Shown here: in pieces, positions 1 to 64,000 of the stretch
Numbering within the stretch: position 1 is the first letter of the stretch
Layout of the letters: each line of letters begins with the position of its first letter
Virus record (IMG/VR): IMGVR_UViG_3300035682_000026
Direction: 5' to 3' (one strand)
DNA: 64,000 nt
From: an uncultured virus (IMG/VR IMGVR_UViG_3300035682_000026)
Lineage: Duplodnaviria > Heunggongvirae > Uroviricota > Caudoviricetes
Made by a program: the position numbers and the translations under genes
The notes under the pieces: generated by a model
The model's input: only the letters and a program-made list of their open reading frames with translations
What the model was told of the DNA's origin: nothing
The model's database searches: none

Positions 1-92
1 TGATTACCTCTGTTCGCTTTTGGTTTCCCTGGTTTTCTTGATTTTGACATAATATTTAATTTTTATAATAAATATATGTCAATTTATTTATT

Positions 93-329
93 TTACCTTT
101 TTTTAGAATTATGAATTTCTCTAGCTTTAAGTCTTTGCTCTCTAGTTATCATAACATTTGTTTTTCTATTATGATAAAAACCACATTTTTCACATAAATA
201 AGTTTCCATATCATAAAAATTTAATTCACTTAACCTATAATGTTCAATAACATTACTAGCATGTTCAATACTTTGATAAGGTTTTATTTTTTTACCAGCA
301 GTATTTCGTGTAAAACATTTTATACCCAT
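93..329 (-). CDS. small Zn-ribbon hypothetical protein
   Basis: 78 aa ORF with YLCEKCGFYH motif. Confidence 0.6.
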   Translation of the reverse strand: MGIKCFTRNTAGKKIKPYQSIEHASNVIEHYRLSELNFYDMETYLCEKCGFYHNRKTNVMITREQRLKAREIHNSKKR

Positions 330-338
330 AATTTTTAA

Positions 339-830
339 CTATTTTATTTTTTCTAAACTATCCAAAAATGATTTGCAATAACTTCCATTTCTTTCAAGCT
401 CACCATCAACTAATTGATAACTGTCAAAGTCAAAAAACCCTTCAACAACACCATCACATACCATACTGTTTTTAAATAAGTGTATAGTACTACCCATACA
501 ATCAAAAAAGATATTATAATCTTCACCTATATTACTACCTTGTAATTCGTCAAATTCTTCATCAAATGAATCATAATATTCTTCTCCATCAGCATCAATA
601 TACTTAATCGCACATGGCCAAAAAAAGTTATACTCATCTTCACTTTCTGGTTCATCACAACCACATTCACTAATACTACCATAACAGTGAACACAGTACC
701 CTTCACCATAATTTAATTCAAAATCCCATTTACCTTTGTGTAAATTAATATCCGAATCACTAAAATAATTTAACGCTTCTAATAATGGCTCTTGACCACC
801 ACACATTTTTTTTAAATCTTCAATTTTCAT
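339..830 (-). CDS. acidic hypothetical protein
   Basis: 163 aa ORF, CxxC/CGC cluster, TATCTTTG promoter just upstream. Confidence 0.65.
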   Translation of the reverse strand: MKIEDLKKMCGGQEPLLEALNYFSDSDINLHKGKWDFELNYGEGYCVHCYGSISECGCDEPESEDEYNFFWPCAIKYIDADGEEYYDSFDEEFDELQGSNIGEDYNIFFDCMGSTIHLFKNSMVCDGVVEGFFDFDSYQLVDGELERNGSYCKSFLDSLEKIK

Positions 831-873
831 TTTTTAATATTTTATAATTAGACCGCAAAGATATGAAGTTTTT

Positions 874-1059
874 TTAATTTACCAAATCATTGTAAACTTT
901 TTTTTCAGAAACTGATGCAAATTGATTAATCATAAGACGATGTGTTTCCAAAGCTTCTGCTATTGCTACTTGAGCATCTTCTAAATCTTTAGCCCAAGTT
1001 ACACCTATTCCTGGTATGGTTATTTTTATAAAACCATCAAAACATTTTTTAAATTCCAT
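874..1059 (-). CDS. HicB-like small protein
   Basis: IPGIGVTWAKDLEDAQVAIAEAL resembles the HicB N-terminal fold. Confidence 0.4.
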   Translation of the reverse strand: MEFKKCFDGFIKITIPGIGVTWAKDLEDAQVAIAEALETHRLMINQFASVSEKKVYNDLVN

Positions 1060-1073
1060 TATTTAAATTTTTA

Positions 1074-1745
1074 TTAATAACTTTTACCATTATTATATCT
1101 AATCATTCTATTGTGTCTCCCATTACCTTTATTCAAAGCTTTATATGTTGATGTTAAACTATGACAATTAGGACATAGTAACTTTAAATTATCTAATGAA
1201 TTATTTTCAGAATTCCCATCAATATGTTCTAACTCAATTGGTACTTTATTAGATGTTGGATTAATTGAACACCACCCACATTCCATACATTTTTCACCAT
1301 GAATATGAATGAGATATTTTTTAATCATTCTAGATTTAATTGTTGTGTCACCGTTTTCAATAGATTTAAAAATTAATTTAAGATTGTAATCTTTATTACA
1401 TTTATGATTACAATAAATTTTATTTTTACCAATGATAATATTACCACATTCTAAACAATTTTTGGTTTTTTTTCTTAAAGTGTTAGTAATTGTAACACTA
1501 CATGATTGTGAACAATATTTTCTATTATCTGAAATTAATGAATTGAAAGTGATACCACAACATTCACACTTTTTATCTTCGTGACATTTTTTAACCACAT
1601 AATCAGATTGTTTATAACCTAATTTATTTAATTTTTCTTTTATAGCTTTTTTACTTCTATTTAATAATTTAGCAATTGTTTCAAAATCATTTCCATTTTT
1701 TAACAAATTAATAACTTTTTCTGTTTCTTCTAAATCCCATCTCAT
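1074..1745 (-). CDS. HNH homing endonuclease with Zn-finger repeats
   Basis: LEHIDGNSENNSLDNLKLLCPNCH motif; start placed after the TATTTATAATAAA motif. Confidence 0.9.
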   Translation of the reverse strand: MRWDLEETEKVINLLKNGNDFETIAKLLNRSKKAIKEKLNKLGYKQSDYVVKKCHEDKKCECCGITFNSLISDNRKYCSQSCSVTITNTLRKKTKNCLECGNIIIGKNKIYCNHKCNKDYNLKLIFKSIENGDTTIKSRMIKKYLIHIHGEKCMECGWCSINPTSNKVPIELEHIDGNSENNSLDNLKLLCPNCHSLTSTYKALNKGNGRHNRMIRYNNGKSY

Positions 1746-1813
1746 AACATTTATTTTTATTATAAATATCACAAAATAATAAAAAAGCTAAAAAACTTTT
1801 TCGGAATACATAG

Positions 1814-1887
1814 AGCCTTGTATCGGGATTGAACCGATTCTATTCTAGGTTACAAATCTAGTGCACCACCATTTATGCGTACAAGGC
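1814..1887 (-). tRNA. tRNA-Thr(TGT)
   Basis: Cloverleaf, acceptor GCCTTGT/ACAAGGC, loop TT-TGT-AA. Confidence 0.9.
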
Positions 1888-1965
1888 AAAAATGAGATGG
1901 CATCGCTTACCATCTCGGAGTTGATATCATTACACTCCTTTGACATTTAAGTCAGCGATTTTTTG

Positions 1966-2047
1966 TGGGGCCGATAGGATTCGAACCTACTCAGCTTTCG
2001 CAACGGTGTTACAGACCGCCCCAACTCTCCAACTTTGGCGAGACCCC
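1966..2047 (-). tRNA. tRNA-Tyr(GTA)
   Basis: Loop CT-GTA-AC, long variable arm, GGTTCGAATCC T-arm. Confidence 0.92.
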
Positions 2048-2052
2048 AAATA

Positions 2053-2117
2053 CAGAATGGCATGTTACGATTCAAAGTAAAAATTTGATGTTTGTTAACT
2101 TGCTGAAACCATTCTTT
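2053..2117 (-). ncRNA. CWGCAA-stem ncRNA, copy A
   Basis: AGAATGG-TTT-CAGCAA...CCATTCT-G; one of six covarying copies. Confidence 0.65.
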
Positions 2118-2120
2118 ATC

Positions 2121-2768
2121 TTATTTTCTTCCTTGAATCCAATCCTCGTTAAGGTAAGTTTCAAGGTCTTCTTTTTTTATTTTTTTATTAATACCTTCTT
2201 TGGTAATCCAACATGTGCCATACTGTGAATTTGTTTCACCAGTTCCAGTACCTTTAGATGATTCAGACATCAATTGTTTAGTTTCATCAGAATGTTTTTT
2301 ATTTTTAAAACTACCAGGATTATCCTTAAAATATTTTAACCTACTAGCGACAATTTTATCGATATGTGTTTTTTCTAGAGTAGAACCCCTTCTTAAATCA
2401 GATGCTTTTTTATTTCCTATTATAAGACCCCATATTCTTCCTTCTTTAAACTTATTAAAATGTTCTTCATTAATAAAACCACCTTGACCACCTTCTTTAA
2501 GATTAATACATTTACCATCTGATATCAATTCTTTATTAACGATTTCAATCTCTCTAATAACCAATGCTTCTCTGCTTGGTAGATACTCAAGTATTTCTTT
2601 AGTATGATTATCTTTACCATATTTTCTTATTGAATACCTCAATATTGTCCCACTTCCCATATAACCATCTTCTATGTTACTTGTACTATGCATTCCTACA
2701 TACCATTTTCCTGTTACATTACATGTTGTTTTATATATGTAATGTATTGTTTTTTCTTTTCTTGCCAT
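2121..2768 (-). CDS. GIY-YIG (Seg-like) homing endonuclease with NUMOD3
   Basis: YIYKTT...WYVGMH...YMGSG; KHSDETKQLMS; paralog of 38188..38808. Confidence 0.9.
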   Translation of the reverse strand: MARKEKTIHYIYKTTCNVTGKWYVGMHSTSNIEDGYMGSGTILRYSIRKYGKDNHTKEILEYLPSREALVIREIEIVNKELISDGKCINLKEGGQGGFINEEHFNKFKEGRIWGLIIGNKKASDLRRGSTLEKTHIDKIVASRLKYFKDNPGSFKNKKHSDETKQLMSESSKGTGTGETNSQYGTCWITKEGINKKIKKEDLETYLNEDWIQGRK

Positions 2769-2817
2769 TGTCGTATATCTTTTATTATAAATATACAACA
2801 AAGTACAAAAAAGTCAA

Positions 2818-2892
2818 TGGTTGGAATACTAGGATTCGAACCTAGACGGACTGGCTCAAAACCAGTAATGCTAACCGTTACATTATATTCCA
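2818..2892 (-). tRNA. tRNA-Gln(TTG)
   Basis: Loop TT-TTG-AG, U1-A72, encoded CCA. Confidence 0.92.
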
Positions 2893-2895
2893 AAA

Positions 2896-2953
2896 TTTCT
2901 AATTCTACGCAGACGCTTAAACACCTGGGCCCCTATGAATTAGTAACAGTCTC
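2896..2953 (-). ncRNA. inter-tRNA structured motif, copy 1
   Basis: GAGACTGTTA-CTAATTC-ATAG...GCGTA-GAATTAG-AAA; repeated at 15059..15109. Confidence 0.55.
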
Positions 2954-2959
2954 TTCACG

Positions 2960-3032
2960 AGCAGAAGACGAGGCTCGAACTCGCAACCCCCAGCTTGGAA
3001 GGCTAGTGCTCTACCAATTGAGCTACTTCTGC
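2960..3032 (-). tRNA. tRNA-Gly(TCC)
   Basis: Canonical cloverleaf, loop CT-TCC-AA. Confidence 0.95.
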
Positions 3033-3099
3033 ATTATTTTTTGTTCATTATTTATGAGTGTTCATTGTACTTGAACATGTACCTTTCACTGAACACTTG

Positions 3100-3174
3100 T
3101 GCATCCATTGGGGCTCGAACCCAAACAGCCCATATTAAAAGTATGGTGCCTTATTCCATTTTGGCTATAGATGC
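3100..3174 (-). tRNA. tRNA-Lys(TTT)
   Basis: Stem CCATA/TATGG, loop CT-TTT-AA. Confidence 0.92.
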
Positions 3175-3191
3175 AATTAATTGTATTCTAG

Positions 3192-3263
3192 TAGCCCCAA
3201 CGGGAATCGAACCCATTTTCCTCCGTTAAAAGCGGAGTACATCGCCAGCAATGTTTTGAAGCC
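3192..3263 (-). tRNA. tRNA-Lys(TTT), second divergent copy
   Basis: Stem CTCCG/CGGAG, loop CT-TTT-AA. Confidence 0.85.
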
Positions 3264-3358
3264 ATAGTTATTACTATCCCTTCAACGCATCGAAGGCGGT
3301 TAGTGTTTACTCTTTATGTTCTTTATCTTTTTCATAATTTTTATTTTATTCTATTTTG

Positions 3359-3449
3359 TCTAAATGACGAGACTCGAACTCGCATTGAGCGTTTTAACAC
3401 TACTTCTCCATTCCAAGTGGAGTCGGCTTCCAATTGCCTTCACATCTAG
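3359..3449 (-). tRNA. tRNA-Pro(TGG) with long variable region
   Basis: C1-G72, A73, stem CTCCA/TGGAG, loop CT-TGG-AA, ~22-nt variable region. Confidence 0.85.
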
Positions 3450-3464
3450 TTTATTTTGTTGCAT

Positions 3465-3498
3465 AAAAAAACCCAGTTTAGATTTCTCTAACTGGGTT
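3465..3498 (-). terminator. attenuator terminator of tRNA operon 1
   Basis: AACCCAGTT-AGAGAAATCTA-AACTGGGTT followed by U tract. Confidence 0.9.
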
Positions 3499-3522
3499 AA
3501 TAAATAATACTTGCGTATTGTT

Positions 3523-3624
3523 TTACTTTATCATGTTTGACTTCATGACATACCCAGTTGTGCCTTGAGGCGTTCCGCCTTTAGGTTGATACTGTTTCGT
3601 TTGATATGTTTTTGTTGTCATCAT
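3523..3624 (-). CDS. leader peptide 1 MMTTKTYQTKQYQPKGGTPQGTTGYVMKSNMIK
   Basis: Between promoter and terminator; residues 3-25 all T/K/Y/Q/P/G. Confidence 0.85.
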   Translation of the reverse strand: MMTTKTYQTKQYQPKGGTPQGTTGYVMKSNMIK

Positions 3625-3659
3625 TGTTTCTAATTGTTGTGGGTTTTCCCCGTTTGTTT

Positions 3660-3701
3660 AATAAATATATGCAAATATACGAATGTTTTTCATTTAATCA
3701 A
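3660..3701 (-). promoter_or_regulatory. Bacteroidota-type promoter (TTG...TATATTTG) plus TATTTAT motif, tRNA operon 1
   Basis: Matches TAnnTTTG -7 consensus; near-identical to the operon 2 promoter. Confidence 0.8.
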
Positions 3702-3765
3702 GTTTTTTTTTAACTTTTTTTAATAAAAAATCATTTTATTATTTAAATCCTTGATATTAAAGGGT

Positions 3766-4209
3766 TTAACTGTTTAATTTTTTTAGTCTTCTTTTTTCTT
3801 TTGCCGCAGCTTTTTTGATTTTATCTCTTAATTCAGCTGCTAACTCATAATTTTCAACTTGTACAGCGTTTTCTAATTGTTCTTCTAAAGGTAGTTCTGC
3901 TTCAGGTGGTCCAAGCGGTTCATCACTAACTAATGTTTTAATTATTACACCTAATGGTTTATACCACATACGTTTTTCAAAATACATTTCACCATCACTT
4001 GAATATTCAATATCATCTGGTTCCCCTAATTGAGTATCAAGTTCTTCATCAAGTTTATTTAATTCATCACCTGTATAATTACCATCAGGGTTAATGTGTT
4101 TAAAACTATCAATCATATCAATGATTTTTTTAGCTTCTTTATTAATAAAATCATCTTCTTTTTTCTTTTCACCAAAGAATTTATTAAAAAGGTCATCAAA
4201 GCTTGCCAT
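3766..4209 (-). CDS. UvrB/UvrC-motif protein
   Basis: C-terminal LENAVQVENYELAAELRDKI. Confidence 0.75.
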   Translation of the reverse strand: MASFDDLFNKFFGEKKKEDDFINKEAKKIIDMIDSFKHINPDGNYTGDELNKLDEELDTQLGEPDDIEYSSDGEMYFEKRMWYKPLGVIIKTLVSDEPLGPPEAELPLEEQLENAVQVENYELAAELRDKIKKAAAKEKRRLKKLNS

Positions 4210-4210
4210 A

Positions 4211-4657
4211 TTATTTTTGTTTTAATTTACGTTTTATGTGATTATGTGTTTTAACTGAATGATATTTAAATGCAAGTATAGGATTTATATTGTAGAAATA
4301 CATAAATAAAGCAAAGAAAAATCCTGCTAACATATACATAATACTAATTGTCATCCAATAATCTTTGGTTATAGAATTAATCCAATATACTACTAAGTCA
4401 TAACCCAAAGGATTTAAAAACAAAGCTATTGTTATTAAAATATTACCTAAAGTTTTTTTATTTAATTTAAATGAGAGAAACGATAATATAAACGATAGGA
4501 ATGCAAATCCATAAAGTACGAACATTGTATGCCAATAATCTTTGGTTAATTCTGTCAGTTTGTAAACCAATATGTCGAAACCCATGGGGTTCAGGAATGT
4601 CGCTGTCATTAGGCAAACTGTCCCTAAGACTTTCCTGTTTATCGCTTTTACTATCAC
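4211..4657 (-). CDS. membrane protein with internal duplication
   Basis: Two FLNPxGxDxxVY...TKDYW repeats, hydrophobic helices. Confidence 0.7.
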   Translation of the reverse strand: MIVKAINRKVLGTVCLMTATFLNPMGFDILVYKLTELTKDYWHTMFVLYGFAFLSFILSFLSFKLNKKTLGNILITIALFLNPLGYDLVVYWINSITKDYWMTISIMYMLAGFFFALFMYFYNINPILAFKYHSVKTHNHIKRKLKQK

Positions 4658-4793
4658 TATCCATATGTTTGTGTTTAGTTTTCATTATTTAACTTATTAG
4701 TTAAATAAATCTTATTTTCTAGAATAACCGCTAAAAATAAATCTAGTGGTTATTAATAAATATATACTTATTTTAAAATAAATCAAGTAATTC

Positions 4794-5615
4794 TTATGAT
4801 TTAAGGAGTAATTCTTTTATATCAGAAACTAATCTTCTATGACCATCACCATAAAGTTGCCAAGCTAACCCCATTGCTTTTAAATCATAATGTTTCAATA
4901 TTGTTGAATAATTAGTTTCTCCTTCTGGAAATCCAACTACATAAATACTATCAGCCAATTCAGCCGCTAAACGAATATCGTGTGTGGAGAATATAATCGT
5001 ATTTAATTCATTAGCAGCACTAATTTTATCAAATGATTGTTTTACTTTTTCAATATTCCCAACATCTAACCCAGAGAATGGTTCATCTAATATCATAAAG
5101 TGTTTAGATGTAAGCATTTGCTCAATGATTGCTGTTCTTTGTCTTTGACCACCAGACAACTCACACGAGTATTTATCTTTGTGTTCCATCAACCCCCAAT
5201 CAGTTAAATACTCATTAATTATAGTATCTTTTTCAGCTTTTGTAAGTGTTGATTTTCTCAAAGCATACTCACATATCTGCGTAATGGTTTTGTGTCTAAA
5301 AAGGGTGTATTTTTGGTCTACAAACCCCATATCACCTTTATCTAATGGTTTAGCATCATTCTCATCTTCTGTAGTTAAATCAGTAATAAGGACTTGACCT
5401 TGTGTTGGTTTAAGCAAACCAGTAAGTCCTTTGAAAAGAGTTGATTTCCCTCTACCAGAACGACCAATGAACGCAATAACTTGTCCAGTTGATTGGTGGC
5501 CTTCTCTAACAATATCTTTAATATCAAAATTGATATTTTTAAGAATTGATTTCCCATCGTAACCTAAGCTAACATCATTGATGTACAATAGGGTTTTTGT
5601 TTCTTTATAACTCAT
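4794..5615 (-). CDS. ABC transporter ATPase (NitT/TauT-like)
   Basis: GRSGRGKST, LSGGQ, ILDEP, H-loop. Confidence 0.95.
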   Translation of the reverse strand: MSYKETKTLLYINDVSLGYDGKSILKNINFDIKDIVREGHQSTGQVIAFIGRSGRGKSTLFKGLTGLLKPTQGQVLITDLTTEDENDAKPLDKGDMGFVDQKYTLFRHKTITQICEYALRKSTLTKAEKDTIINEYLTDWGLMEHKDKYSCELSGGQRQRTAIIEQMLTSKHFMILDEPFSGLDVGNIEKVKQSFDKISAANELNTIIFSTHDIRLAAELADSIYVVGFPEGETNYSTILKHYDLKAMGLAWQLYGDGHRRLVSDIKELLLKS

Positions 5616-5625
5616 AATTTTATAT

Positions 5626-5982
5626 TTAATAACTTATTGTTCCTAATCTGTCAAAACTCGTAGCACCTTTGGTTTTATTACATATCATTAAGATTTTTTT
5701 GGTTTCGTAGTGTTTTATGTAATTTTCATCAAAATCAACGCCACTATATTCATCAATAAGTGACCAATTATCAAAACCAATATCATGTAATTCATATAAG
5801 GGTTTTTCATCTCTCTGTTGTCTTAAATTTAAACTTTCTAACAATGCTGTTCTTTTCATTCGCATTAGTTGAGTTTCTATAATTTCAAAATCAACAAAAT
5901 CAATAGCTGCTGGATGAAACATTTTAACCTCAGCATTATCTGGAAGTTTATCCAATAACTCTTTTAGTTTTTTAACTTTCAT
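5626..5982 (-). CDS. hypothetical protein
   Basis: 118 aa ORF with its own TATCTTTG promoter. Confidence 0.65.
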   Translation of the reverse strand: MKVKKLKELLDKLPDNAEVKMFHPAAIDFVDFEIIETQLMRMKRTALLESLNLRQQRDEKPLYELHDIGFDNWSLIDEYSGVDFDENYIKHYETKKILMICNKTKGATSFDRLGTISY

Positions 5983-6112
5983 AATTTTATTTTTTATTAG
6001 ACCACAAAGATACGTTTATTTTCTAAAACACCAAATTAATTTATAGTTTTATTTTAAAATACTTGACTTTTTATAATATTTCTATATATTTATATGTATA
6101 CACAACGTAAAG

Positions 6113-6277
6113 ATGAAAAAAGAAATTAAACACAACAAATTAATGAATGTTAGAATGTCAGAAAGTCTAATAAAAGAATATAAAAATCATTGTGAAAATA
6201 ATGGTTTAGTTATATCAACAAGAATAAGGTTCCTTATCCAAAAAGATATTGAAGGTAAAATTAAAATAGAAAAATAA
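6113..6277 (+). CDS. small ribbon-helix-helix-like protein (54 aa)
   Basis: MKKEIKHNKLMNVRMSESLIKEYKNHCENNGLVISTRIRFLI; TAATG overlap with the HNH gene. Confidence 0.7.
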   Translation: MKKEIKHNKLMNVRMSESLIKEYKNHCENNGLVISTRIRFLIQKDIEGKIKIEK

Positions 6278-6909
6278 TGGAAAACAAGTGCTGTAGAGAA
6301 TGTGGTTTATCTAAACCATTATGTGATTTTAGTTTATGTACCAAAAATAAAGATGGTTACAATAACTTTTGTAAATCATGCCGTAACGCTAAAGATAAAC
6401 TTTATCGAGACCAAAATAAAGAAAAAATATCTAATCGTTTAAAAGAATATAATGCTAAAGAAAATGTAAAGAAAATGCGTAGTGAATATGCAAGAAAGTT
6501 TAGACAAGAAAACCTTTTAGAAATGAGAAAAAAAGCATTAGAAAAACAAAAACTATTAAGAGAGACTGACCCATTTTTTAGATTCAAACAAAGCGTTAGA
6601 AATAGGATTAACAATTCACTAAAACATAATGGTATTAGAAAAAATTCAAAAACTGCTATAATACTTGGTTGTTCTTTCCAAGATTTTAGGGATTATTTAG
6701 AATCTAAATTTGAATCGTGGATGAATTGGGATAACAGAGGGTTATATAATGGAACACCAGAATATGGTTGGGATATTGACCATATGATACCTTCATGTTC
6801 AGCTAAAACGGAAGAAGAATTAATTCAACTTAATCATTATTCCAATCTTCAACCTTTATGTAGTTACATTAATCGTGATATAAAAAGAAATAACCCTATA
6901 AAAATATAG
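6277..6909 (+). CDS. HNH-family endonuclease
   Basis: WDIDHMIP...NHYSNLQPL; paralog of 24509..25051. Confidence 0.85.
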   Translation: MENKCCRECGLSKPLCDFSLCTKNKDGYNNFCKSCRNAKDKLYRDQNKEKISNRLKEYNAKENVKKMRSEYARKFRQENLLEMRKKALEKQKLLRETDPFFRFKQSVRNRINNSLKHNGIRKNSKTAIILGCSFQDFRDYLESKFESWMNWDNRGLYNGTPEYGWDIDHMIPSCSAKTEEELIQLNHYSNLQPLCSYINRDIKRNNPIKI

Positions 6910-6919
6910 GGTTATTTTA

Positions 6920-7696
6920 TTAAAAATTAGAAAATCTAAATACAAGTTTTCGCAATCTAGTAAGTAAGAAATCTAAACAAACTCCAATTATAATTATAAT
7001 TGCTTGTATAGCAATAACTCTTCCGTTACTTCCAAGTCTATCACCATTTTTAATTAGTACACCTAAACCACCAGCGGCAACTAATATAGACTCTATCGTC
7101 ACCAACATAACCCATACAATTGCTAGATTTTGTCTAACCAATTCTATTACATAATCTAACCTACCTTTGATTACGACTTCCCATAAGGTTTCCCAATGAT
7201 TACACCCAAGTGTTTTAGCATGTTCAAATTCTTCATTTGGTATATCCTTAATCATTTGAATAAGACTGGTGATAAGAAATGTAGACATAAAGATAACAAG
7301 TACCCAAACTTGAATTTGTCTCGCATCTGAAATCATTATTGTAATGTAAAATGCTATTCCAGTTGGTGGTAAGTATCTTAATTTAGATAAGAATGTTCCT
7401 AATGATTTAGAGAAAGCAATTGTTGTTAAGTAAGCAAATATCATTGAGATAATCACTGAAAAGAATATTGCTTGGAAACACAATGATAGTGAACTAGCTA
7501 ACTGTGTAATAAGACCCTCTGACCATACATCACCTAAACCTTTAAATACTTGTGCAGGTGTTGGGAATAAATGTGTTGTTCCTATTGAACTGGACACAAA
7601 CCAAAATGTAATCAATAAAGCTAACCATACTGTTACAATGATTGTTTTTGAAGAACTTTTAAGTTCTTGAAACGGAGTAAAAAACTTTTTTATCAT
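6920..7696 (-). CDS. ABC transporter permease
   Basis: Multiple TM helices, EAA-like EHAKTLG. Confidence 0.9.
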   Translation of the reverse strand: MIKKFFTPFQELKSSSKTIIVTVWLALLITFWFVSSSIGTTHLFPTPAQVFKGLGDVWSEGLITQLASSLSLCFQAIFFSVIISMIFAYLTTIAFSKSLGTFLSKLRYLPPTGIAFYITIMISDARQIQVWVLVIFMSTFLITSLIQMIKDIPNEEFEHAKTLGCNHWETLWEVVIKGRLDYVIELVRQNLAIVWVMLVTIESILVAAGGLGVLIKNGDRLGSNGRVIAIQAIIIIIGVCLDFLLTRLRKLVFRFSNF

Positions 7697-7765
7697 TTTA
7701 TATAATTTAATTTATAAAAAAACCGTGACTATTTGCCACGGTTTTCTATATGTTTTATATGGCAA

Positions 7766-9580
7766 TTACTTTAATAACGTAATTTCAACTCTACGGTTTT
7801 TAGCTTTACCACTTGCAGTTGAGTTATCAGCTACTGGATTAGCATCACCTTTACCATCAACCGTTTGGAAACGGTCACCTGAGATACCTCTACCTTTCAA
7901 GTAACTTACAACTGATTGAGCACGACCATTAGATAATGTTACGTTACTAGCAGGATTACCTACGTTATCAGTATATCCAATCACTTTCAATTTAGTTTCC
8001 TCTGCTTGAGTTAACAAGTTATAGATGGTTTCTAAATCTTTGGTTGACCCAGAGATAGTTGCACTACCATTATCAAAGTTGATGTTCCATTGTCCGTTAG
8101 CTAATACTGAAGTTTTAGTTTCAGAATAACTAATTTTTTGAACACTACCTTTATCATTAACATTTGCAGATGTTAAGAAGTATAAGTTAACTGCATCATC
8201 GTAAGGTACAACACCATCTGGATTAGACTCATTAAAACCACATGGATTTAAGTCAGTCAAATAAGCTGAAACTTGTTCGTAAACTGCTTTATAACGATTT
8301 TTACCATCTGTGATACCGTAATACTGCATTGCATCAGCATAGTTAAATACACGTGAACCACCGATATTATAATCTAAACCATCTTTGGTACCTTTTTGAC
8401 CTTTAAACATATCATACCAGTATTTAGGTGTTTCAAAGTTATATGTTAAAGCTACAGCTTCTGAAGCTCTAACAGCCCATTCATCATATTGTTTAATTTG
8501 ATTAGAAGCAACAAATGTTTGTTTCAATATAGCGATAACTTCTTTATCGTGTTGCAAAGCCCATTCTTTAACACCTACAAGTGTTGTAGCCATTTGATTT
8601 ACAAACTCTTTAGTTGATACGATATCTGTAAAACCACTCAACGCATCAAAAGCCATTTTATCCCCTGGTGTCCATGTAGTTGCACCATCAATTTTATGAT
8701 TGATTGTTTTACCAGTTAATTTACCATTAACAACTTCTTTCAAAGGTACAGTATAACCAGTTTTTTGAGATTTAATCAATTCTTTTACAGAGTTAATATA
8801 ATCATCATCTTGTGATGGTACGAAGTTAATCGCATTGGCATCCCAAGTTGTTGGGTCTGGATTGATAGCAATTTTATTAGCAGCAGCATAGTTACATGCA
8901 ACTACCCAGTCACCATCACCAATTACTGAAGATATAACACAACCTTTCATTGATTGAGGATTATCTTTCCAAATTCTTGGTCCAATTACTTTATCTTCAC
9001 CATATGATAATCCATATGCTCCAAGAACTTGTACGTGATATTTACCTTTACCGAATTTTTCATCTAATGATTTTTGTGTAGTTGTAATATAGAATGGAAC
9101 ACCATCACCCATGATACTTACAGCAAATGCTGATTTATCTGATTTTGGATAAGCCACACCTGAAGCAAATTCTTCAACAAATTTAATTTGCATATCACGT
9201 AGACCACCTACCATGTCTTGTCTTACGATTTCTAAGTTAACACCTGCGGCTTCAATAAGAGACCCTTCAGTTGTTCTTGGTCCACCATTTGCAACAATCA
9301 TTCCAGCATTACCATTCCACGCATACTCCGCAATACGAATAAGTCCTTTCGAAGCTACTTCAGTAGATACCGTTTCTGATGGCAAAGGTAATTTAGCACC
9401 TTTAGTTACGTTGTTAAGGTCACCACCTTCAATTGTTAATCCAGTTAACTGTTTTGATACAGCCACTCTAAGTCCAGGTGCGAAAAAATACACACCAGTT
9501 AATAATACAGCAACACCTAGTGCTACGATAAAACCTTCTGCTAAGGTTGTTAATTTTTCTTGTTTAAGAATTCTTCCCAT
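7766..9580 (-). CDS. substrate-binding-like protein with C-terminal OmpA peptidoglycan-binding domain
   Basis: N-terminal TM; GYTDNVG...LSNGRAQSV...NRRVEI. Confidence 0.85.
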   Translation of the reverse strand: MGRILKQEKLTTLAEGFIVALGVAVLLTGVYFFAPGLRVAVSKQLTGLTIEGGDLNNVTKGAKLPLPSETVSTEVASKGLIRIAEYAWNGNAGMIVANGGPRTTEGSLIEAAGVNLEIVRQDMVGGLRDMQIKFVEEFASGVAYPKSDKSAFAVSIMGDGVPFYITTTQKSLDEKFGKGKYHVQVLGAYGLSYGEDKVIGPRIWKDNPQSMKGCVISSVIGDGDWVVACNYAAANKIAINPDPTTWDANAINFVPSQDDDYINSVKELIKSQKTGYTVPLKEVVNGKLTGKTINHKIDGATTWTPGDKMAFDALSGFTDIVSTKEFVNQMATTLVGVKEWALQHDKEVIAILKQTFVASNQIKQYDEWAVRASEAVALTYNFETPKYWYDMFKGQKGTKDGLDYNIGGSRVFNYADAMQYYGITDGKNRYKAVYEQVSAYLTDLNPCGFNESNPDGVVPYDDAVNLYFLTSANVNDKGSVQKISYSETKTSVLANGQWNINFDNGSATISGSTKDLETIYNLLTQAEETKLKVIGYTDNVGNPASNVTLSNGRAQSVVSYLKGRGISGDRFQTVDGKGDANPVADNSTASGKAKNRRVEITLLK

Positions 9581-9832
9581 TTGTTTTTATTTAATTGTTA
9601 TTGTTTAATTATTTAACGGTACAAAGATAATAATCTTTTTTAATGTACCAAACTTTTTTTACTTTTTTTTTATAAAATCGCCAATTAGAGAAACTACCCA
9701 TGCGATTTAAAACTCTGTTGACTTCCCATCTTACTCTATTGGCGTAGGCTTTCCTCTTTATATTTGTCCACCACTTTGCCTTGGGATACATAGTCAACCA
9801 AGGCTACTCGAACAGTTTTTTTATTATCTTAC

Positions 9833-10966
9833 TTAGAACATATCACCAAAACCACCTGATTTTGATTTATCTTCTGTTGTTAATTTGTAATCAACATTGT
9901 TGTATTTTTTAACATCTACAACATTACCATCACCACTTTGAATTTTATCTGCGATTGCATCTAAGTTAGCAAACAATTCATCAGAATTCAAATCGTAGTT
10001 TTGTGTCAAGCTTTCAATATCTTTAAAGTTACCAGAACTAATAGCAATATCAGCAGAAATTGTTGAAGTAATAACTTCCAACGCATAATCACGTTCCCAA
10101 TCACTAGAGAAGCCCATTGCTGATTTAGCAGCACTAGTTGCAGCATTTAATTTCTGACCAGTTTCGTAATCTTTTTTCAACATATCAACAGTGGCATCAA
10201 AATCTGAGATTTTAATATCCATACCAGTTTCAACCATAACCAATTTTTGATTGATTTTTTTCAATACATTAAAACGAGTTCCGTATTTTACTGTGAAGTC
10301 TTTAGATTGACTTGCTTTATTAGCAACTTGCATAGATGTAGCAAGTGTTTTTTGTAGTTCAGCAGCCAAATCAACATAGTCATCTTCGCTTTTAGCATCA
10401 ACACCCATCTTAGCCACCATAGCTTCCATATCAGCTTTGATTTTCTCAGCTTTACCTCTTAGACGTAAAGTTTCTTTATCACCTTTCTCAGCTTCTTCTT
10501 TTGCTCTCAACGATTCATTTTGCATATCTTGCTGTAATGACTTTAAATTACCCTTGGCAATTCTAAATGTAGCTTGATTAGCAATCATTTTCTGTCTTGT
10601 TATTTCTAATTGACCGAATGGGTCAAATCTAATAACTGATTTGTGCATGTATCTTGTAAGAGCACGAATACCTTTAAGGATTACTGGTGCCATGATTACC
10701 AAAGCTACAACAGCAATCGCAGTAGCAACCATTGCTAAGAATTGACCTAACGCAACCATAACTGGAGGCAATACATATACCCATAATAGGTATCCAAGCC
10801 CACCAAAGAATCCTAATTTTAAGAACCAATATAAGTTCTTTTCACCTTTTCTAAAGTTATCAACCTTAGTAACAATTTGACTCTCACTATAATTTTTCAT
10901 CATAGGTAGATTCATTAAATTTGCATTTAATGTTGGAGCCGATTTAAACTGAGTTTCTGTTCCCAT
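9833..10966 (-). CDS. membrane-anchored coiled-coil protein
   Basis: Two TM helices then long coiled coil; in operon with the ABC genes. Confidence 0.7.
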   Translation of the reverse strand: MGTETQFKSAPTLNANLMNLPMMKNYSESQIVTKVDNFRKGEKNLYWFLKLGFFGGLGYLLWVYVLPPVMVALGQFLAMVATAIAVVALVIMAPVILKGIRALTRYMHKSVIRFDPFGQLEITRQKMIANQATFRIAKGNLKSLQQDMQNESLRAKEEAEKGDKETLRLRGKAEKIKADMEAMVAKMGVDAKSEDDYVDLAAELQKTLATSMQVANKASQSKDFTVKYGTRFNVLKKINQKLVMVETGMDIKISDFDATVDMLKKDYETGQKLNAATSAAKSAMGFSSDWERDYALEVITSTISADIAISSGNFKDIESLTQNYDLNSDELFANLDAIADKIQSGDGNVVDVKKYNNVDYKLTTEDKSKSGGFGDMF

Positions 10967-10972
10967 TTTTAT

Positions 10973-11698
10973 TTATTTAACATTATTATTAATCCCTTGC
11001 TTTACTGTTTGAATAGAACCTGAAATTCTATCTTTAGCCATAGTGTTAGCAGCAAGTTTGCTATCAATTTCGCTAAGTTGTGGATTATATTTGCTATCAA
11101 TTGCTGATAGTTTTCTTGTACGGTCCTCAATTTGTGTTTTCAACGCTTCTAATTGATTTCTCATATCATTTAACTCATTGGTTAAAGATTGATTCTCATT
11201 TACTTTAAGCGATTCAACTTCTTGTCTTTTAGCTTGTCCTTTAGCTACGAAATCTTCGTATACTTTTTGAATCTCACCTAAATAGAAATCAGCTTGTTGT
11301 ATTAAACTAGTTTTAGAAATTGATTTATCCATAGCTGATACCATTTGAAATGCCATCGCATAAACAGTTGGATTATCAATACCACCACTGGCAACTGATT
11401 GATAAAACTCATAGAAATCAAAACCTGGTTGATTCAATGAATCAAAACCTTTTTGATAAAGTTCTAAAGCATTGTTTAAATACTCAGACGATGGTGCACT
11501 AGTAAAAACTGGTGTAGGTGCTGGTGTAAATGTTGGAGTTGCAGTTTCCGCAGTTGGAAAACTATAGGTAGAAGCAACTGGTACTTCTGTTGTTGCTGCA
11601 GTCGGAAACTTTGTAGTTGAAGCCGATTGTTTTGCAGTCTCTGTAGGTTTATCTGTTGATGTTTCATCACTAACAATAAACAAGTCTTTAAATCCCAT
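10973..11698 (-). CDS. coiled-coil protein, first gene of ABC/OmpA operon
   Basis: 241 aa, GFDFYEF motif, TATATTTG promoter upstream. Confidence 0.7.
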   Translation of the reverse strand: MGFKDLFIVSDETSTDKPTETAKQSASTTKFPTAATTEVPVASTYSFPTAETATPTFTPAPTPVFTSAPSSEYLNNALELYQKGFDSLNQPGFDFYEFYQSVASGGIDNPTVYAMAFQMVSAMDKSISKTSLIQQADFYLGEIQKVYEDFVAKGQAKRQEVESLKVNENQSLTNELNDMRNQLEALKTQIEDRTRKLSAIDSKYNPQLSEIDSKLAANTMAKDRISGSIQTVKQGINNNVK

Positions 11699-11801
11699 TT
11701 GATTAAATTTTAAATTGTTATTTTTATTGAATGCAAATATATAATGAATATTTCACACTACCAAATAAAAATAACAATTTTTTTATTAAATATTAAATTA
11801 G

Positions 11802-11923
11802 TTGATAAGGCAGGCTTCGAACCTGCATTAATATCCAACAGTTTGTCCTCGATTTGAGGATGAGGTTTAGGATAGTCCCTTCGTTTAACTCACCATTGCG
11901 TCTACCAGTTTCGCCACTTATCA
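11802..11923 (-). ncRNA. tRNA-like RNA with ~70-nt insert replacing anticodon and variable arms
   Basis: Acceptor TGATAAG/CTTATCA, Leu-type D arm, GCAGG-TTCGAAG-CCTGC. Confidence 0.7.
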
Positions 11924-12141
11924 CATGGATATACATCCGTTATTGATTTTGATATCGTTAACACCACGTCCATTCGTGGATTTTGGGGCCGATGGTTAAC
12001 CATCGACTTCCACCACCTTATTTTGTATAGAACAAGGAAACTTTATGTTAGAACAGCGGCTCAAGGGAATAGATACTACCTAGGTTCTAGAAACCGTTCA
12101 CCCATCAAATGGATTACATGAGCTTGTTCTGTATGTGATAA

Positions 12142-12272
12142 CAAGATTAACTTTTTTCTTTTTCGTGCTCTAACCATTAAGCTAACCGCCCAGTAATATC
12201 GGACAGTATGGGACTCGAACCCATACCACGAGCTTAATAGGCTATAGATTTTTTGTTGCTGAAATAATCTTT
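12142..12272 (-). ncRNA. CWGCAA-stem ncRNA copy B containing a circularly permuted tRNA-like domain (YrlA-like)
   Basis: T-arm, loop-closed acceptor stem, then D-arm, inside AAGATTA/TAATCTT stem. Confidence 0.8.
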
Positions 12273-12282
12273 TATATCTTTT

Positions 12283-12456
12283 TTATACTCTTTTATTTAG
12301 AATTTCAAGTTCATTATTGATTCTTTTGATATCAGAATCTGTCAAAGGAACTTTAACATCCGTTGTTTTCTTTTTGGTTTTTACACCACTTTTTAATTGC
12401 TTTTCAAGCATTGTAATTACTCTAGACTGTCTAGAACGTTTTGCAGCTGTTGCCAT
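12283..12456 (-). CDS. small basic hypothetical protein (57 aa)
   Basis: MATAAKRSRQSRVITMLEKQLKSG... Confidence 0.55.
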   Translation of the reverse strand: MATAAKRSRQSRVITMLEKQLKSGVKTKKKTTDVKVPLTDSDIKRINNELEILNKRV

Positions 12457-12477
12457 AGTATTAAATTTAAATATTAG

Positions 12478-12551
12478 TGGTGCGAGATGGATTTAAACCA
12501 CCGCCACCTAGCTTTTCAGGCTAGTGCTCTATCAGGCTGAGCTATCGCACC
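12478..12551 (-). tRNA. tRNA-Phe(GAA), second copy
   Basis: Stem CTAGC/GCTAG, loop CT-GAA-AA; T loop TTTAAAT. Confidence 0.85.
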
Positions 12552-12776
12552 TTTAATGGATAAACATTTCCAAGTGTCTATCCTTAGCAGTTTTTATATC
12601 TAGCATTGGCTGAAAACTACAAAACCAGTTCAATTTTTACTCTTGGAAGAGGGATAGTTGAACTCCAACCCAGTTGATATGGTACAACTATTAAACCCCG
12701 AACTTGAGTTGTCGGCAACTCTACGTAATCCTAACATTAAACTTCCTAGGTTTTAATGAAATTCTTACACACATTG

Positions 12777-12853
12777 TGGAGAAAGCAAGAATCGAACTTG
12801 CGACCTACGGACCCAATAAAGTGACCACATTCTGCCAACTGATATATTTCCCC
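12777..12853 (-). ncRNA. tRNA-like RNA with irregular anticodon arm
   Basis: Acceptor GGGGAAA/TTTCTCC and T arm good; anticodon arm poorly paired. Confidence 0.6.
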
Positions 12854-12993
12854 ATTTGTTAGTTATGTCTGTAGGACTTCTGACATAATTCCCTATGATT
12901 ATCTTTTTACAACCCCTCATAGAACTAACGTTTTTATTTATGCAAATATATACATAACATTTCAATTAAACAAGTTTTTATTAAACTTTTTTT

Positions 12994-13887
12994 TTAAATT
13001 AATTCTATTTTGCTTAAAGGTGCCCATGTATAACCATCCTCATAAAATCCCTTATCTTGTTTTTTCACTTCTTTTTTAAATGATAATATATGTGATGCTC
13101 TTTGATTAACTAATCTACCCTCAATTGAATGACTAAATTTACTTCTATCATTTAAATAATGTTTAACTGGAACTTTATAAACTTTAGAAATACATTTTTT
13201 CAAAGTTTCAGCTAATTTCTCACTAACCGTAGCCATAGTTTGGTTACCTCTTTTATCAATGTAACCATCACCACTAAAATAACCTTCTAACATTTTTTCT
13301 AACATGTCAATTGGCATATTTATCACGTCATCAGGTATAAATTTACCATAAGAATAACGACCAAATTTATTCAAGAACTCCCATAATTCAGTATTATGTA
13401 TTGTAAATTTATATACTGTTCTTTCTTCAGATATTGTGGCAGTATATTGTAAATCACTAAGACGTTTTTTCACATATTCAAATTCATGTTTACCACAACA
13501 TAACACAACTTTATGTATATAACCGTTTCTCCTATTTTTCCTTTTATAAGAAATAACCCAACCATCAGCTATTACTCTACCTACAAACCACCAAAAATTT
13601 TCATCATTTAAATTTAAATCATTTTTTACTTTTGTGGTTAAATAATGTGGGTTTGCTACTTCAACACCATCCCACATTATTGGTATTGATTTTTGGTTTA
13701 TTTCAGTACCAATATAATCATTTTTAGTGATATCTTTTAATTCTTTTATTATTGGTGTTTTAAATAAACGTTGACGGATTTGTTTACCATCAACATATGG
13801 GAATTTAAAATACTTTTCCCTAGTTAAAAACTTAGTTTCTATTGGTAAGATTTGTTCTATTATTCCGAACCCTTTAATTTTTATCAT
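12994..13887 (-). CDS. free-standing LAGLIDADG endonuclease of intein (DOD) type
   Basis: FVGRVIADG and MLEGYFSGDG motifs. Confidence 0.85.
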   Translation of the reverse strand: MIKIKGFGIIEQILPIETKFLTREKYFKFPYVDGKQIRQRLFKTPIIKELKDITKNDYIGTEINQKSIPIMWDGVEVANPHYLTTKVKNDLNLNDENFWWFVGRVIADGWVISYKRKNRRNGYIHKVVLCCGKHEFEYVKKRLSDLQYTATISEERTVYKFTIHNTELWEFLNKFGRYSYGKFIPDDVINMPIDMLEKMLEGYFSGDGYIDKRGNQTMATVSEKLAETLKKCISKVYKVPVKHYLNDRSKFSHSIEGRLVNQRASHILSFKKEVKKQDKGFYEDGYTWAPLSKIELI

Positions 13888-13947
13888 ATTTTTTTTTACA
13901 AACATACAATAAAAATATAATTAATACAATAAAAAATATAAAATTTG

Positions 13948-14020
13948 TTGAGGAAGAGGGTTTCGAACCCTACACTACCACCCGTCTAGGTGGCCTTCTA
14001 ACCAATTAAAGTATCTCCCA
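13948..14020 (-). ncRNA. tRNA-like RNA with 6-nt anticodon loop
   Basis: D and T arms present; CCACC-TAGACG-GGTGG. Confidence 0.6.
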
Positions 14021-14115
14021 AAATTACCAGATGTTACCAGATAGAATTTAAAATATCTGTTTTTATCTGTGTTTTCACGCTTTCTCTGTAAATAAAATTA
14101 CCAGAGGTTGCCAGA

Positions 14116-14373
14116 TTATATTTCTTCTCGTAACTGATAATATAAATCATTTAACGCTTCTTTATCTGTACCCCAAATAAATTCATCTAAATGACCTTCT
14201 TCACCAGCACCCATTTCACAAACAAAAGGATTGATTAAAAAATAAACAGTTTCACCTTTAGAAAGGTGTTTATTCACCAATTTTAATTCTTCATCAGTTA
14301 AAGAATTAAACCCTTCTTTGTTCATAAGAGCCTCTAAACTCTTACCCCATTTTTTATCATTGTAATATATCAT
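14116..14373 (-). CDS. hypothetical protein
   Basis: 85 aa ORF. Confidence 0.6.
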   Translation of the reverse strand: MIYYNDKKWGKSLEALMNKEGFNSLTDEELKLVNKHLSKGETVYFLINPFVCEMGAGEEGHLDEFIWGTDKEALNDLYYQLREEI

Positions 14374-14385
14374 AACTAATTTTTT

Positions 14386-14913
14386 TTATTCTGACACATA
14401 CTTAAATGTCGTTAATTCAAATTTGTACCAAATTGTCCTAGACCAATCACTAGCTGCCCATGCTTTAAACTTAGGCCATTTAGTTATTAAAGCTTGTTTG
14501 AATGGTTCTATTTCTTTTTTAACATTTTCATTAGCTTCATTTAGAAACGTAATATAAACTTCCCTATTTTCTTTGTTAACAGTTTTTCTTCTTTCTCTTT
14601 CAAGTGTAATTTCTGGAAAAGCTGTTTGAACATTTTTAAAACCCAACGGTGTTGTTGGTGGATATTTTGGCTCACGCTCATTCAACATTTCAACCCCAGT
14701 AACTTGTTCAAATGAAAGATTTGCTTTATATATTTGTTTAAATTCACGTAATTTTTCTTCAAATGATTCAACATCTTTGTTATATTCCTCAACACTATCA
14801 TTCATACTTTTTACATATTCTTTACCATCGATTGATGGGTCTAAAACACATACAATGAATTCACCTTCTCCTGGTTCTGAATAACTAATCGCTTCAATTC
14901 TATTATTTTTCAT
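14386..14913 (-). CDS. hypothetical protein
   Basis: ORF with TATCTTTG promoter upstream. Confidence 0.65.
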   Translation of the reverse strand: MKNNRIEAISYSEPGEGEFIVCVLDPSIDGKEYVKSMNDSVEEYNKDVESFEEKLREFKQIYKANLSFEQVTGVEMLNEREPKYPPTTPLGFKNVQTAFPEITLERERRKTVNKENREVYITFLNEANENVKKEIEPFKQALITKWPKFKAWAASDWSRTIWYKFELTTFKYVSE

Positions 14914-14982
14914 ATCTAACAATTTTAATTAGGGTACAAAGATAATCATTAATTTCAATTAAACAAATTTATTTTTTTTTTG

Positions 14983-15055
14983 TGGAGCTACTCGGACTCG
15001 AACCGAGTTCTGCTGGGTGCAAGCCAACTATTTTTGCCTGGTAAACTATGGCCCC
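14983..15055 (-). tRNA. tRNA-Ala(TGC)
   Basis: G3-U70, loop CT-TGC-AC. Confidence 0.9.
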
Positions 15056-15058
15056 AAT

Positions 15059-15109
15059 TTTCTAATTCTACGCTTACAATATGTAGTTCTATGAATTAGT
15101 AACAGTCTC
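15059..15109 (-). ncRNA. inter-tRNA structured motif, copy 2
   Basis: Same conserved flanks as 2896..2953, different inner hairpin. Confidence 0.55.
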
Positions 15110-15116
15110 ATCTGTG

Positions 15117-15188
15117 CGGTCTATGACGGTAACGCTCCGTCTACTCAACAGTGACAGTGTTGGATGATAACTTTTTCACCAATAGACC
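15117..15188 (-). tRNA. tRNA-Asp(GTC)
   Basis: Loop CT-GTC-AC, G73; atypical T loop AGCGTTA. Confidence 0.85.
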
Positions 15189-15196
15189 AATTTTTG

Positions 15197-15268
15197 TAGC
15201 CCCACGGAGAATCGAACTCCGATTTACTGGTCGAAAACCAGTCGTCCTAACCGTTAGACGATAGGGCC
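15197..15268 (-). tRNA. tRNA-Glu(TTC)
   Basis: Stem ACTGG/CCAGT, loop TT-TTC-GA. Confidence 0.92.
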
Positions 15269-15424
15269 AAATTTGGAAGGTACTGCCTTAGAGTGACACC
15301 TTCCAGGAGCGTTCTTGACAAGAACACACAAGACCATCGAATCTTACGATTTCCATTGGATTAATGCTTTCAGTTGTTCTCGTACAACTGATACCCTTCG
15401 ATACTGGTAAGTAAAACGCTCTAG

Positions 15425-15498
15425 TGGACCCCCTCGGACTCGAACCGAAACCTCTAGTTCTTCAGACTAACGTGACACACCATTTACACCAGAGGTCC
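15425..15498 (-). tRNA. tRNA-Phe(GAA)
   Basis: Loop CT-GAA-GA, acceptor GGACCTC/GGGGTCC. Confidence 0.9.
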
Positions 15499-15513
15499 AA
15501 TTATTTATTGCAT

Positions 15514-15543
15514 AAAAAAAGCCTGACTTATTAGGTCAGGCTT
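15514..15543 (-). terminator. attenuator terminator of tRNA operon 2
   Basis: AAGCCTGAC-CTAATAA-GTCAGGCTT followed by U tract. Confidence 0.9.
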
Positions 15544-15568
15544 ATCATTTTTATTATTAACTTAAACG

Positions 15569-15655
15569 TTAACTTATGACAGTGTTTGACCTTCCTTGTG
15601 AGTAATCCTCAAAGGCTGCAGTTTCAAATCTAAAATCGTTAGTTAATGTTCTCAT
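15569..15655 (-). CDS. leader peptide 2 MRTLTNDFRFETAAFEDYSQGRSNTVIS
   Basis: Core DFRFETAAFED has 9 of 11 residues F/E/D/A. Confidence 0.8.
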   Translation of the reverse strand: MRTLTNDFRFETAAFEDYSQGRSNTVIS

Positions 15656-15687
15656 TGTTTTTATTTTAAGGGTTTCCCCGTTTGATT

Positions 15688-15729
15688 AATAAATATATGC
15701 AAATATACGAATGTTTTATTAATAATCAA
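15688..15729 (-). promoter_or_regulatory. promoter of tRNA operon 2
   Basis: TTG...CGTATATTTGCATATATTTATT, as for operon 1. Confidence 0.8.
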
Positions 15730-15775
15730 GTTTTTTTTAAACTTTTTTTTAAATTATTTTTTAAAAGATTGATTA

Positions 15776-16117
15776 TTAGTCTTCTATAGGTTCTAAATTT
15801 ATAATTTTAGCTTGTTTTACTGCTACTTCAGCTTCTTTATCGGTAAGATTTCCAAAGGTAATATCATTAATATCGAACTCAAAAGTGATTAAAACTTCAT
15901 TATCCGCTAATCCTGAGTAATAATTTAAGACATATTCTTTGTTTGGACTCATATAAATTCCGTTTCCTGGCATTGATATTGTTTTACCTAATTCGGGTTT
16001 AAATGTTAACTTTGAATTGGCACCAGCAATAAGAATACCATTTTCATATCTCATTACTTTATAACCAATTTCTTTTCCTAGCCCTTCTTTAAGAAGTTTT
16101 CTAATTAGGTCTTTCAT
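15776..16117 (-). CDS. hypothetical protein with MKxLIxxxLxE N-terminus, possible ART-like fold
   Basis: MKDLIRKLLKEGL; GIYMS. Confidence 0.6.
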   Translation of the reverse strand: MKDLIRKLLKEGLGKEIGYKVMRYENGILIAGANSKLTFKPELGKTISMPGNGIYMSPNKEYVLNYYSGLADNEVLITFEFDINDITFGNLTDKEAEVAVKQAKIINLEPIED

Positions 16118-18444
16118 TATTTTCCGTAGTTGATTATCTTTTTAATTTTATTTATTTGCTCAAATAATTTATAATTGGTAAAATATGTTGGCAAATCTTT
16201 AATGAATACATAACCCTCATGGAATTTACCATTTTGTTTATCACTCAATTTAATATAAACTTGTCCATTAATTTTAAATCTTCTTCTATCAATATCAATA
16301 CGAACCATATCATTTTCAATCATATTAGCATATGGATTTTGTCCCATATTTTTAAGTGTATCTGTAAGATATGAAATTACAATTTTTTGTTTTCTTTTAA
16401 CATCATCTTCATCTTCATTATCATTTTCTTCATCTTCATCATTATATAAATTTTCTTCAATGTGTTCTTCAATTATTTCAAGAATGTTTGATTTAATATC
16501 TGCATCATCAACAACCATATTGTTATCATCAACCCATTCTCTCATAGCATCATCATTATCTGGTAAATCATAAATATCCAATACACCTTCCATCATAGAA
16601 TTAACGTTCCCTATGAAATCATCAGCTACTGTTGTGAAAAATTGGTTTCCTCTAATGAATAAGATAAAAGCATCTAATTTAACTATAATCTCTTCATCAC
16701 TTTCTCGATATTCAATTACATCTTTTATTTTATCACATGTGTCATCGGCTTCTTTCCATTTAGCATTATATGATTCTGTTGAATATTCTTTTTCTATTAT
16801 ACTTTCAATTTTCTTTAAAACGTCAGGTTGTTGATTTAAATATGATATTAATTCATCAACTGCTTCACTTGGTGTTGATTTTGTAACAATACCAACAGAT
16901 TTAACTTGATTGAATAAATCCTCATCTTCTTCTAGGATTAATTGTAAATATTTTTTTGTTTGTTCTTCTAGACCATCTTCCCAACCTTCAAAATAATTAT
17001 CATCATCCCATACCCAATATCCTGGGTGAGTTGCTTGATTCATAAAATAAGTTATACTATTATCTAAATTATCTAATCCATTTGGGTAGTCTCTGAAATC
17101 TAAGGTAACAAACCCTCTATATACAATGAAACCCATTCCTTCAGGTAATCTTTCTTGTATTTCTTCTACCGTTTCATCTATCCATAATTCATTTATTCTA
17201 AGAAGCATTTCTTTATCACGTTTAAATTCTTCTGGCACCGCTTTATCACCCAAGTGTTTTTCAAGCAATTCAAATTTATCCATACCATTAGTTGCAATAA
17301 ATCTACTTACTTCTTTTCCAGTCAATGAATGTAGAAAAGCCTTGATGTCTTCATCAGATAAAACCATAAGTTCAGTGTATACTGGGTTTAATTGATATCT
17401 ATTTCTTTGATTAGGTTTCATATACTCATCAAACTTTCTTTTGCTTATTTGAGCATATCTTTTAAGAATTGCTGGTTTATTTTTAATAAAGGCAAATCCT
17501 TCATCATCTAGTCCAATACCAAATGAAACATATAAATTTAATAAGTCATCTGGAAGTTGCATTAATTGATTATTTGTTATTGGTTTGGAAATAGTTGGAT
17601 ATATATCTAAATAATTTCTTTTTTCTTCATATGATAATCTTTTAAATTCCATATCAGAAATACCATTTTTAAATCTTACATGTTCTTTTCTTTCTTCTTC
17701 TGTAAATGGTTTTGGTTGCAATACTTCATGTGCTGGTCCTAAGTTAGGGTTAATTGCCATAATTTCATCCCAACTCATTTGAGTATCATTATCATTTTGA
17801 GCTGAGGTAACAATATATTGTTTTGTTGTTAAATCATTTAAATTGACATTTTTTGGAACTTGAATTACAAAGAAATGGTATTTATTTTGAAATTTACCAC
17901 TAAATGTTGTTTTACCTAAATTCCAAAGTTTAAATTCTTCTTTTGTTGCTGGAATATCTTTAATAAAATAGAAAGCTGGTTCATAAGGTTTAAATCTATA
18001 TGTATAAAACATATTTGATGAATCTGACCTGGCTACACACCAACTATAAGGAAAACTACCTTTATATTTAATACATGCTCTAGGATTGTCAGCGTAAAAT
18101 ACTTCAATATTTGTATCTTTATAAACAGCTTCAGCTGATACATCAATATCATTGGTAGGTTTAGAAATAGCACTATATACTGGTCTTTTACCACCAACAT
18201 AATCTACCAACACTTCTAAATCATGAAAATCCTTATATGAATCAACATCATTTCTTTTATCTATTGGAACATTAATGTTGACTTCTGCGTCAAACATCTC
18301 TTTAAATTTTTTATCTCTAATATATTTAAATTTATCGATATATGATTTAACAATATCGGGGTCAAACCCTTGAGATATGAATTTTTTTGTTTGACTTTTA
18401 AAATCTTCATTAAGAAGTTCATTATATATATTGGTAAGCTTCAT
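16117..18444 (-). CDS. large hypothetical protein (shares a domain with 44097..46277)
   Basis: ACIKY...SWCVAR...YTYR...FYF block also in 44097 protein. Confidence 0.75.
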   Translation of the reverse strand: MKLTNIYNELLNEDFKSQTKKFISQGFDPDIVKSYIDKFKYIRDKKFKEMFDAEVNINVPIDKRNDVDSYKDFHDLEVLVDYVGGKRPVYSAISKPTNDIDVSAEAVYKDTNIEVFYADNPRACIKYKGSFPYSWCVARSDSSNMFYTYRFKPYEPAFYFIKDIPATKEEFKLWNLGKTTFSGKFQNKYHFFVIQVPKNVNLNDLTTKQYIVTSAQNDNDTQMSWDEIMAINPNLGPAHEVLQPKPFTEEERKEHVRFKNGISDMEFKRLSYEEKRNYLDIYPTISKPITNNQLMQLPDDLLNLYVSFGIGLDDEGFAFIKNKPAILKRYAQISKRKFDEYMKPNQRNRYQLNPVYTELMVLSDEDIKAFLHSLTGKEVSRFIATNGMDKFELLEKHLGDKAVPEEFKRDKEMLLRINELWIDETVEEIQERLPEGMGFIVYRGFVTLDFRDYPNGLDNLDNSITYFMNQATHPGYWVWDDDNYFEGWEDGLEEQTKKYLQLILEEDEDLFNQVKSVGIVTKSTPSEAVDELISYLNQQPDVLKKIESIIEKEYSTESYNAKWKEADDTCDKIKDVIEYRESDEEIIVKLDAFILFIRGNQFFTTVADDFIGNVNSMMEGVLDIYDLPDNDDAMREWVDDNNMVVDDADIKSNILEIIEEHIEENLYNDEDEENDNEDEDDVKRKQKIVISYLTDTLKNMGQNPYANMIENDMVRIDIDRRRFKINGQVYIKLSDKQNGKFHEGYVFIKDLPTYFTNYKLFEQINKIKKIINYGK

Positions 18445-18508
18445 GTTTGTGTTTTATAATAAATATCAACTATTTTTGAATATTCATTAATAACTTTTAA
18501 AATGTTAG

Positions 18509-18582
18509 TACATCCACTAGGATTCGAACCTAGGACCCCTTGCATGTAAAACAAGTGCTCTAACCAACTGAGCTATAGATGC
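18509..18582 (-). tRNA. tRNA-Val(TAC)
   Basis: Loop TT-TAC-AT, canonical D and T arms. Confidence 0.93.
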
Positions 18583-18588
18583 ATATTG

Positions 18589-18669
18589 TACTCATGGTCG
18601 GACTCGAACCGACACGCCTTGCGACACCAGATTCTAAATCTGACGGGTCTACCATTCCCCCACACGAGC
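18589..18669 (-). tRNA. tRNA-Leu(TAG)
   Basis: Loop TT-TAG-AA, long variable arm. Confidence 0.92.
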
Positions 18670-18708
18670 TAGTTTTGCTTATCAAGGAAAGCATCGGTAA
18701 AACCTTTG

Positions 18709-18782
18709 TACCCCCGATGGGATTTGAACCCACACTGTACAGGGTTTAAGTCTGATGCCTCTTCCGATTGGGCTACAGGGGT
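18709..18782 (-). tRNA. tRNA-Leu(TAA), short variable arm
   Basis: Acceptor ACCCCTG/CGGGGGT, loop CT-TAA-AC, weak anticodon stem; overlaps the HNH stop codon. Confidence 0.75.
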
Positions 18783-19243
18783 CTTTTTTTGTTTCTAACT
18801 GTAGTTGTTTGGCTATGACAATTTGGACATAAAATTTTTAAATTTTCTAACCTATTATCCGTATTATCACCGTTGATATGTTCTAACTCTAAGGTTATTT
18901 CTTTACCATTCCATTCAACAATACCACATTCTTCACATTGTTTTGTTTTTATTCCTTCTTTGAATAATCTCTTTTTTAAACTATTACCGTTTTTATATGG
19001 TGAGTTTTCCACCAATGCATCGACTAATTCATAAGTTTTACCAAATGGGGTGAATTTTTCGCCTTGATTCCAAGCTGCACCAGTAAAATGACTAGTATCA
19101 ATTTCCCATTCTTTAAACTTAGCATATAATGTTTTGTAATTACCACCACATGCTTTCATATTCAACTCACGACATACACCAGCTACCGCTAATGATTTTC
19201 TAACCGCTTCTTCTAATTCTTCTTTAGTATGTTTATATCTCAT
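18773..19243 (-). CDS. HNH homing endonuclease
   Basis: LEHINGDNTDNRLENLKILCPNCHSQT. Confidence 0.92.
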   Translation of the reverse strand: MRYKHTKEELEEAVRKSLAVAGVCRELNMKACGGNYKTLYAKFKEWEIDTSHFTGAAWNQGEKFTPFGKTYELVDALVENSPYKNGNSLKKRLFKEGIKTKQCEECGIVEWNGKEITLELEHINGDNTDNRLENLKILCPNCHSQTTTVRNKKRPL

Positions 19244-19290
19244 ACTAATAAATATATAGAATTCTATAAAAAAGTAAACACTAAGTAAAA

Positions 19291-19324
19291 AAGTCCAGCG
19301 TGTCTACCATTCCACCACTCGGCC
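19291..19324 (-). pseudogene. 5' half of a tRNA-Leu, truncated in the anticodon loop
   Basis: GGCCGAG-TG-GTGGAATGGTAGACAC-G-CTGGA-CTT then unrelated sequence. Confidence 0.8.
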
Positions 19325-19337
19325 AAAATGGAAATAA

Positions 19338-19493
19338 TTACTCTTCGATTTCCATTGGTGTTTCTTCTAAGCCTTCTTCAGCTAATTTAGCTTCTTCATA
19401 AGCTTTTGCACATCTATGATGCAGGAATTTTCCATTATTTACCGCAGCAACCCCTAGGATTGATTCTCCGCAATGTTCGCATGTAAATGTCAT
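19338..19493 (-). CDS. small Zn-finger protein (51 aa)
   Basis: MTFTCEHCGESI...FLHHRC. Confidence 0.55.
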   Translation of the reverse strand: MTFTCEHCGESILGVAAVNNGKFLHHRCAKAYEEAKLAEEGLEETPMEIEE

Positions 19494-19572
19494 ATCTTAT
19501 TATTTTAATTCTTTTAAGCTCACGCTTATGTTATTTGTAGCTCATTTTATCACTAATTTGAGCTTTATCCAG

Positions 19573-19597
19573 AGGCGTGAACAGGATTCGAACCTGT
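19573..19597 (-). pseudogene. 3' fragment (T arm and acceptor strand) of a tRNA, probably Cys
   Basis: ACAGG-TTCGAAT-CCTGT-TCACGCC-T (U73). Confidence 0.7.
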
Positions 19598-19599
19598 TA

Positions 19600-20049
19600 T
19601 TATTTAATATTCTCATACCACCAACCAAATTGTTTAGATGTTCTGATTCTATGGCAATTAGCACATAAAACATTACATTTTTCTATTTCTGCTAATATAG
19701 TGGCCCAATTATACGAATATATCATAGACGAGATACCATATTTTTTTTCTTTTTCATCTTTATGGTCAAAATCTAAAACTATTGGATTAGATTCGTCACA
19801 AACAACACAATGGTGTGTTTTAAAATATTCTAATAAATTTACCCTATTTTCAGATGTTTTTATTTTTTTTCTTATGTTAATACGTTCTAAATATTCTTCT
19901 TTATATTTGGCGTAATGTTCTTTATTTTTTCTTTTTTCTTTATAACAACTTTTACATTGTGAATGTAATTTATTTGTTTTTTTATTTTTGAAAAAGAAAT
20001 CACAAATTTCTTTTTCTTCACCACATTGTGTACATTTTTTTGTTTCCAT
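19600..20049 (-). CDS. HNH endonuclease
   Basis: CVVC...LDFDH...KCNVLCANCHR. Confidence 0.9.
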   Translation of the reverse strand: METKKCTQCGEEKEICDFFFKNKKTNKLHSQCKSCYKEKRKNKEHYAKYKEEYLERINIRKKIKTSENRVNLLEYFKTHHCVVCDESNPIVLDFDHKDEKEKKYGISSMIYSYNWATILAEIEKCNVLCANCHRIRTSKQFGWWYENIK

Positions 20050-20110
20050 ATTTGTTTTTATTATAAATATGGAATAAAACTGCAAAACACAAAATTTATT
20101 TGCAGTTTAG

Positions 20111-20183
20111 AGCCGAAGGTTGGATTCGAACCAACGAATAGTGGTTTTGCAAACCACCCCCTTAACCACTTGGGTACATCGGC
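20111..20183 (-). tRNA. tRNA-Cys(GCA)
   Basis: Stem GTGGT/ACCAC, loop TT-GCA-AA, U73. Confidence 0.92.
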
Positions 20184-20189
20184 ATTTAT

Positions 20190-20226
20190 TTTGCAGAGCC
20201 CTGTCTAACCACTCGGCCATCGTGCC
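20190..20226 (-). pseudogene. 5' half of a tRNA-Cys(GCA)
   Basis: GGCACGA-TG-GCCGAGTGGTTAGAC-A-GGGCT-CTGCAAA, ends after the anticodon loop. Confidence 0.8.
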
Positions 20227-20228
20227 AT

Positions 20229-20263
20229 AAAAAAAACCCATTTAATTTGACTTAAATGGGTTT
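20229..20263 (-). terminator. attenuator terminator of tRNA operon 3
   Basis: AAACCCATTTAA-GTCAAA-TTAAATGGGTTT followed by U tract. Confidence 0.9.
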
Positions 20264-20287
20264 CATATTTTGAATGATTAAATTTAA

Positions 20288-20362
20288 TCAACAACCATAA
20301 CCCATCGTGCCCACCACTAGTGAACATAATACAAGGACCAATAACATTGCTAAATTTTTCAT
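20288..20362 (-). CDS. leader peptide 3 MKNLAMLLVLVLCSLVVGTMGYGC
   Basis: Core LLVLVLCSLVV has 10 of 11 residues L/V/C. Confidence 0.8.
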   Translation of the reverse strand: MKNLAMLLVLVLCSLVVGTMGYGC

Positions 20363-20402
20363 TTTTATTTTAATTTTTATGTGGTTTCTACCACGTTGTT
20401 TA

Positions 20403-20443
20403 ATAAATATAAGCAAATATACAAAAAGATTCCTAATAGTCAA
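20403..20443 (-). promoter_or_regulatory. promoter of tRNA operon 3
   Basis: TTG...TATATTTG followed by TATATTTATT. Confidence 0.75.
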
Positions 20444-20509
20444 GTATTTTATTGATTTATTTTTAAAATATATTGACAATTTTTAAAATATTCCTTATAT
20501 TTAAGAATT

Positions 20510-20836
20510 ATGGGCTACGTTTACCTCTTATTACAAACCGACATTGATGGAAATTGTTCCCACAAAATAGGTATAACTAAAAACGACCCAAACCTTCGTT
20601 TAAAGCAATTGCAAACAGGTAATCCTAATAAAATAAGTCTTCTTAAACAATACTATTCAAAAAACTATCTAAAAGTAGAACAATGGATGCACCGAAAACA
20701 TTCTGGCTCCAAATCTGAAGCCAAGAATGAGTGGCGTATACTTACCGATGAGAATGTGTTCTCATTTATTGATGATTGTAAAGAAGCTGATGAAACCATC
20801 AAATTCCTACTTGAAAATAATTCTCTTTATAAATAA
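20510..20836 (+). CDS. GIY-YIG nuclease (T5orf172/MUG113-like)
   Basis: YVYLL...KIGIT...RLKQLQTGNP...EW. Confidence 0.85.
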   Translation: MGYVYLLLQTDIDGNCSHKIGITKNDPNLRLKQLQTGNPNKISLLKQYYSKNYLKVEQWMHRKHSGSKSEAKNEWRILTDENVFSFIDDCKEADETIKFLLENNSLYK

Positions 20837-22011
20837 AATTCTTTACGAATCCTTACCAATAAATCATTAACCAAATTCTTATCAACACTATTTGGTAAGT
20901 CTGAATCTTCAAATACTGAATCCATATTTGCAATCGCAGCATCTGCAGTTTCAATTAGAGTTTCCAAATCAACTTCACCACGTCTAATTTTAAGAAGTTC
21001 TGCAGCATCTTGTCGTCTGACTTGTATACCTTCTCCACGACCAATTTCAGTAGCCATATTAATAAGTCTAATACAATGCATCATATTCTTTCCATCGATA
21101 CGTTGACCATGTTCTTGTGTTTCAACATAACGAGCTTCATTACGGTTCTCTAACCATTCTTGATACTCTCTATAATCTTTACAATGCTCTGAGTAACCAT
21201 CTTTGTTATAGATTAGGTTACAGATAGCTTTCTCACCTTTAGGAATGCTAGAAAGTCTTAATTGATTTGAAATACCATAATTAATCTTACCATCTTCATC
21301 TTCATGACCAGTATTAATAAGTCCCTTATATCCGAAGCCCATTGATTTACCAGCATCTTTTCGAATTTCTTTTGAAGCTGTTCGTTTAGCTTCAGTATGT
21401 CTATCTGAATGTAATAACTCACTTACTTTATCATAAAATAAAGCATATACATCTCTAGCATTTGATAAATTAACAGCACCAATGTATTTTTCTTCAAACC
21501 TACCATCATTCCATTTTTTCCATGGAATGGTTTTTTCTCCATCAATAACATAACAGAAATCCAATAGGTCTTTACGAACTACTTTATCTTTCTCCCAATT
21601 TTGTTTTTTATTAAGACCCTTAGCTTTTTTAATTTGTTGTCTAGCATAACCCCCAAAACTATCCTTACATACTTTGGTAATAAACTTTTCCTTTTGTTCA
21701 AGGATAAGGTCAAACAATGGATGTTTGCTAATTATACAATCTTCTGGACTATTAAGAAGTTCTAGTACTGTTGGGTTGTTAGAACCCATAAGTTCTAGGA
21801 AACGTCTAATCTCCCATCCAGTATAATCCTTATTTACATTGATTTGTTCCACGTAACCAGTACCTAGAATGTTTTCCAGAGGTAGGATATAAACAAATTT
21901 TTTGTCTACATCACTTTCAGGTGTCTGTGTTCCATATGCTTGAGAACCAATAATGGTTTCAAATAAGATAAGACCGTTATCTACAAGATACTCATGTGTT
22001 ATCTGTTTCAT
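20827..22011 (-). CDS. nucleotidyltransferase (Pol-beta superfamily, phage type)
   Basis: GSQAYGTQTPESDVD, NNPTVLELL, KNMMHCIRL. Confidence 0.85.
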   Translation of the reverse strand: MKQITHEYLVDNGLILFETIIGSQAYGTQTPESDVDKKFVYILPLENILGTGYVEQINVNKDYTGWEIRRFLELMGSNNPTVLELLNSPEDCIISKHPLFDLILEQKEKFITKVCKDSFGGYARQQIKKAKGLNKKQNWEKDKVVRKDLLDFCYVIDGEKTIPWKKWNDGRFEEKYIGAVNLSNARDVYALFYDKVSELLHSDRHTEAKRTASKEIRKDAGKSMGFGYKGLINTGHEDEDGKINYGISNQLRLSSIPKGEKAICNLIYNKDGYSEHCKDYREYQEWLENRNEARYVETQEHGQRIDGKNMMHCIRLINMATEIGRGEGIQVRRQDAAELLKIRRGEVDLETLIETADAAIANMDSVFEDSDLPNSVDKNLVNDLLVRIRKEFYL

Positions 22012-22023
22012 ATTTTTATTAGT

Positions 22024-22296
22024 TTAAACATTATTTGCTTCTGAATAACTAGCTCTTACACCTTTGTTATACATTACTTTGGTTATAACATTTATTAAAT
22101 CATCAACTCTATTTATATGTAATTCACCATCAAGAACAAAGCCTTCTTTATCGTTACCAATCAATGTAAATTCTTCATCAATATGATTTGAACAAAATAA
22201 ATCTAAACCTTCACTATCAATAGTTAGACTATAGATATCATTACCAATTTTTTCGAATCCCATACTTAATAGTATTTCTTTGTTTAATTTTTTCAT
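22024..22296 (-). CDS. hypothetical protein
   Basis: 90 aa ORF with TAnnTTTG promoter. Confidence 0.6.
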   Translation of the reverse strand: MKKLNKEILLSMGFEKIGNDIYSLTIDSEGLDLFCSNHIDEEFTLIGNDKEGFVLDGELHINRVDDLINVITKVMYNKGVRASYSEANNV

Positions 22297-22390
22297 AATT
22301 TTATTTTTTATTTATTATTATTTTGGCAAATATATAATTTAATTTTTATATTACCAAATGTTTTGATATTTATTATTAAATAATAATATT

Positions 22391-22669
22391 ATGAAAACAT
22401 TTGCTATTAATCTTTTTAAAGACGAGAGAGGAAAAAACTCATCCAAAAGATTTCTTGGACTCATTGCTGGATTAACATTATGTATAACATTATTTGTTAA
22501 CAGTTTTTACGGGGCTAATTTTAAACCCTCTGATTCTTTAGTTAATGCTGTTGCTATGTTGTCTTTTGGTTGTTTAGGACTTGCCAGTGTAGATAAAATA
22601 TGGGGAAAAACACCAGCCAAACCATCAGATGATGTAGTAAAAGATGATGTGGTAAAAGAAGATGAATAA
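22391..22669 (+). CDS. two-TM membrane protein (holin-like)
   Basis: SSKRF followed by two hydrophobic helices; TATTTATTATT upstream. Confidence 0.6.
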   Translation: MKTFAINLFKDERGKNSSKRFLGLIAGLTLCITLFVNSFYGANFKPSDSLVNAVAMLSFGCLGLASVDKIWGKTPAKPSDDVVKDDVVKEDE

Positions 22670-22690
22670 AATAGGGCTGATATCAGCCCT

Positions 22691-22756
22691 TTATTTTATA
22701 TACCCTTGTTTTATTAATTCATGTATGTAAGTGCTCTGTTCAATGTTTTTCTCGTT
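22691..22756 (-). pseudogene. orphan 3' end of the 2H gene (NEKNIEQSTYIHELIKQGYIK*)
   Basis: Aligns with C-terminus MEEHSKYLHECIKNGFIQ* of 23752..24273. Confidence 0.65.
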
Positions 22757-22885
22757 TTTAAAACTTTTAAATTAGAGTACAAATATACAACTATTTTTTA
22801 ACACACAAATTATTTTTACTTTTATTTTTAAAATACTTGACTTTTTATTATATATGTGTATATTTATAGTATATACAATTAAAAT

Positions 22886-23047
22886 ATGAAAAAACAAGAA
22901 AAAACACTTATTATGAGAATCGATGAAGATTTAAAAACCAGATTCAACCAAAAAGCTGAAGATAACTATATGTCATTATCAGCAAGAATAAAATATCTAA
23001 TGAAAATGGATATTGAAGACAAAATAACGATAAAAAATGGAAAATAA
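22886..23047 (+). CDS. small ribbon-helix-helix-like protein (53 aa)
   Basis: LIMRIDEDLKTRFNQKAEDNYMSLSARIKYLM; overlaps GIY-YIG start. Confidence 0.7.
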   Translation: MKKQEKTLIMRIDEDLKTRFNQKAEDNYMSLSARIKYLMKMDIEDKITIKNGK

Positions 23048-23762
23048 ACAAGGTATTTATAAAATACTAAATAATAAAACTAATAAAGTTTACATTGGTT
23101 CATCTATTAATATAAATAAAAGATTTAGAGAACATAAAAATTCTTTAGTTAAAAATAAACATAGGTCACCAAAATTACAAAATTCATATAATATTCATGG
23201 GTTATCATTTTTTATTTTTGAAATAATTGAATTAGTGGACGATATAAATGAATTGTTAAAAAGAGAACAATTTTATATAGATAGTTTTAATTCATACCAT
23301 AATGGTTACAATTCTAGACCAAAAGCTGAATCAAATTACGGTAGAATAGTTTCTGATGAAACTAAGAAAAAAATTAGTGATAAATTAAAAGGTAATGTTG
23401 GTCCAAATAAAGGTTTAATTATGTCTGATGAGATAAAAGCTAAAATAAGTAAAACTAGAAAAGGTTGCGTATCTAATAGAAAAGGTTCTAAACATACTGA
23501 AGAATCTAAAATAAAAATGAGTGAAATTAGGAAAGGTATTAAATGGAACCCAAATTATATTGGTCCCAGTGAAGAAACAAAGAATAAAATTAGAGAAACT
23601 ATGTTAAAAAATGGAACTGGTGGAAGAAATAAAAAATGTATCATTGAAGGAACTGAATATAAATCTGGTAAAGATGCGTCAATTAAATTAAATATAAATT
23701 ATGGTAAAGTAATTGAACGTATTAAATCTAAAAATTTTAAAGAATGGTTTTTTATTGAATAA
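23037..23762 (+). CDS. GIY-YIG endonuclease with NUMOD3 repeats
   Basis: GIYKILN...VYIGSS; KHTEESKIKMS. Confidence 0.92.
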   Translation: MENKQGIYKILNNKTNKVYIGSSININKRFREHKNSLVKNKHRSPKLQNSYNIHGLSFFIFEIIELVDDINELLKREQFYIDSFNSYHNGYNSRPKAESNYGRIVSDETKKKISDKLKGNVGPNKGLIMSDEIKAKISKTRKGCVSNRKGSKHTEESKIKMSEIRKGIKWNPNYIGPSEETKNKIRETMLKNGTGGRNKKCIIEGTEYKSGKDASIKLNINYGKVIERIKSKNFKEWFFIE

Positions 23763-24273
23763 AACCATTCTTTATACATTCATGAAGATATTTTGAATGC
23801 TCTTCCATAACACCATCACGAGCCCTTCCAATGCTCATGTGCATCCCAAAGTATGGTCTACCTAATCCTAATTCATTTCTAATGGCTTGAAGGCCTTCTC
23901 TTTCTTCGTTAGGAATATCCAACCACCAGATTCTATCATCAGTCTTAGGGTTTAAGTCTAATACAATATCAATTTTTTTTCCATCCCATTTAGTTTTAAC
24001 ATCTTCCCATAATTGAAGAATTTCTTCTTCTGACTTATCATTGTTCTGTGTTAAATCTCTCATAGAATCGTTTATGAATGATACGTGAGCTCCTCTGATT
24101 GGTTTGTTAAGGGTAATGTTATATCTTTTTTTTAGAAACCATGCGTAGTATTCACAAACATCACCTTCAATAAAAACCATAGCTATCTTCTTCCATGATG
24201 ATTGGAATAAATGCTTGTTTGTTTTATCTTCTGGTTCAAAACCTATTTTTCCTATTAATTTGATTCTATCCAT
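23752..24273 (-). CDS. 2H phosphoesterase-like protein
   Basis: Two HxS motifs: AHVSFI and MHMSIG. Confidence 0.65.
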   Translation of the reverse strand: MDRIKLIGKIGFEPEDKTNKHLFQSSWKKIAMVFIEGDVCEYYAWFLKKRYNITLNKPIRGAHVSFINDSMRDLTQNNDKSEEEILQLWEDVKTKWDGKKIDIVLDLNPKTDDRIWWLDIPNEEREGLQAIRNELGLGRPYFGMHMSIGRARDGVMEEHSKYLHECIKNGFIQ

Positions 24274-24366
24274 AATGCAAATATATAATTTTTTTTTAAT
24301 ATTATTAAATTATTTTACTTTTTTTTCATATGTATTATATTTATATATATAATAAATGTTATACAT

Positions 24367-24525
24367 ATGAAAAAAGAAAAACTAAAAGATGTTGTTTGGC
24401 CAATAAGAATGTCACAGGAACTAAAAGATGAATTTAAAACTTATTGTGATAATAAGGGTTACTCAATGAATAAATTAATAAAAATACTAATTAAAAAAGA
24501 AATTAAAAATGGGTTGGAATCTTAA
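24367..24525 (+). CDS. small ribbon-helix-helix-like protein (52 aa)
   Basis: WPIRMSQELKDEFKTYCDNKGYSMNKLIKILI; overlaps HNH start. Confidence 0.7.
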   Translation: MKKEKLKDVVWPIRMSQELKDEFKTYCDNKGYSMNKLIKILIKKEIKNGLES

Positions 24526-25051
24526 TACTGAAGAAGGTCGTGAAGCTAAAAGAAAATATTATGCTGAATATAGACTTAAAAATAAAGATAAAATAAAAAA
24601 AATAGCTAAGAAATATAGAGATAATAATAAAACTACTATTAGTAATATCGATAAAATATATAGAGAAAAAAATAAAGATAAGATAAACACATATAGAAGA
24701 GAACGAATTTTAAAAGACCCTTTATATAGAATAACATCAAACATTAGGAGTTTAATTAGACAATCTTTTAGATATAAAGGTTTAAAAAAGAATACATTAT
24801 CTGAAAAAATACTTGGGTGTACTTTTGAAGAATTTAAAAACCATTTAGAATCACTTTGGGGGCCATGGATGAATTGGGATAACTATGGTTTATATGAACC
24901 TAATAAACTAAATTACGGGTGGGATATAGACCACATAATACCGTTAAAAACTGGTAAAACAGAAGAAGATATAATTAAATTAAATCATCATTTAAATCTT
25001 CAACCTTTATGTTCATATACTAACCGAAATATTAAGATGGACGATTTTTAA
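24509..25051 (+). CDS. HNH-family endonuclease
   Basis: WDIDHIIP...NHHLNLQPL. Confidence 0.85.
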   Translation: MGWNLNTEEGREAKRKYYAEYRLKNKDKIKKIAKKYRDNNKTTISNIDKIYREKNKDKINTYRRERILKDPLYRITSNIRSLIRQSFRYKGLKKNTLSEKILGCTFEEFKNHLESLWGPWMNWDNYGLYEPNKLNYGWDIDHIIPLKTGKTEEDIIKLNHHLNLQPLCSYTNRNIKMDDF

Positions 25052-25598
25052 TCCAATTCTGCCAGTGAGGGTTATTCTGTCGTTCATATTGTATTTGGTG
25101 TTTTTTCATTGAAGTAAAATAATTCTTTGGAGAGAATGTTGTTGGGTCATAGATTGTTGGGCCTTTTTCATAACCAACACATTTAATTACATCAAGCAAG
25201 TCATTAGCATTAAGTTGTCCTCTTAAATCCAAAAGAATTTGTGCATCTATTTCAGCAGCTATTTGTTCACTTAAAATTGCGGTTAATTCTGCTTCAGCAT
25301 CAATATTCCTAAAGGCAGTTAAATCTTGAATCATTTCAGGTGACCAGTAACTTTTTAACTTATGTGAACCATAAGCATCTGTATCTAGATATTCAACACC
25401 ATGAGATTCAGCCCAATTCTTGAATATCTCTATACAATCTTCTCTATCAACACTAAATATCTTAGGTAATTCACGAATAATATCGTTACCATATTCATGT
25501 TCATGATACCTATTAAAAAATATACCATCTTTAACATAGTAATACTTTTTAATATAGTTTAATATTTGACCAAACTTTCTAAATTCATCCATATACAA
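25032..25598 (-). CDS. protein with a T4 gp23-like major-capsid segment
   Basis: KLKSYWSPEMIQDLTAFRNIDAEAELTAILSEQIAAEIDAQIL. Confidence 0.7.
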   Translation of the reverse strand: MYMDEFRKFGQILNYIKKYYYVKDGIFFNRYHEHEYGNDIIRELPKIFSVDREDCIEIFKNWAESHGVEYLDTDAYGSHKLKSYWSPEMIQDLTAFRNIDAEAELTAILSEQIAAEIDAQILLDLRGQLNANDLLDVIKCVGYEKGPTIYDPTTFSPKNYFTSMKKHQIQYERQNNPHWQNWIKNRPS

Positions 25599-25630
25599 GT
25601 ATAAAGATAAATTTAGAATAAGTCAAGTTT

Positions 25631-26344
25631 TTAAGCTAATCTAAGCGGTTTTAAAAATTCTCTTAAGAATGCATTGGTGGGCCCACCAATTTTATCAACC
25701 CATTTTTCGTAGTTGGCTTCGTTGCGTTCTTCTAATTCAGTTTCAACTTTCTTAGATGGTTTACGAACACCATAAGGTAATTTTTCTTCTTGAAAGTCTG
25801 GATAAAGAGTTCTATTAAAAACTCTTTCATCAACCAAGAAAACAAACGCTGTTAATTGGTCACCCAAATCTGGTTCATAGAACTCTGATGTGATAATACC
25901 ATTAAAATACAATGCAGCTAAGTGCTGATTAAGGCTTCCCATTTTTTCTGGGTTATTGTTGGTAGTTCCACCATTAAGGATAATGAATGTTTTATCATTT
26001 TTAGCCCATTTATTATAAATTGCTTCATGTGGTGGTAATCCTTTAACATTTTGTTGATATTCGACTACTGCATGACCAAATTGAATTCCAGCATGTATTG
26101 TACCAGATAATTGATAGGCAACTAATCCATACATACGATATTCTAAATACATAACTGTCTTACGAGGCATTGAGTTAGCTTTAACTTTGCATAACTCAAT
26201 ACGTCTTATAAATTCATCTGATGTTATTTTTTCTGTGTTATATGAATCTTCACATGACACCATGTCAGTATCCCATGACGAAATGTCAAGGATTCTCATA
26301 TTAGCTGATAGGCACCAATCGTACCCTGTTCTTAAATCATTCAT
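25631..26344 (-). CDS. PTH2-like peptidyl-tRNA hydrolase
   Basis: AGIQFGHA...IILNGG...FYEPDLGDQLTA. Confidence 0.65.
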   Translation of the reverse strand: MNDLRTGYDWCLSANMRILDISSWDTDMVSCEDSYNTEKITSDEFIRRIELCKVKANSMPRKTVMYLEYRMYGLVAYQLSGTIHAGIQFGHAVVEYQQNVKGLPPHEAIYNKWAKNDKTFIILNGGTTNNNPEKMGSLNQHLAALYFNGIITSEFYEPDLGDQLTAFVFLVDERVFNRTLYPDFQEEKLPYGVRKPSKKVETELEERNEANYEKWVDKIGGPTNAFLREFLKPLRLA

Positions 26345-26383
26345 TTTTCTTTTGGTTTTTTACTATTTACTATTGATAGTAAA

Positions 26384-26587
26384 CTACCAACTATCGTAGT
26401 CGGTTATGTCTTTTTCTATTGTATTATCACCCCATTTTATTATAACTTTTACGTTACAACCAATACCTGTATGGGTGAAACAATATGTTATTTTTGCACT
26501 TAGATTATCACCATACACAATGTTAATCGCTTGTATCAATTTGTCTAATGTCTTTTGTTCTACTTCGTTTAATTCAAATGATGCCAT
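26384..26587 (-). CDS. hypothetical protein
   Basis: 67 aa, TAATG-coupled to the PARP gene. Confidence 0.65.
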   Translation of the reverse strand: MASFELNEVEQKTLDKLIQAINIVYGDNLSAKITYCFTHTGIGCNVKVIIKWGDNTIEKDITDYDSW

Positions 26588-27879
26588 TAGTTTCCAATTT
26601 CAATTAAATGCGATACAGTACATTGTGCTGCGTTATAAACGATGTATTCATTGTTTCTTAAATCAGCACCACCTTTGGCAAATACTGAATCGTAATCGTC
26701 TTTTTTCAATACTTTATCAGATAATGAATAACAACTAGATGTGTGGTTAAGGATTTCTTTTTGATTTCCTAAATGAACATCAAACAACGCTAAATATGCT
26801 TTATCATCACCACCTTTGGTCCAATAAGAACCTCTCAACGATGAATAACCGATAGATTTCTGTGCTTTATCAGCAAAGTAGATACCATCACCAAACATAC
26901 TACCAGTATGAACAGCACCAGAAGGTCTAATCAATAAACCAGTTTGTAAGATGTTAAACCAGTTCTCATTACGGGAACCATGCCAGTAAAGTCTTCTTTT
27001 CTTAACCTTAGCTTGTTCAAAGTGAGTGTCAAATACTTTTTGTGTTTTGGTATTAACAACCTTAAAGACTTGTTTAACTTGGTGAGCGTTAGGGCCCATA
27101 AGCTTAGTGACAAGAGCAAGTGTTTCAGTATCTTCTTCAACATCAACTCTAAGACCCATTTGGTCAAGGATTGTAATTTGGTCAACTTGTTCTTCTTCTG
27201 GAGCGTCAGCAGCGGCTTTTTGTTGTTTAATCAATTGAACCTGACCTGCCATCGTATCTAATGTAGATTGTTCTTGTCCAATGAATTTTTGTGCTTTTTC
27301 TAAGGAATTAACATCGTTTACATCATTGATAAGATAATCACGTACATTATCCATTCTTCTAGGGATAATGGTATATAATTTAAGTAACAAGTCATTGATG
27401 TCTTTCTTATCAACATTCAAGACCAATTTAAAACTAATAGTATCAATTAATTCCTGAGCAGCATTTACTTGTTGTTCAGATACAGCTTCTTGAGTAACCT
27501 TATAGTTTCTTTGGATTGCTTTGTTTGCAAAGCTCATTAATTGGTCGATAAGTCTTTTAACCACAGAGTTTTTAATCTCTTCAGTTTTAGCAGTAGCTGT
27601 TGAACCACTGGTAGCATCAATTACTGGTTCAGCTAAGAATTCAGTAACATCAGTATAACCTTTTGTTTTAGATAGTTTCTGTTTAAGAACACTATCCCAT
27701 TTGCTTGAAGGTTTAATCTCAGTAGTTAAACTACGTCCAACTCTACCGTATTCACATTTGATAGTACCATCGGAAAGTTCTTCCATGATATAAACTTTGT
27801 TACTATTATCAGTCATTCCGTTATCAACAGAAACATGAATTAATTTGGCGTATCTTAAACCGTTTTCTTTAATTATCAT
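26587..27879 (-). CDS. PARP-like ADP-ribosyltransferase (WGR, regulatory and catalytic domains)
   Basis: YGRVG; LYTIIP; WHGS, GSMFGDGIYFA, NEYIVY (H-Y-E triad). Confidence 0.9.
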   Translation of the reverse strand: MIIKENGLRYAKLIHVSVDNGMTDNSNKVYIMEELSDGTIKCEYGRVGRSLTTEIKPSSKWDSVLKQKLSKTKGYTDVTEFLAEPVIDATSGSTATAKTEEIKNSVVKRLIDQLMSFANKAIQRNYKVTQEAVSEQQVNAAQELIDTISFKLVLNVDKKDINDLLLKLYTIIPRRMDNVRDYLINDVNDVNSLEKAQKFIGQEQSTLDTMAGQVQLIKQQKAAADAPEEEQVDQITILDQMGLRVDVEEDTETLALVTKLMGPNAHQVKQVFKVVNTKTQKVFDTHFEQAKVKKRRLYWHGSRNENWFNILQTGLLIRPSGAVHTGSMFGDGIYFADKAQKSIGYSSLRGSYWTKGGDDKAYLALFDVHLGNQKEILNHTSSCYSLSDKVLKKDDYDSVFAKGGADLRNNEYIVYNAAQCTVSHLIEIGN

Positions 27880-27938
27880 GATAAATTATATTAAATTCTT
27901 TGCAAAGATAAATTAATTATTTCAAATAAAAAATTTAA

Positions 27939-28142
27939 TCACCAATTTTTTGTTACGTCATCAAATAATCCTTGGTTATTAATAATCCAATTATAGAATA
28001 AAGATTGCATATCTGGTGGTACCATGTTTCCATTTACGTAAACCACATCAGTTACAATCTCTAATTCTTGGCCACCTTGTAGTGGCATTCCTGGTGCTAC
28101 TTCTGCAGCGTGTTTTAATCTAAAAACTTTATTTGTTATCAT
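27939..28142 (-). CDS. hypothetical protein
   Basis: 67 aa ORF with TATCTTT element upstream. Confidence 0.6.
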   Translation of the reverse strand: MITNKVFRLKHAAEVAPGMPLQGGQELEIVTDVVYVNGNMVPPDMQSLFYNWIINNQGLFDDVTKNW

Positions 28143-28190
28143 AATTTTATTTTTTTATAAAGATAACAAACAAAGTTCAAAAGTCAACTA

Positions 28191-29231
28191 TTAAACCATT
28201 TTAAAGAACATCTCCCTTACTTTGCTGGAAAGATATTTATTTATTTCTTTAGGTTCAATGTTATTGGTTACCATAGTATCCATTTCTTCTTTTACTACAT
28301 CATTTACAACCCATCTGATAACATCACCCATCTTTTTAACATCGATTGGTTCATCATTAATGAATGTATTTTCAAGTGCTTGATTGAAACGACTTTCAGT
28401 AACTGCATATTCTACAAATTTTTGAATACCCTCCAATTTTTCAACATCAACACTTGCAAGAGTTTTAACCTTAGAACTAGAGTGTTTTTCACCTTTCACC
28501 TTAAAGCGATGAGTGATACCTTTTACTTCAGTTGACCAAACAATACCTTCACCGATTCCAGAGAAGCCAAAAGCTTTCGCTACAGGACATTCTTCTTCAA
28601 CAGCGATAGTAAGTTCAGATAATTGATTTTGAACCAAAGCAGGCATGTTAAAATCAATATCAATTGAAAATGTTTCATAGTCATCAATATTGTAGATTTT
28701 GTTTTCTGGTGATTTCAAATATGAATAATCAACCCAATAAGCTGGTTGGTTTTTTAATTCTTCTTCATCAGCAACGATTGGACTAATCTTAACCCCAAAA
28801 ATAAAGAAAGATTTAGGGAGATTGGTAATACCAACACCTTTTTGAATATTACCACCACACCACTCACCATAAATAGTGACTGTATTATGTTCGTAACTAA
28901 CATTAGTTTTTTCTTGAATCTCACGGAATAACTTATTAAAAGCATCTTTGTTAGATTCAGCAAAGAAAGCGAAAGCTGCGTTATCTTTTTCTGGTGTAAT
29001 GATATTCTCACGAGATTGTGCCCAAAACCCACCATCTTTATTATAAGATACAGCAGCATTGGTTCCATGTAACTTAACAGTACCTTTAAAGGTAAGTGTT
29101 GGTTTAGGTAATGTATGGTCATAAATAGCATCACCATTTTCATCTAACCCAACATAGTTGTAATGTCTGTTTATATTCGTCACGACACTTCTAAACTGCT
29201 CGATAGACGGAAATTTTATCATTTTTTTCAT
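28191..29231 (-). CDS. RNA ligase, Rnl2 family
   Basis: KLHGTN, IYGEW, GEGIV, FKVK. Confidence 0.85.
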   Translation of the reverse strand: MKKMIKFPSIEQFRSVVTNINRHYNYVGLDENGDAIYDHTLPKPTLTFKGTVKLHGTNAAVSYNKDGGFWAQSRENIITPEKDNAAFAFFAESNKDAFNKLFREIQEKTNVSYEHNTVTIYGEWCGGNIQKGVGITNLPKSFFIFGVKISPIVADEEELKNQPAYWVDYSYLKSPENKIYNIDDYETFSIDIDFNMPALVQNQLSELTIAVEEECPVAKAFGFSGIGEGIVWSTEVKGITHRFKVKGEKHSSSKVKTLASVDVEKLEGIQKFVEYAVTESRFNQALENTFINDEPIDVKKMGDVIRWVVNDVVKEEMDTMVTNNIEPKEINKYLSSKVREMFFKMV

Positions 29232-29245
29232 TTTATCTATTTTTA

Positions 29246-29908
29246 TTATTTAACTTTATTATGGATTGGTCGTTTTGAACGTGTTACACGTGTCCTGTTT
29301 AATAATATACCACCATCATCTCTTATTAAACCATATCTTAAAAATAAACCAGTGAAAGATTTATTTAAATCATCATTATCACCAGTAAAATTATAAGTAC
29401 CAATTATAATTCCTAAACCCCAATTATCACCAACCTGTGCAAAGATTGTTGATGAAATCTCAAGCATGATTGGCATTGTTTTAGAAAATGTATAACCAGC
29501 ACCAATTGAAATTTCATTACTGAAAATACCATATTGACATGCATCCATTGTTAATCTACCCTGAATGTATAATTTATTTTCATTATGGTCTTGGTATTGT
29601 GTAATAATAGAATTATCTACCAAATAGCTATCAGAACTATAATTAATTAATTTAGCTTTACCAATAGCCAATCCAACATCTACCATACCTATCGACTTAC
29701 CAAATTCAATATTTTGAGTAATGCGTTCTGATAACGTCTCACCAAGTTGACCAGCACTCATCAAAGAAACAAACATACTTCTAACATACCATGAACTTTT
29801 AACCTTAGTATTGATTACGGAATCTTTACTAATAGATAATGAATCTAGTTTAATTTGACTATAACCACTTATTGTGATTAACAACATGACTAAAATTAAT
29901 TTTTTCAT
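29246..29908 (-). CDS. signal-peptide protein, possible outer-membrane beta-barrel
   Basis: MKKLILVMLLITISGYS; alternating hydrophobic strands. Confidence 0.55.
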   Translation of the reverse strand: MKKLILVMLLITISGYSQIKLDSLSISKDSVINTKVKSSWYVRSMFVSLMSAGQLGETLSERITQNIEFGKSIGMVDVGLAIGKAKLINYSSDSYLVDNSIITQYQDHNENKLYIQGRLTMDACQYGIFSNEISIGAGYTFSKTMPIMLEISSTIFAQVGDNWGLGIIIGTYNFTGDNDDLNKSFTGLFLRYGLIRDDGGILLNRTRVTRSKRPIHNKVK

Positions 29909-29909
29909 G

Positions 29910-30119
29910 TTAATTATTATCAGATAAAAATTGTTCAATTATTTCCTCTTCCTCTTCATCAGTTCCTTCTGCATCATTTAACCATTCAATTGAATCAACC
30001 CCATATTCATCCCAAGAATCCCAAGTCGCATGAATAATGAACTTTCTTCCATCTTCCATTTCCCCATTATAATCGTAAAATGCGGAGATTAATTCTTCGC
30101 TACCGTAATCTATTTTCAT
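29910..30119 (-). CDS. small acidic protein
   Basis: 69 aa, D/E-rich. Confidence 0.6.
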   Translation of the reverse strand: MKIDYGSEELISAFYDYNGEMEDGRKFIIHATWDSWDEYGVDSIEWLNDAEGTDEEEEEIIEQFLSDNN

Positions 30120-30290
30120 ATTATTTTATTTTTATTTTTTATTATTGTTTCACTCATTTTTTTATTAAAGAAAAAATCTGATTTCTTTTTTACTTTATAT
30201 CTTTGATAACCAAAAAATAAGATAAATAATATTACCAAAGGTAATAAGATACTAATTAAAATTCCGATTATTGTGAATATTATTTCCATA

Positions 30291-31697
30291 TTACGTTGTT
30301 ATTAAAGATAATCCAATAGCTGAATTTTGAATTTCAATACATTCTTTTAAAGTATTTGCTTCTATTTTATCATCCCTAAAACCTTTAAATGCTGGGTGAA
30401 GAAGTGAATAATTACCATTACTGTCATGTGATAAACCAGAACACTTAACTTCAATTATAGTACCTAATAATTTGTCTTGATTTTCTGTAATTTCTTTCAT
30501 TAAAGTTTCTTTTAATCCTTGTGGTCTTGTTTTTAGTTTACCACATAAACTTTCAACATTTAATGAACTAATAACATTTTCATTTTTAGTACCTTTAGCC
30601 CCATAGTTAAATCCAGTAATTTTCAAATCTAAATCCAATTCCAATTTACATTTAATTTGCCATGTTGGTTTACCATCTTTCCACTCACCATCCCATGCTT
30701 TAAGGATTGTTCCTTCTTCACCTGCAGCCAATACTTCTTGGAAGTGTGTCATTGCTTGTGCATAGTTATGAACTATAGTGCTTTCAATCATTTTAACACT
30801 AGAAGAATTAGCATTTTCAATTAATCTTTCCAAATACGCTAAACGTTCAGCATACTTAAGTTTAGAAGCTTTGTTGAAATACTCATCAACAGTAAGTCTA
30901 TCCCATACGGTGTATCTGATTTTCTCTAAAGCACCAGTGAAACTACCATGCTTATCTTCAAAGTTGGTTATTTTCTTATCGTTTTCTTTATCAGTTCTGG
31001 AATCACGTTTAGAACAAATATCAATAAGCGATGCAATGATACCATTTGACTCATAACGAGATACACCATCCATAGTTAACTCACCATTAAGTACGCAATC
31101 TTCGAAAGAAGTTAATTCTTCCAAGAATTTAGCACCAGTAAGGATTGTTGGTTCACCTTGGCGGCTTTCCATTTCAACTTCACCATTACGAACAATAGCG
31201 TTGCAATAACGACCATCCATTTTGATTTGTGATATTCCTTTGGCACCTTTTTCAAATACCTTACGAGCTTTCTTCTCATCAAACGATACAGCACCCATAT
31301 AAGGAGTATCTTCAATAAGACCTTTGAATACTTTATTCATGTAAGTGGTACCTAAACCAATTTTACAATCTTTGTCAATGATACGCTCAAGAATATAAGC
31401 ATCATCAGTAGATACACCACTTAAAAGAACTACAAGCCAATTTAATGCATCAGTACCAGTAATGCTTCTATCAGTAATACGTTTCAACCCATCTAACGCC
31501 CATTCTAAAGTTTCACCACCATTGTTAATCCAACTGTATTCTGGAAGTTGTTTAATATAAAATTTAACCCTTTTAGAATTAGCTAAATATAAAACACGTT
31601 TCAACAATTCATTGTCAACATATTTTGTAAGGATTGCAACCTTAGCATTTGTACCACCTTCAGCAGCAATTTCGTCAAAAATTTCTTTAATTTTCAT
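30291..31697 (-). CDS. ATP-dependent DNA ligase
   Basis: KMDGR, LNGEL, EEGTILK, OB domain. Confidence 0.93.
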   Translation of the reverse strand: MKIKEIFDEIAAEGGTNAKVAILTKYVDNELLKRVLYLANSKRVKFYIKQLPEYSWINNGGETLEWALDGLKRITDRSITGTDALNWLVVLLSGVSTDDAYILERIIDKDCKIGLGTTYMNKVFKGLIEDTPYMGAVSFDEKKARKVFEKGAKGISQIKMDGRYCNAIVRNGEVEMESRQGEPTILTGAKFLEELTSFEDCVLNGELTMDGVSRYESNGIIASLIDICSKRDSRTDKENDKKITNFEDKHGSFTGALEKIRYTVWDRLTVDEYFNKASKLKYAERLAYLERLIENANSSSVKMIESTIVHNYAQAMTHFQEVLAAGEEGTILKAWDGEWKDGKPTWQIKCKLELDLDLKITGFNYGAKGTKNENVISSLNVESLCGKLKTRPQGLKETLMKEITENQDKLLGTIIEVKCSGLSHDSNGNYSLLHPAFKGFRDDKIEANTLKECIEIQNSAIGLSLITT

Positions 31698-31748
31698 AAT
31701 GTTATTGTTTTAGAGTGCAAATATAATACTTATTTTTAAACTACCAAA

Positions 31749-32126
31749 TTAATTTTCTTCTTTTTCTTTTGCGTGGTCATCACATAGTGTACATAACCAA
31801 TTTTTAATTTTCCTATTGGTACCATCATTACCACATTTCTCACATGTTTTATATGATAGTCTTTCATATTTAGAAATAACTTCTTGATACCCTTCAGAAT
31901 ATGTTTCAATATAGAATCTAAGCCCACCAAATTTTTCTTTAACCTGAGCAATTCGTTTATCCCAACCCAAAGCAATCAATTCATTTATAAGGTCTTTAAT
32001 TAAAGGATACCAACCTTCATACACACTAAAATAATACGCATCAACGATTGGTCCTTTGTCTTCTCTATACGTTCTTTCTAATCCACCAATGGAAACTAGA
32101 AATTCATCCATTTCTTCTTTACTCAT
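31749..32126 (-). CDS. conserved phage hypothetical protein
   Basis: QVKEKFGGLRFY...CEKCG...TLC. Confidence 0.75.
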   Translation of the reverse strand: MSKEEMDEFLVSIGGLERTYREDKGPIVDAYYFSVYEGWYPLIKDLINELIALGWDKRIAQVKEKFGGLRFYIETYSEGYQEVISKYERLSYKTCEKCGNDGTNRKIKNWLCTLCDDHAKEKEEN

Positions 32127-32128
32127 AA

Positions 32129-33253
32129 TTAAAGCATTTTATATAATAATTTATCATCGTATTTAAATATAAAGTCTTCAACAGACTCTATTTTACCTTC
32201 TGCCAATCCAAAGTATAAACCTGTAAATGGTTTTAAGGTAGTGTTATCACATACCTCAAAAACTTTCATTGCATATCTCTTTTTTTCAGCTGGAGTTATT
32301 TCTTTAGGTTTAGCTAATCTCAATATTTCCCACGTAACATTTAACGTTTCAGTTAATTTATCGTAGTTTTCTTTTAACTTATAAAGTTCATCTTTTCTTT
32401 CTGGGAAAGTTGATGCGAACTCTTCAATCTCATTAGTCTTAACTATTGTAAGGATATTATGTTCAGCTGTTTTACCTTTTAAGTGGTGAACAGCCAGGTA
32501 CGCTGGATTTTTTATTTTAACACGATTAAAATTAGCATCCACAACAACATACCCTTCTTCTGACCATGGCATACCTTCAAATGTATGTAACAAAGCACCT
32601 ATATCTTTCGCATTCAAGTCAAACTTTTTAACCAGTGGTAACCCAAGTGATATAGCAACCATTTCCAAGTCTTTTCCAGATAGTTCTACTAGAGTTTCTC
32701 TGTTTCTAACTGTAAGGATTGTAGCAGATGATTCACCATGTGGTTTAACCACTATATTATATGGTGTAGTTAATTCAAAAACGTATATGTGATTTTTATC
32801 TAACAAACAATTATTAAAATTATATTTGTTATTTACAGTATCCCAAAACAATTCATTGAATGTGGTACCCATTTTATTGTTTACTTCACCTTCACCTTCG
32901 GCTGTACCAGTAGTAGCAGCAAACCATGTTTCTTTATTCCAGTCCCAATATACTTGAATCATGGTACCATCTAGTTTTTCTAACACACTAGCAGTATTCC
33001 AATCTATTTTAGCTGCGTTATTCTCTTGTGAGTTAAAAAATTTTCTGAATGCTAGTGACATTACTTTCCATGTATCTATTTCAAGTATTAACCCACGACA
33101 ATCTTGCATCTCTGGCAACCCCATAAGAGTTGGTGACACTAGCTGGTCATATTTTAAAAGAATTTTTGAAGGGTATCTCTTAACCTTTAATTGAAAGTCT
33201 AAGATTGTTTTTTCTAATCCGTGTTTAATTATATATTTTTGTATTGTTAACAT
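32129..33253 (-). CDS. RNA ligase, T4 Rnl1-like
   Basis: CRGLIL, KFFN, EKLDGT, FEL, EGYVV, RVKIK. Confidence 0.9.
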   Translation of the reverse strand: MLTIQKYIIKHGLEKTILDFQLKVKRYPSKILLKYDQLVSPTLMGLPEMQDCRGLILEIDTWKVMSLAFRKFFNSQENNAAKIDWNTASVLEKLDGTMIQVYWDWNKETWFAATTGTAEGEGEVNNKMGTTFNELFWDTVNNKYNFNNCLLDKNHIYVFELTTPYNIVVKPHGESSATILTVRNRETLVELSGKDLEMVAISLGLPLVKKFDLNAKDIGALLHTFEGMPWSEEGYVVVDANFNRVKIKNPAYLAVHHLKGKTAEHNILTIVKTNEIEEFASTFPERKDELYKLKENYDKLTETLNVTWEILRLAKPKEITPAEKKRYAMKVFEVCDNTTLKPFTGLYFGLAEGKIESVEDFIFKYDDKLLYKML

Positions 33254-33257
33254 AATA

Positions 33258-33617
33258 TTATTCATCAATTGGTTCATCACCATTTTTTCTTCTTAAATCA
33301 TTTATTCTTTTAATAAAATCATCATAGGTTTCACTTTTGTGTTTATCTTTTAAATAATTTGTATAATCATTATTATTTCTTTCCATATTTTCAACTATTT
33401 TCTTCGCAGAAAACATGGAACATATTTGACTAAGTAAATTAATATCTTTTTCATCATACATCAAACTACCCAACAAAACTAAAACACCACCCGATTGTGA
33501 TATCATTAAATCTTTAGAATTTTTACCTTCTAACATAAGGGTTTGACCCATTTCTATAAACTTAGCACTAAGGTCTAAGTGTCTATCTTCATTTTTCATA
33601 TGATTAAATTTTGACAA
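33258..33617 (-). CDS. hypothetical protein
   Basis: 119 aa ORF, start uncertain. Confidence 0.6.
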   Translation of the reverse strand: MSKFNHMKNEDRHLDLSAKFIEMGQTLMLEGKNSKDLMISQSGGVLVLLGSLMYDEKDINLLSQICSMFSAKKIVENMERNNNDYTNYLKDKHKSETYDDFIKRINDLRRKNGDEPIDE

Positions 33618-33704
33618 AAATACAATATATTATAATAACAACCAAATAATATATTAATTATTTTTTTTTTTGTATTATTTTAATATTTATAATAAACCAA
33701 AAAC

Positions 33705-33920
33705 ATGAAAAAAAATCTAATAAACCCAAGAGTTGTTTTTATAGAAACAGACAAAAGCGATGTTAAATCATACTATGCAAAAACAACAACAAAAAAAAGT
33801 TCAACAACTGAAAAAAGTAGTCCTAATGGAGGTCGTGGGATAATAATAATAAGTCAATTTTTATTACAAGAAGATGGGTTTTATTTATTACAAGAAGATG
33901 GGGCTAAACTTTACCTTTAA
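33705..33920 (+). CDS. small protein with LLQEDG repeats
   Basis: LLQEDGFYLLQEDG; TATTTATAATAAA upstream. Confidence 0.6.
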   Translation: MKKNLINPRVVFIETDKSDVKSYYAKTTTKKSSTTEKSSPNGGRGIIIISQFLLQEDGFYLLQEDGAKLYL

Positions 33921-33947
33921 CAATATAACATAAAACTAAAAAGAGAG

Positions 33948-34337
33948 CTATATAGCTCTCTTTTTTATTTCAGTTACTTCACCTGATAATATAAACATTC
34001 TTATATCTTGCCAATCAGTAATATCATTGCTCATTACAGGTTTACCCCCATCTGGATTAATAGCAACCGTTACGTGTGGTATTTTATTTTTGGTTTCAAT
34101 ATCACTTTGAACCGCAACAGCCATTGCCATATCACTAATACCAACTTTAGTTACTGCAAGAAGTTGTTCAGTACCCAAAATACTTTTATCTTTTAATTCA
34201 CCCATGGTTATTGTCATATGATGTGCAATGATTTTGAAATTATCTGGTATTAAATATTTTAAATTATCTAATAATATTTTTCTAGATTCTTCATCTAATA
34301 ACACACAACTATACAATACATTAGTTTCTCCTTCCAT
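33948..34337 (-). CDS. 2H cyclic phosphodiesterase (RNA repair)
   Basis: HHMTI and PHVTV motifs. Confidence 0.8.
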   Translation of the reverse strand: MEGETNVLYSCVLLDEESRKILLDNLKYLIPDNFKIIAHHMTITMGELKDKSILGTEQLLAVTKVGISDMAMAVAVQSDIETKNKIPHVTVAINPDGGKPVMSNDITDWQDIRMFILSGEVTEIKKRAI

Positions 34338-34342
34338 AATTT

Positions 34343-35539
34343 TTATTTATCAGTATAATCTTTTTTAAAAATCCATACATAACCACCAGCTTGTTTTCTT
34401 TTTCCATTACATACAGCATTAATATGAAAAATTTTTGTTTCGTTAAAAGCTTCAACACCAGATTTAAATTCTTTAATTTTATTACCATACATATCTAATT
34501 GAACTATTGGAACACTTAATTTTTCACTAACCATTGGTTTTTTTACACCTTTTCCAATTATTGATAGTTTATTTCTAGTTTCTTCAGATACATTTTTACC
34601 AAACATTGGGTTTTTATTACCTTTTCTATCATCACCTTTACCAAACATTGGGTTTCCTATTCCACATCTATTTATTTTAGATTCTTCAGACCATTTAGTA
34701 CCTAATCTAGATTGACTAACAGAACAAATATTATAACCAAAATTTCTGTTTGTTGAATCATTTTCTAAAATATATTTCTCTTCCAATTTTAATAATTTTT
34801 CTATTTTTATATTATTAAAACTTTCAATTATTTCAAATTTGAAACTTTCTAACCCATGTTTATTGTATGATTTTTGCAAAATTGGATTTTCATGAGTACC
34901 ATTTTTTAAATTATTAAAGTGTTGTTTTTTCCTTAACGATAAAGATTTACCAGTACTACCTATATACACTTTACCATTTTTTAAATTTACTAAGTTATAC
35001 ACACCAACTTTATTATGATAGATATCTTTAGATGCTAAAATATTTTTTAGTGTTAACTCACCCAAATTTTTATATTTTTGAATCATTTTTATTATCTTTT
35101 CTAATGGTACACCGTGTGAATTTCTTTTAGTTAATTCTTCTGGTGATAAATCATCAATTCCAATTTTAATAATTTTAATATTATCATCAGATAATCCAAG
35201 TAATAACCCATTTTCAACATATTGTTTTATTTCACTTTTACTTAAATTAGTGTTATCAATAATACAAGGGGTAATACCATTTTTAATTGAATTTATTGAA
35301 TTATTAATATTAATTAAATGAGCTCTGGATAAATCAGAAAAATTCCCTGATTCAATCATTTTTTTAAAAAAATAGTTATAATCACCTAAGGATTCTATAA
35401 CAGAATCGGTTGAGTGAATAACTCCTTTACCTACTATCTCTCTAGCTTTACTACTTTTACCAGAACCAGAAACACCAACCATAATGATTAATTCTTGTTC
35501 TGGTCTAATTATTTCTATATTTAAAATATTTTTTTTCAT
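34343..35539 (-). CDS. polynucleotide-kinase-like P-loop domain fused to GIY-YIG/NUMOD endonuclease
   Basis: GVSGSGKS, IIDNTN, RNSHGVP; then GVYNLVN...VYIGST. Confidence 0.85.
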   Translation of the reverse strand: MKKNILNIEIIRPEQELIIMVGVSGSGKSSKAREIVGKGVIHSTDSVIESLGDYNYFFKKMIESGNFSDLSRAHLININNSINSIKNGITPCIIDNTNLSKSEIKQYVENGLLLGLSDDNIKIIKIGIDDLSPEELTKRNSHGVPLEKIIKMIQKYKNLGELTLKNILASKDIYHNKVGVYNLVNLKNGKVYIGSTGKSLSLRKKQHFNNLKNGTHENPILQKSYNKHGLESFKFEIIESFNNIKIEKLLKLEEKYILENDSTNRNFGYNICSVSQSRLGTKWSEESKINRCGIGNPMFGKGDDRKGNKNPMFGKNVSEETRNKLSIIGKGVKKPMVSEKLSVPIVQLDMYGNKIKEFKSGVEAFNETKIFHINAVCNGKRKQAGGYVWIFKKDYTDK

Positions 35540-35576
35540 TTTGCAAAAATACTAATAATAAATGATATAAACAACT

Positions 35577-36143
35577 TTATTTAATATTAATTATAGAAGG
35601 ATTATAAACTATTATATGTTTTATATCTTCATAGTCTTTATTTACTATAATACCATCAATACCCAACGATACACAATTTCTAACAAATTCAACTGGATTA
35701 TACCTATAAAAATCAATCCATACTTGGAGAATACAATCTTTTTCATTATCATTATATTCCATAGAATCTTCAATAAATGTTTGAATACCTCTTATTGGGT
35801 CTTCACCCCAATTTTGTGCCGAACCTTCCCAATCATCAGCCATCATAGCTAATTTTTTCATAAAAGGTCTTATTTTAACTTTGTTTATAGGAACCTCATC
35901 AAATAAAATATTAGGTTTTAAAATTACACTATAAACGTTTTCACCATAACGATTTGCCTCTTCTTCTGATGTTGTAAAATAAATACCAGGACCTTCTCTA
36001 TCAAATGCTTCTTGACCACCAACAAAATCATCAATAAATTTATTTATCTTGGTTGGGCTACCATGAAAGACATGATATTCTCCACCAGCAATTGCTTCTG
36101 GTAATAATGATTCTCTAAGTTGTTGTCTAATTAATTTTTTCAT
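35577..36143 (-). CDS. ADP-ribosyltransferase-like protein with MKKLIRQQLRESL N-terminus
   Basis: VFHGS...GPGIYFT...DGII...IVYNP. Confidence 0.6.
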   Translation of the reverse strand: MKKLIRQQLRESLLPEAIAGGEYHVFHGSPTKINKFIDDFVGGQEAFDREGPGIYFTTSEEEANRYGENVYSVILKPNILFDEVPINKVKIRPFMKKLAMMADDWEGSAQNWGEDPIRGIQTFIEDSMEYNDNEKDCILQVWIDFYRYNPVEFVRNCVSLGIDGIIVNKDYEDIKHIIVYNPSIINIK

Positions 36144-36145
36144 AT

Positions 36146-36943
36146 TTAAAGTTGTTTTCTATATTGAATGAAATTTCTAAGTACCCAAACAACTACATCA
36201 TCAAATTCATCACTCTCGTAAAGACTTCTTCCACTCTTTACACTTTTAACCGCCCATTGACGTTCTTCACCTTCAGTAATAGGGATAATACTCTTTGCTG
36301 TGTTGCCATAAAATATAACTTGTGGTTCTTCATCTCCATAATGCCATAATTCCATACCTGAAGCTCTAAAAATCACTGCTTCTTTGCCGTATTTAAAACC
36401 ACGACCATGATTGCTATGTGCATATCTTGCATATCTATCAATATCATAAGCAAAGTTATAACCACCGTATTTCTTTTCAAATTCACCCAAGTGTGTCGTC
36501 AATGCTAATTTATCTATTTCATCAACACCATATTTAAACCCTTGTCTGGCTATCCCTTCAGCATCGTCAGTAAAATGAATCAACCACTGGTTTTTAACTA
36601 ATCTAGGGTTGTCAAAAAATGACCAAGCTGGTAAATCAGCATCATTTATGTTTAAATCATGGTCCATTATTTTATCATATAACCATTGAGCAAATTGATT
36701 GTATAGTTCTGGGTTTTTATCAAATAAAATATCAGTAATTTCATATGGTTCACCTTCAATGTCAGTTTCTAAACCCTCTTCATCTAAAAACGTATCAAAT
36801 TCATAAGGATATTCATGTGGTAAATAAGATTTCTTTTCTTCATCAGTCATTGAGAAATATCTTTTTAATGAAACCATTTCTTGTCCAACAAATTCAGTTA
36901 ATAATGATTCTCGGAGTTGTTTTTTAATTAATTTTTTATCCAT
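36146..36943 (-). CDS. hypothetical protein with LIKKQLRESL N-terminus
   Basis: WLIHFT...DEEPQ. Confidence 0.65.
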   Translation of the reverse strand: MDKKLIKKQLRESLLTEFVGQEMVSLKRYFSMTDEEKKSYLPHEYPYEFDTFLDEEGLETDIEGEPYEITDILFDKNPELYNQFAQWLYDKIMDHDLNINDADLPAWSFFDNPRLVKNQWLIHFTDDAEGIARQGFKYGVDEIDKLALTTHLGEFEKKYGGYNFAYDIDRYARYAHSNHGRGFKYGKEAVIFRASGMELWHYGDEEPQVIFYGNTAKSIIPITEGEERQWAVKSVKSGRSLYESDEFDDVVVWVLRNFIQYRKQL

Positions 36944-37973
36944 AATATTCATCCCACACATCTGACGTTATTCCATAATCAATCATTACAATAGTATCTT
37001 CACCATTTCTTTTTACTAATCCATATGAATTAAGTTTACATAAATCACCAACAGGTACCTCATATCCACCTAAAAAAGAAAAAATATCTTTAATAAATTC
37101 ATTTTCCCACATAGCATCAACTGTTTCTTTATCTATATTGTATTTTCTAATATATCTAGCTTTTTGTGGGTTATTATTCGAATAGTAATTACTAATGGCC
37201 CCACAATAATCATCAAAAGTAAAACCAATAACTTGTTGAAAAATTTGTGGTGTTACTTTTCTAGCCAATTCCATTTCAATCCATAAATCATTGTCATCAT
37301 AAGCAAATACTCTAGCAGTAATATCTTTAATGTCATGATAATTGGAATTTGTTGCTTCAACATCGTTTTGAGCAAGACCTTTTTTATTTTTAGCAATTTT
37401 TAATACTTTGGTATCATCAACCATATAAACAATTCTGGAGGACCCAGAAGAAATTCTCTTTAGTCTTTCTTGACAATATTGAATCCGCTTGTTATAGCTG
37501 GTTAGTTTTGAGAATTCTTTTAAATCAAAGTTTGTTGGATAGTCTTCTTCCAAATATGATTCAATTAGCTTATGAGTTAAGCTTTCGGATAGTCTTTTTT
37601 TAATAAACGTCTTAGTTTCATCTAAACTATCTAACATAAATTTACAATTTGGAAATAATATTATCTCACCAGTACTACCATTTCGCATAGTAATAATAGC
37701 ATCATAACCAGCATTCATTAATTTTTCAGTTAAACGTTTACCTTTGGCTTTGTATTTTTTTGCTAATTCGTATTTGTAGGAAATAAGTGTGTCATCATCA
37801 ACATCGATAATAAGTGGATTTCTAATATCAGCTTGACCCTCAACCCATGGCTTATCAAGTTTTCGGTCAAAATCTTTTTCAAGGACATAAGTTCCTGTTG
37901 GTTCAACATCTTGACCAAACATCGACCCATAATTTTGGGCTTTCTCCATATTTTTCATTATCGTTAATAACAT
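36936..37973 (-). CDS. two-domain protein with C-terminal protein-kinase-like fold
   Basis: GSSRIVY...VLKIA...N-E...DL...N...IDYG. Confidence 0.55.
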   Translation of the reverse strand: MLLTIMKNMEKAQNYGSMFGQDVEPTGTYVLEKDFDRKLDKPWVEGQADIRNPLIIDVDDDTLISYKYELAKKYKAKGKRLTEKLMNAGYDAIITMRNGSTGEIILFPNCKFMLDSLDETKTFIKKRLSESLTHKLIESYLEEDYPTNFDLKEFSKLTSYNKRIQYCQERLKRISSGSSRIVYMVDDTKVLKIAKNKKGLAQNDVEATNSNYHDIKDITARVFAYDDNDLWIEMELARKVTPQIFQQVIGFTFDDYCGAISNYYSNNNPQKARYIRKYNIDKETVDAMWENEFIKDIFSFLGGYEVPVGDLCKLNSYGLVKRNGEDTIVMIDYGITSDVWDEYYG

Positions 37974-38014
37974 AATAGTGTTTATTGATAAATATGTAGA
38001 TTTATATAAAAGTG

Positions 38015-38101
38015 CGGAGAGCAAGGGAATCGAACCCTCACCGCTATTACACGGAACACCTTAGCAGGGTGCCACCACAAACCAATATTAGTCTACTCTC
38101 C
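38015..38101 (-). tRNA. tRNA-Ser(GCT)
   Basis: Loop CT-GCT-AA, long variable arm, G73. Confidence 0.9.
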
Positions 38102-38108
38102 AATTTAG

Positions 38109-38181
38109 TACCCCCACAGGGATTCGAACCCCGATTATACATCTTAGAAGGATGTTGCATTTCCATTTATGCTATGAAGGC
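38109..38181 (-). tRNA. tRNA-Arg(TCT)
   Basis: Stem ACATC/GATGT, loop CT-TCT-AA. Confidence 0.92.
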
Positions 38182-38187
38182 AAATAA

Positions 38188-38808
38188 TTATGCTCTACCT
38201 ATTACCCAGTTTTGTTCAAGCCAAATTTCAAGGACTTCTTTTTTTATTTTTTTGTTCTCACCATCTTTGGTTATCCAACAAGTACCATATTGTGAATTTG
38301 CTTCACCAATACCTGTATTTTTTCTTTGTTCAGACATTATTTTTTTAGTTTCTTCTGAGTGATTTTTTCCAATCCAATCATAAGATTTTTTATCTAAATG
38401 TAATTGTTTCATATTGTTAGAAACTATCTTTCTATGTTTCTCACTAAATTCTAAATCTTGTTCTAATTTATTTTTAAGAGCGTCACCACCACGTTTTGAA
38501 ATTTCATAACTAATAAACCCACCACAACCACCTTCTTTAAGGTTCATACATTTACCGTCAGAAATCAATTCTTTAGTAACAATCTCGGATTCTCTAAAAA
38601 CCAACGCTTCTTTAGAATCACAAAATTCTAGAATTTCTTTAGTATGTTTTTCCACACCATATTTTCTTATACTACGTTTTAGTATTCTTCCGCTACCCAT
38701 GTATCCATCTTCTAATGTATATGCACTATGCATACCAACATACCATTTTCCTGTTACATTACATGTTGTTTTATATATGTAATGTATATTTCTTACTTTT
38801 CTTGCCAT
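38188..38808 (-). CDS. GIY-YIG (Seg-like) homing endonuclease
   Basis: Close paralog of 2121..2768. Confidence 0.9.
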   Translation of the reverse strand: MARKVRNIHYIYKTTCNVTGKWYVGMHSAYTLEDGYMGSGRILKRSIRKYGVEKHTKEILEFCDSKEALVFRESEIVTKELISDGKCMNLKEGGCGGFISYEISKRGGDALKNKLEQDLEFSEKHRKIVSNNMKQLHLDKKSYDWIGKNHSEETKKIMSEQRKNTGIGEANSQYGTCWITKDGENKKIKKEVLEIWLEQNWVIGRA

Positions 38809-38857
38809 ATGTTATATCTTTTATAATAAATATAACATAAAGGACAAAAAAGTCAAG

Positions 38858-38930
38858 TAGCCCTACAGGGATTCGAACCCCAATTCTAGCATTCGTAGTG
38901 CTAAGTCCTATCCAGTTGAACGATAGAGCC
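38858..38930 (-). tRNA. tRNA-Arg(ACG)
   Basis: Stem TAGCA/TGCTA, loop CT-ACG-AA. Confidence 0.92.
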
Positions 38931-38935
38931 ATTTG

Positions 38936-39005
38936 TAGCGAGTATGGGAGCCGAGCCCATTTATTCATCTTTATGAGGGATGAACGTTTTCCAATAACCC
39001 TCGCC
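38936..39005 (-). tRNA. atypical tRNA(CAT), Met or Ile2
   Basis: CT-CAT-AA loop; shortened D arm, T loop CTCGGCT. Confidence 0.6.
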
Positions 39006-39011
39006 ATTACG

Positions 39012-39085
39012 CTCCTCAGCCAGGCTTTGAACCTGGAACTTCCACTTTAACAGAGTGGCACTCTAACCAATTGAGTTACTGAGGA
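39012..39085 (-). tRNA. tRNA-Asn(GTT)
   Basis: Stem CCACT/AGTGG, loop CT-GTT-AA, G73. Confidence 0.93.
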
Positions 39086-39136
39086 ATTTATTACCAGCCA
39101 AATCTATACTTTAAATACAACATTTGGCTGATATTG

Positions 39137-39210
39137 TTGCCTCGCTGGGGCTCGAACCCAAGACCTACGCATTATGAGTGCGGTGCTCTAACCATCTGAG
39201 CTACAAGGCA
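39137..39210 (-). tRNA. tRNA(CAT), Met or Ile2
   Basis: Canonical cloverleaf, loop CT-CAT-AA. Confidence 0.9.
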
Positions 39211-39218
39211 ATATTTAG

Positions 39219-39290
39219 TAGGCATGTTGGGACTCGAACCCAAAATACAAAAGTATCAGTCTTGCGTGATAACCATTTCACCACACACCT
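39219..39290 (-). tRNA. tRNA-Ile(GAT)
   Basis: Loop CT-GAT-AC. Confidence 0.9.
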
Positions 39291-39301
39291 ATTTTGGAAG
39301 T

Positions 39302-39493
39302 CTATGACTTCCATTGTGTTTTTCGGTTATACTTCCAAGTTTTATGTTCTCTATATTTGTGAGAGAACTGACCTTTTCTGTAATAAACACCCTCATCCCA
39401 ATAAGGTGGGTATTCAAATTTTAACCAAATAATTCTGTAATCTTTAGAACAAGTTGCTTTTTTCAACTTCATTCTGTTTGTGTTTACACTCAT
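39302..39493 (-). CDS. small basic hypothetical protein
   Basis: 63 aa ending KTWKYNRKTQWK. Confidence 0.6.
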   Translation of the reverse strand: MSVNTNRMKLKKATCSKDYRIIWLKFEYPPYWDEGVYYRKGQFSHKYREHKTWKYNRKTQWKS

Positions 39494-39564
39494 AACTTTT
39501 CAGTCTATTGTTTAGTAGACCTCAAAGCATATCAAATTCTTTTTTCATTTTTTTATTATATTTG

Positions 39565-39636
39565 GGTATAACCACGGTATCGAACCGAGTTCTTCAGATT
39601 CACAGTCTGACGCTTCACCTTAAAGCTTGAAATACC
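39565..39636 (-). tRNA. tRNA-His(GTG)
   Basis: Stem TCAGA/TCTGA, loop CT-GTG-AA, G-1/C73. Confidence 0.88.
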
Positions 39637-39752
39637 ATATTTAGTTTATCTTTACCTCATTTCTGCGGTGATAATCGCCTGTAACTTTAAAAGTTATAAA
39701 CTATGCGGTGATTATCTGGCTATTCTCCGCATTTTTGCGGTGATTAGCTTTG

Positions 39753-39823
39753 CACGTCCAGAGGGATTCGAACCCCCATCAACGCTTTTGGAGAGCGTGA
39801 TGCTACCGTTGCACCATAGACGT
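39753..39823 (-). tRNA. tRNA-Trp(CCA)
   Basis: Stem ACGCT/AGCGT, loop CT-CCA-AA, G73. Confidence 0.93.
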
Positions 39824-39829
39824 ATTTTG

Positions 39830-39921
39830 AAGAAGGAGTGGGACTCGAACCCACACATCCGTTTTACGGGACCCTCCGCTTTCAAGGCGGCTGCCGCTAG
39901 ACCAACTCGGCTTACCCTTCC
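39830..39921 (-). tRNA. tRNA-Ser(TGA)
   Basis: Loop CT-TGA-AA, long variable arm. Confidence 0.9.
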
Positions 39922-40110
39922 ATTTTATTCTTTTATATCAACAAAGATAATGGTAAACCCACCTTCTTTTTGAAATCTTAATTCACCATGATAACCACTT
40001 GCATCAGCTATCTTTCTATACTTGTCAACTATGAGGTCAAAATCTTTCATTAAGTTAACAGTTTTTTCTTTTCCTAAATTTCTCACTAGATTTCCCATAT
40101 TCATTAAAAT

Positions 40111-40146
40111 AAAAAAACCTGACTAGTTTTGATGTAGTCAGGTTTT
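40111..40146 (-). terminator. attenuator terminator of tRNA operon 4
   Basis: AAAACCTGACTA-CATCAAAAC-TAGTCAGGTTTT followed by U tract. Confidence 0.9.
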
Positions 40147-40168
40147 AATTGTTATATTTTGTTTTGAG

Positions 40169-40270
40169 TTATACTTCCGTACCACCTTGACAATTACACA
40201 TACCTGCTACTGGGCGACTATTACGTCTCCAATTGCTAATCGATATCATATGTATGTTAATTGTTGTCAT
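40169..40270 (-). CDS. leader peptide 4 MTTINIHMISISNWRRNSRPVAGMCNCQGGTEV
   Basis: Residues 4-19 all I/N/H/M/S/W/R. Confidence 0.88.
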   Translation of the reverse strand: MTTINIHMISISNWRRNSRPVAGMCNCQGGTEV

Positions 40271-40296
40271 TTTTTTGTTTGTTTTTAATTTCTTTG

Positions 40297-40327
40297 CAAA
40301 TATACTAACTTATTTAATACAAGTCAA
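40297..40327 (-). promoter_or_regulatory. promoter of tRNA operon 4
   Basis: TTG...TATATTTG. Confidence 0.75.
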
Positions 40328-40415
40328 GTTTTTTGCTATTTTTTTTTTAATCTTTTTGTGTTTATTATTAAATATGTACAAAGATACAAAAAGTTTAAAT
40401 ACTATGCAAGTTTTT

Positions 40416-41033
40416 TTAATTTAATTGTAAATCTTTTGTTGTAAAATATTGTTTTAAATCAATACCTTTATCTTTAGCGTCATTTAAACTAATGGTTTCT
40501 GGTGTTTTACCATCTTGCCATATACTTTCGGGAGTGGCTAATAATATATCATCATAATTTATTATTGTAGCATTTATTTGAGGTATTTTTCCCATTTTAA
40601 AAGCACCTAATCTATGATTTCCATCTATAACAGCATATTTACCTGAAAGTAATGGATGTTCGATTGCTACTACTGGTTTAAAAGATTTCCAACCACCATT
40701 TTTAGCGTTTTGAATCATATTATCCACATATTGTTTTACCTCGGTTCCATCAGGTAATTTACCTGATGTGAAGTATTTATAATCTTTATTAGGTTCGTTT
40801 CCTAATGCATCTGCCACATTTATAATTTTATTTTGTCCAATTATAGGTGAAGGGTCTACACCTTTAAAATTAGGATAAATAATAAATTTTTTAGAAATAT
40901 CTTTTGGTTTTATCGTTTCTTCATCAACACGTTTGATAGAATTAAATGTTTTAGCAAAGTTTTCAACAATAACTTTTTCTCTTTGATTGATGATTTCTTT
41001 TTTATCAACTTCGTTTAATATAATTTTTTTCAT
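40416..41033 (-). CDS. ParB/Srx-like domain protein
   Basis: YAVIDGNHRL. Confidence 0.7.
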   Translation of the reverse strand: MKKIILNEVDKKEIINQREKVIVENFAKTFNSIKRVDEETIKPKDISKKFIIYPNFKGVDPSPIIGQNKIINVADALGNEPNKDYKYFTSGKLPDGTEVKQYVDNMIQNAKNGGWKSFKPVVAIEHPLLSGKYAVIDGNHRLGAFKMGKIPQINATIINYDDILLATPESIWQDGKTPETISLNDAKDKGIDLKQYFTTKDLQLN

Positions 41034-41045
41034 AATACTATTTTA

Positions 41046-41147
41046 ATATAAATATTCTATAATATTAAAAAAATTCAGCTGTTATATATACACCACCACT
41101 TTCATTAATCAATTCTCTGCGTTTTAACCAATCTTTAATATTATTTA
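41046..41147. repeat. 102-bp direct repeat, copy 1
   Basis: One mismatch to 41607..41708. Confidence 0.9.
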
Positions 41148-41591
41148 ATTAACTGTGTTATAAATTATTCGATTCATTTGGTCATTAAATACTGGATTTT
41201 TATCTTTTCCAATTATTTTATTCGCTGATTTATCAAATAGTATTTTATGATGTGGTAAATAAAGATATCTATTACCGTTATAATAAATAAAGAAAAAATC
41301 TTTACGTTTAATACTTTCTTGATATTGTTCTTCATCAGTAAAATGTGGTATTTGAGTATTAAACGATGTATTATCAGTATTAATACTCAAATATTTAAGG
41401 TTTGCTGGAACATAAGAATAATCATCGCCAGTTAAATTATATAAAATATTTACCTCGTTATGATTAGTACCAATATAAGGTGGTTTATCGTTTTCATCGA
41501 TACGTTTTATTGAATCTTTATTTTCGACATATCTTTGTTCAGTTAATAAATTAACTTTTTGAATGTTTAATTTTTTTTCTATCCTTCTCAT
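41145..41591 (-). CDS. hypothetical protein between the direct repeats
   Basis: 148 aa ORF. Confidence 0.7.
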   Translation of the reverse strand: MRRIEKKLNIQKVNLLTEQRYVENKDSIKRIDENDKPPYIGTNHNEVNILYNLTGDDYSYVPANLKYLSINTDNTSFNTQIPHFTDEEQYQESIKRKDFFFIYYNGNRYLYLPHHKILFDKSANKIIGKDKNPVFNDQMNRIIYNTVN

Positions 41592-41606
41592 TTATATTAA
41601 GTTTAT

Positions 41607-41708
41607 ATATAAATATTCTATAATATTAAAAAAATTCAGCTGTTATATATACACCACCACTTTCATTAATCAATTCTCTGCGTTTTAACCAATCTTTTAT
41701 ATTATTTA
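41607..41708. repeat. 102-bp direct repeat, copy 2
   Basis: Contains the 3' end of the C39 gene and a TATTTAT motif. Confidence 0.9.
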
Positions 41709-42504
41709 GACCTTTTGCTTGTTGTCCCCAAATATAATCAACACCAAGAGTTTTAGGGTAGTCTTTAAGTCTGTTTCCCCAACCTCTACCTCTTATGGAT
41801 TCATCAATTGCTAAAAGAACACCTTCAACACCTTTTAAATCATGAAAATCTAAATGACGTAATTGACTATTACCTATCAAATAAGCACCACGTATATTAT
41901 TATCCCTATCAATTATCATTGCTGATTTTTCTAGGTCAGTTTGATTTTCAACAACTATATTGAAATAACCTTCGGTAATAACGTGTGTAAAGTAAGGGAA
42001 CGACCATTCCATAATTTCATTAAGTCTTTCTTTTGGTATACCTTGTTTTATTACAAGCATTTCAATTTCATAAAATTCATAGTGTCTTCCAATCCAAATA
42101 GTACTTAATTCTTCTTCACTATATGTCATTTCACCTTGCCATGGGTCATTTGCATAATATTTATTATCATCATACCCACTTATAATAATCCAATGTGGAA
42201 TACCATGAGTAAAAGTTCTAAGCATTGGTAAATTACCATTATCTAGAACTGATTTTAAATGTTGGAATGGTTCTTGCGATTTTACATGATGGATATAATT
42301 CATACCCAATGCATTCATACCTTTTTCAAGTCTTTCTGGTGGAGTACCAGTTATATTATCAGTACCACAAAAATCACAAATTTCCATGATTGAGTAGTGC
42401 TGTTTTTTAGGTGTTTGTGGAAGTGCTTCGTAGGCCATCATTATACATGTTGGACCGCAGCTAATTCCATTAGGTTGTTGGTAATGTTTAATAATCTGTT
42501 TCAT
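41626..42504 (-). CDS. C39-like cysteine peptidase fused to GNAT-like domain
   Basis: QPNGISCGPT...PHWIIISGYD...NDP; RGRGWG. Confidence 0.75.
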   Translation of the reverse strand: MKQIIKHYQQPNGISCGPTCIMMAYEALPQTPKKQHYSIMEICDFCGTDNITGTPPERLEKGMNALGMNYIHHVKSQEPFQHLKSVLDNGNLPMLRTFTHGIPHWIIISGYDDNKYYANDPWQGEMTYSEEELSTIWIGRHYEFYEIEMLVIKQGIPKERLNEIMEWSFPYFTHVITEGYFNIVVENQTDLEKSAMIIDRDNNIRGAYLIGNSQLRHLDFHDLKGVEGVLLAIDESIRGRGWGNRLKDYPKTLGVDYIWGQQAKGLNNIKDWLKRRELINESGGVYITAEFF

Positions 42505-42862
42505 AATTAATATCGTCATAGTCGTCTTCATCTTCATCATCGAAATCTGAATCTTCTTCACCTATAACTTGTTCTAAGAATGCTTCACCTATAAAGGTTC
42601 CAAATTCATCGTTAAACAATCGTTTTAATGTTTTTGCTTCATCTAAGGATATTTCTTTAAATTCAATCCTAGATAATAAATCTTCACCATCTGAAAATTC
42701 TAATTGAAATTGGTTATCTTCACCAAATTCATATACGAAATCCCATGTAATGCTTAATGCTAATTCTTCGAAGTTTTCAACTTCTCTTTCATTCATGACA
42801 ATAAAACCACTAATTTCGATTTCATTTACCACGCTGCTAAATTTTGCCAAATATTTTGCCAT
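42488..42862 (-). CDS. acidic hypothetical protein
   Basis: 124 aa, D/E-rich. Confidence 0.65.
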   Translation of the reverse strand: MAKYLAKFSSVVNEIEISGFIVMNEREVENFEELALSITWDFVYEFGEDNQFQLEFSDGEDLLSRIEFKEISLDEAKTLKRLFNDEFGTFIGEAFLEQVIGEEDSDFDDEDEDDYDDINYETDY

Positions 42863-42915
42863 TGTTATTAATTTTTATTATAAATATAACAATGGCAAAA
42901 TAAAAATCAATATTA

Positions 42916-44049
42916 TTATAATAATTTTTGGAAATTATCAGTTTCCATTTTCTCTATGGCTTTACCTAATTCAGGACCAGGTTTTATATTGAATTTACTC
43001 ATCGCCTCTGGTCCAGTTACAGTTAACCTAAAATTTTCAAAAGCATCTAATAACTGTGATGATATACCCTCGTTAGTACCAAAGTTTCTAATTTGGTCAT
43101 TATTAACACCAGAAGTTTGTTGTATCTTTTTTAATAAGTAAGCTGTATTAACATCTAACTTTAATAACGATATTAAAAATACAATAGCTTTAATTTCATC
43201 TGCTGAGTATTTCAATTCATTTAATTTCTTTCTCAATACCTCAATACTATTATCTTTTAATAATCTAGCCAATAATACTACGTAATCATCTCCTTTGTAA
43301 TCTAGGTTTCTTCTAAAGACTCTTCTATCAACATTTAAATTAGGAAAAACCCAATCAAACAATTTGTATTTATCTAACATCAATAAATAACCATCTGTTG
43401 ATTTGGCTGATATGATACCTTTGATAAATTCATCTCTAATTCTTTCACCAGAAATTCCAACAAGACTTGCATCTTTTTGCAATGCAGCATCGACATTAGG
43501 GTCTAAATCACTTCCAAATCTACCAGCAAATCTAATTGCTCTTAAGATTCTAAGCCTATCCTCACCAAATCTATCTTCAGCAGCACCTACAGTCCTCACT
43601 ATACCTCTTTTAAGGTCATTTACACCACCAACTAAGTCAACTATCTCTTTGGTATCAATATCAAAAAATAATGCATTACAGGTCAAATCTCTACGTAAGA
43701 TATCTGTTTCGATATTAGTAAATACAACCGATTCAGGTCTTCTACCTGAACCGACATCTTGACGCATAGTTGCTATCTCAAATTCGTGAGTATTGGTAAT
43801 TACATTGATTACTCCAAATGCTTTTCCCGTTACTAAAATGTTAATAACAAACTCCTGATATTCCAACAATGCAATAACCTTTTCTGGTACTGCATTGGTA
43901 ACCAAATCAAAATCCTTGGGTATCGTTCCCAACACAGCATCACGAACAGCCCCACCAATCAAAAATAATTCAAACCCTTCAATTCGAAAAATTTTGTGTA
44001 TCAATTTTACCTCATTAGGTAAATCTATATTTTGTTTTATTTTTATCAT
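42916..44049 (-). CDS. cca: CCA-adding tRNA nucleotidyltransferase
   Basis: GGAVRD...PKDFD, RRDLTCNA, EDRLRILRAIRF, ERIRDE; most tRNA genes here lack encoded CCA. Confidence 0.9.
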   Translation of the reverse strand: MIKIKQNIDLPNEVKLIHKIFRIEGFELFLIGGAVRDAVLGTIPKDFDLVTNAVPEKVIALLEYQEFVINILVTGKAFGVINVITNTHEFEIATMRQDVGSGRRPESVVFTNIETDILRRDLTCNALFFDIDTKEIVDLVGGVNDLKRGIVRTVGAAEDRFGEDRLRILRAIRFAGRFGSDLDPNVDAALQKDASLVGISGERIRDEFIKGIISAKSTDGYLLMLDKYKLFDWVFPNLNVDRRVFRRNLDYKGDDYVVLLARLLKDNSIEVLRKKLNELKYSADEIKAIVFLISLLKLDVNTAYLLKKIQQTSGVNNDQIRNFGTNEGISSQLLDAFENFRLTVTGPEAMSKFNIKPGPELGKAIEKMETDNFQKLL

Positions 44050-44096
44050 GTTGCAAAGATATAATTATTTTTTAAACTACCAAATATTATCTAGAA

Positions 44097-46277
44097 TTAT
44101 ATTCTAGATAATATAAACTCTTTGTCATCTGGCATATATTTGTCAATTATTGGTTCCATATATGGGTATAATTCTTTCTTGTAAAGAATATTTGTCATAT
44201 CATATTTATCCAATTGTTTAAGTATCGAATCTGGTAAGTATTGGATTACCTTAGGAGCAGATTTAATCAAATCAATCATATAGTTCATACTAATCTTATT
44301 ATAAAATTGACGCACTAGAATTGGTTTATCACGTATCATACTGTATATTCTATATTCATCCATTTTATCAATACGTTCATCAGGTATATATTTTAAGGCT
44401 TTTGGATTTTTTACTATTATGTCTTTTAAATCATAATCAGTAATATTATTAATCCTATCACCTAATTGTTTAAACAGTGTCGGTTGATTTGATAAAACCT
44501 TTTCAAGGTCATAAGAACTATCAACAAACCTCAACAATTCTGGTTTATAAACAAAAGCCTTGGCTTTAGTATCATATAACAAAGTATATCTAAGTGCATC
44601 AAATTCTTCTTTAGTATTTATAACAATATATTTATCTCTTATTAACAAAGGAAGCAAATTACCATATTTTAATCTATCTAAAAGGTCTAATTTTTTTTCT
44701 TCTGATACATTATCTAATATTGCTTTATAACTACTAGAGTCTTTTTCTAATATATTAGATAATTGCCATGTACCTATTTCATCAAAACCTTCTGTTTTAA
44801 CTAAATACTTAGCTAATTCAGGGTAATCGTAAATTAACAACGATACTTGATGTTTCGACAATTTATTTAAATTTTCTTTAACTTCAGGTGATTTAATGAT
44901 ACTATTTTCAGCATAAATAGCACAAAATAAGTCATTACCATCATTTAAATCATATCTGTCTATATTTATCTTAACTGATGGTAACAATTTTTTTATATTC
45001 TGTAATTCATCATAGTCCAGTTTTGTTTGATTAATACCACTTCTCCACGCATCAGAAACACCAGTGTTATTACCATTTACCCTAAGCATCAAATATTTTT
45101 TAATACTGTCTTCAGACATAAATTTATAAAAAGAATCGCTAAGTAGAACATTGCTATCAATTTTTAATTTTATAATACGATTTATTTGAGTTGGTGATAG
45201 AACTTCTTCATATAATTTGCTATCTATATACCTGTTAACAAAATAACCAACTTCAATAAGACTATCCATGGTTTCTTTTCGCAGGCTTTTTAATTGTTCT
45301 AAATTAAAAGCCATTTGGTTTGTAGCTAAATCTCTAATAAAATCAGCTGGTGTGACTTGAGAACCATTTATTATAAGTCCTTTTATGCTTCTATCAACAA
45401 GGTCTTGCAAATCATCACCAACAAAATTAGCCTTAACCTTATCCAATAATTCAGCATATCTATTCTCATCGTCAGTAATTTCTCTATATGGAAAATATCT
45501 TTCTAGACCTTGTAAGTTAGGTAATTGTTGTTCTATTTCATCCCATGGCATTGCATCGCTTGAACTACCGCTTCTTTCACCAGTATTGCTTCTATCAGCA
45601 ATTGCGTATCCTCTATAACCATAATTCATTATAACAAATTTATGTTCATTACCTTGTATATTTTTTTGTAAAACAAAATAAGGTGTTGCCTTATAGCTAA
45701 GTCTATATGTGTTGTAATAGTTCAATTCAGGTTTGGTTATACACCATGATTCACCTTGTCCATACATAACACATTTAGCCTTGGTATTGGTATCCAAAAT
45801 AATAACATTATCATTTTCAAATACAATATCTTCATCTTTAGGGTTATATATTGTATTTCCTTGTTTTATTTCACTATCTTTAATCCAACGATTATTATTA
45901 ACCAAATCAACCAATCCACTTTCAATTTTTTTCATTGAGAATGGCATTGCTGATTGACCTAATGATTTAATGTTGGTAATATAAGCATCCAAGTATTTTT
46001 TAGCCAATTCTTTGTTTTCTGGGAATGAGGAAGTTTTAATTAAATTATTTAATGTTGATTCGTACCATTTATTAAAAACAACATCAAATTGTTCTTTGGT
46101 TTTATATTGTTGAATATCACCAATTTCATTTCTAAACAAACTAGCAATAGCTAATTTATTTATCATATTTTCAGATGTATCATTAAATTTTTTAGTTAAT
46201 ATATCTAGTGTTTTTTTACCATAAATCTCATTTATAGCTAATCCTTCTCTAAGTAATTGTTTAATTATATTCTTCAT
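44097..46277 (-). CDS. large protein with MKNIIKQLLREGL N-terminus and helical repeats
   Basis: KCVMYG...SWCIT...YNTYR domain; C-terminal P-containing repeats. Confidence 0.75.
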   Translation of the reverse strand: MKNIIKQLLREGLAINEIYGKKTLDILTKKFNDTSENMINKLAIASLFRNEIGDIQQYKTKEQFDVVFNKWYESTLNNLIKTSSFPENKELAKKYLDAYITNIKSLGQSAMPFSMKKIESGLVDLVNNNRWIKDSEIKQGNTIYNPKDEDIVFENDNVIILDTNTKAKCVMYGQGESWCITKPELNYYNTYRLSYKATPYFVLQKNIQGNEHKFVIMNYGYRGYAIADRSNTGERSGSSSDAMPWDEIEQQLPNLQGLERYFPYREITDDENRYAELLDKVKANFVGDDLQDLVDRSIKGLIINGSQVTPADFIRDLATNQMAFNLEQLKSLRKETMDSLIEVGYFVNRYIDSKLYEEVLSPTQINRIIKLKIDSNVLLSDSFYKFMSEDSIKKYLMLRVNGNNTGVSDAWRSGINQTKLDYDELQNIKKLLPSVKINIDRYDLNDGNDLFCAIYAENSIIKSPEVKENLNKLSKHQVSLLIYDYPELAKYLVKTEGFDEIGTWQLSNILEKDSSSYKAILDNVSEEKKLDLLDRLKYGNLLPLLIRDKYIVINTKEEFDALRYTLLYDTKAKAFVYKPELLRFVDSSYDLEKVLSNQPTLFKQLGDRINNITDYDLKDIIVKNPKALKYIPDERIDKMDEYRIYSMIRDKPILVRQFYNKISMNYMIDLIKSAPKVIQYLPDSILKQLDKYDMTNILYKKELYPYMEPIIDKYMPDDKEFILSRI

Positions 46278-46319
46278 ACCTATAAATATCTATTAAAATA
46301 AAAAAGGGCCCATAAGGCC

Positions 46320-46829
46320 CTATTTTTTTAATATGTTTCCAAGTCTTTTAACTCGTTCCCTAAATTGAGCTTCTGTACCATTATTATCAACGATTATATC
46401 AGCACATGATTTATCTATGTTGAATGAACTCGCATCTTCCAAAGGTAATCTTTCACTTGCATCAATCCAAATAACCAAATCAAAAAGTCCTTGTTTGATA
46501 CATTCTTCAATCTCACCCCTATCTCGCATGCCGACATAACAATCTGCCATTGCTAGAATACCCTTAGCAAGCTTGGCTTTATCATCTTTGTTATAATCAC
46601 AAATCATTTCATACCATTCTTGTCTATGATTCATACGGTCCTCAAAACATTCAATAGATGTTGTGTATCCGTATTTTTCTTTTAATTCATCATAAATGAA
46701 TATATCAGCAGCAGCTTGTGATGATGAAATAAATGTTAATCCAAACTCATCTCTGAGAATTTCAGCAAATGTATCTTTCGCATGCCTGGCGTGACCCACA
46801 ATAAGAAGTGAGGGTAGTTTATTTTCCAT
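46320..46829 (-). CDS. dNMP-kinase-like P-loop protein
   Basis: IVGHARHAKDT...GMR...ADIIVDNNG. Confidence 0.65.
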   Translation of the reverse strand: MENKLPSLLIVGHARHAKDTFAEILRDEFGLTFISSSQAAADIFIYDELKEKYGYTTSIECFEDRMNHRQEWYEMICDYNKDDKAKLAKGILAMADCYVGMRDRGEIEECIKQGLFDLVIWIDASERLPLEDASSFNIDKSCADIIVDNNGTEAQFRERVKRLGNILKK

Positions 46830-46833
46830 ATAT

Positions 46834-47373
46834 TTAAGCTTCAAATAAAGAATAATTATCACCTGTATTTCTGGTATCACCAAAATCACCATCTAATTCT
46901 TCACCATCATAATGTAATGATGTAATTAGTTCAAAAGCACCATCTAATAATTCAACAACCACTGGTGTTAACAATTTTGGGTTAAATTCTTCAGTTTCCA
47001 AATCAAATATTCTAAATTGACCTTTTTGCATTGATTCAACAATGAAATAGTTATCATTGTAAAAATGAAAAGTAGTTTCAAAACTATCATAATCAAATGA
47101 AAAATTTTTATCAGATTTCCAAACTTCATTCCCATCTTCATCTTCAACAACAATTTCCATAGTATTTATTAACTCTTCATTATCAAAATAAAGACCATTA
47201 ACAATATCATCAGAATCATAAATACTATCAAGTTCTAATACATCACAAATTTCTTCATTAGTCATCTCACCATCAGAAACATTATTTTCTGTAAATGTTT
47301 CTAATTGTTCTTCACTTATTGTATGGATAATTGCATCACAACCATATCCACTTACGGTTATTTTATATTTCAT
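46834..47373 (-). CDS. highly acidic hypothetical protein
   Basis: 179 aa ORF. Confidence 0.65.
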   Translation of the reverse strand: MKYKITVSGYGCDAIIHTISEEQLETFTENNVSDGEMTNEEICDVLELDSIYDSDDIVNGLYFDNEELINTMEIVVEDEDGNEVWKSDKNFSFDYDSFETTFHFYNDNYFIVESMQKGQFRIFDLETEEFNPKLLTPVVVELLDGAFELITSLHYDGEELDGDFGDTRNTGDNYSLFEA

Positions 47374-47657
47374 TATTCAGCGTTTATCTCTTGAGATTCA
47401 TTATTTAACTTCTCTCTATGAATATCCATATCGTTAAGTTCCTCACCTAATGATTCATAATAACCTTCTTCATTCGTTGGTTTCATTTCCCATGCGTTTG
47501 ATTCAATATAATCAATAGCTTCTTTTCTATCCATTCCAGCTAATTCTGGATAGTCTTCAACATTAAGTTCGATTGGTTCTCTAACAATATACGTTGAGTA
47601 ACCTTCAGTTGCAAATACTGAAATTGTTTTAGGTGTTTCTTTTTTTTCTTCTGACAT
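47373..47657 (-). CDS. acidic protein, paralog of 47681..48004
   Basis: DYPELAGM...W-MK. Confidence 0.7.
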   Translation of the reverse strand: MSEEKKETPKTISVFATEGYSTYIVREPIELNVEDYPELAGMDRKEAIDYIESNAWEMKPTNEEGYYESLGEELNDMDIHREKLNNESQEINAE

Positions 47658-47680
47658 AATTTTATTTATTTAATTTATTA

Positions 47681-48004
47681 TTATTCCTCTTCTTCTTCAT
47701 CATCTTCATCATCTTCATCATAATCATCTTCATCAATTTCTTCAAAATATAGTTCTTTTTCTTCATCGTAAATTTTATCTTTTACGTCACCCATATTTTG
47801 TAAATCATCTAACAAAGTATATTCATCATCTTCCATCGATTTCATATCCCAGAAATTTTCGTTGATATATGAAATCATTTCTTCTTTACTCATACCTTCC
47901 AATTCAGGATAGTCTGATACGTCAATGGTCATAGAATCGTACCATACGGAGTAGCTGTGAGATTCAATTAAACCGAATCTAAGTTTTTTAGGTGTTTCAC
48001 TCAT
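47681..48004 (-). CDS. acidic protein, paralog of 47373..47657
   Basis: DYPELEGM...W-MK, poly-D/E tail. Confidence 0.7.
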   Translation of the reverse strand: MSETPKKLRFGLIESHSYSVWYDSMTIDVSDYPELEGMSKEEMISYINENFWDMKSMEDDEYTLLDDLQNMGDVKDKIYDEEKELYFEEIDEDDYDEDDEDDEEEEE

Positions 48005-48102
48005 AATTTTCTTTTTTTTTTACAAACTTACAAAATATTTTTTACATAAACAAACTTTTTGTAAAATAAAAAAGCCCATATTTCTATGGGCTTCTTAAAT
48101 TT

Positions 48103-48164
48103 CAGAATAGCATTTTTTGGTTTATTTTACAGATAAATATTTTTAATTGCTGTAACCATTCTTT
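48103..48164 (-). ncRNA. CWGCAA-stem ncRNA, copy C
   Basis: AGAATGG-TTA-CAGCAA...CTATTCT-G. Confidence 0.65.
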
Positions 48165-48167
48165 TAG

Positions 48168-48242
48168 TTGCGGAAAATGGGAGTCGAACCCAATATTACG
48201 AGCTTATGAGACTAGTGTGATATTCCGTTTCACTCTTCCGCA
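48168..48242 (-). tRNA. tRNA-Met(CAT), possibly initiator-like
   Basis: Acceptor TGCGGAA/TTCCGCA, loop CT-CAT-AA; lacks the three G-C pairs of typical initiators. Confidence 0.75.
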
Positions 48243-48249
48243 TTATTAG

Positions 48250-48321
48250 ACTACTATAAAGGACTCGAACCTTTTACCCTCACCCCCAGTGGATGCCGCA
48301 CTTCCCTCATGCTTATAGTAA
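48250..48321 (-). ncRNA. tRNA-like RNA with non-canonical anticodon arm
   Basis: Acceptor TTACTAT/ATAGTAG, AAAGG-TTCGAGT-CCTTT; CATCC-ACTGG-GGGTG. Confidence 0.6.
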
Positions 48322-48331
48322 TATTGTTGAC

Positions 48332-48384
48332 CAGAATCACTTTTTTCCATATAAAGTGTTGTTTGATTGCTGAACTGATTCTTT
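48332..48384 (-). ncRNA. CWGCAA-stem ncRNA, copy D
   Basis: AGAATCA-GTT-CAGCAA...TGATTCT-G. Confidence 0.65.
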
Positions 48385-48469
48385 TGTCAATTTAATTTGG
48401 GACTGTCCAGACTTACAACTCTGCCTTTTGGCTGTCCAAGTTAAATGTCCTGTCCCATAAAATTTATCT

Positions 48470-48707
48470 CAAGATGGTTATTTGTATTTTTCATCCCAGC
48501 GGATTAACCCATTTTACGTCTTCGGCTTTGCTTTGGCGAGAGTTTACTATTATTCAACTACATCCTACTTGCACCTTTTGGGGTGGTTGACGGTTTTCTT
48601 TTGAATGGAGAAATTACCATTTTTTCTAATCATGGGAAGATAAAATATCTTCCATACCAAATTAGCCTCTTAAGTTTGTCTGTTTTTTTGTTGCAGAACC
48701 CATCTTT
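48470..48707 (-). ncRNA. CWGCAA-stem ncRNA, copy E (long)
   Basis: AAGATGG-GTT-CTGCAA...~210 nt...CCATCTT-G. Confidence 0.6.
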
Positions 48708-48808
48708 TTAGATATTTTTATTATGTGTATGAACGTGTGTTTATTAATTATATGCAAATATACTAAATAATATATGATATAACAAGTTTTTTTGTAACTA
48801 TTTTTATA

Positions 48809-49048
48809 TTATTTTTCAATTTCCTGATTTTCAGGTTCTTGTGGGTTAATATTTTTTACCATTTCATTAACTATAACAAAAATATCTTGTTTTTCGTTAA
48901 GTGTATGAACGACATTAAGAACTTCATAATATTGTTCATTCATATAGACATATTCATCTCTTCTTGGGATGATAATCATTTCTACATTTCTTTTTATTGG
49001 TTGCCATTTACTATCTAAAATTGACACCGTATATTTAATTTCATTCAT
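48809..49048 (-). CDS. hypothetical protein
   Basis: 79 aa ORF. Confidence 0.6.
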   Translation of the reverse strand: MNEIKYTVSILDSKWQPIKRNVEMIIIPRRDEYVYMNEQYYEVLNVVHTLNEKQDIFVIVNEMVKNINPQEPENQEIEK

Positions 49049-49123
49049 AACATAAATATAATAAATAAAATATATTTGTCAAGTATTTATATATAACATA
49101 ACATCATCTAAAAAACTAACACC

Positions 49124-49174
49124 ATGAAAACACAGAACACTAAAGGTTGCGGTTGTAAACCACCAAAAAAATAA
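49124..49174 (+). CDS. 16-aa peptide MKTQNTKGCGCKPPKK
   Basis: Between a TATTTATATAT motif and a terminator hairpin. Confidence 0.45.
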   Translation: MKTQNTKGCGCKPPKK

Positions 49175-49289
49175 TTAAAGGGCTATTAAGCCCTTTTTTT
49201 ATTTGATAAATTTAACCTCTGAAAAAGCGACTTATCAGAGGTTTGTTATTTCTGTCTCAAAGGTTATTGTTGAGCAGAATCACTAAGAG

Positions 49290-49662
49290 TGGAGGCAAGG
49301 GGAGTCGAACCCCTGTCCAAAAGCATTCACAAAAGGCTTTCTACATGTTTATCCAATTCATTTAACTGGCAATCTTTCAAGATAGTGCTAGTCCCATATC
49401 TATAATGACTTGTATCCGACTTAACCACTCATACAAAAGTGGGTTCTAGTGATTTATCACCATCCAGTGGATTACCACAATTGGCAGTTGTTAGGCTACT
49501 GCAACCTCTCTTGTTGAAAACACTGATGTTTCGTTCAAGAAATTTTCTGATACGTTAAATACGTTGTCAATTCAATTTTTTAATAGACAGATTTAAGTGC
49601 TTCCAATCTAGCACTACATGCTTACAATTCACGACCATACCCTGTCGATACCGTTTACCCCC
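49290..49662 (-). ncRNA. ssrA: tmRNA
   Basis: GGGGGTAAACGGTATCGAC...GACAGGGGTTCGACTCCCCTTGCCTCCA, G3-U70, tag ORF ending AVA*. Confidence 0.92.
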
Positions 49663-49779
49663 ATAATGTTTAAGAACTTGTGATTTATAAATATGTGGAT
49701 TTTATTAAAAAAACCCACATATTCTTAAATCTTGTGCAAATATACTACATCTTTTTATTCGATGCAAGTTTTTTTGCTA

Positions 49780-50499
49780 TTATTTTTTCTTTGTGGTGAT
49801 GATATCATCAATGATTCCGTATTCTTTTGCTTCTTCAGCATCCAACCATAAATCACGACTTGCATCTTCCAATACTTGTTCTGGTGTTTTATCACAATAT
49901 TGACCTAATAAACCAAACAATTTAGTATTGTATTTTTCACCTTCAGCAATTGAACGTCTGATGTCTTGGATATTTCCAGAAGCACCAGTTGATACTTGGT
50001 GAAGCATTACTCTACTATTAGGCAACGAATAACGTTTACCTTTTGTACCAGAACCCAATAAGATACTACCCATACTTGCTGCCATACCAGTGTTAACTGT
50101 AACAATATCAGATTTTACATAGTTGATAACATCTACGATGGATAATCCAGATTTAACTGACCCACCAGGTGTATCTACGTGAAGTGTGATATCTTTTACT
50201 TCTAAGTTGTCTAAGAACATAAGTTGTGCTTGTACAACAGTGCTCATTCTATCGTTAACTGGACCAGCTAACCAAATAATACGGTCCATCATTAAACGTG
50301 AGAAAATATCCATTTGTGTTACACGCATTTCTCTTTCTTCAAGAATATATGGTGTTAGGGATGCGTTTACACCTTGGAATCCAGATAATACTGTTGGGTT
50401 ATAAATCATTTGTTGAATACCTTCCCAAGTATTAAATTCGTAATCAGTTACACCAAAATTCTCTTTAGCATATTGTTTAAAATCGTGTGTTAAATTCAT
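49780..50499 (-). CDS. clpP: ATP-dependent Clp protease proteolytic subunit
   Basis: DIFSRLMMDRII, AASMGS, MLHQ, RDLWL. Confidence 0.95.
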   Translation of the reverse strand: MNLTHDFKQYAKENFGVTDYEFNTWEGIQQMIYNPTVLSGFQGVNASLTPYILEEREMRVTQMDIFSRLMMDRIIWLAGPVNDRMSTVVQAQLMFLDNLEVKDITLHVDTPGGSVKSGLSIVDVINYVKSDIVTVNTGMAASMGSILLGSGTKGKRYSLPNSRVMLHQVSTGASGNIQDIRRSIAEGEKYNTKLFGLLGQYCDKTPEQVLEDASRDLWLDAEEAKEYGIIDDIITTKKK

Positions 50500-50514
50500 T
50501 GTTTTAATTTTATT

Positions 50515-50814
50515 TTAATAACTTAAACTTGTGGTTATGAATACTGGTGTAAATTCACCCATCCATGCACCTTTTATATTGAACTCAAAATATTCTAAAG
50601 CCATACTATATTTTAACATTTCAATTGTTTCACCTTCTTGTAAATCAGATTCCTCAACTTCCATATCCAATGCTAATATGCTAAGCATTTTTTCAACATC
50701 ATAAGCAACAACAGGGCCAAGGTTAATTCTCTCACCCATGCCTATAATTGCTTCATCGAATCCATCACATAATAATGCTTCTGGATTAATTTCTGCTATT
50801 TCATCACGAGCCAT
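50515..50814 (-). CDS. conserved phage hypothetical protein
   Basis: DGFDEAIIG...EYFEFNIKGAWMGEFTP. Confidence 0.75.
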   Translation of the reverse strand: MARDEIAEINPEALLCDGFDEAIIGMGERINLGPVVAYDVEKMLSILALDMEVEESDLQEGETIEMLKYSMALEYFEFNIKGAWMGEFTPVFITTSLSY

Positions 50815-50816
50815 AA

Positions 50817-51224
50817 TTATTCGGATTTTTCAGCAGCATAAAGAGTTTTAATGGACTCTCTAACCACATTCCAAGTTTCAAACGTGAACTTAGAAAGGAC
50901 ACCAGAGTATGCAATAACATCTGGTTTTGTTATTATTAATCTATCCTTCTCAGTATCGAAATGGATGCTAGCTAATGAATCTTCAACAACAATGTGTTTT
51001 TGAGCATCAGTTAGTTGTTCAAAAATCTTTTCGTTTAACACGATTAATACATCATCACCAGTACGGTATTTCAATAAATCGTTTGCTTTGTTAACTTTAA
51101 AAAGTTCTTTTGCGGTGTTGTTTACTACAACGGTAATGTTAATGAATTGGTCTAACCCCACAGCTTGGATTTTTTCATCATATAGTGCTTGGGTGTCCTC
51201 AAATGGTTCGTCAAATTTTGCCAT
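50817..51224 (-). CDS. hypothetical protein
   Basis: 135 aa ORF. Confidence 0.65.
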   Translation of the reverse strand: MAKFDEPFEDTQALYDEKIQAVGLDQFINITVVVNNTAKELFKVNKANDLLKYRTGDDVLIVLNEKIFEQLTDAQKHIVVEDSLASIHFDTEKDRLIITKPDVIAYSGVLSKFTFETWNVVRESIKTLYAAEKSE

Positions 51225-51282
51225 CTTGTTTTAATTTAATTTATAAAGTAATTGTTATTTTATTATTTTAGCAAACTTACAA

Positions 51283-52323
51283 CTAATTTTCTGTTGTAGC
51301 AACATTTTTTTCAAGTTTTTCTTTTAAATCTATTAATAATGATTTGGCATCATCATCTAAATCTTTTGGTATCTCCACATTTAATGTAATAACTACATCA
51401 CCTCTTTGGTCTTGACCATAAAATTTCATACCTTTCTTTTGTATTCTCAAATTAGAACCAACATCGCTATATTCTGGTATAGAAACTCTAATTTTACCAC
51501 CATCAATTGTTTCTATTTCTACTTTACCACCTAGAACAAGCAAAGGATAATTTACTTTCAAATTAAGTTTTAAATCATTACCACTTCTTTCATATGTTTT
51601 ATGTAATAATTCTTGAACGTTAATAAGTAAATCACCACACTTACCACTTTTTATCGCATGACCTTTTCCTTTCATGATAAATGTCATACCTTGTTGAACA
51701 CCAGATGGAATATCAACATCAATTTTTTCTTCTATTGTTTTTGTTCCACTTCCACTACATTTACCACATTGAACTTTATATTTAGTACCAAGACCAGAAC
51801 AAGTTGGACATGGCATTGATTGTTGCATCATTCCTATTGGGGTTTGCAATACCCTGGTAATAACACCTGACCCATTACATGAACCACAATTATCAATATC
51901 AGTACCACCATGACCACCGCAAGAATCACAACTATCATGTCTAGAATATTTATAAGTTTTTTTAACACCTGTATAAATTTCTTCTAGCGTTAATCTAATG
52001 TTTAAACTCATATTATAACCAAAACGTTCAGGTGATTGTTGGAATCCATTAAAATCAAAACCACCAAATGGATTTCTTTGTTGGTTTTGTTGACCCTCAT
52101 GACCAAATTGGTCATATTTTTGTTTCTTATCATTATCAGATAAAACTTCATATGCTTCATTAACTTCTTTGAATGCATTTTCATCACCCCCTTTATCTGG
52201 GTGATGAATTTTACATAATTTTTTATAATTACTTTTTAATTTAGATTTAAATTCATCCTTTGATAAATTTTTATCATTTTTTGATAATTCTAATAATTCG
52301 TAATAATCTTTTTTATTTGACAT
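51283..52323 (-). CDS. dnaJ: DnaJ chaperone
   Basis: HPD J domain, four CxxCxGxG repeats, C-terminal domain. Confidence 0.95.
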   Translation of the reverse strand: MSNKKDYYELLELSKNDKNLSKDEFKSKLKSNYKKLCKIHHPDKGGDENAFKEVNEAYEVLSDNDKKQKYDQFGHEGQQNQQRNPFGGFDFNGFQQSPERFGYNMSLNIRLTLEEIYTGVKKTYKYSRHDSCDSCGGHGGTDIDNCGSCNGSGVITRVLQTPIGMMQQSMPCPTCSGLGTKYKVQCGKCSGSGTKTIEEKIDVDIPSGVQQGMTFIMKGKGHAIKSGKCGDLLINVQELLHKTYERSGNDLKLNLKVNYPLLVLGGKVEIETIDGGKIRVSIPEYSDVGSNLRIQKKGMKFYGQDQRGDVVITLNVEIPKDLDDDAKSLLIDLKEKLEKNVATTEN

Positions 52324-52549
52324 TTTTATTTATTTTAATATTATTAATCATTTCTATTTCATCAGTATAAACAATGTCAAAATACCCACCATTAATACAT
52401 TCTATTTTATCAGTATAATAAAACATTTTTACATTATTATAAATGTATAGAAACCTATAAAAAGACTATATTACTATAGTTTATTTCATTCTAATGTATT
52501 TATTTTTTTGCAAATATACGTATACTTATTCATATAAACAAATAATTAA

Positions 52550-53206
52550 ATGACATATCGAGTAGTTTTATTAGCAAACGGTAAATATAAGAAGACTTTA
52601 CATAGGAGTAAGACTAGTGAAACAGCTTATCTTAACTTTCATTCATTGAAAGAAAATAATAACGTCATGTTCCCTAGAAAATTTATCAATTCTAATGGTT
52701 TAAAACCAGTTAAGTATCAAATATGTGTTACAAAAATAACTGAAGAAGGTGATACTTTCCGTACCCTTAGAGATGGATATGGTAAATTATATACTGAAGA
52801 ACCCCTAGGTGATTGGACAATCCTTGCTTCAGCTGATTATAATGTAGAAGAAACCTTCTGGATACATGGATTAGAAAATAATAAAGATAGACCTACCATA
52901 TCAGAAGTTGTTAAAAGACTTATGATAGGTGCTCATGGTAAAAAAATGGTTAAACAAATCATTGTTGTGTATAATAAACTAATAATATACAACGAGGACC
53001 AATTTGATATGATTATTTGTAAGAAATTAGAAGATGCTCAACGATTACACCATACACTAGCTAAAATTGCAAAGAAACAAAAGATTAAGAGTCTATTGTT
53101 TATGGGTACTGCTAGTCCAGCAAATATTGGTAGATATTATGATGTTATTCACGAAAATACTGGCTGGCCATATACTAAAATAAGACGTACTAGTACAAGA
53201 CCATAA
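52550..53206 (+). CDS. hypothetical protein
   Basis: 218 aa ORF followed by bidirectional terminator. Confidence 0.75.
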   Translation: MTYRVVLLANGKYKKTLHRSKTSETAYLNFHSLKENNNVMFPRKFINSNGLKPVKYQICVTKITEEGDTFRTLRDGYGKLYTEEPLGDWTILASADYNVEETFWIHGLENNKDRPTISEVVKRLMIGAHGKKMVKQIIVVYNKLIIYNEDQFDMIICKKLEDAQRLHHTLAKIAKKQKIKSLLFMGTASPANIGRYYDVIHENTGWPYTKIRRTSTRP

Positions 53207-53237
53207 TAAAAAACCCACAGTAATTGTGGGTTTTTTA

Positions 53238-53912
53238 TTAGAAATTTAAAATCATATTACCAATTATTATTGTTACTTTACATGTTACCATTTCATCTAT
53301 ATCCATATCTAAAGGACCAAAATCCATTGATTCGAAGTAACATTCAGAAAAAAGCCATTGTTCAATAACAACACCAGTTGGGTCAAGCAAATCAATTGAA
53401 AAATCAAATGGTTCTCCTGGTCTTTCACGTAAAATAATCGCTAGTCTTTGTGCTACTGATGGACCAATAGGGTCAGCAAAAACCAAAACCATTGGGTCAT
53501 ATCGAATTTCACATCCATCAGGACCATTTCTTAAAATATATGTTGATGGTCGACATGCTTTTCTAACCACCCATTGCTGTATTTCAAATTCTGGTGGCAT
53601 ATTTACCAAAAATCTGTTTTGTCTTTTTGGTTCATAAGGAACATACCCAAAATTAGCCCTATTTACAGGTTGATGTATTGGTGATGGTTTAACCCATTTA
53701 ATTTCATCAGAAACTGATTTTTCTAATCCATTTGTTTCAACCCATTCTTTAACGGTGTTCACACATACCTCTTCCGAAAGGCTAAATATTTTGACCATAT
53801 TTGTGACTATCCTATCACCAGTCACGATATTACCTTCACCATTAATACAGTTATTATTAATAATTCTATAATATCTATCAAGATAACTAACAACCATTTG
53901 AATTTCTTCCAT
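53238..53912 (-). CDS. protein with T4 gp19-like tail-tube domain
   Basis: YEPKRQNRF...DPIGPSVAQ...LDPTGVVIEQW...DFGPLD. Confidence 0.7.
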   Translation of the reverse strand: MEEIQMVVSYLDRYYRIINNNCINGEGNIVTGDRIVTNMVKIFSLSEEVCVNTVKEWVETNGLEKSVSDEIKWVKPSPIHQPVNRANFGYVPYEPKRQNRFLVNMPPEFEIQQWVVRKACRPSTYILRNGPDGCEIRYDPMVLVFADPIGPSVAQRLAIILRERPGEPFDFSIDLLDPTGVVIEQWLFSECYFESMDFGPLDMDIDEMVTCKVTIIIGNMILNF

Positions 53913-54100
53913 TAACTAAATAAACTTTCAAGTCTTTTTACTAGATAGCTAATTTTTTCATTGTTTCTATCTAGTATTAATTGTTGTTCAGGTGGGATAT
54001 TACCAGCATATTCTGATTTTATCTTGGAATTTACTCTCTGTAAGTGGTCGCTTTCTCTAAGACATTCATCATAGATTACTGCTTTGTTTTCTTGTTCCAT
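53912..54100 (-). CDS. hypothetical protein
   Basis: 62 aa, TAATG-coupled. Confidence 0.6.
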   Translation of the reverse strand: MEQENKAVIYDECLRESDHLQRVNSKIKSEYAGNIPPEQQLILDRNNEKISYLVKRLESLFS

Positions 54101-54103
54101 ATT

Positions 54104-54448
54104 TTATTGGTTACATTTGCAATTTCCACCACATTCACATGGGTTATCATCAGGTGTTATTTCTTCATCTAGGACATCCATTTCCGCAGCTATTGAAAAC
54201 TGTTCTTTAATGTCCGCTATCATTTGTGTTACTTTTGCCATATCAGGCTCTGCCATAACTACAGGGTTAATACATTCGATTCTTTCTTCACCACGTGTTG
54301 GTAAAAAGAAAGCAACTGCGTTAGCATCTTTCTGTGTTATCACATCATTAACCATATCAACAAATGGTTGTGCAATTTCTCTATTGCTTAATAATTCTAT
54401 ATCTAAATAGAATACGAGTACTAATGGGTGTTGTTTTTCTTCTGCCAT
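54104..54448 (-). CDS. hypothetical protein
   Basis: 114 aa, C-terminal CECGGNCKC. Confidence 0.65.
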   Translation of the reverse strand: MAEEKQHPLVLVFYLDIELLSNREIAQPFVDMVNDVITQKDANAVAFFLPTRGEERIECINPVVMAEPDMAKVTQMIADIKEQFSIAAEMDVLDEEITPDDNPCECGGNCKCNQ

Positions 54449-54451
54449 TTT

Positions 54452-54694
54452 TTAATTGTTTATTAATTCCTCAAAGGTAACTTCTTTGATTATGTCTTCT
54501 AGAGCGATTTCTAGGTCAAAATTATCAACGATAAGTTCATTTACTCTCATGTCTTTAGATTCTTTACCAAGTTCGCTGTAACACGCTAATTTAACGTCAT
54601 TTTCCATTAAGTAAACTAAATATTCACTAACAAGTCTATTTTTATGTATTTTGCTGTGTAATTGGTCTACTTCTTTAATAAGTATTGATTTCAT
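54452..54694 (-). CDS. hypothetical protein
   Basis: 80 aa ORF. Confidence 0.6.
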   Translation of the reverse strand: MKSILIKEVDQLHSKIHKNRLVSEYLVYLMENDVKLACYSELGKESKDMRVNELIVDNFDLEIALEDIIKEVTFEELINN

Positions 54695-54797
54695 AGGTTT
54701 TTTATTTTTATATTCAAATTTACTGAAAATAAAAATATGTGTAAATACTAAAAACGAAAAAAACCCACATTTCTGTGAGTTTCTTTTTTCTTTGTTC

Positions 54798-54933
54798 CAA
54801 GATAGGGGGGCATTTTTTTCTTCTAACCCTGTTAAGAAGCTTTCCCATTAAATAAAATTGTTAGAGGATTGGGTACCTACGGATTTCAAGTTTAGTTAAA
54901 TTTTTTGTGTGTTTGGTTGCAGCACTTATCTTT
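54798..54933 (-). ncRNA. CWGCAA-stem ncRNA, copy F
   Basis: AAGATAA-GTG-CTGCAA...CTATCTT-G; starts ~15 nt after the DUF2828 stop. Confidence 0.65.
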
Positions 54934-54947
54934 TATGAACAAATATA

Positions 54948-56387
54948 TTATACTGTAATCGCAGAGTAACGCTCTGAATCAATTACATTCATCATCATTG
55001 AGTATGGACTCATATCTTTTCCACCCAATAGATTTGATAATAGTGATGGCGAAAATCCACTAACGAGGCAAGTCCCATTTTTATCAAATTGAACTGGTTT
55101 GTTAGAGTCGTTTCTAGAATGGATATTCCAGTAAACAATTTTTGGCATCACATAACCTGCTTCAGCATACAATTTTTCAAAAGTTTCTTGTGCAGTAGAG
55201 TCCCAATTTCCTCTAGTACCAGCATTGAATTCCATATCCGAAAGGATAAGAATCATTGTTGGCATTTCACTTTCTTGAACATTGCTATCAATAGCTTTTT
55301 TCAAAATTAAATTAAATACAGCTTCAACATTAGTTGACATATCCCATGCAGCGTTTTCTAATTGACTGTATCTTTCAGAAAGAGAACCTTTAAGGATTTG
55401 TAATTCTGGTCTGTTTGAGAAAGTAATAAACGCATCTTGAAACATACCTATATTTCTTTCAGATATGTATAATCCCAATGAGATTGCTACATCCATACAT
55501 GTTACACTTTGGCTGTTACCAGCAGAGCATGACATAGACCCAGAAACGTCAACAACTGGAAGGAATCTTTCATTGTTAGACTCCAAGAAGTTTGGCAATG
55601 CGTTCCATTGAGCGTTAGCACCTTTCACATTGTCTTGTTTAAGGTTTTTGATAACATCATATGGGTACAAAGCACCAGCATTGATTTTAGCTTCACCTTT
55701 TTCAACACTTGTTAAGTATTCTTGAAAACGAGCCAAGTCGTTTTTAGAAAAGGCTTTCATCAAATCACTCATTGCTTTTGAAGGCAATTTAGAGTATTCT
55801 ATTTTAGTCCATTCTCTAGCACACATCAATTGCTCAACAGTGTTAGAGTTTTCAACAAGTAACTTACGGTACTCTTTTGGAGATAACCCTAAGTGTTTTC
55901 TAAGTGTATTAGCTTGTCTTTTAGCATCACGGCTAGCAACGTTTGGACGTGGCATCCATTTGCATGCTAACCCATTTTTAGCGTTTAACGCTTCAGTGAT
56001 TATAGTTAATGCTTGATTCTCCAATGGAGTACCAAATAACACTAACATATCATCCCATCTACCAAATTCTGAAATAAGGTGTAGGTTTTTACCTAATACT
56101 TCTGTACGGTTCTCAGCCAAGTAAGAGATTATATCTTTAAATATTTGTCTTTCACCAGCACCACCACGTACATCTCTGGCCCAAAATAATAAACGCATAG
56201 CAGTCAATGGATTTTCTCCAAATGCTTTCGTAAATACATTAATTAGACGAGTTTTGTCAGCACCTCTCATTGCACCAATCTGGAAGAATAAATCTACACA
56301 GTGGTTTAATGATGACGAGTTAGTAACCATACCGTTTTCAGTAAGTGAATTTTTAGTTTGCATTGCAGATAATAATGAATTTCCCAT
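54948..56387 (-). CDS. DUF2828-family protein (TROVE/Ro60-like helical region plus vWA domain)
   Basis: TENG, RDVRGGAGER, GRWDD, KWMPR, VDVSGSM (MIDAS), SDMEF, YWN, VSGFS. Confidence 0.85.
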   Translation of the reverse strand: MGNSLLSAMQTKNSLTENGMVTNSSSLNHCVDLFFQIGAMRGADKTRLINVFTKAFGENPLTAMRLLFWARDVRGGAGERQIFKDIISYLAENRTEVLGKNLHLISEFGRWDDMLVLFGTPLENQALTIITEALNAKNGLACKWMPRPNVASRDAKRQANTLRKHLGLSPKEYRKLLVENSNTVEQLMCAREWTKIEYSKLPSKAMSDLMKAFSKNDLARFQEYLTSVEKGEAKINAGALYPYDVIKNLKQDNVKGANAQWNALPNFLESNNERFLPVVDVSGSMSCSAGNSQSVTCMDVAISLGLYISERNIGMFQDAFITFSNRPELQILKGSLSERYSQLENAAWDMSTNVEAVFNLILKKAIDSNVQESEMPTMILILSDMEFNAGTRGNWDSTAQETFEKLYAEAGYVMPKIVYWNIHSRNDSNKPVQFDKNGTCLVSGFSPSLLSNLLGGKDMSPYSMMMNVIDSERYSAITV

Positions 56388-56470
56388 AACGTTAAATTTT
56401 AAGTTTGTTTTTTAATTGAGTGCAAAGATATAACATTTATACACTAATACCAAGTTTTTTTTGAATTATT

Positions 56471-56998
56471 TTAAATAAAATTTCTAACGTATTGATTTCT
56501 ATGGTATTTACATACACCTTTTTCTTTAATTGCAGCTATATGTGATGGTGATAAGTATCCTTTATTGCTATCCCAATCATATATTGGGAATAATTGATGT
56601 AACTTAACCATATATTCATCACGTCTAACCTTAGCAACAATTGCTGCAGCGGCAATCGATAAATAAGTATCATCACCTTTAGGTACTAATTCAACTCTAA
56701 TATCACCAATATTATCCCAAACGGTTCCATCTAATAATATATAATCTGGTGTTATTGATAATTCGTCAATACATTTATGCATAACTTTGAACGTGGCGGG
56801 ATTTATGCCAAGTTCATCTATATCAGATACAGAACCAGCATTACAAGATATGGCTAACGCATTATCAATAATTAATTGGTATGCTTCTAATCTTTGTTTT
56901 TCCGTAAGTTTTTTTGAATCTCGTAATAACGGTGATGAAAAACCCTTAGGTAATATCACAGCAGCAGTTACTACTGGACCAGCACCACAACCTCTACC
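56471..56998 (-). CDS. rnhB: RNase HII, main part (frame disrupted after GIDEVG)
   Basis: GRGCGAGPV, RDSKKL, LLDG, KGD, SIAAAAIVAKVRRD, NKGY. Confidence 0.85.
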   Translation of the reverse strand, partial: GRGCGAGPVVTAAVILPKGFSSPLLRDSKKLTEKQRLEAYQLIIDNALAISCNAGSVSDIDELGINPATFKVMHKCIDELSITPDYILLDGTVWDNIGDIRVELVPKGDDTYLSIAAAAIVAKVRRDEYMVKLHQLFPIYDWDSNKGYLSPSHIAAIKEKGVCKYHRNQYVRNFI

Positions 56999-57000
56999 AA

Positions 57001-57084
57001 TTAGCCCACCTCGTCAATGCCGCAGATAAAATCTAATTCGGCTAGACGAGGTGGAGCATATTCTAAAATTTTATTTAATTTCAT
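57001..57084 (-). CDS. rnhB: RNase HII N-terminal part MKLNKILEYAPPRLAELDFICGIDEVG*
   Basis: Carries the catalytic DE motif; stop directly after the Gly codon. Confidence 0.75.
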   Translation of the reverse strand: MKLNKILEYAPPRLAELDFICGIDEVG

Positions 57085-57325
57085 TTCTTTTTTTAATTAT
57101 ATAATCATAAATTCCCCAACCAGATACTAGAACCCAAGTAGCCTCTAAAATTATAAATGGTGTATATTTTATTAGAATTGAGGCGATGCACGCTAAAATA
57201 CCACCAAATAAGTTTAGTAATATATAAAAAATATTATCATTGTCTAATTTATCAACAATGTTTAAAACAAAGCCAAATAACATCATTGTTACACCTATTG
57301 AACCTATTATATCATTTATTTCCAT
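57071..57325 (-). CDS. three-TM small membrane protein
   Basis: Hydrophobic helices, Y-xx-LN-xx-G. Confidence 0.65.
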   Translation of the reverse strand: MEINDIIGSIGVTMMLFGFVLNIVDKLDNDNIFYILLNLFGGILACIASILIKYTPFIILEATWVLVSGWGIYDYIIKKRNEIK

Positions 57326-57359
57326 AATGCAAAGTTACATAAATAATTTAAACTTACAA

Positions 57360-57590
57360 CTATTCTTCTTCTTTTTTTATAAATTTAACAACAATCCCAT
57401 CAAAATCAGCTTCAAATTCATCAGTAAGTATTGGGTTATCAGTAATTGGATTGGATTTATAAAATAACAACTCATTCATTGCTTTATGATTTTTTGGTGT
57501 TAACTCATAAGTTAAGGTTAACCCATTTTTGTAAATTGTTTCATCATCTAGTATTGATGTTACGGTTTCTATTAAATTTTCGTATGTCAT
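57360..57590 (-). CDS. hypothetical protein
   Basis: 76 aa ORF. Confidence 0.6.
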   Translation of the reverse strand: MTYENLIETVTSILDDETIYKNGLTLTYELTPKNHKAMNELLFYKSNPITDNPILTDEFEADFDGIVVKFIKKEEE

Positions 57591-57591
57591 T

Positions 57592-57819
57592 TTAAAATTT
57601 TGTAAATATTTTTTTCAACCATATCATTAATTTTTCATATTTGGTTTTTTTAATTATTTTAGCTCTTCCTGGATTTTTTTTGATTTCTTCACCTAACCCT
57701 GTTTTTATATCTGTAATTAGTTCTCGTTTTCGTTTATCATTGTTTTGAGCCATCAAAACTTTTTCTTTCTGAGTTTGTTCAAGTTCTATACTTAATTCAT
57801 CTTTATTTACTCGTATCAT
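57592..57819 (-). CDS. hypothetical protein
   Basis: ORF starting MIRVNK. Confidence 0.55.
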   Translation of the reverse strand: MIRVNKDELSIELEQTQKEKVLMAQNNDKRKRELITDIKTGLGEEIKKNPGRAKIIKKTKYEKLMIWLKKIFTKF

Positions 57820-57912
57820 AATTATATTTTTGATAAATATAATAAAAAAAACAGTTTTGTCAATATAAATATTTACTAATAGCGTTATAAACACTATATT
57901 TGAATAAAAATT

Positions 57913-58245
57913 ATGACAACACTTATTTTTATCCTTATTTGTTACGGAGCTTGTAACAATTTAATTTACGGTTCTCTATTCGAAGGATATAGAGATTTTT
58001 TAGCAAAATTTGGTACTGGTGGTTATAGCTTGTATAAATTATTCACATGTTTTATGTGTTTAGGTACATGGATGGGATTTGCAGTATCAGGTATTCTTTA
58101 TTACTATGGTTTTGAGCATTTAACACCTATGGGTGCTATTACTTTGCCATGGTTAATGATTTTTATGAATGGTTTGGTTTCAACTGCTGGTGTATGGTTA
58201 ATCCACACACTACAGGAAGCTTTAGAATCAATATCAAACGAATAA
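57913..58245 (+). CDS. DUF1360-like membrane protein
   Basis: LFTCFMCLGTW motif with TM helices. Confidence 0.65.
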   Translation: MTTLIFILICYGACNNLIYGSLFEGYRDFLAKFGTGGYSLYKLFTCFMCLGTWMGFAVSGILYYYGFEHLTPMGAITLPWLMIFMNGLVSTAGVWLIHTLQEALESISNE

Positions 58246-58301
58246 TCATATACGAATACCATTAAATAAAAAAGAGCCCTTAAAAAGGCTCTTTTTTTGT
58301 T

Positions 58302-59072
58302 TTAGTATTTTGAATCGATGCAACGGTCACAAGCTTCATCTGGTCCACATTCACAATCACCACCATAATCAATAGTTGTTTCTAGTACTGGTTTACGTTT
58401 TGGTGGTAGTTCCACTTTATTTGCAATTTTTTTACTAGTATTGTTTTTGTTTTTACTATCTAAGTATTTGCGATTTTGTTCGGCTCTAGCTTCTTCAGCT
58501 AATAATTCCATATCATCTTCACTTAGTTCAATTGGTTTGCCATCTTCATCTAAATATGCAGTATGTTCAATAGATATTGGAGTTGATTCCACTTCTTCGT
58601 ACTCATCAGTAACGCTATACTCTTCTGGTATTAAATTTTCTGATGGTAATGGTTGTGGTATTAATTCTTCTTCATCAAAATCATCCATATCAAATTCTGT
58701 TAAAGTGGGTACCAAATCTTCTTCAGCAAAGGTAAATTTAAGACATTTAAGTTTATCTAGAGATGTTTTTTTAAAGACTTCTTTTAACTCATTAAATTTT
58801 ACTTTAAGTAAATCATGTTTTTTTTCTCTTTCTATATTTAACTTTATAGTTTTATCAACAAAAGCTAATAATTCATCTAGACCAACACCAGGAATTTCAC
58901 TAAGTAACATGAAATAATTCATATCATCATTCCCTTTAATCTTTTTTATCTTTGGGTCATCTGGAACATTCCAACCTTCTTTAAATACAGCATCAACAAG
59001 AGGAGTTCCTTCAAGGTAGCGTATCCCAATTACATATGGTTGAAGTGAATCAAGAGTTTTTTGTATATTCAT
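58302..59072 (-). CDS. hypothetical protein
   Basis: 256 aa, acidic middle, Cys-rich end. Confidence 0.7.
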   Translation of the reverse strand: MNIQKTLDSLQPYVIGIRYLEGTPLVDAVFKEGWNVPDDPKIKKIKGNDDMNYFMLLSEIPGVGLDELLAFVDKTIKLNIEREKKHDLLKVKFNELKEVFKKTSLDKLKCLKFTFAEEDLVPTLTEFDMDDFDEEELIPQPLPSENLIPEEYSVTDEYEEVESTPISIEHTAYLDEDGKPIELSEDDMELLAEEARAEQNRKYLDSKNKNNTSKKIANKVELPPKRKPVLETTIDYGGDCECGPDEACDRCIDSKY

Positions 59073-59078
59073 AGTTTT

Positions 59079-59294
59079 TTATTTTAGTGTTATACCTGTA
59101 AATAAGCTTGATAAAATATACGCAATAGAAACACCTAATAAAAGTAATGATATTTTTGAAATTCTGTACTTAACTGGAGTATCCTCAGTGGATGAGAAAA
59201 ATGCTTGAATAAAATAATAACCATGTCTAAAAGTAGTTAGACAAGACAAAAAGAAACAAATCATCAATATTTTATTAGATATTTCTATTAACAT
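59079..59294 (-). CDS. small membrane protein
   Basis: Two hydrophobic helices. Confidence 0.55.
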   Translation of the reverse strand: MLIEISNKILMICFFLSCLTTFRHGYYFIQAFFSSTEDTPVKYRISKISLLLLGVSIAYILSSLFTGITLK

Positions 59295-59298
59295 AATA

Positions 59299-59472
59299 TT
59301 ATTGTTTGTTTTTTTCTGAAACTTCGTTTCTCATTGTTTGAGATAAACCTTTAATTTCTTGTAAGGCTTTTCTAACTCTTACACCAGCAGCTTTGTTATC
59401 TTTTTCGTAAAACTTTGTTACGTCTTCTTCCATACTTGCTACTAATGCTTTTAATTCATTAAAATTTTCCAT
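59299..59472 (-). CDS. histone H1-like (Hc1-type) protein
   Basis: KFYEKDNKAAGVRVRKALQEIK. Confidence 0.8.
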   Translation of the reverse strand: MENFNELKALVASMEEDVTKFYEKDNKAAGVRVRKALQEIKGLSQTMRNEVSEKNKQ

Positions 59473-59494
59473 TTTTTTCTTTTTTTTTTAAATG

Positions 59495-59707
59495 TTATTG
59501 TATTGTATCTTCATTACGAAACATATTATTAAATTTTGCTAACTTATTTTCAGCTAATAATAAATTGCCTAATTGAGCCTTAGCGTTATTAATTTTAATA
59601 TCTAACAAATCTGAAGAATTAATGGTTTTTTCCAAAGCTTCTTCTGCTTTTAGAATATCTGAAGTTAACTCCATAACCATAATTTGCATAAATCTATTCG
59701 TTTCCAT
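59495..59707 (-). CDS. hypothetical protein
   Basis: 70 aa ORF. Confidence 0.55.
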   Translation of the reverse strand: METNRFMQIMVMELTSDILKAEEALEKTINSSDLLDIKINNAKAQLGNLLLAENKLAKFNNMFRNEDTIQ

Positions 59708-59759
59708 AATTGTAAAGCTACTACATATTTTACAAAACTAAATAGTAAAAGGGTTTTTT

Positions 59760-60227
59760 TTATAATATTTTTAGGGATTTTTCGAATATAGTATATATTT
59801 CGGTAAGTGCGTCAATATCTGAATTGGTTTTAATTTTATCATAATCAAAAATATCTATCCATAGTTTACATATTTTTTTATCAATACCTAATTCATTTTT
59901 ATTTGTTATTTGATAATAAACTTCTAGCATAAATTCTAAAAAATATTCATATAAAATATTAGTTTCAAAATCTAAACCCTCCTCAACAAAATTTTGTATT
60001 GTTTTTTGCCATGCCCATTCGAAGTGTTTGAATTGGTCTTCTAAAGAGGTAACATCGTCACCCATATAAGTATCAAAAATAGTTATAATAAGAGAAAGTG
60101 CGAAATCACTATATAATTCGCACTTCTCATATTTTATATTGTTTTCTTTATAGAATAACATCATATCCTCTTTACTCATAGGGTTATTGATGTAGCCTAG
60201 AAAACTATTTTTGTTAAATTTATCCAT
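59760..60227 (-). CDS. hypothetical protein
   Basis: 155 aa ORF. Confidence 0.65.
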   Translation of the reverse strand: MDKFNKNSFLGYINNPMSKEDMMLFYKENNIKYEKCELYSDFALSLIITIFDTYMGDDVTSLEDQFKHFEWAWQKTIQNFVEEGLDFETNILYEYFLEFMLEVYYQITNKNELGIDKKICKLWIDIFDYDKIKTNSDIDALTEIYTIFEKSLKIL

Positions 60228-60276
60228 TAATTATTCTTTTTTATAATTATATTAAAAAGAATCAAAAAATAAATAC

Positions 60277-60891
60277 TTAAGTTGTTAACCAACCGTAATA
60301 TTTTTTAGTTTTTGCTGCTCTATCTTCTAAACCGTGTGTACCACCGTTAACTCTTTTTGTTAAAGCTAGGATTGATGCATCACTAACTCCTTTGTCACAG
60401 ATTGACCATAATTTGTTTTTATCAAAGAAAAACTTAGCAGATTCAAAAGCTAATTCAGTAGCAACAATATCTGGATTTGTTAATACATCAGGTCTTTTAA
60501 TACTTTCAGAAAATTGTTTGTAGTTATCTTTACCTGTTAATTGGATTGCTCCACGACCTCTAAATTTGTAACCATCTTTTGATGCTTCATTTCCATTACC
60601 CATTCTATCAGCATATACTCTAGATGCTATTTTCTCTGGTTGTCTAGCATAAGACTCTTCTAAAGTACCTGGAAAGTATTTTCCAAAGATATCTTGTAAT
60701 CCTTTTGCTGAATAGTTAAGATTTTCAGTGAATATTTTAAAATCACCTGTCTCATGTCCGCATTGTGCAAAGAAATGTGCAGCTCTTGCTGGTGTTAATT
60801 TGTAGTAAGCCATTGCTGCTTTAAGTGTTCCAGGACCAAAAGCTCCATCAGCTTTTACACCTAATTTTTCTTGTAGTTTAGTTAAACTCAT
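60277..60891 (-). CDS. GH19 endolysin with N-terminal peptidoglycan-binding motif
   Basis: DGAFGPGT; AQCGHET, FRGRGAIQLTGKDNY, VNGGTHGLEDR. Confidence 0.92.
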   Translation of the reverse strand: MSLTKLQEKLGVKADGAFGPGTLKAAMAYYKLTPARAAHFFAQCGHETGDFKIFTENLNYSAKGLQDIFGKYFPGTLEESYARQPEKIASRVYADRMGNGNEASKDGYKFRGRGAIQLTGKDNYKQFSESIKRPDVLTNPDIVATELAFESAKFFFDKNKLWSICDKGVSDASILALTKRVNGGTHGLEDRAAKTKKYYGWLTT

Positions 60892-60992
60892 AGTTTTATT
60901 TTTAAAAAATTGTTATTGTTATTCATTTAATAAATATCTTTAAAACAAAAAAGCTACCCGAATGAGTAGCTTTTTTTATTTATGTTTTAATA

Positions 60993-61292
60993 TTAGTATT
61001 CATGTGGTGGGAAAGGAACAGAATCAATAAATTTATCATTATCTTTTTCTATCATGTATTTAATATAATCTAAATCATCAGATTTTATAAATCTTTCTTC
61101 AGAATCAGAATAATATACATACATACCACTTGGGAATAATCTGTTGATGTGTTTTCCTTTATAGGTAATTACATCGTCTTTATCTTCTTCCTCAGAATAT
61201 ACGGGTTGAGTTTTTAATTTCTCTTCTCTATCTTCTGGTGCTAATTTGTTTAAGACATTATCATTACTATACCCCTGTGGACCTTCATCCAT
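60993..61292 (-). CDS. hypothetical ORF, possibly a -1 frame extension of 61307..62800
   Basis: Frame stays open back into an A10 run. Confidence 0.5.
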   Translation of the reverse strand: MDEGPQGYSNDNVLNKLAPEDREEKLKTQPVYSEEEDKDDVITYKGKHINRLFPSGMYVYYSDSEERFIKSDDLDYIKYMIEKDNDKFIDSVPFPPHEY

Positions 61293-61306
61293 CCAATGTT
61301 CTTTAA

Positions 61307-62800
61307 CTAATTTATTTTTTTTTTAGCTACGATTGGACCGTAATATACACCACCTAGTGTAACACCTTCAGACATGCTAACATGTTTTTTAGCATCAGCA
61401 GCTTGTGGTACGTTTATTTTATCCCATTCACCTGTTCCAGGAGCTGGAGCATAAGTTGTTTTTGATGGGTTACCATGAGCAGCACCTTGTGGTACATCAA
61501 TTTGGTCCCATTCTCCTTCTGGAGCTTTTTCACCTAATCCCATTCCAATTTTACCATCAACACTTCCTTCAACATGTTTCTTAGCTTCTGGAGCTTGTTT
61601 TTTAGCTGAATCTAACGCTTCTGGTGAAGTTGTTTTAACTTTTGGTGCTTGTGTGCCTTTATCAGTAGATACGCTTCCTTGGATGTCTTTTTTAGCTTCT
61701 TTAGCAACAGATACAGATTTACTAGCATCTTTTACTTCAGACGCATCTTGGTCTTCAATATCTTCACCTTCTAAAAGAGCTTTAGTTTTAGTATAGATAT
61801 CATTGAAGATAGCATTTTCATTAAGTCTAGCGTTACCTTTTACAAGACCAAGAGTTTTCTCAGATTTGTAACCCATAAGGTGTTTCATTTTTTGCATATC
61901 TTCGTTAACCATAGTTTTGTTAGCTGCAGTTAATACGATTGCTCTACCTTCAGAAAGAGTACCTTCCCAACGGATTTTGTATGATTCATTACCGTCAGCC
62001 ATTTCGAATACTTTGTTGTCTACTTTGTATGATTCAGGTATCATTTTCAATGCGTTTCCAACACCATTGAATTCTTTTTTGAAATTAAGTCTTTTCATTC
62101 CTTCTTTTATTTTTGGTTTATTATTATTATTTTTATTCTCTTCTTTTTGTTCTAATGGTTTTTTAGCATCGTCACTATTATTGAATTCATATTCATCTTC
62201 AGTACCATGTGGTTTATCATTTTCAATATCTTTGCTAGCTTGTTCTTTACCTTCAGATAAAGCTCCATGTTTACCAATTGGCTTAGACCCCTTAGGAACA
62301 GTTTCAATATCATCACCAAAGCTAATAACACTATCGGTAGCATCTTGTCTTTTCTTTGTAGAAGCTTTAATAGCTTTAACTAGGTTTTTACCAAATTCTG
62401 GGTCACCACCTTGTCCTTTTGCAACAACATTTGCCCATTCTGGGTTGTTTCCCATTCTAGAACTACCAGCTATAGCTTCTTCAGCTCTATCTTTAAATTC
62501 TTTGTTTGGGTCTCTATCATATTGAATCATTTCTTGACCATTCATAATTTCCATTTGGTCATGATATTCTTTTTCTTTATCACCGTTGTAATTAAACTTA
62601 TTAGCTGGCATTTTACCTGCTTTTTCTGTTTTTACAATAGCTTTTTCATAACCAGCTAACTCCTTGTCCATGTCTTTAACCCCAGCTTTGTTAATCTTTT
62701 CAGATTGTTTTTGAGCTTTTTTAGTTACATCAATACCAGGAGTGCTTTCTTCTTTTAAGAATCTAGCTATTAATTGATTTTTTATTATGTTTTTGTCCAT
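61307..62800 (-). CDS. probable virion/head-associated protein
   Basis: 497 aa, low complexity, repeated L/V-x-E sites, TATTTATAATAAA upstream. Confidence 0.65.
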   Translation of the reverse strand: MDKNIIKNQLIARFLKEESTPGIDVTKKAQKQSEKINKAGVKDMDKELAGYEKAIVKTEKAGKMPANKFNYNGDKEKEYHDQMEIMNGQEMIQYDRDPNKEFKDRAEEAIAGSSRMGNNPEWANVVAKGQGGDPEFGKNLVKAIKASTKKRQDATDSVISFGDDIETVPKGSKPIGKHGALSEGKEQASKDIENDKPHGTEDEYEFNNSDDAKKPLEQKEENKNNNNKPKIKEGMKRLNFKKEFNGVGNALKMIPESYKVDNKVFEMADGNESYKIRWEGTLSEGRAIVLTAANKTMVNEDMQKMKHLMGYKSEKTLGLVKGNARLNENAIFNDIYTKTKALLEGEDIEDQDASEVKDASKSVSVAKEAKKDIQGSVSTDKGTQAPKVKTTSPEALDSAKKQAPEAKKHVEGSVDGKIGMGLGEKAPEGEWDQIDVPQGAAHGNPSKTTYAPAPGTGEWDKINVPQAADAKKHVSMSEGVTLGGVYYGPIVAKKKIN

Positions 62801-62851
62801 CTTTAATTGGTTTTATTATAAATATCTAACTTTTTAATAAAGTTATAACTA

Positions 62852-64000
62852 TTATTGTTTTTCTGTACTACTAACTTGTTTATCTATTTTGTCAATAATA
62901 AATTGAGATACCTTAGAAATGATTTCTAAGTTATTTTGTATTCTTTCTTTGTTTGCTTTCCATAAAACTAAATATGTTGCATGGTGAGCTACTGGAATAC
63001 CATAATGCTTCAACACAACGTAAGAAACACTTTCAGCTTGTAATTCTTGTAATTGATTTTTTTCTTTACCTTCACCATTATCGATAAAATATATAGAAGA
63101 TTTTTTCCAGTGCATTAGTTCGTGAGCAATCTCGTGAATAGTAGTTGATAATCTAGCTGCACCTGATACATCTGATGATATATTAATATGGTCACCAGCA
63201 CTATAACCTTTTTCTCCACCTTGTGCATCGCTTTGAGTTACTCTAATACCTAAATCAGTAGCTACTTCAGATACAGCACCAAATAATATATCTGCAGTTT
63301 CTGATGGTGTGTTATCACCCCACCATTGTGGTGAATCTGGAACATCACCTCTTTCATCAATAGGCTCTGTATCGCTAATGTCAAAAACATTAACCGCTCT
63401 AAATCTAGTTATTTGAGGTCTATTTGTCATACCCATTTGACCCACTAATGCGGTTGTTTCGTCATCGTATTGAGTCATTTCTGGTTTACCAGCTGGTGCC
63501 AATACTTTGATTGCTTTAGCACCTTTTTTGACTCTTCTAAATTTAGATTCCCATAATTTAAATGAACCAACTTTTGTTGCGTCTGGTCTTTGAATGAAAA
63601 TAAGCATTCTATTATAGAAACTATAACTGTGGAATTTAGAAAAGAAAGTTAAATATCTTCTAATTTCTGCTGATAAAGCAGCTTCATCAGTTGCATTAGC
63701 TAAATCCATAATATATTGTTCAATTCTAGCTTTTAATAATTCTTTATTATCAGCTGTTGAACCTTCTACCGCATCTTCTAGGTCTTCTAATTCACCTATA
63801 ATATACTCTGCTTTATTTATTAATGTAAGTGTTTTTTTTGCAATTTCTAATTTATCAGCATCAATAACCCAATTTGTACCATTCCAATTAAAACCATTTT
63901 GTTTTAAAACAGCTTTATTGTGAAATGTTTCTTGACTAGCAGCTCTACCTTCTAAATCTGATAATACAATAAGTTTACCTTGATTTTTATCATGTTGTAA
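62852..64000 (-). CDS. ArdC-like ssDNA-binding domain plus zincin metallopeptidase (5' truncated)
   Basis: YSFYNRMLI...VFDISDT; HEIAH...ELQAE; frame open to the window edge. Confidence 0.8.
   Translation of the reverse strand, partial: LQHDKNQGKLIVLSDLEGRAASQETFHNKAVLKQNGFNWNGTNWVIDADKLEIAKKTLTLINKAEYIIGELEDLEDAVEGSTADNKELLKARIEQYIMDLANATDEAALSAEIRRYLTFFSKFHSYSFYNRMLIFIQRPDATKVGSFKLWESKFRRVKKGAKAIKVLAPAGKPEMTQYDDETTALVGQMGMTNRPQITRFRAVNVFDISDTEPIDERGDVPDSPQWWGDNTPSETADILFGAVSEVATDLGIRVTQSDAQGGEKGYSAGDHINISSDVSGAARLSTTIHEIAHELMHWKKSSIYFIDNGEGKEKNQLQELQAESVSYVVLKHYGIPVAHHATYLVLWKANKERIQNNLEIISKVSQFIIDKIDKQVSSTEKQ

Follow-up and report, generated by a model that had tools for sequence, protein, structure and literature searches.

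The four tRNA arrays of an uncultured virus (IMG/VR IMGVR_UViG_3300035682_000026), of which a stretch of 64,000 nt of DNA was analyzed and is called the window in its whole length, are very probably each controlled by a ribosome-mediated transcription attenuator that gauges the decoding speed of those codons which its own tRNA block reads. As the product of such an attenuator is tRNA itself, it would act as negative feedback on decoding capacity, and a tRNA block is probably made only while ribosomes read its codons slowly. This attenuator reading, originally proposed from the sequence alone, was supported in every comparative test run, i.e., by conservation, covariation, stall geometry and by leaders that track array content in unrelated phages.

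All four units, A to D, are encoded on the minus strand and share a common layout, in which a Bacteroidota-type promoter, a leader ORF of 24-33 codons and an intrinsic terminator precede the tRNA array; the sequence-only reading had described this design and each unit was found where it had placed it. The promoters show a TAnnTTTG -7 box with an upstream TTG at 3672..3679 in operon A (TTG 22 nt upstream), 15700..15707 in B, 20414..20421 in C and 40297..40304 in D, for which a second box lies at 40379-40386. The short ORF between promoter and tRNAs is present in 4/4 units. Leader A (3523..3624, 33 codons) has a P/K/G/Q/Y/T core and a sensing window that reaches to about codon 20, leader B (15569..15655, 28 codons) an F/E/D/A core with a sensing window to about codon 19, leader C (20288..20362, 24 codons) a C/L/V core with a sensing window to codon 17, and leader D (40169..40270, 33 codons) an S/W/H/I/M/N/R core formed by codons 4-19. 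Ahead of the first regulated gene of each unit an intrinsic terminator of -12 to -14 kcal/mol with a U7-U8 tail is predicted: at 3465..3498 in A (-14.1 kcal/mol, U7, hairpin end at 3471), 15514..15543 in B (-13.0 kcal/mol, U7, 15520), 20229..20262 in C (-12.2 kcal/mol, U8, 20236) and 40111..40144 in D (-11.9 kcal/mol, U7, 40117).

Array A (1813..3449) contains Pro(UGG), two Lys(UUU), Gly(UCC), Gln(UUG), a homing endonuclease (2121-2801), Tyr(GUA) and Thr(UGU), the last of which is below the ARAGORN default score and was detected by Rfam. Array B (14982..15498) encodes Phe(GAA), Glu(UUC), Asp(GUC) and Ala(UGC), and array C (18508..20183) Cys(GCA), two HNH genes (19600-20085 and 18773-19243), Leu(UAA), Leu(UAG) and Val(UAC). 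In operon D the first cistron behind the attenuator is a conserved gene for a 57-aa protein (39925..40098), followed by array D (38014..39921) with Ser(UGA), Trp, His, Ile(GAU), an Ile2-like CAU tRNA, Asn, a Met-like CAU tRNA, Arg(ACG), a GIY-YIG-type homing endonuclease (38188-38808), Arg(UCU) and Ser(GCU). The CAU tRNA at 39136-39210 was called as Met by ARAGORN, but its alignment fits Ile2-type scaffolds. A divergent CAU tRNA at 38936..39005, which has a short D arm in its cloverleaf fold and received no call by ARAGORN or Rfam, is likely the elongator Met tRNA of the array, so that the proposed joint coverage of all 20 amino acids still stands after reassignment. The genes downstream of the leaders are tRNAs, homing endonucleases and the 57-aa protein, none of which makes or charges an amino acid. 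For the 57-aa protein, no Pfam family matched the copy in the window, and 11/36 members gave a weak DUF2585 match; an atlas search gave no match, a PDB sequence search nothing under E 0.19, the best fold match, with a Z of 5.2, was not a clear one, and viral matches at E<=0.001 were absent. Outside the arrays the window contains a second Phe tRNA, a UUA suppressor-like tRNA, an initiator-like Met tRNA, a Gln-like element and a tmRNA, which have promoters and no leader-terminator unit of the array type. The window also codes for two RNA ligases, a CCA-adding enzyme and an RlaP-type nucleotidyltransferase. A search for T-boxes with Rfam at gathering score over the window yielded only tRNAs and the tmRNA, and no T-box was found at E<=5 around leader D.

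The composition of the leaders matches that of their own arrays. A recount agreed with the core counts first reported, i.e., 23/23 (A), 9/11 (B), 10/11 (C) and 16/16 (D) residues from the cognate set; for leader A, however, only the count stands, as the last five core residues lie at or over the antiterminator, where no sensing is possible. If whole leaders are scored without choosing a core, 64/114 residues belong to the amino acids of the own array, while random assignment of the 20 amino acids to sets as large as the four observed ones gives a mean of 29.7 and a maximum of 59, with at least 64 reached in 0 of 10^6. Taken singly, leaders A (P 1e-7), C (P 4e-5) and D (P 1e-3) are enriched, and leader B is weak on its own (9/27, P 0.17, not significant). 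In all 53 A-D leaders scored, every amino acid of the set occurs inside the sensing window. The cores in the window contain 13/52 phage-rare codons compared to 3.9 expected, a skew that falls partly on paired third bases (113/196 vs 253/577). No Shine-Dalgarno sequence precedes any of 67 leader starts, the context of which is A-rich. The partition of amino acids in the window is not explained by genetic-code adjacency (19 vs 17.8, p 0.38), whereas that of Cellulophaga phage phi4:1 is (36 vs 22.9, p 7e-5).

Each leader contains a strand complementary to the 5' arm of its terminator, as had been noted, and these strands were located at 3552..3559 in A (8 nt, 34 nt before the stop), 15576..15592 in B (outer helix 15587-15592 and inner nested helix 15576-15581, 21 nt before the stop), 20299..20306 in C (15-16 nt) and 40202..40210 in D (9 nt with one bulge on the partner, 35-39 nt). 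In a 4x4 duplex test the best partner of leaders A, B and D is their own arm, whereas leader C does about as well with arm B (-10.8) as with its own (-10.4). The antiterminator duplex was better than synonymous shuffles at p<=0.05 in 47/67 leaders (window unit B: p 0.10), and -10 kcal/mol was reached by 49/67 leaders compared to 1/33 ordinary gene-end terminators. In the helix of family C, two-sided changes occur at 5/9 pairs, a covariation matched by 0/500 shuffles and exceeding all slid registers. Folding, shuffles, null terminators and covariation, all computational, thus point to an antiterminator and a terminator that are mutually exclusive.

The control codons are placed such that a stalled ribosome would leave the antiterminator free and a passing one would disrupt it. 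In 54/66 leaders the end of the core falls -2 to +1 codons from the most downstream ribosome position at which the antiterminator is still free, and the share of cognate residues is 89-98% for offsets from -6 to -2 and 17-29% from +1 to +6. Placing a ribosome in the core makes the antiterminator state more competitive than placing it at the stop in 67/67 leaders, a count that is partly built in because masking the strand itself weakens it, and more competitive than leaving it out in 60/67. In these folds with and without a ribosome mask, a check proposed together with the original claim, a stall in the core thus favors the antiterminator in relative terms, but at equilibrium, stalled ribosome included, the terminator is ahead by 4-9 kcal/mol in all four window units and never opens in their full-length folds. 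As E. coli attenuators used as controls behaved similarly or worse, equilibrium folding is simply unable to prove switching. Behind a ribosome at the stop the strand could re-pair (mean occupancy 0.58 in A and 0.70 in D), and in ribosome-free nascent RNA the terminator 5' arm is already sequestered (mean occupancy 0.68-0.79). A hairpin that would be a candidate pause hairpin or 1:2 protector adjoins the antiterminator in the units inspected, and the core competes with it in 60/67; this core-end hairpin is stronger than synonymous shuffles in only 2/65.

The design was also found in related phages. A composition-blind rule (promoter, short ORF, terminator and a tRNA within 400 nt), applied to the window and 113 related loci, returned 55 distinct units, of which 53 are leaders of the array type and two are not. 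A leader stands at 56/57 distinct array starts with at least three tRNAs in the related loci, the exception being a Leu/Met/Met group; as the loci are related, locus counts are not independent events. The sequence-only reading had suggested looking for leaders that change with array content, and such changes were seen. Phage phi4:1 (49/78 vs 27.3; 3 of 200,000) and Tenacibaculum phage Gundel_1 (19/41 vs 8.3) have different partitions that their leaders follow, leaders at three further loci (L074, L111, L119) likewise track other partitions, and in LR756504 the leader follows a Leu/Ser/Cys array. A search with the D motif gave 51 viral loci and one genome match, corresponding to 39 distinct units with a terminator in 39/39 and tRNAs behind it in 36/39; the length of their free spacer is without exception 15 or 18 nt, and 231/231 free codons fall within the S/W/H/I/M/N/R set in varying order. 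Both the N-termini and the cores of the leaders show sequence conservation; MAFFT alignments of A with D and of B were inspected by eye and excluded from the counts. The only genome-contig match of the D motif (L178) lies in an assembly titled Gammaproteobacteria and is putatively a phage contig binned with it. No tRNA was detected behind three leaders (L104, L161, L175), and two array tRNAs are not sampled by their leader (His in B of L058, Ala in A of L096). Flavobacterium phage immuto_2-6A has no leader-terminator unit before its four tRNAs in the 24 kb examined, and nucleotide searches against named phages matched single tRNAs and nothing more. In public runs relatives are present as assembled contigs with shares of 0.07-0.28.

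The units resemble the E. coli attenuators ilvL (Ile/Leu/Val), thrL (Thr/Ile) and leuL in having a short ORF with cognate codons, an antiterminator in the ORF tail and a terminator about 50 nt past the stop. In ilvL the ORF has 32 codons, the window closes at codon 20 and the distance from stop to U-tail is 51 nt, compared to 33 codons and 54 nt in phage units A and D. It had been cautioned that the antiterminator starts 15-39 nt before the leader stop; this is no weakness, since by the same calculation the strand lies 31 nt before the stop in ilvL and leuL, next to 34-39 nt in A and D. In ORF position, codon enrichment, terminator, exclusive antiterminator and control-codon placement, the window units are predicted to correspond to attenuators. 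Unlike those of E. coli, the phage leaders are phage-borne with a Shine-Dalgarno-free start, would control tRNA genes instead of biosynthetic enzymes, and cover three to seven amino acids each, often with one codon per tRNA, so that the set spans the whole code. In E. coli, the leader pheM of pheST, which encodes phenylalanyl-tRNA synthetase, acts by attenuation that feeds back on charged-tRNA supply. It is alike in this respect, but regulates the charging enzyme of one amino acid and has its antiterminator strand after the stop. T-box riboswitches also set a terminator/antiterminator switch by tRNA status, as described in the accessible part of PMC7778990; they bind uncharged tRNA directly and therefore could not report a missing tRNA. 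The trn operon of Anabaena with its repressor TrcR is likewise a silent tRNA array induced by translation stress (excerpts of PMC10272220 and PMC8421152), but it is a single array under a protein repressor acting at initiation, with no codon specificity; in the available text of PMC8421152, "attenuat" and "leader" do not occur. In the T5-like phage SP15, whose tRNA-Tyr acts against retron-Eco7, and in T6, where SegB amplification acts against Septu, tRNA dosage decides escape and homing endonucleases lie within the arrays as well, but dosage comes from a strong promoter or from gene amplification (PMC11555353; PMC13096335, both in part); neither term occurs in the accessible main texts. Leader-peptide attenuation has been suspected in Flavobacterium (PMC9723704, available portion). 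The literature searches turned up no description of tRNA genes under attenuation.

In the proposed mechanism, host RNA polymerase would initiate at the TAnnTTTG promoter and translation of the leader would begin, as suggested by the A-rich, Shine-Dalgarno-free context and the coding signature. If charged tRNA for a core codon is short, the ribosome would wait at about codons 4-20, and the strand just past its footprint could pair with the 5' arm of the terminator as it emerges, a structure predicted computationally, so that the polymerase would continue into the tRNA block. Upon fast decoding the ribosome would overrun the strand, the more stable terminator would fold and transcription would end; the decision would be kinetic. 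The block would be made when its tRNAs are scarce, whatever the cause, and shut off again once they are restored. One switch is common to three to seven amino acids, i.e., the sensor is coarse. During infection the natural trigger may be anticodon nucleases, general tRNA decay or starvation, with loss of host tRNA by defense nucleases or general decay as the likeliest cause, and it is plausible that sensing slow decoding amounts to sensing host tRNA destruction by nucleases of the PrrC, RloC or PARIS type.

That the attenuators evolved specifically to sense when anticodon nucleases cut certain host tRNAs, and to induce the block that replaces them, i.e., the same switch with a narrower purpose, is a serious possibility to which we give somewhat less than an even chance. 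Several defense systems cut tRNAs, phage tRNAs rescue infection (also PMC12409363, in the part accessible) and their dosage matters, by promoter strength (PMC11555353) or gene amplification (PMC13096335) in the portions available; the region also carries genes for RNA repair, and 20 amino acids distributed over three to four separately gated blocks would fit a partial loss. However, a block of three to seven amino acids is far coarser than the target of a single nuclease, the partition varies among phage groups, and gating slows the response compared to a constitutive strong promoter. A stalled ribosome is unable to distinguish an uncharged from a missing tRNA, as established for the trp, his and ilv leaders, and the enrichment of the cores in phage-rare codons is what starvation-sensitive codons would show. 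A sensor of amino-acid starvation borrowed from biosynthetic attenuators of the host, raising tRNA supply in starved hosts, is nevertheless improbable, because extra tRNA does not relieve a lack of amino acids, the sets ignore biosynthetic families (Leu and Val stand with Cys, Ile elsewhere), and the rare-codon skew falls partly on paired third bases.

A general gauge of translation coupling, in which the antiterminator forms whenever the ribosome lags or is absent, the four blocks rise together upon translation stress and the codon match only fine-tunes, would agree with the sequestered 5' arm in ribosome-free RNA and with the induction of a cyanobacterial tRNA operon by general translation stress (available part of PMC10272220). 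It leaves the invariably in-set free codons of the D units, the full coverage of the sets and the leaders that track new partitions unexplained, and we regard it as a little less probable still. That there is no regulation at all, the ORFs being functional peptides or chance and the hairpins processing or constitutive signals, might be argued from the conserved N-termini and cores and from the three leaders without tRNAs behind them; this is very improbable, as the order of core residues varies at constant composition, the antiterminator covaries with the terminator while ordinary terminators lack one, and a constitutive terminator ahead of each array would silence it.

The large tRNA sets of phages have long posed a question, and current answers assume simple expression. 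Codon-matched attenuators would mean that phage tRNAs are made on demand, which favors explanations by tRNA shortage over static codon compensation, and the textbook attenuator would become a feedback loop on tRNA abundance. As phi4:1 and Gundel_1 are cultured, the design is directly testable, and phi4:1 on Cellulophaga baltica opens the question to bench work; the leaders could furthermore act as compact reporters of tRNA-targeting defenses in Bacteroidota. Chances are about even that a complete codon-resolved surveillance panel of this kind is present in many Bacteroidota phages, ranging from a 79-kb isolate to giants of 640 kb, in which a few leaders jointly sample every elongator tRNA and each induces only the block that answers the shortage (plus the small protein in D), which would constitute an inducible feedback counter to tRNA-destroying immunity and a first case of tRNA genes under control of the rate at which their products decode.

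The sequence-only reading described four minus-strand units in the window, each consisting of a promoter, a short leader ORF, a terminator and a tRNA array, and all four were found as described (leader ORFs A 3624-3523, B 15655-15569, C 20362-20288 and D 40270-40169). It also held that each leader has a core made almost entirely of the amino acids of its own array (A: P/K/G/Q/Y/T; B: F/E/D/A; C: C/L/V; D: S/W/H/I/M/N/R), and this is borne out by 64 cognate residues among the 114 of the whole leaders compared with 29.7 in random partitions, a value reached in 0 of 10^6 of these; taken singly, leader B shows no significant match. No internal promoter box with an upstream TTG at the usual distance was found within any tRNA array. 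The tRNA count of array D is ten rather than nine. When aligned with relatives, the CAU tRNA at 39136 matches their Ile2-type copy, and a second CAU cloverleaf occupies an 80-nt gap. The two are presumably Ile2 and Met, labels that we take from scaffold likeness and consensus. In leader D, 16 codons sample UCG, UGG, CAU, AUU, AUA, AAY, AUG, CGY, AGA and AGY, so that every one of the ten tRNAs has a box.

Within the window no attenuator was found at the suppressor-like UUA tRNA and second tRNA-Phe, which share their own promoter (12477-12950, minus strand), at the initiator-like tRNA-Met or at the tmRNA, where promoters are present as well. This absence is expected because no elongation sense codon can report such tRNAs. 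tRNAs with UUA, CUA or UCA anticodons are also present in relatives. The initiator-like tRNA-Met belongs to a segment (48169-48760, minus strand) with a promoter, ~400 nt of structured-looking non-coding sequence and a Gln-like element, in which Rfam gave no match except the tRNA, and the phage tmRNA (49289-49662, minus strand) has an unusual tag peptide and adjoins a ClpP gene. A broken tRNA-Leu, a 5′ half ending at the anticodon (19285-19322, minus strand), lies just before an HNH gene (18773-19243) and has the appearance of a tRNA gene interrupted by a homing-endonuclease insertion; the weak hairpin and U-run that follow it at ~19273 could reduce read-through into the Leu and Val genes. Directly 5′ of tRNA-Thr, a 7-bp hairpin with five U (1888-1915, minus strand), absent in seven related loci, could free Thr from control by leader A or serve as a signal for processing. 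tRNA-Pro(UGG) (3358-3449, minus strand) has a long variable arm and falls under the Rfam gathering score. A tRNA-like element whose predicted anticodon has four bases (13947-14020, minus strand), also present in the related loci L018, L027, L048 and L096, is followed by a LAGLIDADG-domain gene.

Four protein queries yielded 113 viral loci, several of which are copies of the window's genome. A composition-blind rule requiring a tRNA within 400 nt returned 55 distinct units, 53 of them leaders and 2 unrelated ORFs. In the later set of 67 leaders these two ORFs were removed and units with a stop-to-U-tract distance of 45-65 nt retained; the set also includes 3 leaders with tRNAs farther off or absent and 12 chosen by eye. 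The four-way partition is repeated in relatives, now and then with extra tRNAs, and a leader is present at 56 of the 57 distinct array starts in the related loci, a count for which leader positions also helped to split the arrays. The D motif alone retrieved 51 viral loci and one genome locus. Among 39 distinct complete D-motif units the terminator lies 50-65 nt past the stop in all 39, the unconstrained spacer always measures 15 or 18 nt, and tRNAs follow the leader in 36. All 231 spacer codons stay inside the S/W/H/I/M/N/R set while their order varies, and on this sequence evidence the D leader appears to be a translated ORF under selection for its composition. In L161, L175 and L104 (12244) leader and terminator are intact with no tRNA detected downstream; a new promoter and a protein gene come next in two of them, L161 and L175. 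Two differing D leaders stand in tandem in L133 (2441 and 4001 region) with 1.56 kb between them; both have a terminator and a small-protein gene of their own. The first cistron after attenuator D is a conserved 57-aa gene; an ORF of 50-70 codons occupies this site in 35 of the 39 D units, with one disrupted (L175). The protein is predicted to fold into a small beta-alpha-beta-beta domain (pLDDT 87), for which structure comparison gave no clear match.

Phages with other partitions of the amino acids carry leaders that match their own arrays, as seen in the cultured Cellulophaga phage phi4:1 (L115) and Tenacibaculum phage Gundel_1. The three leaders of phi4:1 lie at 87065-87133, 88025-88108 and 89771-89869 of NC_021788. 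Its three units (L115 37065-40926) cover P/E/Q/H/L/R, A/K/I/G/(CAU)/D/T/V/R and Y/S/N/W/F/C, where the Cys anticodon was read by eye in a gene annotated as pseudo. Each has a matching leader, terminator and antiterminator, and 49 of 78 leader residues are cognate against 27.3 expected (3 of 200,000 random); one of the leaders, with GTG as its start codon, appears in the annotation as hypothetical gp075. The two units of Gundel_1 have 19 cognate residues in 41 (8.3 expected). The two cultured-phage leaders that do not contain an internal AUG carry AUA in its place, and their arrays contain Ile2-like or initiator-like CAU tRNAs. Further partitions in uncultured loci are E/Y, I/G, L/R/E/I/Q and, in a 636-kb phage, L/S/C. 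Gln-only arrays with three or four tRNA-Gln genes stand behind runs of seven Gln codons (L111 16024, L119 15572) and are the simplest form of the system. For Immutovirus, no leader-terminator unit was found in the stretch examined. The phi4:1 partition tracks genetic-code adjacency, mostly by the first codon letter (p 7e-5); the window partition does not follow it.

The antiterminator was proposed to track the terminator, and in every family the tail of the ORF contains a strand that repeats the terminator 3′ arm, and the two change together. The duplex is better than in synonymous shuffles for 47 of 67 leaders and reaches -10 kcal/mol in 49 of 67, compared with 1 of 33 ordinary gene-end terminators. 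An alignment of 20 family C sequences shows two-sided changes at 5 of 9 pairs, with a covariation score reached by 0 of 500 shuffles; relatedness can inflate this test, yet every slid register scored lower. When nascent RNA was folded with a masked ribosome footprint (-15 to +10), the antiterminator was kept to about codons 15-21 and then collapsed, and the matched core ends at -2 to +1 codons from this point in 54 of 66 leaders. The window D unit stands apart in this count, since some weaker helices last until codon 24; past codon 18 its main helix is gone. As the terminator is the stabler state throughout, in phage units and in the E. coli controls ilvL and leuL, the choice between the two structures is a kinetic one according to the folding model. 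For units A and D the model allows the strand to re-pair behind a ribosome positioned at the stop; loop closure around the ribosome would presumably be slower than local hairpin folding.

By its design the predicted switch belongs with the classical leader-peptide attenuators and stands nearest to ilvL. Computed in the same way, the antiterminator strand of ilvL and leuL lies 31 nt before the stop, the stop-to-U-tract distance is 51 nt and 45 nt, respectively, and the ilvL sensing window shuts where its Ile run ends. In target, breadth and feedback logic the phage attenuators match none of the families found. No account of attenuation of tRNA genes was found in the open literature searched; the supplements of PMC9723704 list structured leaders, which may bear on host attenuators.

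The units are very probably attenuators that respond to decoding rate. A waiting ribosome would give the same signal for a missing and for an uncharged tRNA. The output is tRNA, hence the feedback would answer a missing tRNA, not a missing amino acid, and because tRNA output cannot remedy the latter, the analysis favours a response to tRNA loss as the purpose of the sensor. According to PMC11555353 and PMC13096335 escape from tRNA-cutting defences is decided by phage tRNA dosage, and attenuator-type control of this dosage is not described in their main texts. A specific anti-nuclease purpose is plausible, at odds somewhat below even. In ribosome-free nascent RNA the arm is sequestered (0.68-0.79), so that general translation arrest may, in the model, induce all blocks. 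Codons rare in phage genes, including ACG, CCG, UCG, GAG and GCC, are over-represented in the cores (13 of 52 vs 3.9). RNA structure accounts for part of this preference, and the remainder may come from tuning of the sensor towards wobble decoding or towards host isoacceptors.

The window has a G+C content of 30% and carries most of its long ORFs on the minus strand, encoding homing endonucleases, ligases for DNA and RNA, a CCA-adding enzyme, an RlaP-type nucleotidyltransferase, ClpP, DnaJ, a PARP-domain protein and an endolysin. The PARP-domain protein and a protein with an ART-PolyVal-type ADP-ribosyltransferase domain are encoded at 26587-27879 and 35577-36143 (minus strand). An ABC transporter ATPase, a permease and an OmpA-domain protein are phage-encoded between arrays A and B (4794-9580, minus strand). 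The phage is most likely a jumbo phage, as the viral contigs with relatives reach 368 kb. Its promoters combine TAnnTTTG with a TTG 22-23 nt upstream, which is the Bacteroidota housekeeping consensus according to PMC7366714 and PMC9723704. A Shine-Dalgarno core occurs in 0 of 41 long window genes and 0 of 67 leaders in the stretch checked, and the top named match of the window DNA ligase is phi4:1 (54%). We infer a Bacteroidota host; the sole genome locus matched by the D motif, on a contig whose assembly bears the title Gammaproteobacteria, counts against it. The system is real, conserved and mechanistically coherent, and a cultured phage carries the design, so that the claims made for it are testable.

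Follow-up and report, generated by a model that had tools for sequence, protein, structure and literature searches.

The window analysed here, a 64,000-nucleotide stretch of an uncultured jumbo phage (IMG/VR record IMGVR_UViG_3300035682_000026), carries six minus-strand folded-RNA elements that share one terminal module, and the same module accompanies DUF2828 genes in phages of unrelated hosts, in bacteria, in an archaeal MAG and in giant viruses, with other neighbors that differ. We consider it probable (roughly 0.7) that these elements are small stable RNAs bound by the DUF2828 protein via the terminal module, making up a second Ro60–Y RNA system that has an RNA handle of its own. We found no description in print of this DUF2828/RNA system. 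The features of the window are:

2053..2115, minus strand: element 1, 63 nt, flanked by a NUMOD3 endonuclease-like ORF and by tRNA-Tyr; strict scan
12142..12271, minus strand: element 2, 130 nt, with a tRNA-mimic cargo; strict scan
12163..12231, minus strand: YrlA-type permuted tRNA-like domain within element 2 (T arm, loop-closed acceptor-like stem, D arm)
48103..48162, minus strand: element 3, 60 nt, flanked by tRNA-Met and by a terminator-like hairpin (48096-48069); strict scan
48332..48382, minus strand: element 4, 51 nt, the minimal form; strict scan
48470..48706, minus strand: element 5, 237 nt, with a long cargo whose 3' block is strongly conserved; strict scan
48755..48762, minus strand: promoter-like site TAnnTTTG, upstream of the unit with elements 5 and 4, tRNA-Met and element 3
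54798..54932, minus strand: element 6, 135 nt, followed by a terminator-like hairpin (54786-54757)
54806..54880, minus strand: tandem pair of predicted H-type pseudoknots, the cargo of element 6
54948..56387, minus strand: DUF2828 + DUF7788 gene, 479 aa (Pfam DUF2828, E 9e-38; DUF7788, E 5e-48)

The common module opens with an A and the 5' strand of a 7-bp terminal stem, then 3 nt and C(A/T)GCAA; a variable cargo follows, and the 3' stem strand with a G closes it. A strict pattern scan (7-bp stem, 3 nt, C(A/T)GCAA and, further on, the complementary strand and G) found five elements on the minus strand and none on the plus strand, recovering the stem pairs that the original prediction had listed for elements 1 to 5; the sixth lies in the same register with an A-C mismatch at its innermost pair (AAGATAA/CTATCTT), which leaves the 6-bp stem AAGATA/TATCTT already proposed for it. 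The predicted lengths of about 53 to 238 nt were close in range, the measured span from stem start to G being 51 to 237 nt. The predicted positions also held: element 1 (2115-2053) ends 5 nt ahead of tRNA-Tyr, element 2 starts (12271) about 205 nt past tRNA-Phe, element 3 starts (48162) 6 nt past tRNA-Met, and element 6 starts 15 nt past the DUF2828 stop codon (54948). A site similar to the TAnnTTTG sequence, which we take to be a Bacteroidota -7 element, lies at 56430, ahead of DUF2828, and the window also encodes Rnl1, Rnl2, a kinase and CCA-adding enzymes.

Within the window alone, the five strict matches compare with an average of 1.61 over 200 dinucleotide shuffles, five being reached in 6 of these; a pattern with an A-R-R start gives seven matches against 0.46 in shuffles (0 of 200), a start chosen post hoc with the hits already seen, and its seventh match (10544-10198, within an ORF) is probably due to chance. 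The window by itself is thus modest evidence, suggestive rather than decisive; it is because related loci outside the window support it that the six-element observation becomes decisive, and we regard the family as confirmed. At gathering score Rfam placed no family on the six elements, returning only tRNA and tmRNA for the window and only tRNA and one unrelated DUF3268 RNA for 12 related loci, so that the proposed search for a prior Rfam description yielded none. Single elements mostly fold no better than shuffles (z -1.98 to +1.86), and single-sequence folding energies are uninformative here.

The co-occurrence of module and gene, which the original prediction had put forward as a check, was supported in phage, GTDB, bacterial-family, viral-record and giant-virus tests. 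A same-strand element is present in 76 of 86 DUF2828 loci (6 cultured phages and 80 GTDB loci), with 226 same-strand matches vs 22 on the opposite strand; the strict element is missing in 10, several of them with short flanks. Elements of this class include four in a Felix O1-like phage and three beside LeBron gp53. When CAGCAA sites were taken without selection on pairing, 158 of the 257 sense sites at most 1.3 kb from the 86 DUF2828 genes, all of them from outside the window, closed a perfect 7-bp stem with G, as against 0/64 antisense sites and 1/287 sense sites for six control hexamers. Viral-contig matches picked by their 5' half alone had the 3' partner in 72 of 105 cases vs 68 of 2053 random placements, the gene also being nearby in 6 of the 20 stem-negative matches. 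Among 151 genomes of one bacterial family, DUF2828 occurs in 8 and an RNA model match in 8, with both in 7 (one of which was in the model's training set); all seven coinciding matches adjoin the gene, and in the eighth DUF2828-bearing genome there are two elements, both weaker.

Of 23 viral records in which an element has no gene within 6 kb, 15 encode DUF2828 elsewhere, as do 8 of the 10 that are at least 90% complete; the figure for stem-negative control records is 0/13, these controls being far shorter than the records tested. In two near-complete phage records (G156 and G167), the element occurs with no detectable DUF2828 or DUF7788. The RNA model found no match in phage T5 and none in 12 genomes with canonical TROVE Ro60. 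Such covariance-model negatives are soft because the model misses long elements: it passes over those starting at 48706 and 54932 in the window and finds none in Vibrio phage D491s, for which the pattern scan gives copies of 238 and 192 nt. In the giant-virus-type DUF2828 clade, a model trained without giant-virus sequences detected tandem arrays in 10 of 50 loci, with scores as high as 40 bits, only 10 to 12 of the 50 being matched within 3 kb.

Several features point to RNA rather than DNA. Among 26 single mismatches in stems near DUF2828, read on the sense strand, 14 are G-U and 4 A-C. The 3' G is conserved in 98% of 180 elements selected without requiring it, and the median length of all elements is 81 nt (quartile 59). 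Metatranscriptome contigs lie mainly over the 237-nt element and tmRNA; they are assemblies from near relatives and reveal neither ends nor strand. Over element 5 they span 48467-48708 (242 nt, run X1) and 48467-48741 (run X3), weak evidence that RNA libraries contain this element as a fragment matching its own length. The X3 contig has its 5' end at 48741, consistent with a start a short way downstream of the TAnnTTTG site. Element 3 and the short elements lacked contig coverage, which their small size would lead one to expect and which was counted neither for nor against. Pair counts from one alignment (A2; 100% paired, 250 two-sided changes) were set aside as circular, since its rows had been chosen for pairing; the tests on unselected CAGCAA sites and on 5' halves were used in their place.

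The DUF2828 protein is predicted to form a helical ring plus a vWA domain with a MIDAS-like DVSGS...T...D motif. In vWA domains, the MIDAS motif is defined as DxSxS...T...D, and here D280, S282, S284, T352 and D384 are invariant across 32 homologues. With an AlphaFold model (pLDDT 81.8) as query, the ten best structural matches were all Ro60 (Z 14.2-17.8, 379-412 residues aligned, 11-14% identity), the next fold following at Z 10.7; the proposed comparison with Ro60 thus gave a match along the whole length, and the protein is predicted to be a Ro60-type ring. At the sequence level only PF11443 and PF25043 match, with no TROVE (PF05731) Pfam match, and a phmmer search with a cutoff of E 10 matched none of the solved Ro60 chains. 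A fold in common with Ro60 does not show a common function. Catalogued phages account for 711 records with this family, among them Felix O1-like, KVP40-like, Listeria, Campylobacter, Staphylococcus and cluster L mycobacteriophages; plants and fungi carry it as well.

The cargos differ, as predicted, and some are YrlA-type tRNA mimics; that they are interchangeable is suggested by their variety. Element 2 scored 25.5 bits (E 0.0077; gathering score 69) against Rfam YrlA, the alignment covering the tRNA-like part and not the Rsr-binding stem, and YrlA-like cargos reached 35-47 bits (best 47.1) in all six loci selected for them. The terminal stem encloses whole tRNA-like domains with T- and D-loop signatures, in both orientations: T-acceptor-D, as in YrlA, and D-anticodon-T, as in Yrn1. 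Because 179 of 222 cargos show no T-loop, a tRNA-mimic role covers a minority of them. The loop and downstream strands of the two element 6 pseudoknots co-change in related loci (CCCA/TGGG, TGCCAA/TTGGCA, GTCAA/TTGAC and TACAC/GTGTA; AGGG/CCCT, AGGT/ACCT, AGAT/ATCT and GGTTTT/AAAACC), a reading made by script and by eye with no formal covariation statistic, and an unconstrained pseudoknot search mostly gave pairings other than those proposed. For the 237-nt cargo of element 5, RNAalifold returned no consensus structure. The tRNA-mimic and pseudoknot cargos, the match to Dictyostelium Class I RNA described below, and the occurrence in bacteria, in giant viruses and in an archaeal MAG had formed no part of the original prediction.

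Among the closest known systems is that of Ro60/Rsr and its bacterial and phage Y RNAs (YrlA, RF02553, and Yrn1; PMC4201824, PMC12135203), with which the present one shares the ring-plus-vWA fold (here predicted), RNA genes that adjoin the protein gene, mostly on the same strand, several RNAs per genome, and a 5'-3' terminal stem with a short motif. It differs in its protein family (DUF2828/DUF7788, not TROVE), in its handle, which is a short perfect 7-bp stem with an unpaired CWGCAA and a 3' G instead of a long bulged stem with GNCGAA, and in its elements, which number up to eight, run from 40 to 280 nt and may also carry pseudoknots or no cargo at all. The Rsr-binding stem motif that the accessible text of Chen et al. 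(2014; PMC4201824) gives for YrlA, GNCGAAN0-1G, is absent from the alignment of element 2 with YrlA, the stem and CWGCAA standing in its place, and the T-acceptor-D order of YrlA, present in element 2, is found in only some copies. A YrlA gene would be expected within 4 kb of a TROVE Ro60 gene; the neighbor here is DUF2828, with the tRNA-mimic copy of the window 43 kb off. Of 16 stretches from canonical Ro60 loci, only three matched YrlA, and those weakly, and the canonical and DUF2828 systems did not overlap in the genomes tested.

Ro60-like proteins have been described in phages before. Phage phiLo encodes Ro60 (PMC12135203), cluster L mycobacteriophages carry a gene labeled “Ro-like RNA binding protein” by SEA-PHAGES, and Bas63 gp130, a Ro60-like protein encoded upstream of a tRNA cluster, counters the Ppl defence system, according to the accessible part of that report (10.1101/2024.10.10.617714). 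From the gene order in a related phage, we infer that Bas63 gp130 is a DUF2828 homologue. Like the Bas63 and cluster L proteins, for which Y RNA partners have been guessed, the one described here sits beside a tRNA cluster; the accessible part of the Bas63 report identifies no RNA, whereas an RNA class and its motif are defined here. The setting, a jumbo phage that encodes a Ro-like protein together with RNA ligases, a kinase, a CCA-adding enzyme and numerous tRNAs, resembles the ROT/TROVE RNA-repair platform of Iyer et al. (2021; PMC7824862), which, in the sections available, mentions a tRNA-like partner only by analogy with cells and names no phage RNA family. The TD-1/TD-2 elements of Treponema are, in the available description, multi-hairpin motifs of one species (PMC1950547), and nothing in that description ties them to the module.

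Outside the Ro60 field, the resemblance is to the Class I RNAs of Dictyostelium, presented in the accessible text of Kjellin et al. (2021; PMC7919456) as unique to dictyostelids. Their Rfam model (RF01414) scores best in the window against element 3, with 29.9 bits (E 0.0018), then 27.3 bits against a giant-virus locus and, weakly, 20.1 bits against element 4, all below its gathering score of 41.5. Both groups have a short terminal stem joining the 5' and 3' ends, with structure kept over sequence, an unpaired motif ending in CAGCAA right behind the 5' strand, a variable remainder and many copies; the Class I median of about 60 nt is comparable to our short copies, and the Class I ends, AAG ... 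CUGU, parallel the predicted AAAG start and CTG(T) or TTG(T) end of those copies. Agreement with the 11-nt Class I motif (T3, C6, C9, A10, A11) is partial: C6, C9, A10 and A11 are present here, T is variable and one preceding base is missing in Rfam alignments, the spacer from stem to CAGCAA being one base longer in the Class I consensus. Further differences are that Class I RNAs have no reported tRNA-like cargo, while some elements here carry one, and that they have a DUSE promoter about 60 nt upstream, a eukaryotic element not expected in phage. No dictyostelid DUF2828 was named among the best 120 of 151 long homologues (those named being from fungi and plants), no term match was found in the searched parts of the supplements of PMC4931340 and PMC7919456, and the Atlas protein clusters were viral-led only; none of this is proof of absence.

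It could be that the RNAs are real and their partner is another protein, such as a host RNA-binding protein, DUF2828 being merely co-inherited in RNA-repair islands. The two near-complete phages without DUF2828 and the dictyostelid searches would fit this, as would the sole direct Class I binder in the accessible part of PMC7919456, the RRM protein Rnp1A. We nevertheless judge it unlikely, since the linkage persists across phages, bacteria, an archaeal MAG and giant viruses despite differing neighbors, element presence and absence track DUF2828 within one bacterial family, and the fold is that of a known terminal-stem RNA binder. We find it slightly harder to credit that the module is a cis-acting RNA site, either an operator for DUF2828 autoregulation or a tRNA-precursor processing signal, and not a free RNA. 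Many bacterial arrays do lie directly upstream of DUF2828 on the same strand, and the window copies abut tRNA genes and terminators; but many phage copies are downstream, up to 52 kb away in the window, giant-virus copies are divergent from the gene on the opposite strand, the stem encloses whole tRNA-like domains, and the 242-nt contig fits the span of the 237-nt element.

Inverted 7-bp arms with variable spacers, tandem arrays and mobile genomes might also suggest a module acting as DNA, an inverted repeat by which a mobile island binds protein or recombines; the excess of G-U over A-C mismatches, the tRNA loop signatures and pseudoknots of the cargos, and the coincidence with RNA contigs make this very improbable. 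Equally remote is the idea of ordinary YrlA Y RNAs with an ordinary, merely diverged Ro60: the common fold and the YrlA-type cargo speak for it, yet the protein has neither a TROVE match nor a sequence match to solved Ro60 chains and is only 11-14% identical to them, GNCGAA is absent, YrlA scores fall under the gathering score and the module is missing from the 12 canonical Ro60 genomes tested, so that membership in the ordinary YrlA/Ro60 system is largely refuted.

Small RNAs bound by DUF2828 remain our preferred reading, and the original reading of a Ro60-like RNP with its own recognition motif is supported, the binding itself being what we infer. The elements would be cut out of tRNA-cluster transcripts and their ends would pair; the stem, its A-G closure and the unpaired CWGCAA might then dock against the ring's outer helical surface, much as the bulged Y RNA stem does on Ro60, leaving the cargo to do the work. 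Cargos shaped like tRNA could serve as decoys for, or tethers to, tRNA-handling enzymes (candidates are anticodon nucleases of the host, or Rnl1, Rnl2, the kinase and the CCA-adding enzymes of the phage itself), pseudoknot cargos may tether other partners, and the cargo-less forms of 50-65 nt may gate or stabilize the ring. The likely purpose in phage infection is RNA repair and counter-defence.

A wider proposal, which we offer tentatively and at somewhat less than even odds, is that DUF2828 represents a second, independent Ro60 lineage whose partner RNAs make up a single class that spans phages, bacteria, giant viruses and eukaryotes, with Dictyostelium Class I RNAs as its eukaryotic members, undiscovered partner RNAs in the plants and fungi that have DUF2828, and the module as a universal handle for swapped cargos.

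Thus, a widespread RNA class without an Rfam family is defined, and the DUF2828 family gains a likely RNA partner. For one likely member a counter-defence phenotype is already on record, and its mechanism becomes testable in E. coli K-12; a direct test is also opened of the long-open question of the nature and binder of Dictyostelium Class I RNAs. If Class I RNAs do share the handle, they would not have been invented by dictyostelids in connection with multicellularity, and DUF2828-carrying plants and fungi may own a Y-RNA-like system.

The window, at 30% GC, covers the first 64 kb of a viral contig 71 kb long and is a piece of a jumbo phage; its ORFs include a Gp23-like fragment, two RNA ligases, a kinase-like ORF, a CCA-adding/poly(A) polymerase, RlaP, ClpP, DnaJ and homing endonucleases. 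Two kinds of ADP-ribosyltransferase domain, PARP-like and ART-PolyVal, and the RlaP nucleotidyltransferase lie among the RNA-repair genes (26587-27879, 35577-36143, 20827-22011 (-)). TAnnTTTG sites, which we take to be Bacteroidota-type promoter sites, recur ahead of transcription units and suggest a Bacteroidota host. The window also holds 26 tRNA-like genes and one tmRNA, among them:

12776-12853, minus strand: tRNA-like gene with ARAGORN anticodon TTA (stop), Rfam 32 bits and an irregular anticodon arm; possibly an ochre suppressor, possibly a degenerate tRNA
49287-49662, minus strand: phage tmRNA; RNA contigs cover it in 4/4 metatranscriptome runs examined, and its ARAGORN tag reading looks doubtful

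All six elements (an A, a 7-bp terminal stem, 3 nt, C(A/T)GCAA, a variable cargo, the 3' strand and a G) are intergenic and on the minus strand; the strict pattern fits five, and the sixth with an inner mismatch. In the window alone this pattern exceeds chance only mildly (5 observed against 1.61 in shuffles, with 6 of 200 shuffles reaching 5), so that the case rests on other genomes. Close viral relatives carry elements at the same places, with stems that have changed yet still pair. Where the window has its 237-nt element (48706-48470), two related loci (L002:17576-17781 and L041:10232-10437) keep the terminal module around a cargo of unrelated sequence, suggesting that cargo has been exchanged there.

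The link between element and DUF2828 gene was examined in a non-circular way by taking every CAGCAA within 1.3 kb of a DUF2828 gene, pairing not required: a perfect 7-bp stem plus G was closed at 158 of 257 sense sites but at 0 of 64 antisense sites; with six control hexamers, this held for 1 of 287 sense sites. When viral contigs were scanned for the element's 5' half alone (at least 124 loci and at least 105 distinct matches), the 3' partner was present in 72 of the 105 matches listed, compared with 68 of 2053 random placements. Among the matches listed, in loci of at least 6 kb, DUF2828 lay within the locus for 26 of the 52 that were stem-positive and for 6 of the 20 that were stem-negative, and several of the stem-negative ones look like imperfect true copies. 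For the 24 listed stem-positive loci with no nearby gene, DUF2828 was found elsewhere in 15 of 23 records examined (8 of 10 for listed near-complete records with an unlinked element), against 0 of 13 listed stem-negative records, which are shorter than the stem-positive ones; in two near-complete phages with the element, no DUF2828 gene was detected.

Of 50,697 phage records, 711 have a DUF2828 homologue; others occur in 326 stretches of GTDB genomes (the best 80 of which were used; some may be phage DNA within MAGs), and in giant-virus MAGs, fungi and plants. A same-strand element accompanies the gene at 76 of 86 more distant loci (226 same-strand against 22 opposite-strand matches), mostly in arrays about 1 kb or less from it. 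Across 151 genomes of one bacterial family, a covariance model built from 88 short copies matched eight and DUF2828 occurred in eight, seven being shared (one of them a training genome of the model); in the eighth DUF2828-bearing genome two weaker copies lie upstream, and the sole match without the gene is within 600 nt of a contig end. The model matched none of 12 genomes with a canonical TROVE Ro60 and had no match in T5. In a Chloroflexota genome (L059:2800-7730), a large tRNA array contains DUF2828 together with three elements, a phage-like arrangement; in another record (G170:C1:49627-52040) the DUF2828 gene is split, with roughly 900 nt between its two pieces, and may be interrupted by an intron or insertion.

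One locus found by motif is a giant-virus MAG in which DUF2828 adjoins XRN and Nudix genes. For the giant-virus-type DUF2828 clade, 50 of 80 loci were examined with the RNA model trained without them, giving 22 matches of up to 40 bits in 12 of the 50, ten of the 12 at E ≤0.032 (six of the ten labelled GVMAG). All matches lie on the strand opposite to the DUF2828 gene, often in tandem.

Among 180 copies picked without requiring the closing G, G follows the stem in 98%, A precedes it in 76%, and the motif reads CAGCAA in 97%. The commonest single stem mismatch is G-U (14 of 26; A-C, 4), which points to an element acting as RNA. Short forms (50-65 nt) have an absent or AU-rich cargo. The element at 12271-12142 encloses a tRNA mimic in YrlA order (such mimics score 35-47 bits in 6/6 loci selected for them, including LeBron), the copy after the DUF2828 gene encloses predicted tandem pseudoknots, the 237-nt copy has a long conserved cargo, and clostridial arrays carry tRNA mimics in D-anticodon-T order; a pattern search found a T-loop in 43 of 222 copies of 200 nt or less. 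These two tRNA orientations are also the ones that Chen et al. report for YrlA and Yrn1 (PMC4201824), and the phage table in the accessible text of that paper lacks LeBron, JoeDirt, Faith1, Felix and KVP40.

Several variants were seen in passing. Just after the DUF2828 stop in L005, L014 and L023-L030, CGGCAA replaces CAGCAA, and some of these have a lengthened or interrupted terminal stem. An 85-nt element in L150, L155, L156 and L196 (near 6001-6090) encloses a pyrimidine tract with the anti-Shine-Dalgarno-like CTACCTCCCTTT, and L187, L188 and L208 have a similar tract. A tRNA cluster (L139:2480-2531) contains a twister-P1 ribozyme match that is weak (34.7 bits, below the gathering score). 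In the window, 330 nt of non-coding DNA downstream of the 12271-12142 element (11810-12140, minus strand) holds hairpins and matches wcaG RNA weakly (18.5 bits); it also contains, near 11815-11915 (minus strand), a tRNA-like stretch with a long insert that was called by neither ARAGORN nor Rfam. Another uncalled tRNA-like stretch, with a T-loop (GGTTCGAGTCC), lies at 48260-48312 (minus strand), between the element at 48382-48332 and tRNA-Met.

Contigs from four metatranscriptomes fall mainly on the 237-nt element and on the tmRNA, and the stretch from 48796 to 49243 has none. One 242-nt RNA contig spans 48467-48708, and a contig of a second study also stops at 48467; others cover 48434-48703 and 48479-48697. 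The contigs show 3-5 base differences and therefore come from near relatives. Since such contigs show neither ends nor strand, they are a weak hint that the element is present as an RNA of its own size.

The product of ORF 54948-56387 (minus strand) consists of DUF2828 plus DUF7788; it did not match the TROVE domain, nor did its sequence match any solved Ro60 chain. Its AlphaFold model (pLDDT 81.8, from a 32-sequence alignment) aligned 379-412 residues with Ro60 structures (Z 14.2-17.8), which fill all ten top rows, and the next fold scores 10.7; the DVSGS...T...D residues are invariant in homologues. The system would work much as Ro60 and Y RNA do, but by sequence it belongs neither to YrlA nor to TROVE.

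A second resemblance is to Dictyostelium Class I RNA, described as starting with AAG and ending with CUGU, with a short terminal stem, an 11-nt unpaired motif in which T, C, C, A and A are fixed, and a remainder, about 60 nt, that varies (Kjellin et al., PMC7919456). The phage module has the terminal stem, the variable remainder and, in short copies, similar predicted ends; of the motif it keeps the C, C, A and A, with one spacer base fewer ahead of them and a variable base at the T. Homology is plausible, and the likeness may instead be convergence on a six-base motif and a stem. The Rfam scores of two window copies (29.9 and 20.1 bits) lie below the gathering score of 41.5, as does that of one giant-virus copy (27.3 bits), and the accessible text reports Class I RNA only in dictyostelids, Myxococcus being the sole bacterium searched (PMC7919456). 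The preprint version names an uncharacterised pull-down partner, DDB_G0281243 (10.1101/2020.04.05.026054). In the open literature searched, apart from large catalogues of structured-RNA candidates, we found neither an account of this RNA class nor a mention of any tie to Class I RNA; the Ro60-like fold of such phage proteins is already noted, and Y RNA partners already guessed.

Ro60 binds the terminal stem of Y RNAs, which tether it to other enzymes (PMC12135203, PMC4201824); by analogy, the terminal module (stem, CWGCAA and closing G) is likely to be the binding handle for the DUF2828 protein, and the cargo is likely to be the effector part. Binding, processing of the RNAs and the part played by the cargo are our inference. 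The RNA-repair genes of this phage (compare PMC7824862), together with the counter-defence phenotype of the Ro60-like Bas63 gp130 (10.1101/2024.10.10.617714), point to a system that serves RNA repair or counter-defence.

What the first reader, a model, noticed from the sequence alone, without database searches (positions are those of the whole stretch)
3465..3701. Attenuator 1: Thr/Lys/Tyr/Gln/Pro/Gly leader
MMTTKTYQTKQYQPKGGTPQGTTGYVMKSNMIK has 23 consecutive residues from the six amino acids whose tRNAs follow (Pro, Lys, Lys, Gly, Gln, Tyr, Thr). AACTGGGT (3552..3559) is identical to the terminator 3' arm and can sequester ACCCAGTT. An AGGCG-GAA-CGCCT hairpin just upstream could be a pause site (inference).
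Basis: partly seen in the sequence, partly recalled or inferred. Interest (0 to 1): 0.88.

Follow-up and report, generated by a model that had tools for sequence, protein, structure and literature searches.

The report
Leader-peptide attenuator gating phage tRNAs
This uncultured phage puts a tiny test gene, written in the six amino acids carried by the tRNAs that follow, and a switchable transcription stop in front of a tRNA cluster, so it probably makes those tRNAs mainly when ribosomes read the matching codons slowly; four such switches in this genome share out all 20 amino acids, and two cultured phages have the same design.

Summary
Confirmed. On the minus strand lie a Bacteroidota-type promoter, a 33-codon ORF (3624-3523), an intrinsic terminator (3498-3465) and tRNA-Pro, Lys, Lys, Gly, Gln, Tyr, Thr. 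Codons 3-25 are all T/K/Y/Q/P/G; only 1 of 38,760 six-residue sets gives such a run, and it is the tRNA set. Folding with a modelled ribosome gives the classical switch: the antiterminator (3559-3552 with 3497-3490) forms while the A-site is at codons 2-19 and is lost by codon 21. The sensing part is therefore codons 3-19, not all 23. Three sister leaders in the window complete a partition of all 20 amino acids. Related phages use other partitions, and their leaders gain or lose residues with the tRNAs. Cultured Cellulophaga phages phi38:1 and phi4:1 carry three matched leaders each. The pause role of the hairpin is untested, covariation within this leader family is not significant, and nothing shows translation or regulated read-through. 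Ten literature searches found no such control of tRNA genes. This scan noted the same device earlier on other DNA (125 notes, at least 120 genomes). Verdict: a new variant of trp/thr-type attenuation.

The parts
3672..3701 (-). Bacteroidota-type sigma70 promoter: TTG (3701-3699), 19-nt spacer, TAnnTTTG (3679-3672); start site inferred near 3667
   Evidence: Pattern scan, 30 hits on the gene-bearing minus strand against 9 on plus; consensus recalled; both boxes kept in homologues while the spacer is only 70% identical
3641..3668 (-). 5' leader: ATATTTAT motif (3668-3661) and a small G-C hairpin (3651-3641); role unknown
   Evidence: Sequence and fold; similar elements in sister leaders A2 and A3
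3523..3624 (-). Leader ORF, 33 codons; sensing part is codons 3-19 (5 Thr, 3 Lys, 3 Gln, 2 Tyr, 2 Pro, 2 Gly)
3603..3609 (-). Region 1 (codons 6-8), pairs with 3554-3548 when no ribosome covers it (anti-antiterminator)
   Evidence: Minimum-energy fold; both strands invariant in 8 aligned sequences; inference
3563..3585 (-). Hairpin directly 5' of the antiterminator arm (possible pause or ribosome brake)
   Evidence: Folds; pairs invariant in 8 sequences, with the unpaired A/C bases swapped in L076 and L104; function untested
3552..3559 (-). Antiterminator arm (region 2), codons 22-25
   Evidence: Exact complement of the terminator 5' arm; better duplex with its own arm than with 31 of 31 arms of other leader classes and 200 of 200 shuffles (row L115, identical ORF)
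3506..3548 (-). Two inner hairpins (3548-3531 and 3519-3506) that close the antiterminator multiloop
   Evidence: Fold; one two-sided and one one-sided pair change in homologues
3465..3498 (-). Intrinsic terminator: 5' arm 3498-3490, 3' arm 3478-3470, seven U at 3471-3465, about -14 kcal/mol
   Evidence: not listed by the simple scan; nearly invariant in homologues
3358..3449 (-). tRNA-Pro(UGG) with a long variable arm, first gene after the terminator
   Evidence: Rfam 27.7 bits, below the gathering score
2818..3263 (-). tRNA-Lys(UUU) twice, tRNA-Gly(UCC), tRNA-Gln(UUG)
1813..2047 (-). tRNA-Tyr(GUA) and tRNA-Thr(UGU), behind a homing-endonuclease gene (2801-2121)
   Evidence: no credible terminator between 3470 and 1700, the one hit lying in a tRNA
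15515..15729 (-). Sister attenuator A2, ORF 15655-15569, before tRNA-Phe, Glu, Asp, Ala
   Evidence: weakest match (9 of 27 residues, not significant alone)
20230..20443 (-). Sister attenuator A3, ORF 20362-20288, before tRNA-Cys, Leu, Leu, Val
40110..40327 (-). Sister attenuator A4, ORF 40270-40169, before tRNA-Ser, Trp, His, Ile, Met, Asn, Arg, Arg, Ser
   Evidence: run of 16 cognate residues

Best explanation
A ribosome-mediated transcription attenuator of the trp/thr type that controls a phage tRNA operon. Host RNA polymerase starts near 3667 (inferred). A ribosome translates the leader. If it runs freely it passes the arm at 3559-3552, the terminator folds and transcription stops at about 3465 (inferred from folding). 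If any of the Thr, Lys, Tyr, Gln, Pro or Gly codons among codons 3-19 is read slowly, the ribosome covers region 1 and leaves the arm free. The arm then pairs with the terminator's 5' strand before the 3' strand is made, and polymerase continues into the seven tRNA genes (inferred). The tRNAs made are those whose lack caused the stall, which gives negative feedback and an OR gate over six amino acids. The four leaders in the window cover all 20 amino acids, so the phage can top up whichever tRNA group is limiting. The most likely purpose is to restore decoding when tRNAs are lost during infection (inference).
For: Shown in sequence: promoter, ORF, arm, terminator and tRNAs in this order. Composition: 1 of 38,760 sets gives the run of 23; 0 of 1,000,000 random 6/4/3/7 partitions reach the observed 64 of 114 matches over the four leaders. 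Geometry: antiterminator probability about 0.84 with the A-site at codons 2-18, 0.74-0.76 at 19, 0.0-0.3 from codon 21. In distant homologues L161, L190 and L265 the cognate run ends at Pro18, right before the arm. Over 34 of 40 units, 412 of 543 residues before the arm are cognate against 102 of 335 after it. Natural experiments: G002 has four leaders matched to E/R, Q/F/T/V/L, H/N/I/W/S/R and Y/P/D/G/A/C/K; in G003 the Q/F/T/V/L-type leader has gained Pro, Glu and Lys and a further Ile, and its cluster has gained those tRNAs. With one leader per class for 8 classes, 2 of 40,320 assignments of clusters to leaders score as well as the real one. Cultured phi38:1 and phi4:1: 42 of 54 and 39 of 54 matches, 0 of 200,000 random partitions reach them. 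A purely cognate control region is what theory predicts for sensitivity (PMC1183508, passages).
Against: No expression, ribosome or read-through data. Covariation in the close family is not significant: 208 of 208 cells pair, but there is only one two-sided change and 62 of 500 shuffles reach it. The folding test is not very specific: terminators of other classes also gave an antiterminator probability above 0.5 in 85 of 120 trials; own arms beat all 25 shuffles in only 11 of 40 units, and 2 of 11 ordinary terminators in the window also scored above 0.5. Own arm was best among foreign arms in only 13 of 40 units. The match is imperfect in some relatives: no tRNA-Tyr was called behind the L013 leader, and L076, L266 and L190 carry Ala, His or Ser tRNAs without matching sensing codons. 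Three of 17 sensing codons (CCU twice, GGC) are not read by the phage tRNAs under standard wobble. Each amino acid has only 2-5 sensing codons, which lowers sensitivity (PMC1183508). At equilibrium the terminator still wins with the ribosome at codons 2-7 and 15, so the model needs folding kinetics. Coupling of transcription and translation in the host is assumed.
Confidence: 0.88

Rival explanations
1. Same switch, different purpose: it senses amino-acid starvation (uncharged tRNA) as bacterial attenuators do, not loss of tRNA molecules.
For: A stalled ribosome cannot tell the two apart. The match is by amino acid: 3 of 17 sensing codons are not read by the phage tRNAs under standard wobble, and the four leaders use codons that are rare in this phage (1 of 20,000 simulations as unlikely), as selective-charging theory predicts for starvation sensors (PMC1183508, passages).
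Against: Making more tRNA does not relieve a lack of amino acid, whereas it relieves tRNA loss (inference). Phage tRNA-Tyr and tRNA-Lys rescue phages from retron-Eco7 and PrrC, and rescue depends on promoter strength (PMC11555353, abstract and passages). The window also encodes two RNA ligases and a CCA-adding enzyme.
Confidence: 0.3
2. A general sensor of ribosome speed or a timer: any slow-down late in infection opens all four operons together, and the cognate composition matters little.
For: Multi-residue leaders have few codons per amino acid, so a global slow-down may dominate; the A2 leader matches weakly (9 of 27).
Against: Leader composition follows cluster content across at least three different partitions and changes with it inside one leader family; a general sensor would not need that.
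Confidence: 0.1
3. A constitutive terminator overcome by a phage antitermination protein that binds the 5' hairpin or the ATATTTAT box; the ORF makes a small protein or an sRNA.
For: A small conserved 5' hairpin and the ATATTTAT box precede A1-A3; the ORF is 97-98% conserved in DNA over codons 1-26 among close relatives.
Against: It does not explain the composition match, the complementary arm at a fixed position (codons 16-27 in 38 of 40 units) or the 19-32-nt stop-to-terminator spacing (inside a 12-45 filter). Many homologous leaders lack the 5' hairpin. A protein layer could coexist with attenuation.
Confidence: 0.04
4. Chance ORF and chance complementarity in AT-rich DNA.
For: Short ORFs are common here (103 of 25 codons or more in the first 12 kb); random sequence often pairs partly with such terminator arms (mean 0.42).
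Against: Statistics, and reading-frame-preserving differences in homologues (3-nt deletion in L013, 3-nt insertion in L073).
Confidence: 0.01

Closest known systems
Multivalent leader-peptide attenuators of enterobacterial amino-acid operons (thrL, ilvGMEDA and ilvBN leaders; also trpL, hisL, leuL, pheL)
   Same: Short translated leader rich in cognate codons, anti-antiterminator, antiterminator and intrinsic terminator; slow reading of the cognate codons gives read-through (PMC1183508, passages).
   Different: The regulated genes are tRNAs, not enzymes; the element is in a phage; six amino acids are sensed by one leader (two or three in thrL and ilvL, recalled); several leaders together cover all 20 amino acids.
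pheM leader of the E. coli pheST synthetase operon (recalled, not looked up)
   Same: Leader-peptide attenuation used for feedback on the supply of charged tRNA rather than of the amino acid.
   Different: Controls the synthetase for one amino acid, not the tRNA genes.
T-box riboswitches (Rfam RF00230 recalled; some are said to precede tRNA genes in Clostridia, recalled and not found)
   Same: Conditional termination by a terminator/antiterminator switch that reports tRNA charging.
   Different: T-boxes bind uncharged tRNA directly and have no leader ORF; no T-box match in the window.
Phage tRNAs as counter-defence against anticodon nucleases (T5 tRNA-Tyr against retron-Eco7, tRNA-Lys against PrrC; PMC11555353)
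   Same: Phage tRNA clusters that can replace host tRNAs; the level of expression matters.
   Different: There a strong promoter is described, and the text has no occurrence of 'attenuat'; here expression appears gated by decoding speed.

Membership tests
Leader-peptide transcription attenuators (trpL/hisL/thrL type) | Short ORF directly behind the promoter and ahead of the regulated genes | tested here: met
   33-codon ORF 48 nt behind the promoter box, stop 24 nt before the terminator
Leader-peptide transcription attenuators (trpL/hisL/thrL type) | Regulatory codons cognate to what the operon supplies | tested here: met
   17 of 17 codons 3-19 cognate to the downstream tRNAs; statistics
Leader-peptide transcription attenuators (trpL/hisL/thrL type) | Intrinsic terminator between leader and first gene | tested here: met
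   Stem of about -14 kcal/mol plus seven U, 16 nt before tRNA-Pro; predicted, not measured
Leader-peptide transcription attenuators (trpL/hisL/thrL type) | Mutually exclusive antiterminator that forms when the ribosome is on the regulatory codons | tested here: met
   Constrained folding; 10 of 300 synonymous null versions do as well; computed only, covariation not significant
Leader-peptide transcription attenuators (trpL/hisL/thrL type) | Polymerase pause that synchronises ribosome and polymerase | tested here: inconclusive
   Hairpin present and conserved; a pause-consensus site at 3545 is 18 nt from its base
Leader-peptide transcription attenuators (trpL/hisL/thrL type) | Leader is translated and read-through responds to cognate limitation | not testable with these tools
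   Only assembled contigs of relatives from RNA libraries were available
Amino-acid biosynthesis or synthetase attenuators in the strict sense | Regulated genes encode biosynthetic enzymes, transporters or synthetases | tested here: not met
   Downstream lie seven tRNA genes and a homing endonuclease
Rfam leader families and T-box | Match to a covariance model | tested here: not met
   Only tRNA and tmRNA matches at gathering score in the window; in 3300-3800 only tRNA and a chance NsiR1 hit at E 2.3

The most novel reading that the evidence does not exclude
Phages of Bacteroidota carry a complete surveillance system for translation: a few codon-matched attenuators split all 20 amino acids among them, read the decoding speed of each group, and switch on only the tRNA set that the host has cleaved or degraded. 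This would be an inducible, target-specific counter-defence against anticodon nucleases, and it would show that phage tRNAs are a regulated response to tRNA loss rather than a constitutive codon-usage patch.
Probability: 0.5. Interest if true: 0.92.

Novelty: new variant of a known kind. Interest (0 to 1): 0.82.

Why it matters
Why phages carry tRNAs is an old open question (codon usage, loss of host tRNA, or escape from anticodon nucleases). A leader that names the signal it listens to turns the question into a bench test: which insult opens which operon. It also extends leader-peptide attenuation from enzyme operons to tRNA genes and to viruses. The design recurs with different partitions of the 20 amino acids, and it is present in two cultured Cellulophaga phages, one of which already has an infection RNA-seq time course (PMC5335546), so the first test needs no new organism.

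Tried and rejected
Own assembly not held; the nearest record G001 ends before this leader and gave only promoter-like matches. No phage in the GenBank collection matches the leader DNA; the wider region matched only through tRNAs. The metagenome pattern scan gave 57 hits, of which 5 were true homologues (L080, L104, L109, L111, L115) and 52 were chance matches. The genome scan gave 5 hits; 1 was a leader (L272, an A4 homologue on a contig filed under a Gammaproteobacteria bin, probably misbinned) and none showed the device on a clear Bacteroidota chromosome; one narrow pattern does not show absence. Sequencing runs: three RNA runs held 5-6% of the words. Contigs of relatives in X2 and X3 cover the leader and one bridges the terminator into tRNA-Pro, but contigs show neither transcription, ends nor strand, so this is not used as evidence. 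The simple terminator scan missed this terminator. Structure covariation in 8 close sequences was not significant. The foreign-terminator control was weakly discriminating. A pause in his-type register was not supported. Literature: searches listed no paper on leader-peptide attenuation of tRNA genes; only the top listings were seen for the larger result sets (30 of 219, 20 of 31, 20 of 92), most subscription journals are outside the library, and no supplements were read. Term look-ups in PMC2965389, PMC11109978, PMC11555353 and PMC5335546 found no such description.

Full report
Context. The window is 30% G+C, with nearly all genes on the minus strand. It holds 26 tRNA calls and a tmRNA, plus RNA ligases, a CCA-adding enzyme, a DNA ligase, an endolysin and many homing endonucleases (58 ORFs scanned). 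Promoter-like sites of the form TTG-N-TAnnTTTG occur 30 times on the minus strand and 9 times on the plus strand; this consensus is the Bacteroidota one (recalled). The DNA ligase's best matches among deposited phages are Cellulophaga phages phi4:1 and phi17:2 at 54% identity. I read the window as part of a large uncultured phage of a Bacteroidota host.

Observation. From 5' to 3' on the minus strand: promoter 3701-3672, ORF 3624-3523, terminator 3498-3465, then tRNA-Pro, Lys, Lys, Gly, Gln, a homing-endonuclease gene, Tyr and Thr. I found no credible terminator between 3470 and 1700, so one transcript can cover all seven tRNAs; an ATATTTAT motif at 2794 could be an internal start for the last two (untested). 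The run of 23 residues is far from chance. The six residues are 32% of 13,968 residues in 48 window proteins, whose longest run is 8. Exactly 1 of 38,760 six-residue sets gives a run of 23 in this peptide, and it is the set of the downstream tRNAs.

Three sister leaders. The same layout precedes the other large tRNA clusters: A2 (15655-15569) before Phe, Glu, Asp, Ala; A3 (20362-20288) before Cys, Leu, Leu, Val; A4 (40270-40169) before Ser, Trp, His, Ile, Met, Asn, Arg, Arg, Ser. The sets have 6, 4, 3 and 7 members and cover all 20 amino acids without overlap. The leaders match their own sets at 64 of 114 residues; 0 of 1,000,000 random partitions reach this (maximum 59). A2 alone is not significant (9 of 27, p 0.16).

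Switch. I folded the transcript with a ribosome modelled as a 27-nt unpaired block at each codon. Before the terminator's 3' arm is made, its 5' arm pairs with 3559-3552 with probability about 0.84 for an A-site at codons 2-18, 0.74-0.76 at codon 19, 0.44-0.56 at codon 20 and at most 0.31 at codons 21-29. The antiterminator closes two small hairpins (3548-3531, 3519-3506). With no ribosome, codons 6-8 pair with 3554-3548 and the terminator forms, as in the 1:2 plus 3:4 state of classical attenuators. With the ribosome at the stop codon the terminator forms with probability 0.89. Caveats: at equilibrium the terminator also wins at codons 2-7 and 15, so the model leans on the order of folding; and at codons 30-34 the arm could pair again if pairing across the ribosome were allowed. 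The sensing window is thus codons 3-19, which holds all six residues; codons 21-25 extend the run but lie at or under the arm.

Close homologues. Seven related leaders were aligned with the window. DNA identity is 97-100% over codons 1-26, the stop-to-terminator stretch and the terminator, against 70% in the promoter spacer and 79% behind the terminator. Length differences in the ORF keep the frame. All 208 cells of the antiterminator structure pair, with one two-sided change; 62 of 500 shuffles reach this, so covariation is not shown. Three distant members (L161, L190, L265) have a different peptide of the same six residues, whose run stops at Pro18 just before an arm that has changed together with its terminator.

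Other lineages. A detector that asked only for a terminator ahead of a tRNA and an ORF of 20-45 codons ending 12-45 nt before it returned 40 distinct units from the window and loci L001-L268. These loci came mostly from promoter-like patterns and partly from patterns for this peptide, so the sample is not unbiased. In 34 of the 40 (6 left out as cut short with fewer than three tRNA types), 412 of 543 residues before the arm are cognate against 102 of 335 after it. With one leader for each of 8 classes (a ninth, cut short, left out), 2 of 40,320 assignments score as well as the true one. G002 (318 kb) has four leaders matched to E/R, Q/F/T/V/L, H/N/I/W/S/R and Y/P/D/G/A/C/K. In G003 the homologue of the Q/F/T/V/L leader has gained Pro, Glu and Lys and a further Ile, and its cluster has gained those tRNAs; its Y/A/C leader has no Pro and no Gly before the arm, and those tRNAs were not called behind it. 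Exceptions exist: extra Ala, His or Ser tRNAs without sensing codons (L076, L266, L190) and no Tyr tRNA called in L013.

Controls on the RNA switch. An antiterminator with probability above 0.5 was predicted in 40 of 40 units, lost after codons 16-25. Foreign terminators also passed 0.5 in 85 of 120 trials, because the arms are alike across classes. Shuffled ORFs gave a mean of 0.42 against 0.76; own beat all 25 shuffles in 11 of 40 units and all but one or better in 19 of 40. For this leader, 10 of 300 synonymous null versions did as well. Among 15 minus-strand terminators of the window, the four leader terminators scored 0.63-0.87 and 2 of the other 11 exceeded 0.5. The RNA evidence is therefore supportive but weaker than the composition evidence.

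Cultured phages. Cellulophaga phage phi38:1 (NC_021796.1) and phi4:1 (NC_021788.1) each have three short ORFs with terminators ahead of tRNA blocks, matched to P/E/Q/H/L/R, A/K/I/G/M/D/T/V and Y/S/N/W/F/C, again all 20 amino acids. Matches in codons 2-19 are 42 of 54 and 39 of 54; 0 of 200,000 random partitions reach them. I chose these start codons by eye (one is GTG), I placed Arg, which occurs in two blocks, in one set only, and the first phi38:1 tRNA (Ala) and the last phi4:1 tRNA (Cys) are my readings of genes that ARAGORN left unassigned. An earlier run with a longer annotated ORF gave 38 of 54 for phi38:1. The paper on phi38:1 infection transcriptomics has no occurrence of 'leader' and discusses only host tRNA genes in the passages found (PMC5335546, passages).

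What the signal is. A ribosome slows on an empty A-site whether the amino acid or the tRNA is missing. Fourteen of 17 sensing codons are read by the phage tRNAs under standard wobble; the four leaders use 36 different codons among 53 cognate positions and favour codons rare in the phage (1 of 20,000 simulations), part of which reflects RNA structure. Since the output is tRNA, the loop closes best for tRNA loss. Phage tRNA-Tyr and tRNA-Lys are known to rescue infection from retron-Eco7 and PrrC, in a promoter-dependent way (PMC11555353, abstract and passages). The purpose remains inference.

Comparison with what is known. It works like thrL or the ilvGMEDA leader (PMC1183508, passages), and it meets the testable defining features of leader-peptide attenuators except the nature of the regulated genes. 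It matches no Rfam leader or T-box family. Ten searches listed no description of such control of tRNA genes; I saw listings and abstract openings for these, and term passages for PMC2965389 and PMC11109978. Subscription papers and supplements were not seen and could hold a prior report. The scan's own notes record the same device in at least 120 other genomes; I had formed the reading before the first look-up and found the Cellulophaga cases, and I do not count the notes as support.

Verdict. A real, well-supported attenuator-like element and a new variant of a known kind. Confidence in ribosome-mediated attenuation of the tRNA operon is 0.88; confidence that its purpose is replacement of destroyed tRNAs is about 0.5. 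Interest 0.82.

Noticed in passing
window 3358-3449 (-); L111, L080, L161, L265: tRNA-Pro(UGG) of 89-92 nt with a long, class-II-like variable arm, C1-G72 and A73; the anticodon stem differs between loci but still pairs, and the window copy has A37. Proline tRNAs are normally short-armed (recalled).
   Followed up: partly
window 12776-12853 and 12477-12551 (-): A tRNA with anticodon UUA (would read the UAA stop) and a second tRNA-Phe behind the promoter at 12973, with no leader-terminator unit of the A1-A4 kind. A UUA tRNA was also called in L263.
   Followed up: no
window 13947-14020 (-); L012, L267: A tRNA-like gene with an unassignable four-base anticodon call, recurring behind the Phe/Glu/Asp/Ala cluster in relatives.
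   Followed up: no
window about 20230-20185 and about 19324-19290 (-): Two 5' halves of tRNAs cut off near the anticodon: one just before tRNA-Cys, one just before the HNH gene 19243-18773.
   Followed up: no
window 4794-11698 (-): A phage-borne ABC-transporter set (ATPase 5615-4794, permease 7696-6920, 604-aa protein with a C-terminal OmpA domain 9580-7766) with two unannotated genes upstream.
   Followed up: no
window 20827-44049 and 54948-56387 (-): RNA repair and modification genes among the tRNA operons: RlaP-type nucleotidyltransferase, two RNA ligases, a phosphodiesterase-like domain, CCA-adding enzyme, PARP-domain and ADP-ribosyltransferase-domain proteins, and a DUF2828/DUF7788 RNA-binding protein.
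   Followed up: no
window 1074-1772, 2121-2801, 18773-19243, 19600-20049, 38188-38808 (-): Homing-endonuclease genes sit inside or right behind three of the four attenuated tRNA operons, so their expression may ride on read-through.
   Followed up: no
window, minus strand; 3668-3661: The motif ATATTTAT occurs 24 times on the minus strand and 12 on the plus strand and follows the promoter box in most leaders of these phages; possibly a phage promoter or a protein-binding site.
   Followed up: partly
L073, L076, L111: tRNA-Gly with anticodon ACC in the homologous operon of relatives, absent from the window.
   Followed up: no
L155 and L199: A further leader class with a very mixed sequence before tRNA clusters that are cut short in the loci held.
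   Followed up: no

Follow-up and report, generated by a model that had tools for sequence, protein, structure and literature searches.

A leader-terminator unit ahead of the tRNA-Phe, tRNA-Glu, tRNA-Asp and tRNA-Ala genes of an uncultured phage is conserved among related phages and very probably constitutes a genuine ribosome-controlled transcription attenuator that responds to four amino acids and gates phage tRNA genes, as judged from comparative sequence analysis and RNA folding. The preliminary description of this DNA had proposed an attenuator whose leader core, DFRFETAAFED, precedes these four tRNA genes. Core and genes all lie on the minus strand where they had been placed, and the attenuator reading is supported by the conservation of the leader family, the terminator and the pairing that competes with it.

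Phage setting and anatomy of the locus

The window, by which we mean the whole analysed stretch of 64,000 nt, is part of a 71-kb virus record (30% G+C) and contains 26 tRNA calls and a tmRNA. It also encodes two RNA ligases, a CCA-adding-type enzyme, an RlaP-family protein, ClpP and a Gp23 domain, and its source is likely a fragment of a Bacteroidota-type jumbo phage; related records reach up to 362 kb. Many window genes are preceded by TAnnTTTG, the Bacteroidota housekeeping promoter consensus, which suggests a Bacteroidota-type host. The best protein matches (35-52%) are to uncultured 634-642 kb phages and Tenacibaculum/Lak phages. Comparison of the region, the modal leader and the leader of another tRNA operon of the window (operon 1) with 50,697 phage records by blastn returned tRNA or chance matches only and no cultured relative, and a covariance model scan of the Flavobacterium phage immuto_2-6A region and a 642-kb phage gave no convincing match. 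Among 185,579 prokaryote genomes the leader pattern had one match, which is not a leader, in a search whose exact pattern would miss diverged host versions. The neighbouring 178-aa protein, used as a query, retrieved one near-identical locus only, and public RNA runs contained <0.2 of the query words.

The elements of the locus (operon 2) are listed in Table 1. Of 60 related leaders, 55 have the TAnnTTTG motif within the preceding 130 nt and 51 have ATATTTA[TA] upstream. The motif ATATTTAT has 24 minus-strand copies in total, most of them 20-30 nt 5' of a start codon; sites such as 15696, 3668, 20410, 18466 and 2794, often paired with a host-type promoter, make it a candidate phage-specific promoter. 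Variants of the small 5' hairpin (GGGTTAAAACCC, GGATGAAAATCC, GTAGCAGAAGCTAC and others) are found upstream of many relatives' leaders and are missing in others.

Table 1. Elements of the operon-2 leader region and the tRNA array downstream of it
Feature	Position	Strand	Remarks
Host-type promoter	15700..15729	-	TTG 15729-15727, TATATTTG 15707-15700 (TAnnTTTG); motif observed, use presumed
ATATTTAT motif, candidate second (phage-type) promoter	15689..15696	-	putative function
Small 5' hairpin GGGGAAACCC	15670..15679	-	family-wide, optional
Leader ORF, 28 codons, MRTLTNDFRFETAAFEDYSQGRSNTVIS	15655-15569	-	A at -3, -6, -12 of start
Control block, codons 7-17, DFRFETAAFED	15605..15637	-	9/11 F/E/D/A
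Hairpin 1 (CCUU-UGAG / CUCA-C-AAGG), candidate pause hairpin	15594..15615	-	putative role
Pause-like site G-11 G-10 ... Y-1 G+1	15591-15580	-	3' of hairpin 1
Predicted three-helix antiterminator	15533..15592	-	minimum-energy fold of transcript cut at terminator loop
Antiterminator outer helix AGGUCA / UGACCU	15592-15587 / 15538-15533	-	
Antiterminator helix UGUCAU / AUGAUA	15581-15576 / 15548-15543	-	
Antiterminator helix GUUAAC / GUUAAU	15573-15568 / 15561-15556	-	over stop codon
Intrinsic terminator, stem AAGCCUGAC/GUCAGGCUU	15514..15543 (stem 15543-15519)	-	9-bp stem, 7-nt loop, seven U; -13.0 kcal/mol
tRNA-Phe(GAA)	15498-15424	-	starts ~15 nt past U run
Structured spacer RNA between tRNA-Phe and tRNA-Glu	15269..15423	-	155 nt; fold -43.1 kcal/mol
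tRNA-Glu(UUC)	15268-15196	-	
tRNA-Asp(GUC)	15188-15116	-	ARAGORN only, absent from Rfam matches
tRNA-Ala(UGC)	15055-14982	-	

Rfam scores three of the four array tRNAs (Phe, Glu and Ala), not Asp. The tRNA-Phe of the array has the anticodon loop CUGAAGA with G at position 37; the corresponding loop of a second tRNA-Phe (12477-12551) is CUGAAAA. This second gene lies with a tRNA of anticodon TTA (12776-12853) behind a separate promoter on the minus strand (12400-13000), where no leader-terminator was seen. Calls of tRNAs with a TCA anticodon occur inside the F/E/D/A array of relatives. The structured spacer RNA has nine blastn matches among relatives' loci, 77-100% identical, and is thus conserved and movable; no Rfam family matched it. 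Between tRNAs, a spacer repeat GAGACTGTTACTAATTCATAG...GCGTAGAATTAG with a variable inner stem is present on the minus strand in operon 2 (15056-15115) and in operon 1 (2893-2958), and in ten distinct contexts in relatives' loci. Further downstream, a tRNA-like RNA with an 8-nt anticodon loop (CUAGACGG; 13944-14022, minus strand), for which ARAGORN's relaxed score gives a four-base 'agac', is possibly a four-base or non-decoding tRNA. With 22 blastn matches, it recurs behind the F/E/D/A array of many relatives, including L006, L015, L047, L092, L100, L109, L114 and L118. Elsewhere on the minus strand (48250-48700), about 450 nt of non-coding, structured-looking sequence lie behind a promoter, before tRNA-Met and beside the tmRNA, with no Rfam match at gathering score.

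Leader codons and the predicted RNA switch in related phages

Eighty loci fetched via the neighbouring RlaP protein form a sample not selected by the leader, which is present at all 20 Phe..Glu clusters among them. A search pattern covering the first nine codons gave 107 partly redundant matches (35 viral, 71 metagenome and one genome). Of these, 96 are leaders; an F/E/D/A tRNA lies no more than 1.8 kb away in 93 of them, and the other three are cut by the contig end. The 11 non-leader matches have no tRNA. Once these 11, units duplicated over their first 150 nt and the truncated unit L155 were left out, 63 relatives and the window made up 64 units. Phe, Glu, Asp or Ala account for 299 of the 353 tRNAs called downstream, and the first tRNA belongs to this set in 58 of 61 relatives. 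In three loci (L061:14741-15669, L090, L142), the terminator and the first tRNA are separated by an ORF several hundred bases long, and the attenuator would gate that gene too.

Taken alone, the window leader has nine F/E/D/A residues in 27 (background 0.231, P=0.15), or nine in 18 over residues 2-19 (P=0.012), and its codon bias is the weakest among the window's four leaders; as this signal is modest by itself, the case beyond chance rests on the relatives. In 49 distinct peptides, F/E/D/A fill 320 of 343 positions at residues 10-16, which lie outside the search pattern, and 28 of 441 in the last nine residues, and 430 of 452 substitutions in the control block stay within F/E/D/A. The ORF is open in all 93 tRNA-adjacent matches, and indels between Met and the end of the control block keep to whole codons in all 64 units; after the block, non-triplet lengths in nine of the 64 lead to other C-termini. 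Translation of the leader is thus suggested by signs in the sequence, namely the open frame, the frame-keeping indels and the A residues at -3, -6 and -12, judged by initiation determinants taken from PMC10798248. The control codons GCC and GAG are rare in phage genes, and part of the conservation of A and E codons can stem from hairpin 1.

A hairpin with a U-rich tail is present in 64 of 64 units, and the terminator shows both-side changes at eight of eight pairs (0/500 shuffles). Hairpin 1 also covaries, with 20 both-side changes (0/500 shuffles). In the window's clade it is compensated, CCUU/AAGG replacing CCGA/UCGG, an exchange that substitutes Phe for Glu, both members of the F/E/D/A set. 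The proposed pairing of AGGTCA with TGACCT lies where it had been described, its second strand formed by the top of the terminator 5' arm and two loop bases, and is conserved, but the predicted interaction is longer than the 6 bp claimed and comprises three helices. A window transcript ending in the terminator loop is predicted to form hairpin 1 together with this three-helix antiterminator, whose inner helices straddle the stop codon and which is predicted to block the top of the terminator stem.

Covariation of this pairing among relatives, which the preliminary description had put forward as a check, was borne out by one measure and not by another. In a register-free swap test over 31 terminator classes, the duplex of each leader with its own terminator averaged -10.9 kcal/mol, compared with -8.35 +/- 0.37 kcal/mol for permuted partners (0/20,000), and a control segment gave 4,036/20,000. 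Just five of the 31 classes have their own partner in first place, because many share a UGACC core; the classes lessen but do not remove kinship among units, and the mis-windowed leader segment of L173 was retained, which lowers the native mean. In fixed columns, 79.7% of antiterminator cells are paired (0/500 shuffles) and the number of both-side changes is equalled in 15/500 shuffles, while the covariation score is not significant (66/500 shuffles), partly because of register shifts in some lineages. RNAalifold on the alignment recovers the terminator only, not the antiterminator, and the window's leader-terminator duplex alone is weak (z -1.7 vs shuffles). Re-pairings are visible among relatives (GGGAGAGUC/GGCUCUCCC, GUGGUCG/CGACCAC, GAUCGAGU/ACUCGAUC and AGGAUGAG/CUCAUUCU), and the pairing is weak or absent in L112, L158 and some others.

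For the complete leader, folding favours the terminator over the alternative by 9 kcal/mol (-31.2 vs -22.1), so the switch must be kinetic. The consensus G-11 G-10...Y-1 G+1 is that of RNA polymerase pause sites, and a pause-like site occurs in 56 of 64 units, mostly 21-24 nt past the control block, where the same bases serve antiterminator helices. The greater stability of the terminator would also suit a constitutive leaky brake within a conserved unit that makes a small peptide or small RNA acting elsewhere, as would the well-conserved N-terminus MRTxxNIF, which is owed in part to the search pattern. Contigs from three RNA libraries that span leader and terminator (X1: 166 nt, no difference) likewise fit such a product, although they are assembled, give neither strand, ends nor level and may reflect DNA carry-over. 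We consider this explanation highly improbable: several relatives read the C-terminus in a shifted frame but retain AGGUCA...UGUC, each leader covaries with its terminator, and the peptide composition changes with the tRNA array.

A ribosome covers -18 to +13 around its A site. With this mask, and with the terminator arm counted as held when its top four bases are paired to the leader at P>0.5, the arm is held in 57 of 64 units when the A site is on the last control codon, in five three codons on, in 12 six codons on and in 18 with the ribosome at the stop. The corresponding probabilities for the window are 0.99, 0.16, 0.09 and 0.07. The result at the stop depends on the mask, since with 15 nt upstream the window's outer helix re-forms there (0.64 against 0.66). 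A stalled ribosome is thus predicted to spare the antiterminator and an advancing one to block it. With no ribosome present, 56 of 64 units are predicted to form the antiterminator. The protector of trp/his/phe-type leaders, a 1:2 hairpin hiding segment 2 when the leader is untranslated, was not found; only in the full-length window fold is the strand partly buried.

In the mechanism that we propose, host RNA polymerase would start at the TAnnTTTG promoter and pause after hairpin 1 until a ribosome catches up. When the four charged tRNAs are plentiful, the ribosome would pass codon 17 and cover AGGUCA and then both helices around the stop codon; folding predicts that the terminator then forms and transcription ends at 15514. 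If one of the tRNAs is scarce, the ribosome would wait at codons 7-17, leaving the antiterminator paired to the top of the terminator 5' arm, and transcription is predicted to continue into the tRNAs. Since the product is the missing tRNA itself, the circuit would amount to negative feedback on tRNA supply.

The family might be a real attenuator of which the window copy is decayed or bypassed. Its control block is the most diverged, D-F-R-F-E-T replacing I-F-D-F-A-F-F, besides being the weakest of the window's four. Moreover, a further promoter consensus lies past the terminator and ahead of the first tRNA in 22 of 61 relatives, in which the attenuator may simply supplement basal transcription. 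In the window itself, however, tRNA-Phe begins too close behind the U run to leave room for a bypass promoter, and the frame, the compensated hairpin 1, the three helices and the terminator are all intact. Together with identical or near-identical leaders in other assemblies, this makes decay or bypass of the window copy very unlikely.

Leaders and tRNA arrays

Three sister leader-terminator units precede other tRNA arrays on the minus strand of the window (3465-3700, 20229-20443 and 40109-40330), and each sister leader contains a near copy of its terminator's 3' arm. A T/K/Y/Q/P/G leader precedes tRNAs for Pro, Lys, Gly, Gln and Tyr and a tRNA at 1814-1887 read as Thr from its sequence, an L/V/C leader those for Cys, Leu and Val, and an I/N/H/M/S/W/R leader those for Ser, Trp, His, Ile, Met, Asn and Arg; the four arrays of the window divide all 20 amino acids among them. 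Across the four operons, 53 of 72 leader residues match their own array, whereas random partitions average 18 and reach at most 44 (0/100,000).

A covariance model built from the 64 units and run on five more distant records gave ten matches, seven of which are leaders before tRNAs and three are without leader or tRNA; L202, L208 and L209 were left out, and each tRNA set was taken to end at the next leader. Among these distant leaders, E/Y precedes Glu and Tyr, I/G/A precedes Ile, Gly and Ala, Q/D/P precedes Gln, Asp and Pro, and L/N/T/V/C/I/R precedes tRNAs for those amino acids. L203, L206, L207 and L204 (G005-G007), each at 1501, carry such leaders with terminators. In four non-redundant distant leaders, 44 of 80 residues match their own tRNA sets (0/100,000 random sets). 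The codons thus follow the array, and the earlier suggestion that they are re-tuned is supported across a wider clade in which E/Y, I/G/A, Q/D/P and L/N/T/V/C/I/R leaders accompany other arrays.

These matches also bear on whether the switch senses general ribosome activity, that is, any slowing or shut-off of translation, with the codon match secondary. As the antiterminator is predicted in most units even without a ribosome, a general translation block would also open the operon, and the GCC and GAG codons double as hairpin 1. Codon sets that track the downstream tRNAs both in the window and in distant phages, and block substitutions that remain nearly all within F/E/D/A, argue instead for sensing of the four tRNAs and leave a general-activity switch improbable.

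Near-identity of the promoter region with that of operon 1, which the preliminary description reported, was confirmed: the 80 nt at 15670-15749 share 90% identity with 3642-3721, and the operon-1 upstream region has GGGGAAAACCC, with one A more than operon 2. The duplication argued from this likeness fails as stated, because F/E/D/A leaders are widespread behind varied upstream regions. All four leader families are present in each of the relatives G001, G002 and G003. The window's operon-2 upstream region scores 132 against its own operon 1 and 63-69 against the operon-2 regions of four relatives, and a similar likeness within the genome is seen in G001 (166) and G002 (131) and not in G003 (69). 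The promoter identity thus looks like later homogenisation or swapping of a promoter cassette rather than a trace of origin. A recent duplication of the whole module from operon 1 is rejected on these scores and on the leader families already present in relatives. That leader and terminator are unrelated to those of operon 1 was too strong a statement: in the ranking given by a model of the F/E/D/A leaders, the window's three remaining leaders come 2nd, 3rd and 5th (rough E 0.0008, 0.013 and 0.047), with two non-leaders interspersed, and the model also picks up L/V/C leaders in relatives with scores as high as 53 bits. An ancient common origin of the leader families is plausible on this evidence.

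What phages gain from their tRNA genes has long been asked. If a leader reads precisely the amino acids that its own tRNAs carry, selection for supply on demand is implied, which favours tRNA shortage or destruction during infection over a fixed codon-bias supplement. Replacement of tRNAs lost or cut during infection is in our view the most likely main use, with plain amino-acid shortage about evenly matched as the trigger. Slightly less probable than its opposite is a more comprehensive scheme, in which every array is gated by its own leader, all 20 amino acids are tested and each array is on only when its own tRNAs are short, so that the phage would possess an inducible, tRNA-specific counter to tRNA-cutting host defences whose codons are rewritten when arrays are reshuffled. 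The attenuator would make the role of phage tRNAs testable with a 150-nt reporter and extend leader-peptide attenuation to tRNA genes, phages and Bacteroidota-type hosts, and the window would provide four natural sensors jointly covering all 20 amino acids.

Comparison with known attenuation systems

Leader-peptide attenuators include trpL and hisL and the multivalent thrL and ilv leaders, and in pheM-pheST a leader peptide precedes aminoacyl-tRNA synthetase genes. Like amino-acid-operon attenuators, the present locus combines a promoter, a short ORF with control codons, a hairpin within the ORF and an antiterminator opposed to an intrinsic terminator, and as in the thr and ilv leaders one leader reads several amino acids. 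In contrast to these systems, the controlled genes are tRNAs in a phage, with four amino acids per leader and all 20 across four leaders; the biosynthesis enzymes or synthetases that attenuators regulate were not found, the downstream genes being tRNAs. Scores of 20.2 bits for Rfam Thr_leader and 16.7 bits for Phe_leader, where the cut-off is 55, give no family match. In the pheL-pheA attenuator, the 1:2 fold hides segment 2 (PMC3082878). In the phage leader, unlike that scheme, the antiterminator strand begins shortly after hairpin 1, so that read-through and not super-attenuation is predicted for a leader that is not translated.

His leaders precede hisS paralogues in bacilli (PMC2965389). 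As with such leaders of synthetase genes, ribosome stalling would report a shortage of charged tRNA and raise a component of the translation machinery, but here the output is tRNA and not synthetase, and the unit is phage-borne with Bacteroidota-type host signals. T-box riboswitches share with the phage locus a terminator/antiterminator switch set by the charging state of tRNA (PMC7778990); sensing here is predicted to proceed via a translated ORF and not by direct tRNA binding. A T-box or other Rfam element was rejected as an explanation: the window contained no T-box match at gathering score, nor did 14900-15800 when E values up to 10 were allowed.

Phage tRNAs have been proposed to replace host tRNAs cut or depleted during infection (PMC10264068). 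The accessible part of that source, like those of PMC2965389 and PMC7778990, describes no such demand-sensing control of phage tRNA arrays, whereas in the present phage each array has its own predicted sensor. A search of largely open-access literature found no leader-peptide attenuator of tRNA genes or phage tRNAs. In its predicted mechanism the system agrees with known leader-peptide attenuators, from which it departs in having tRNA genes as its target and in lacking the protector fold.
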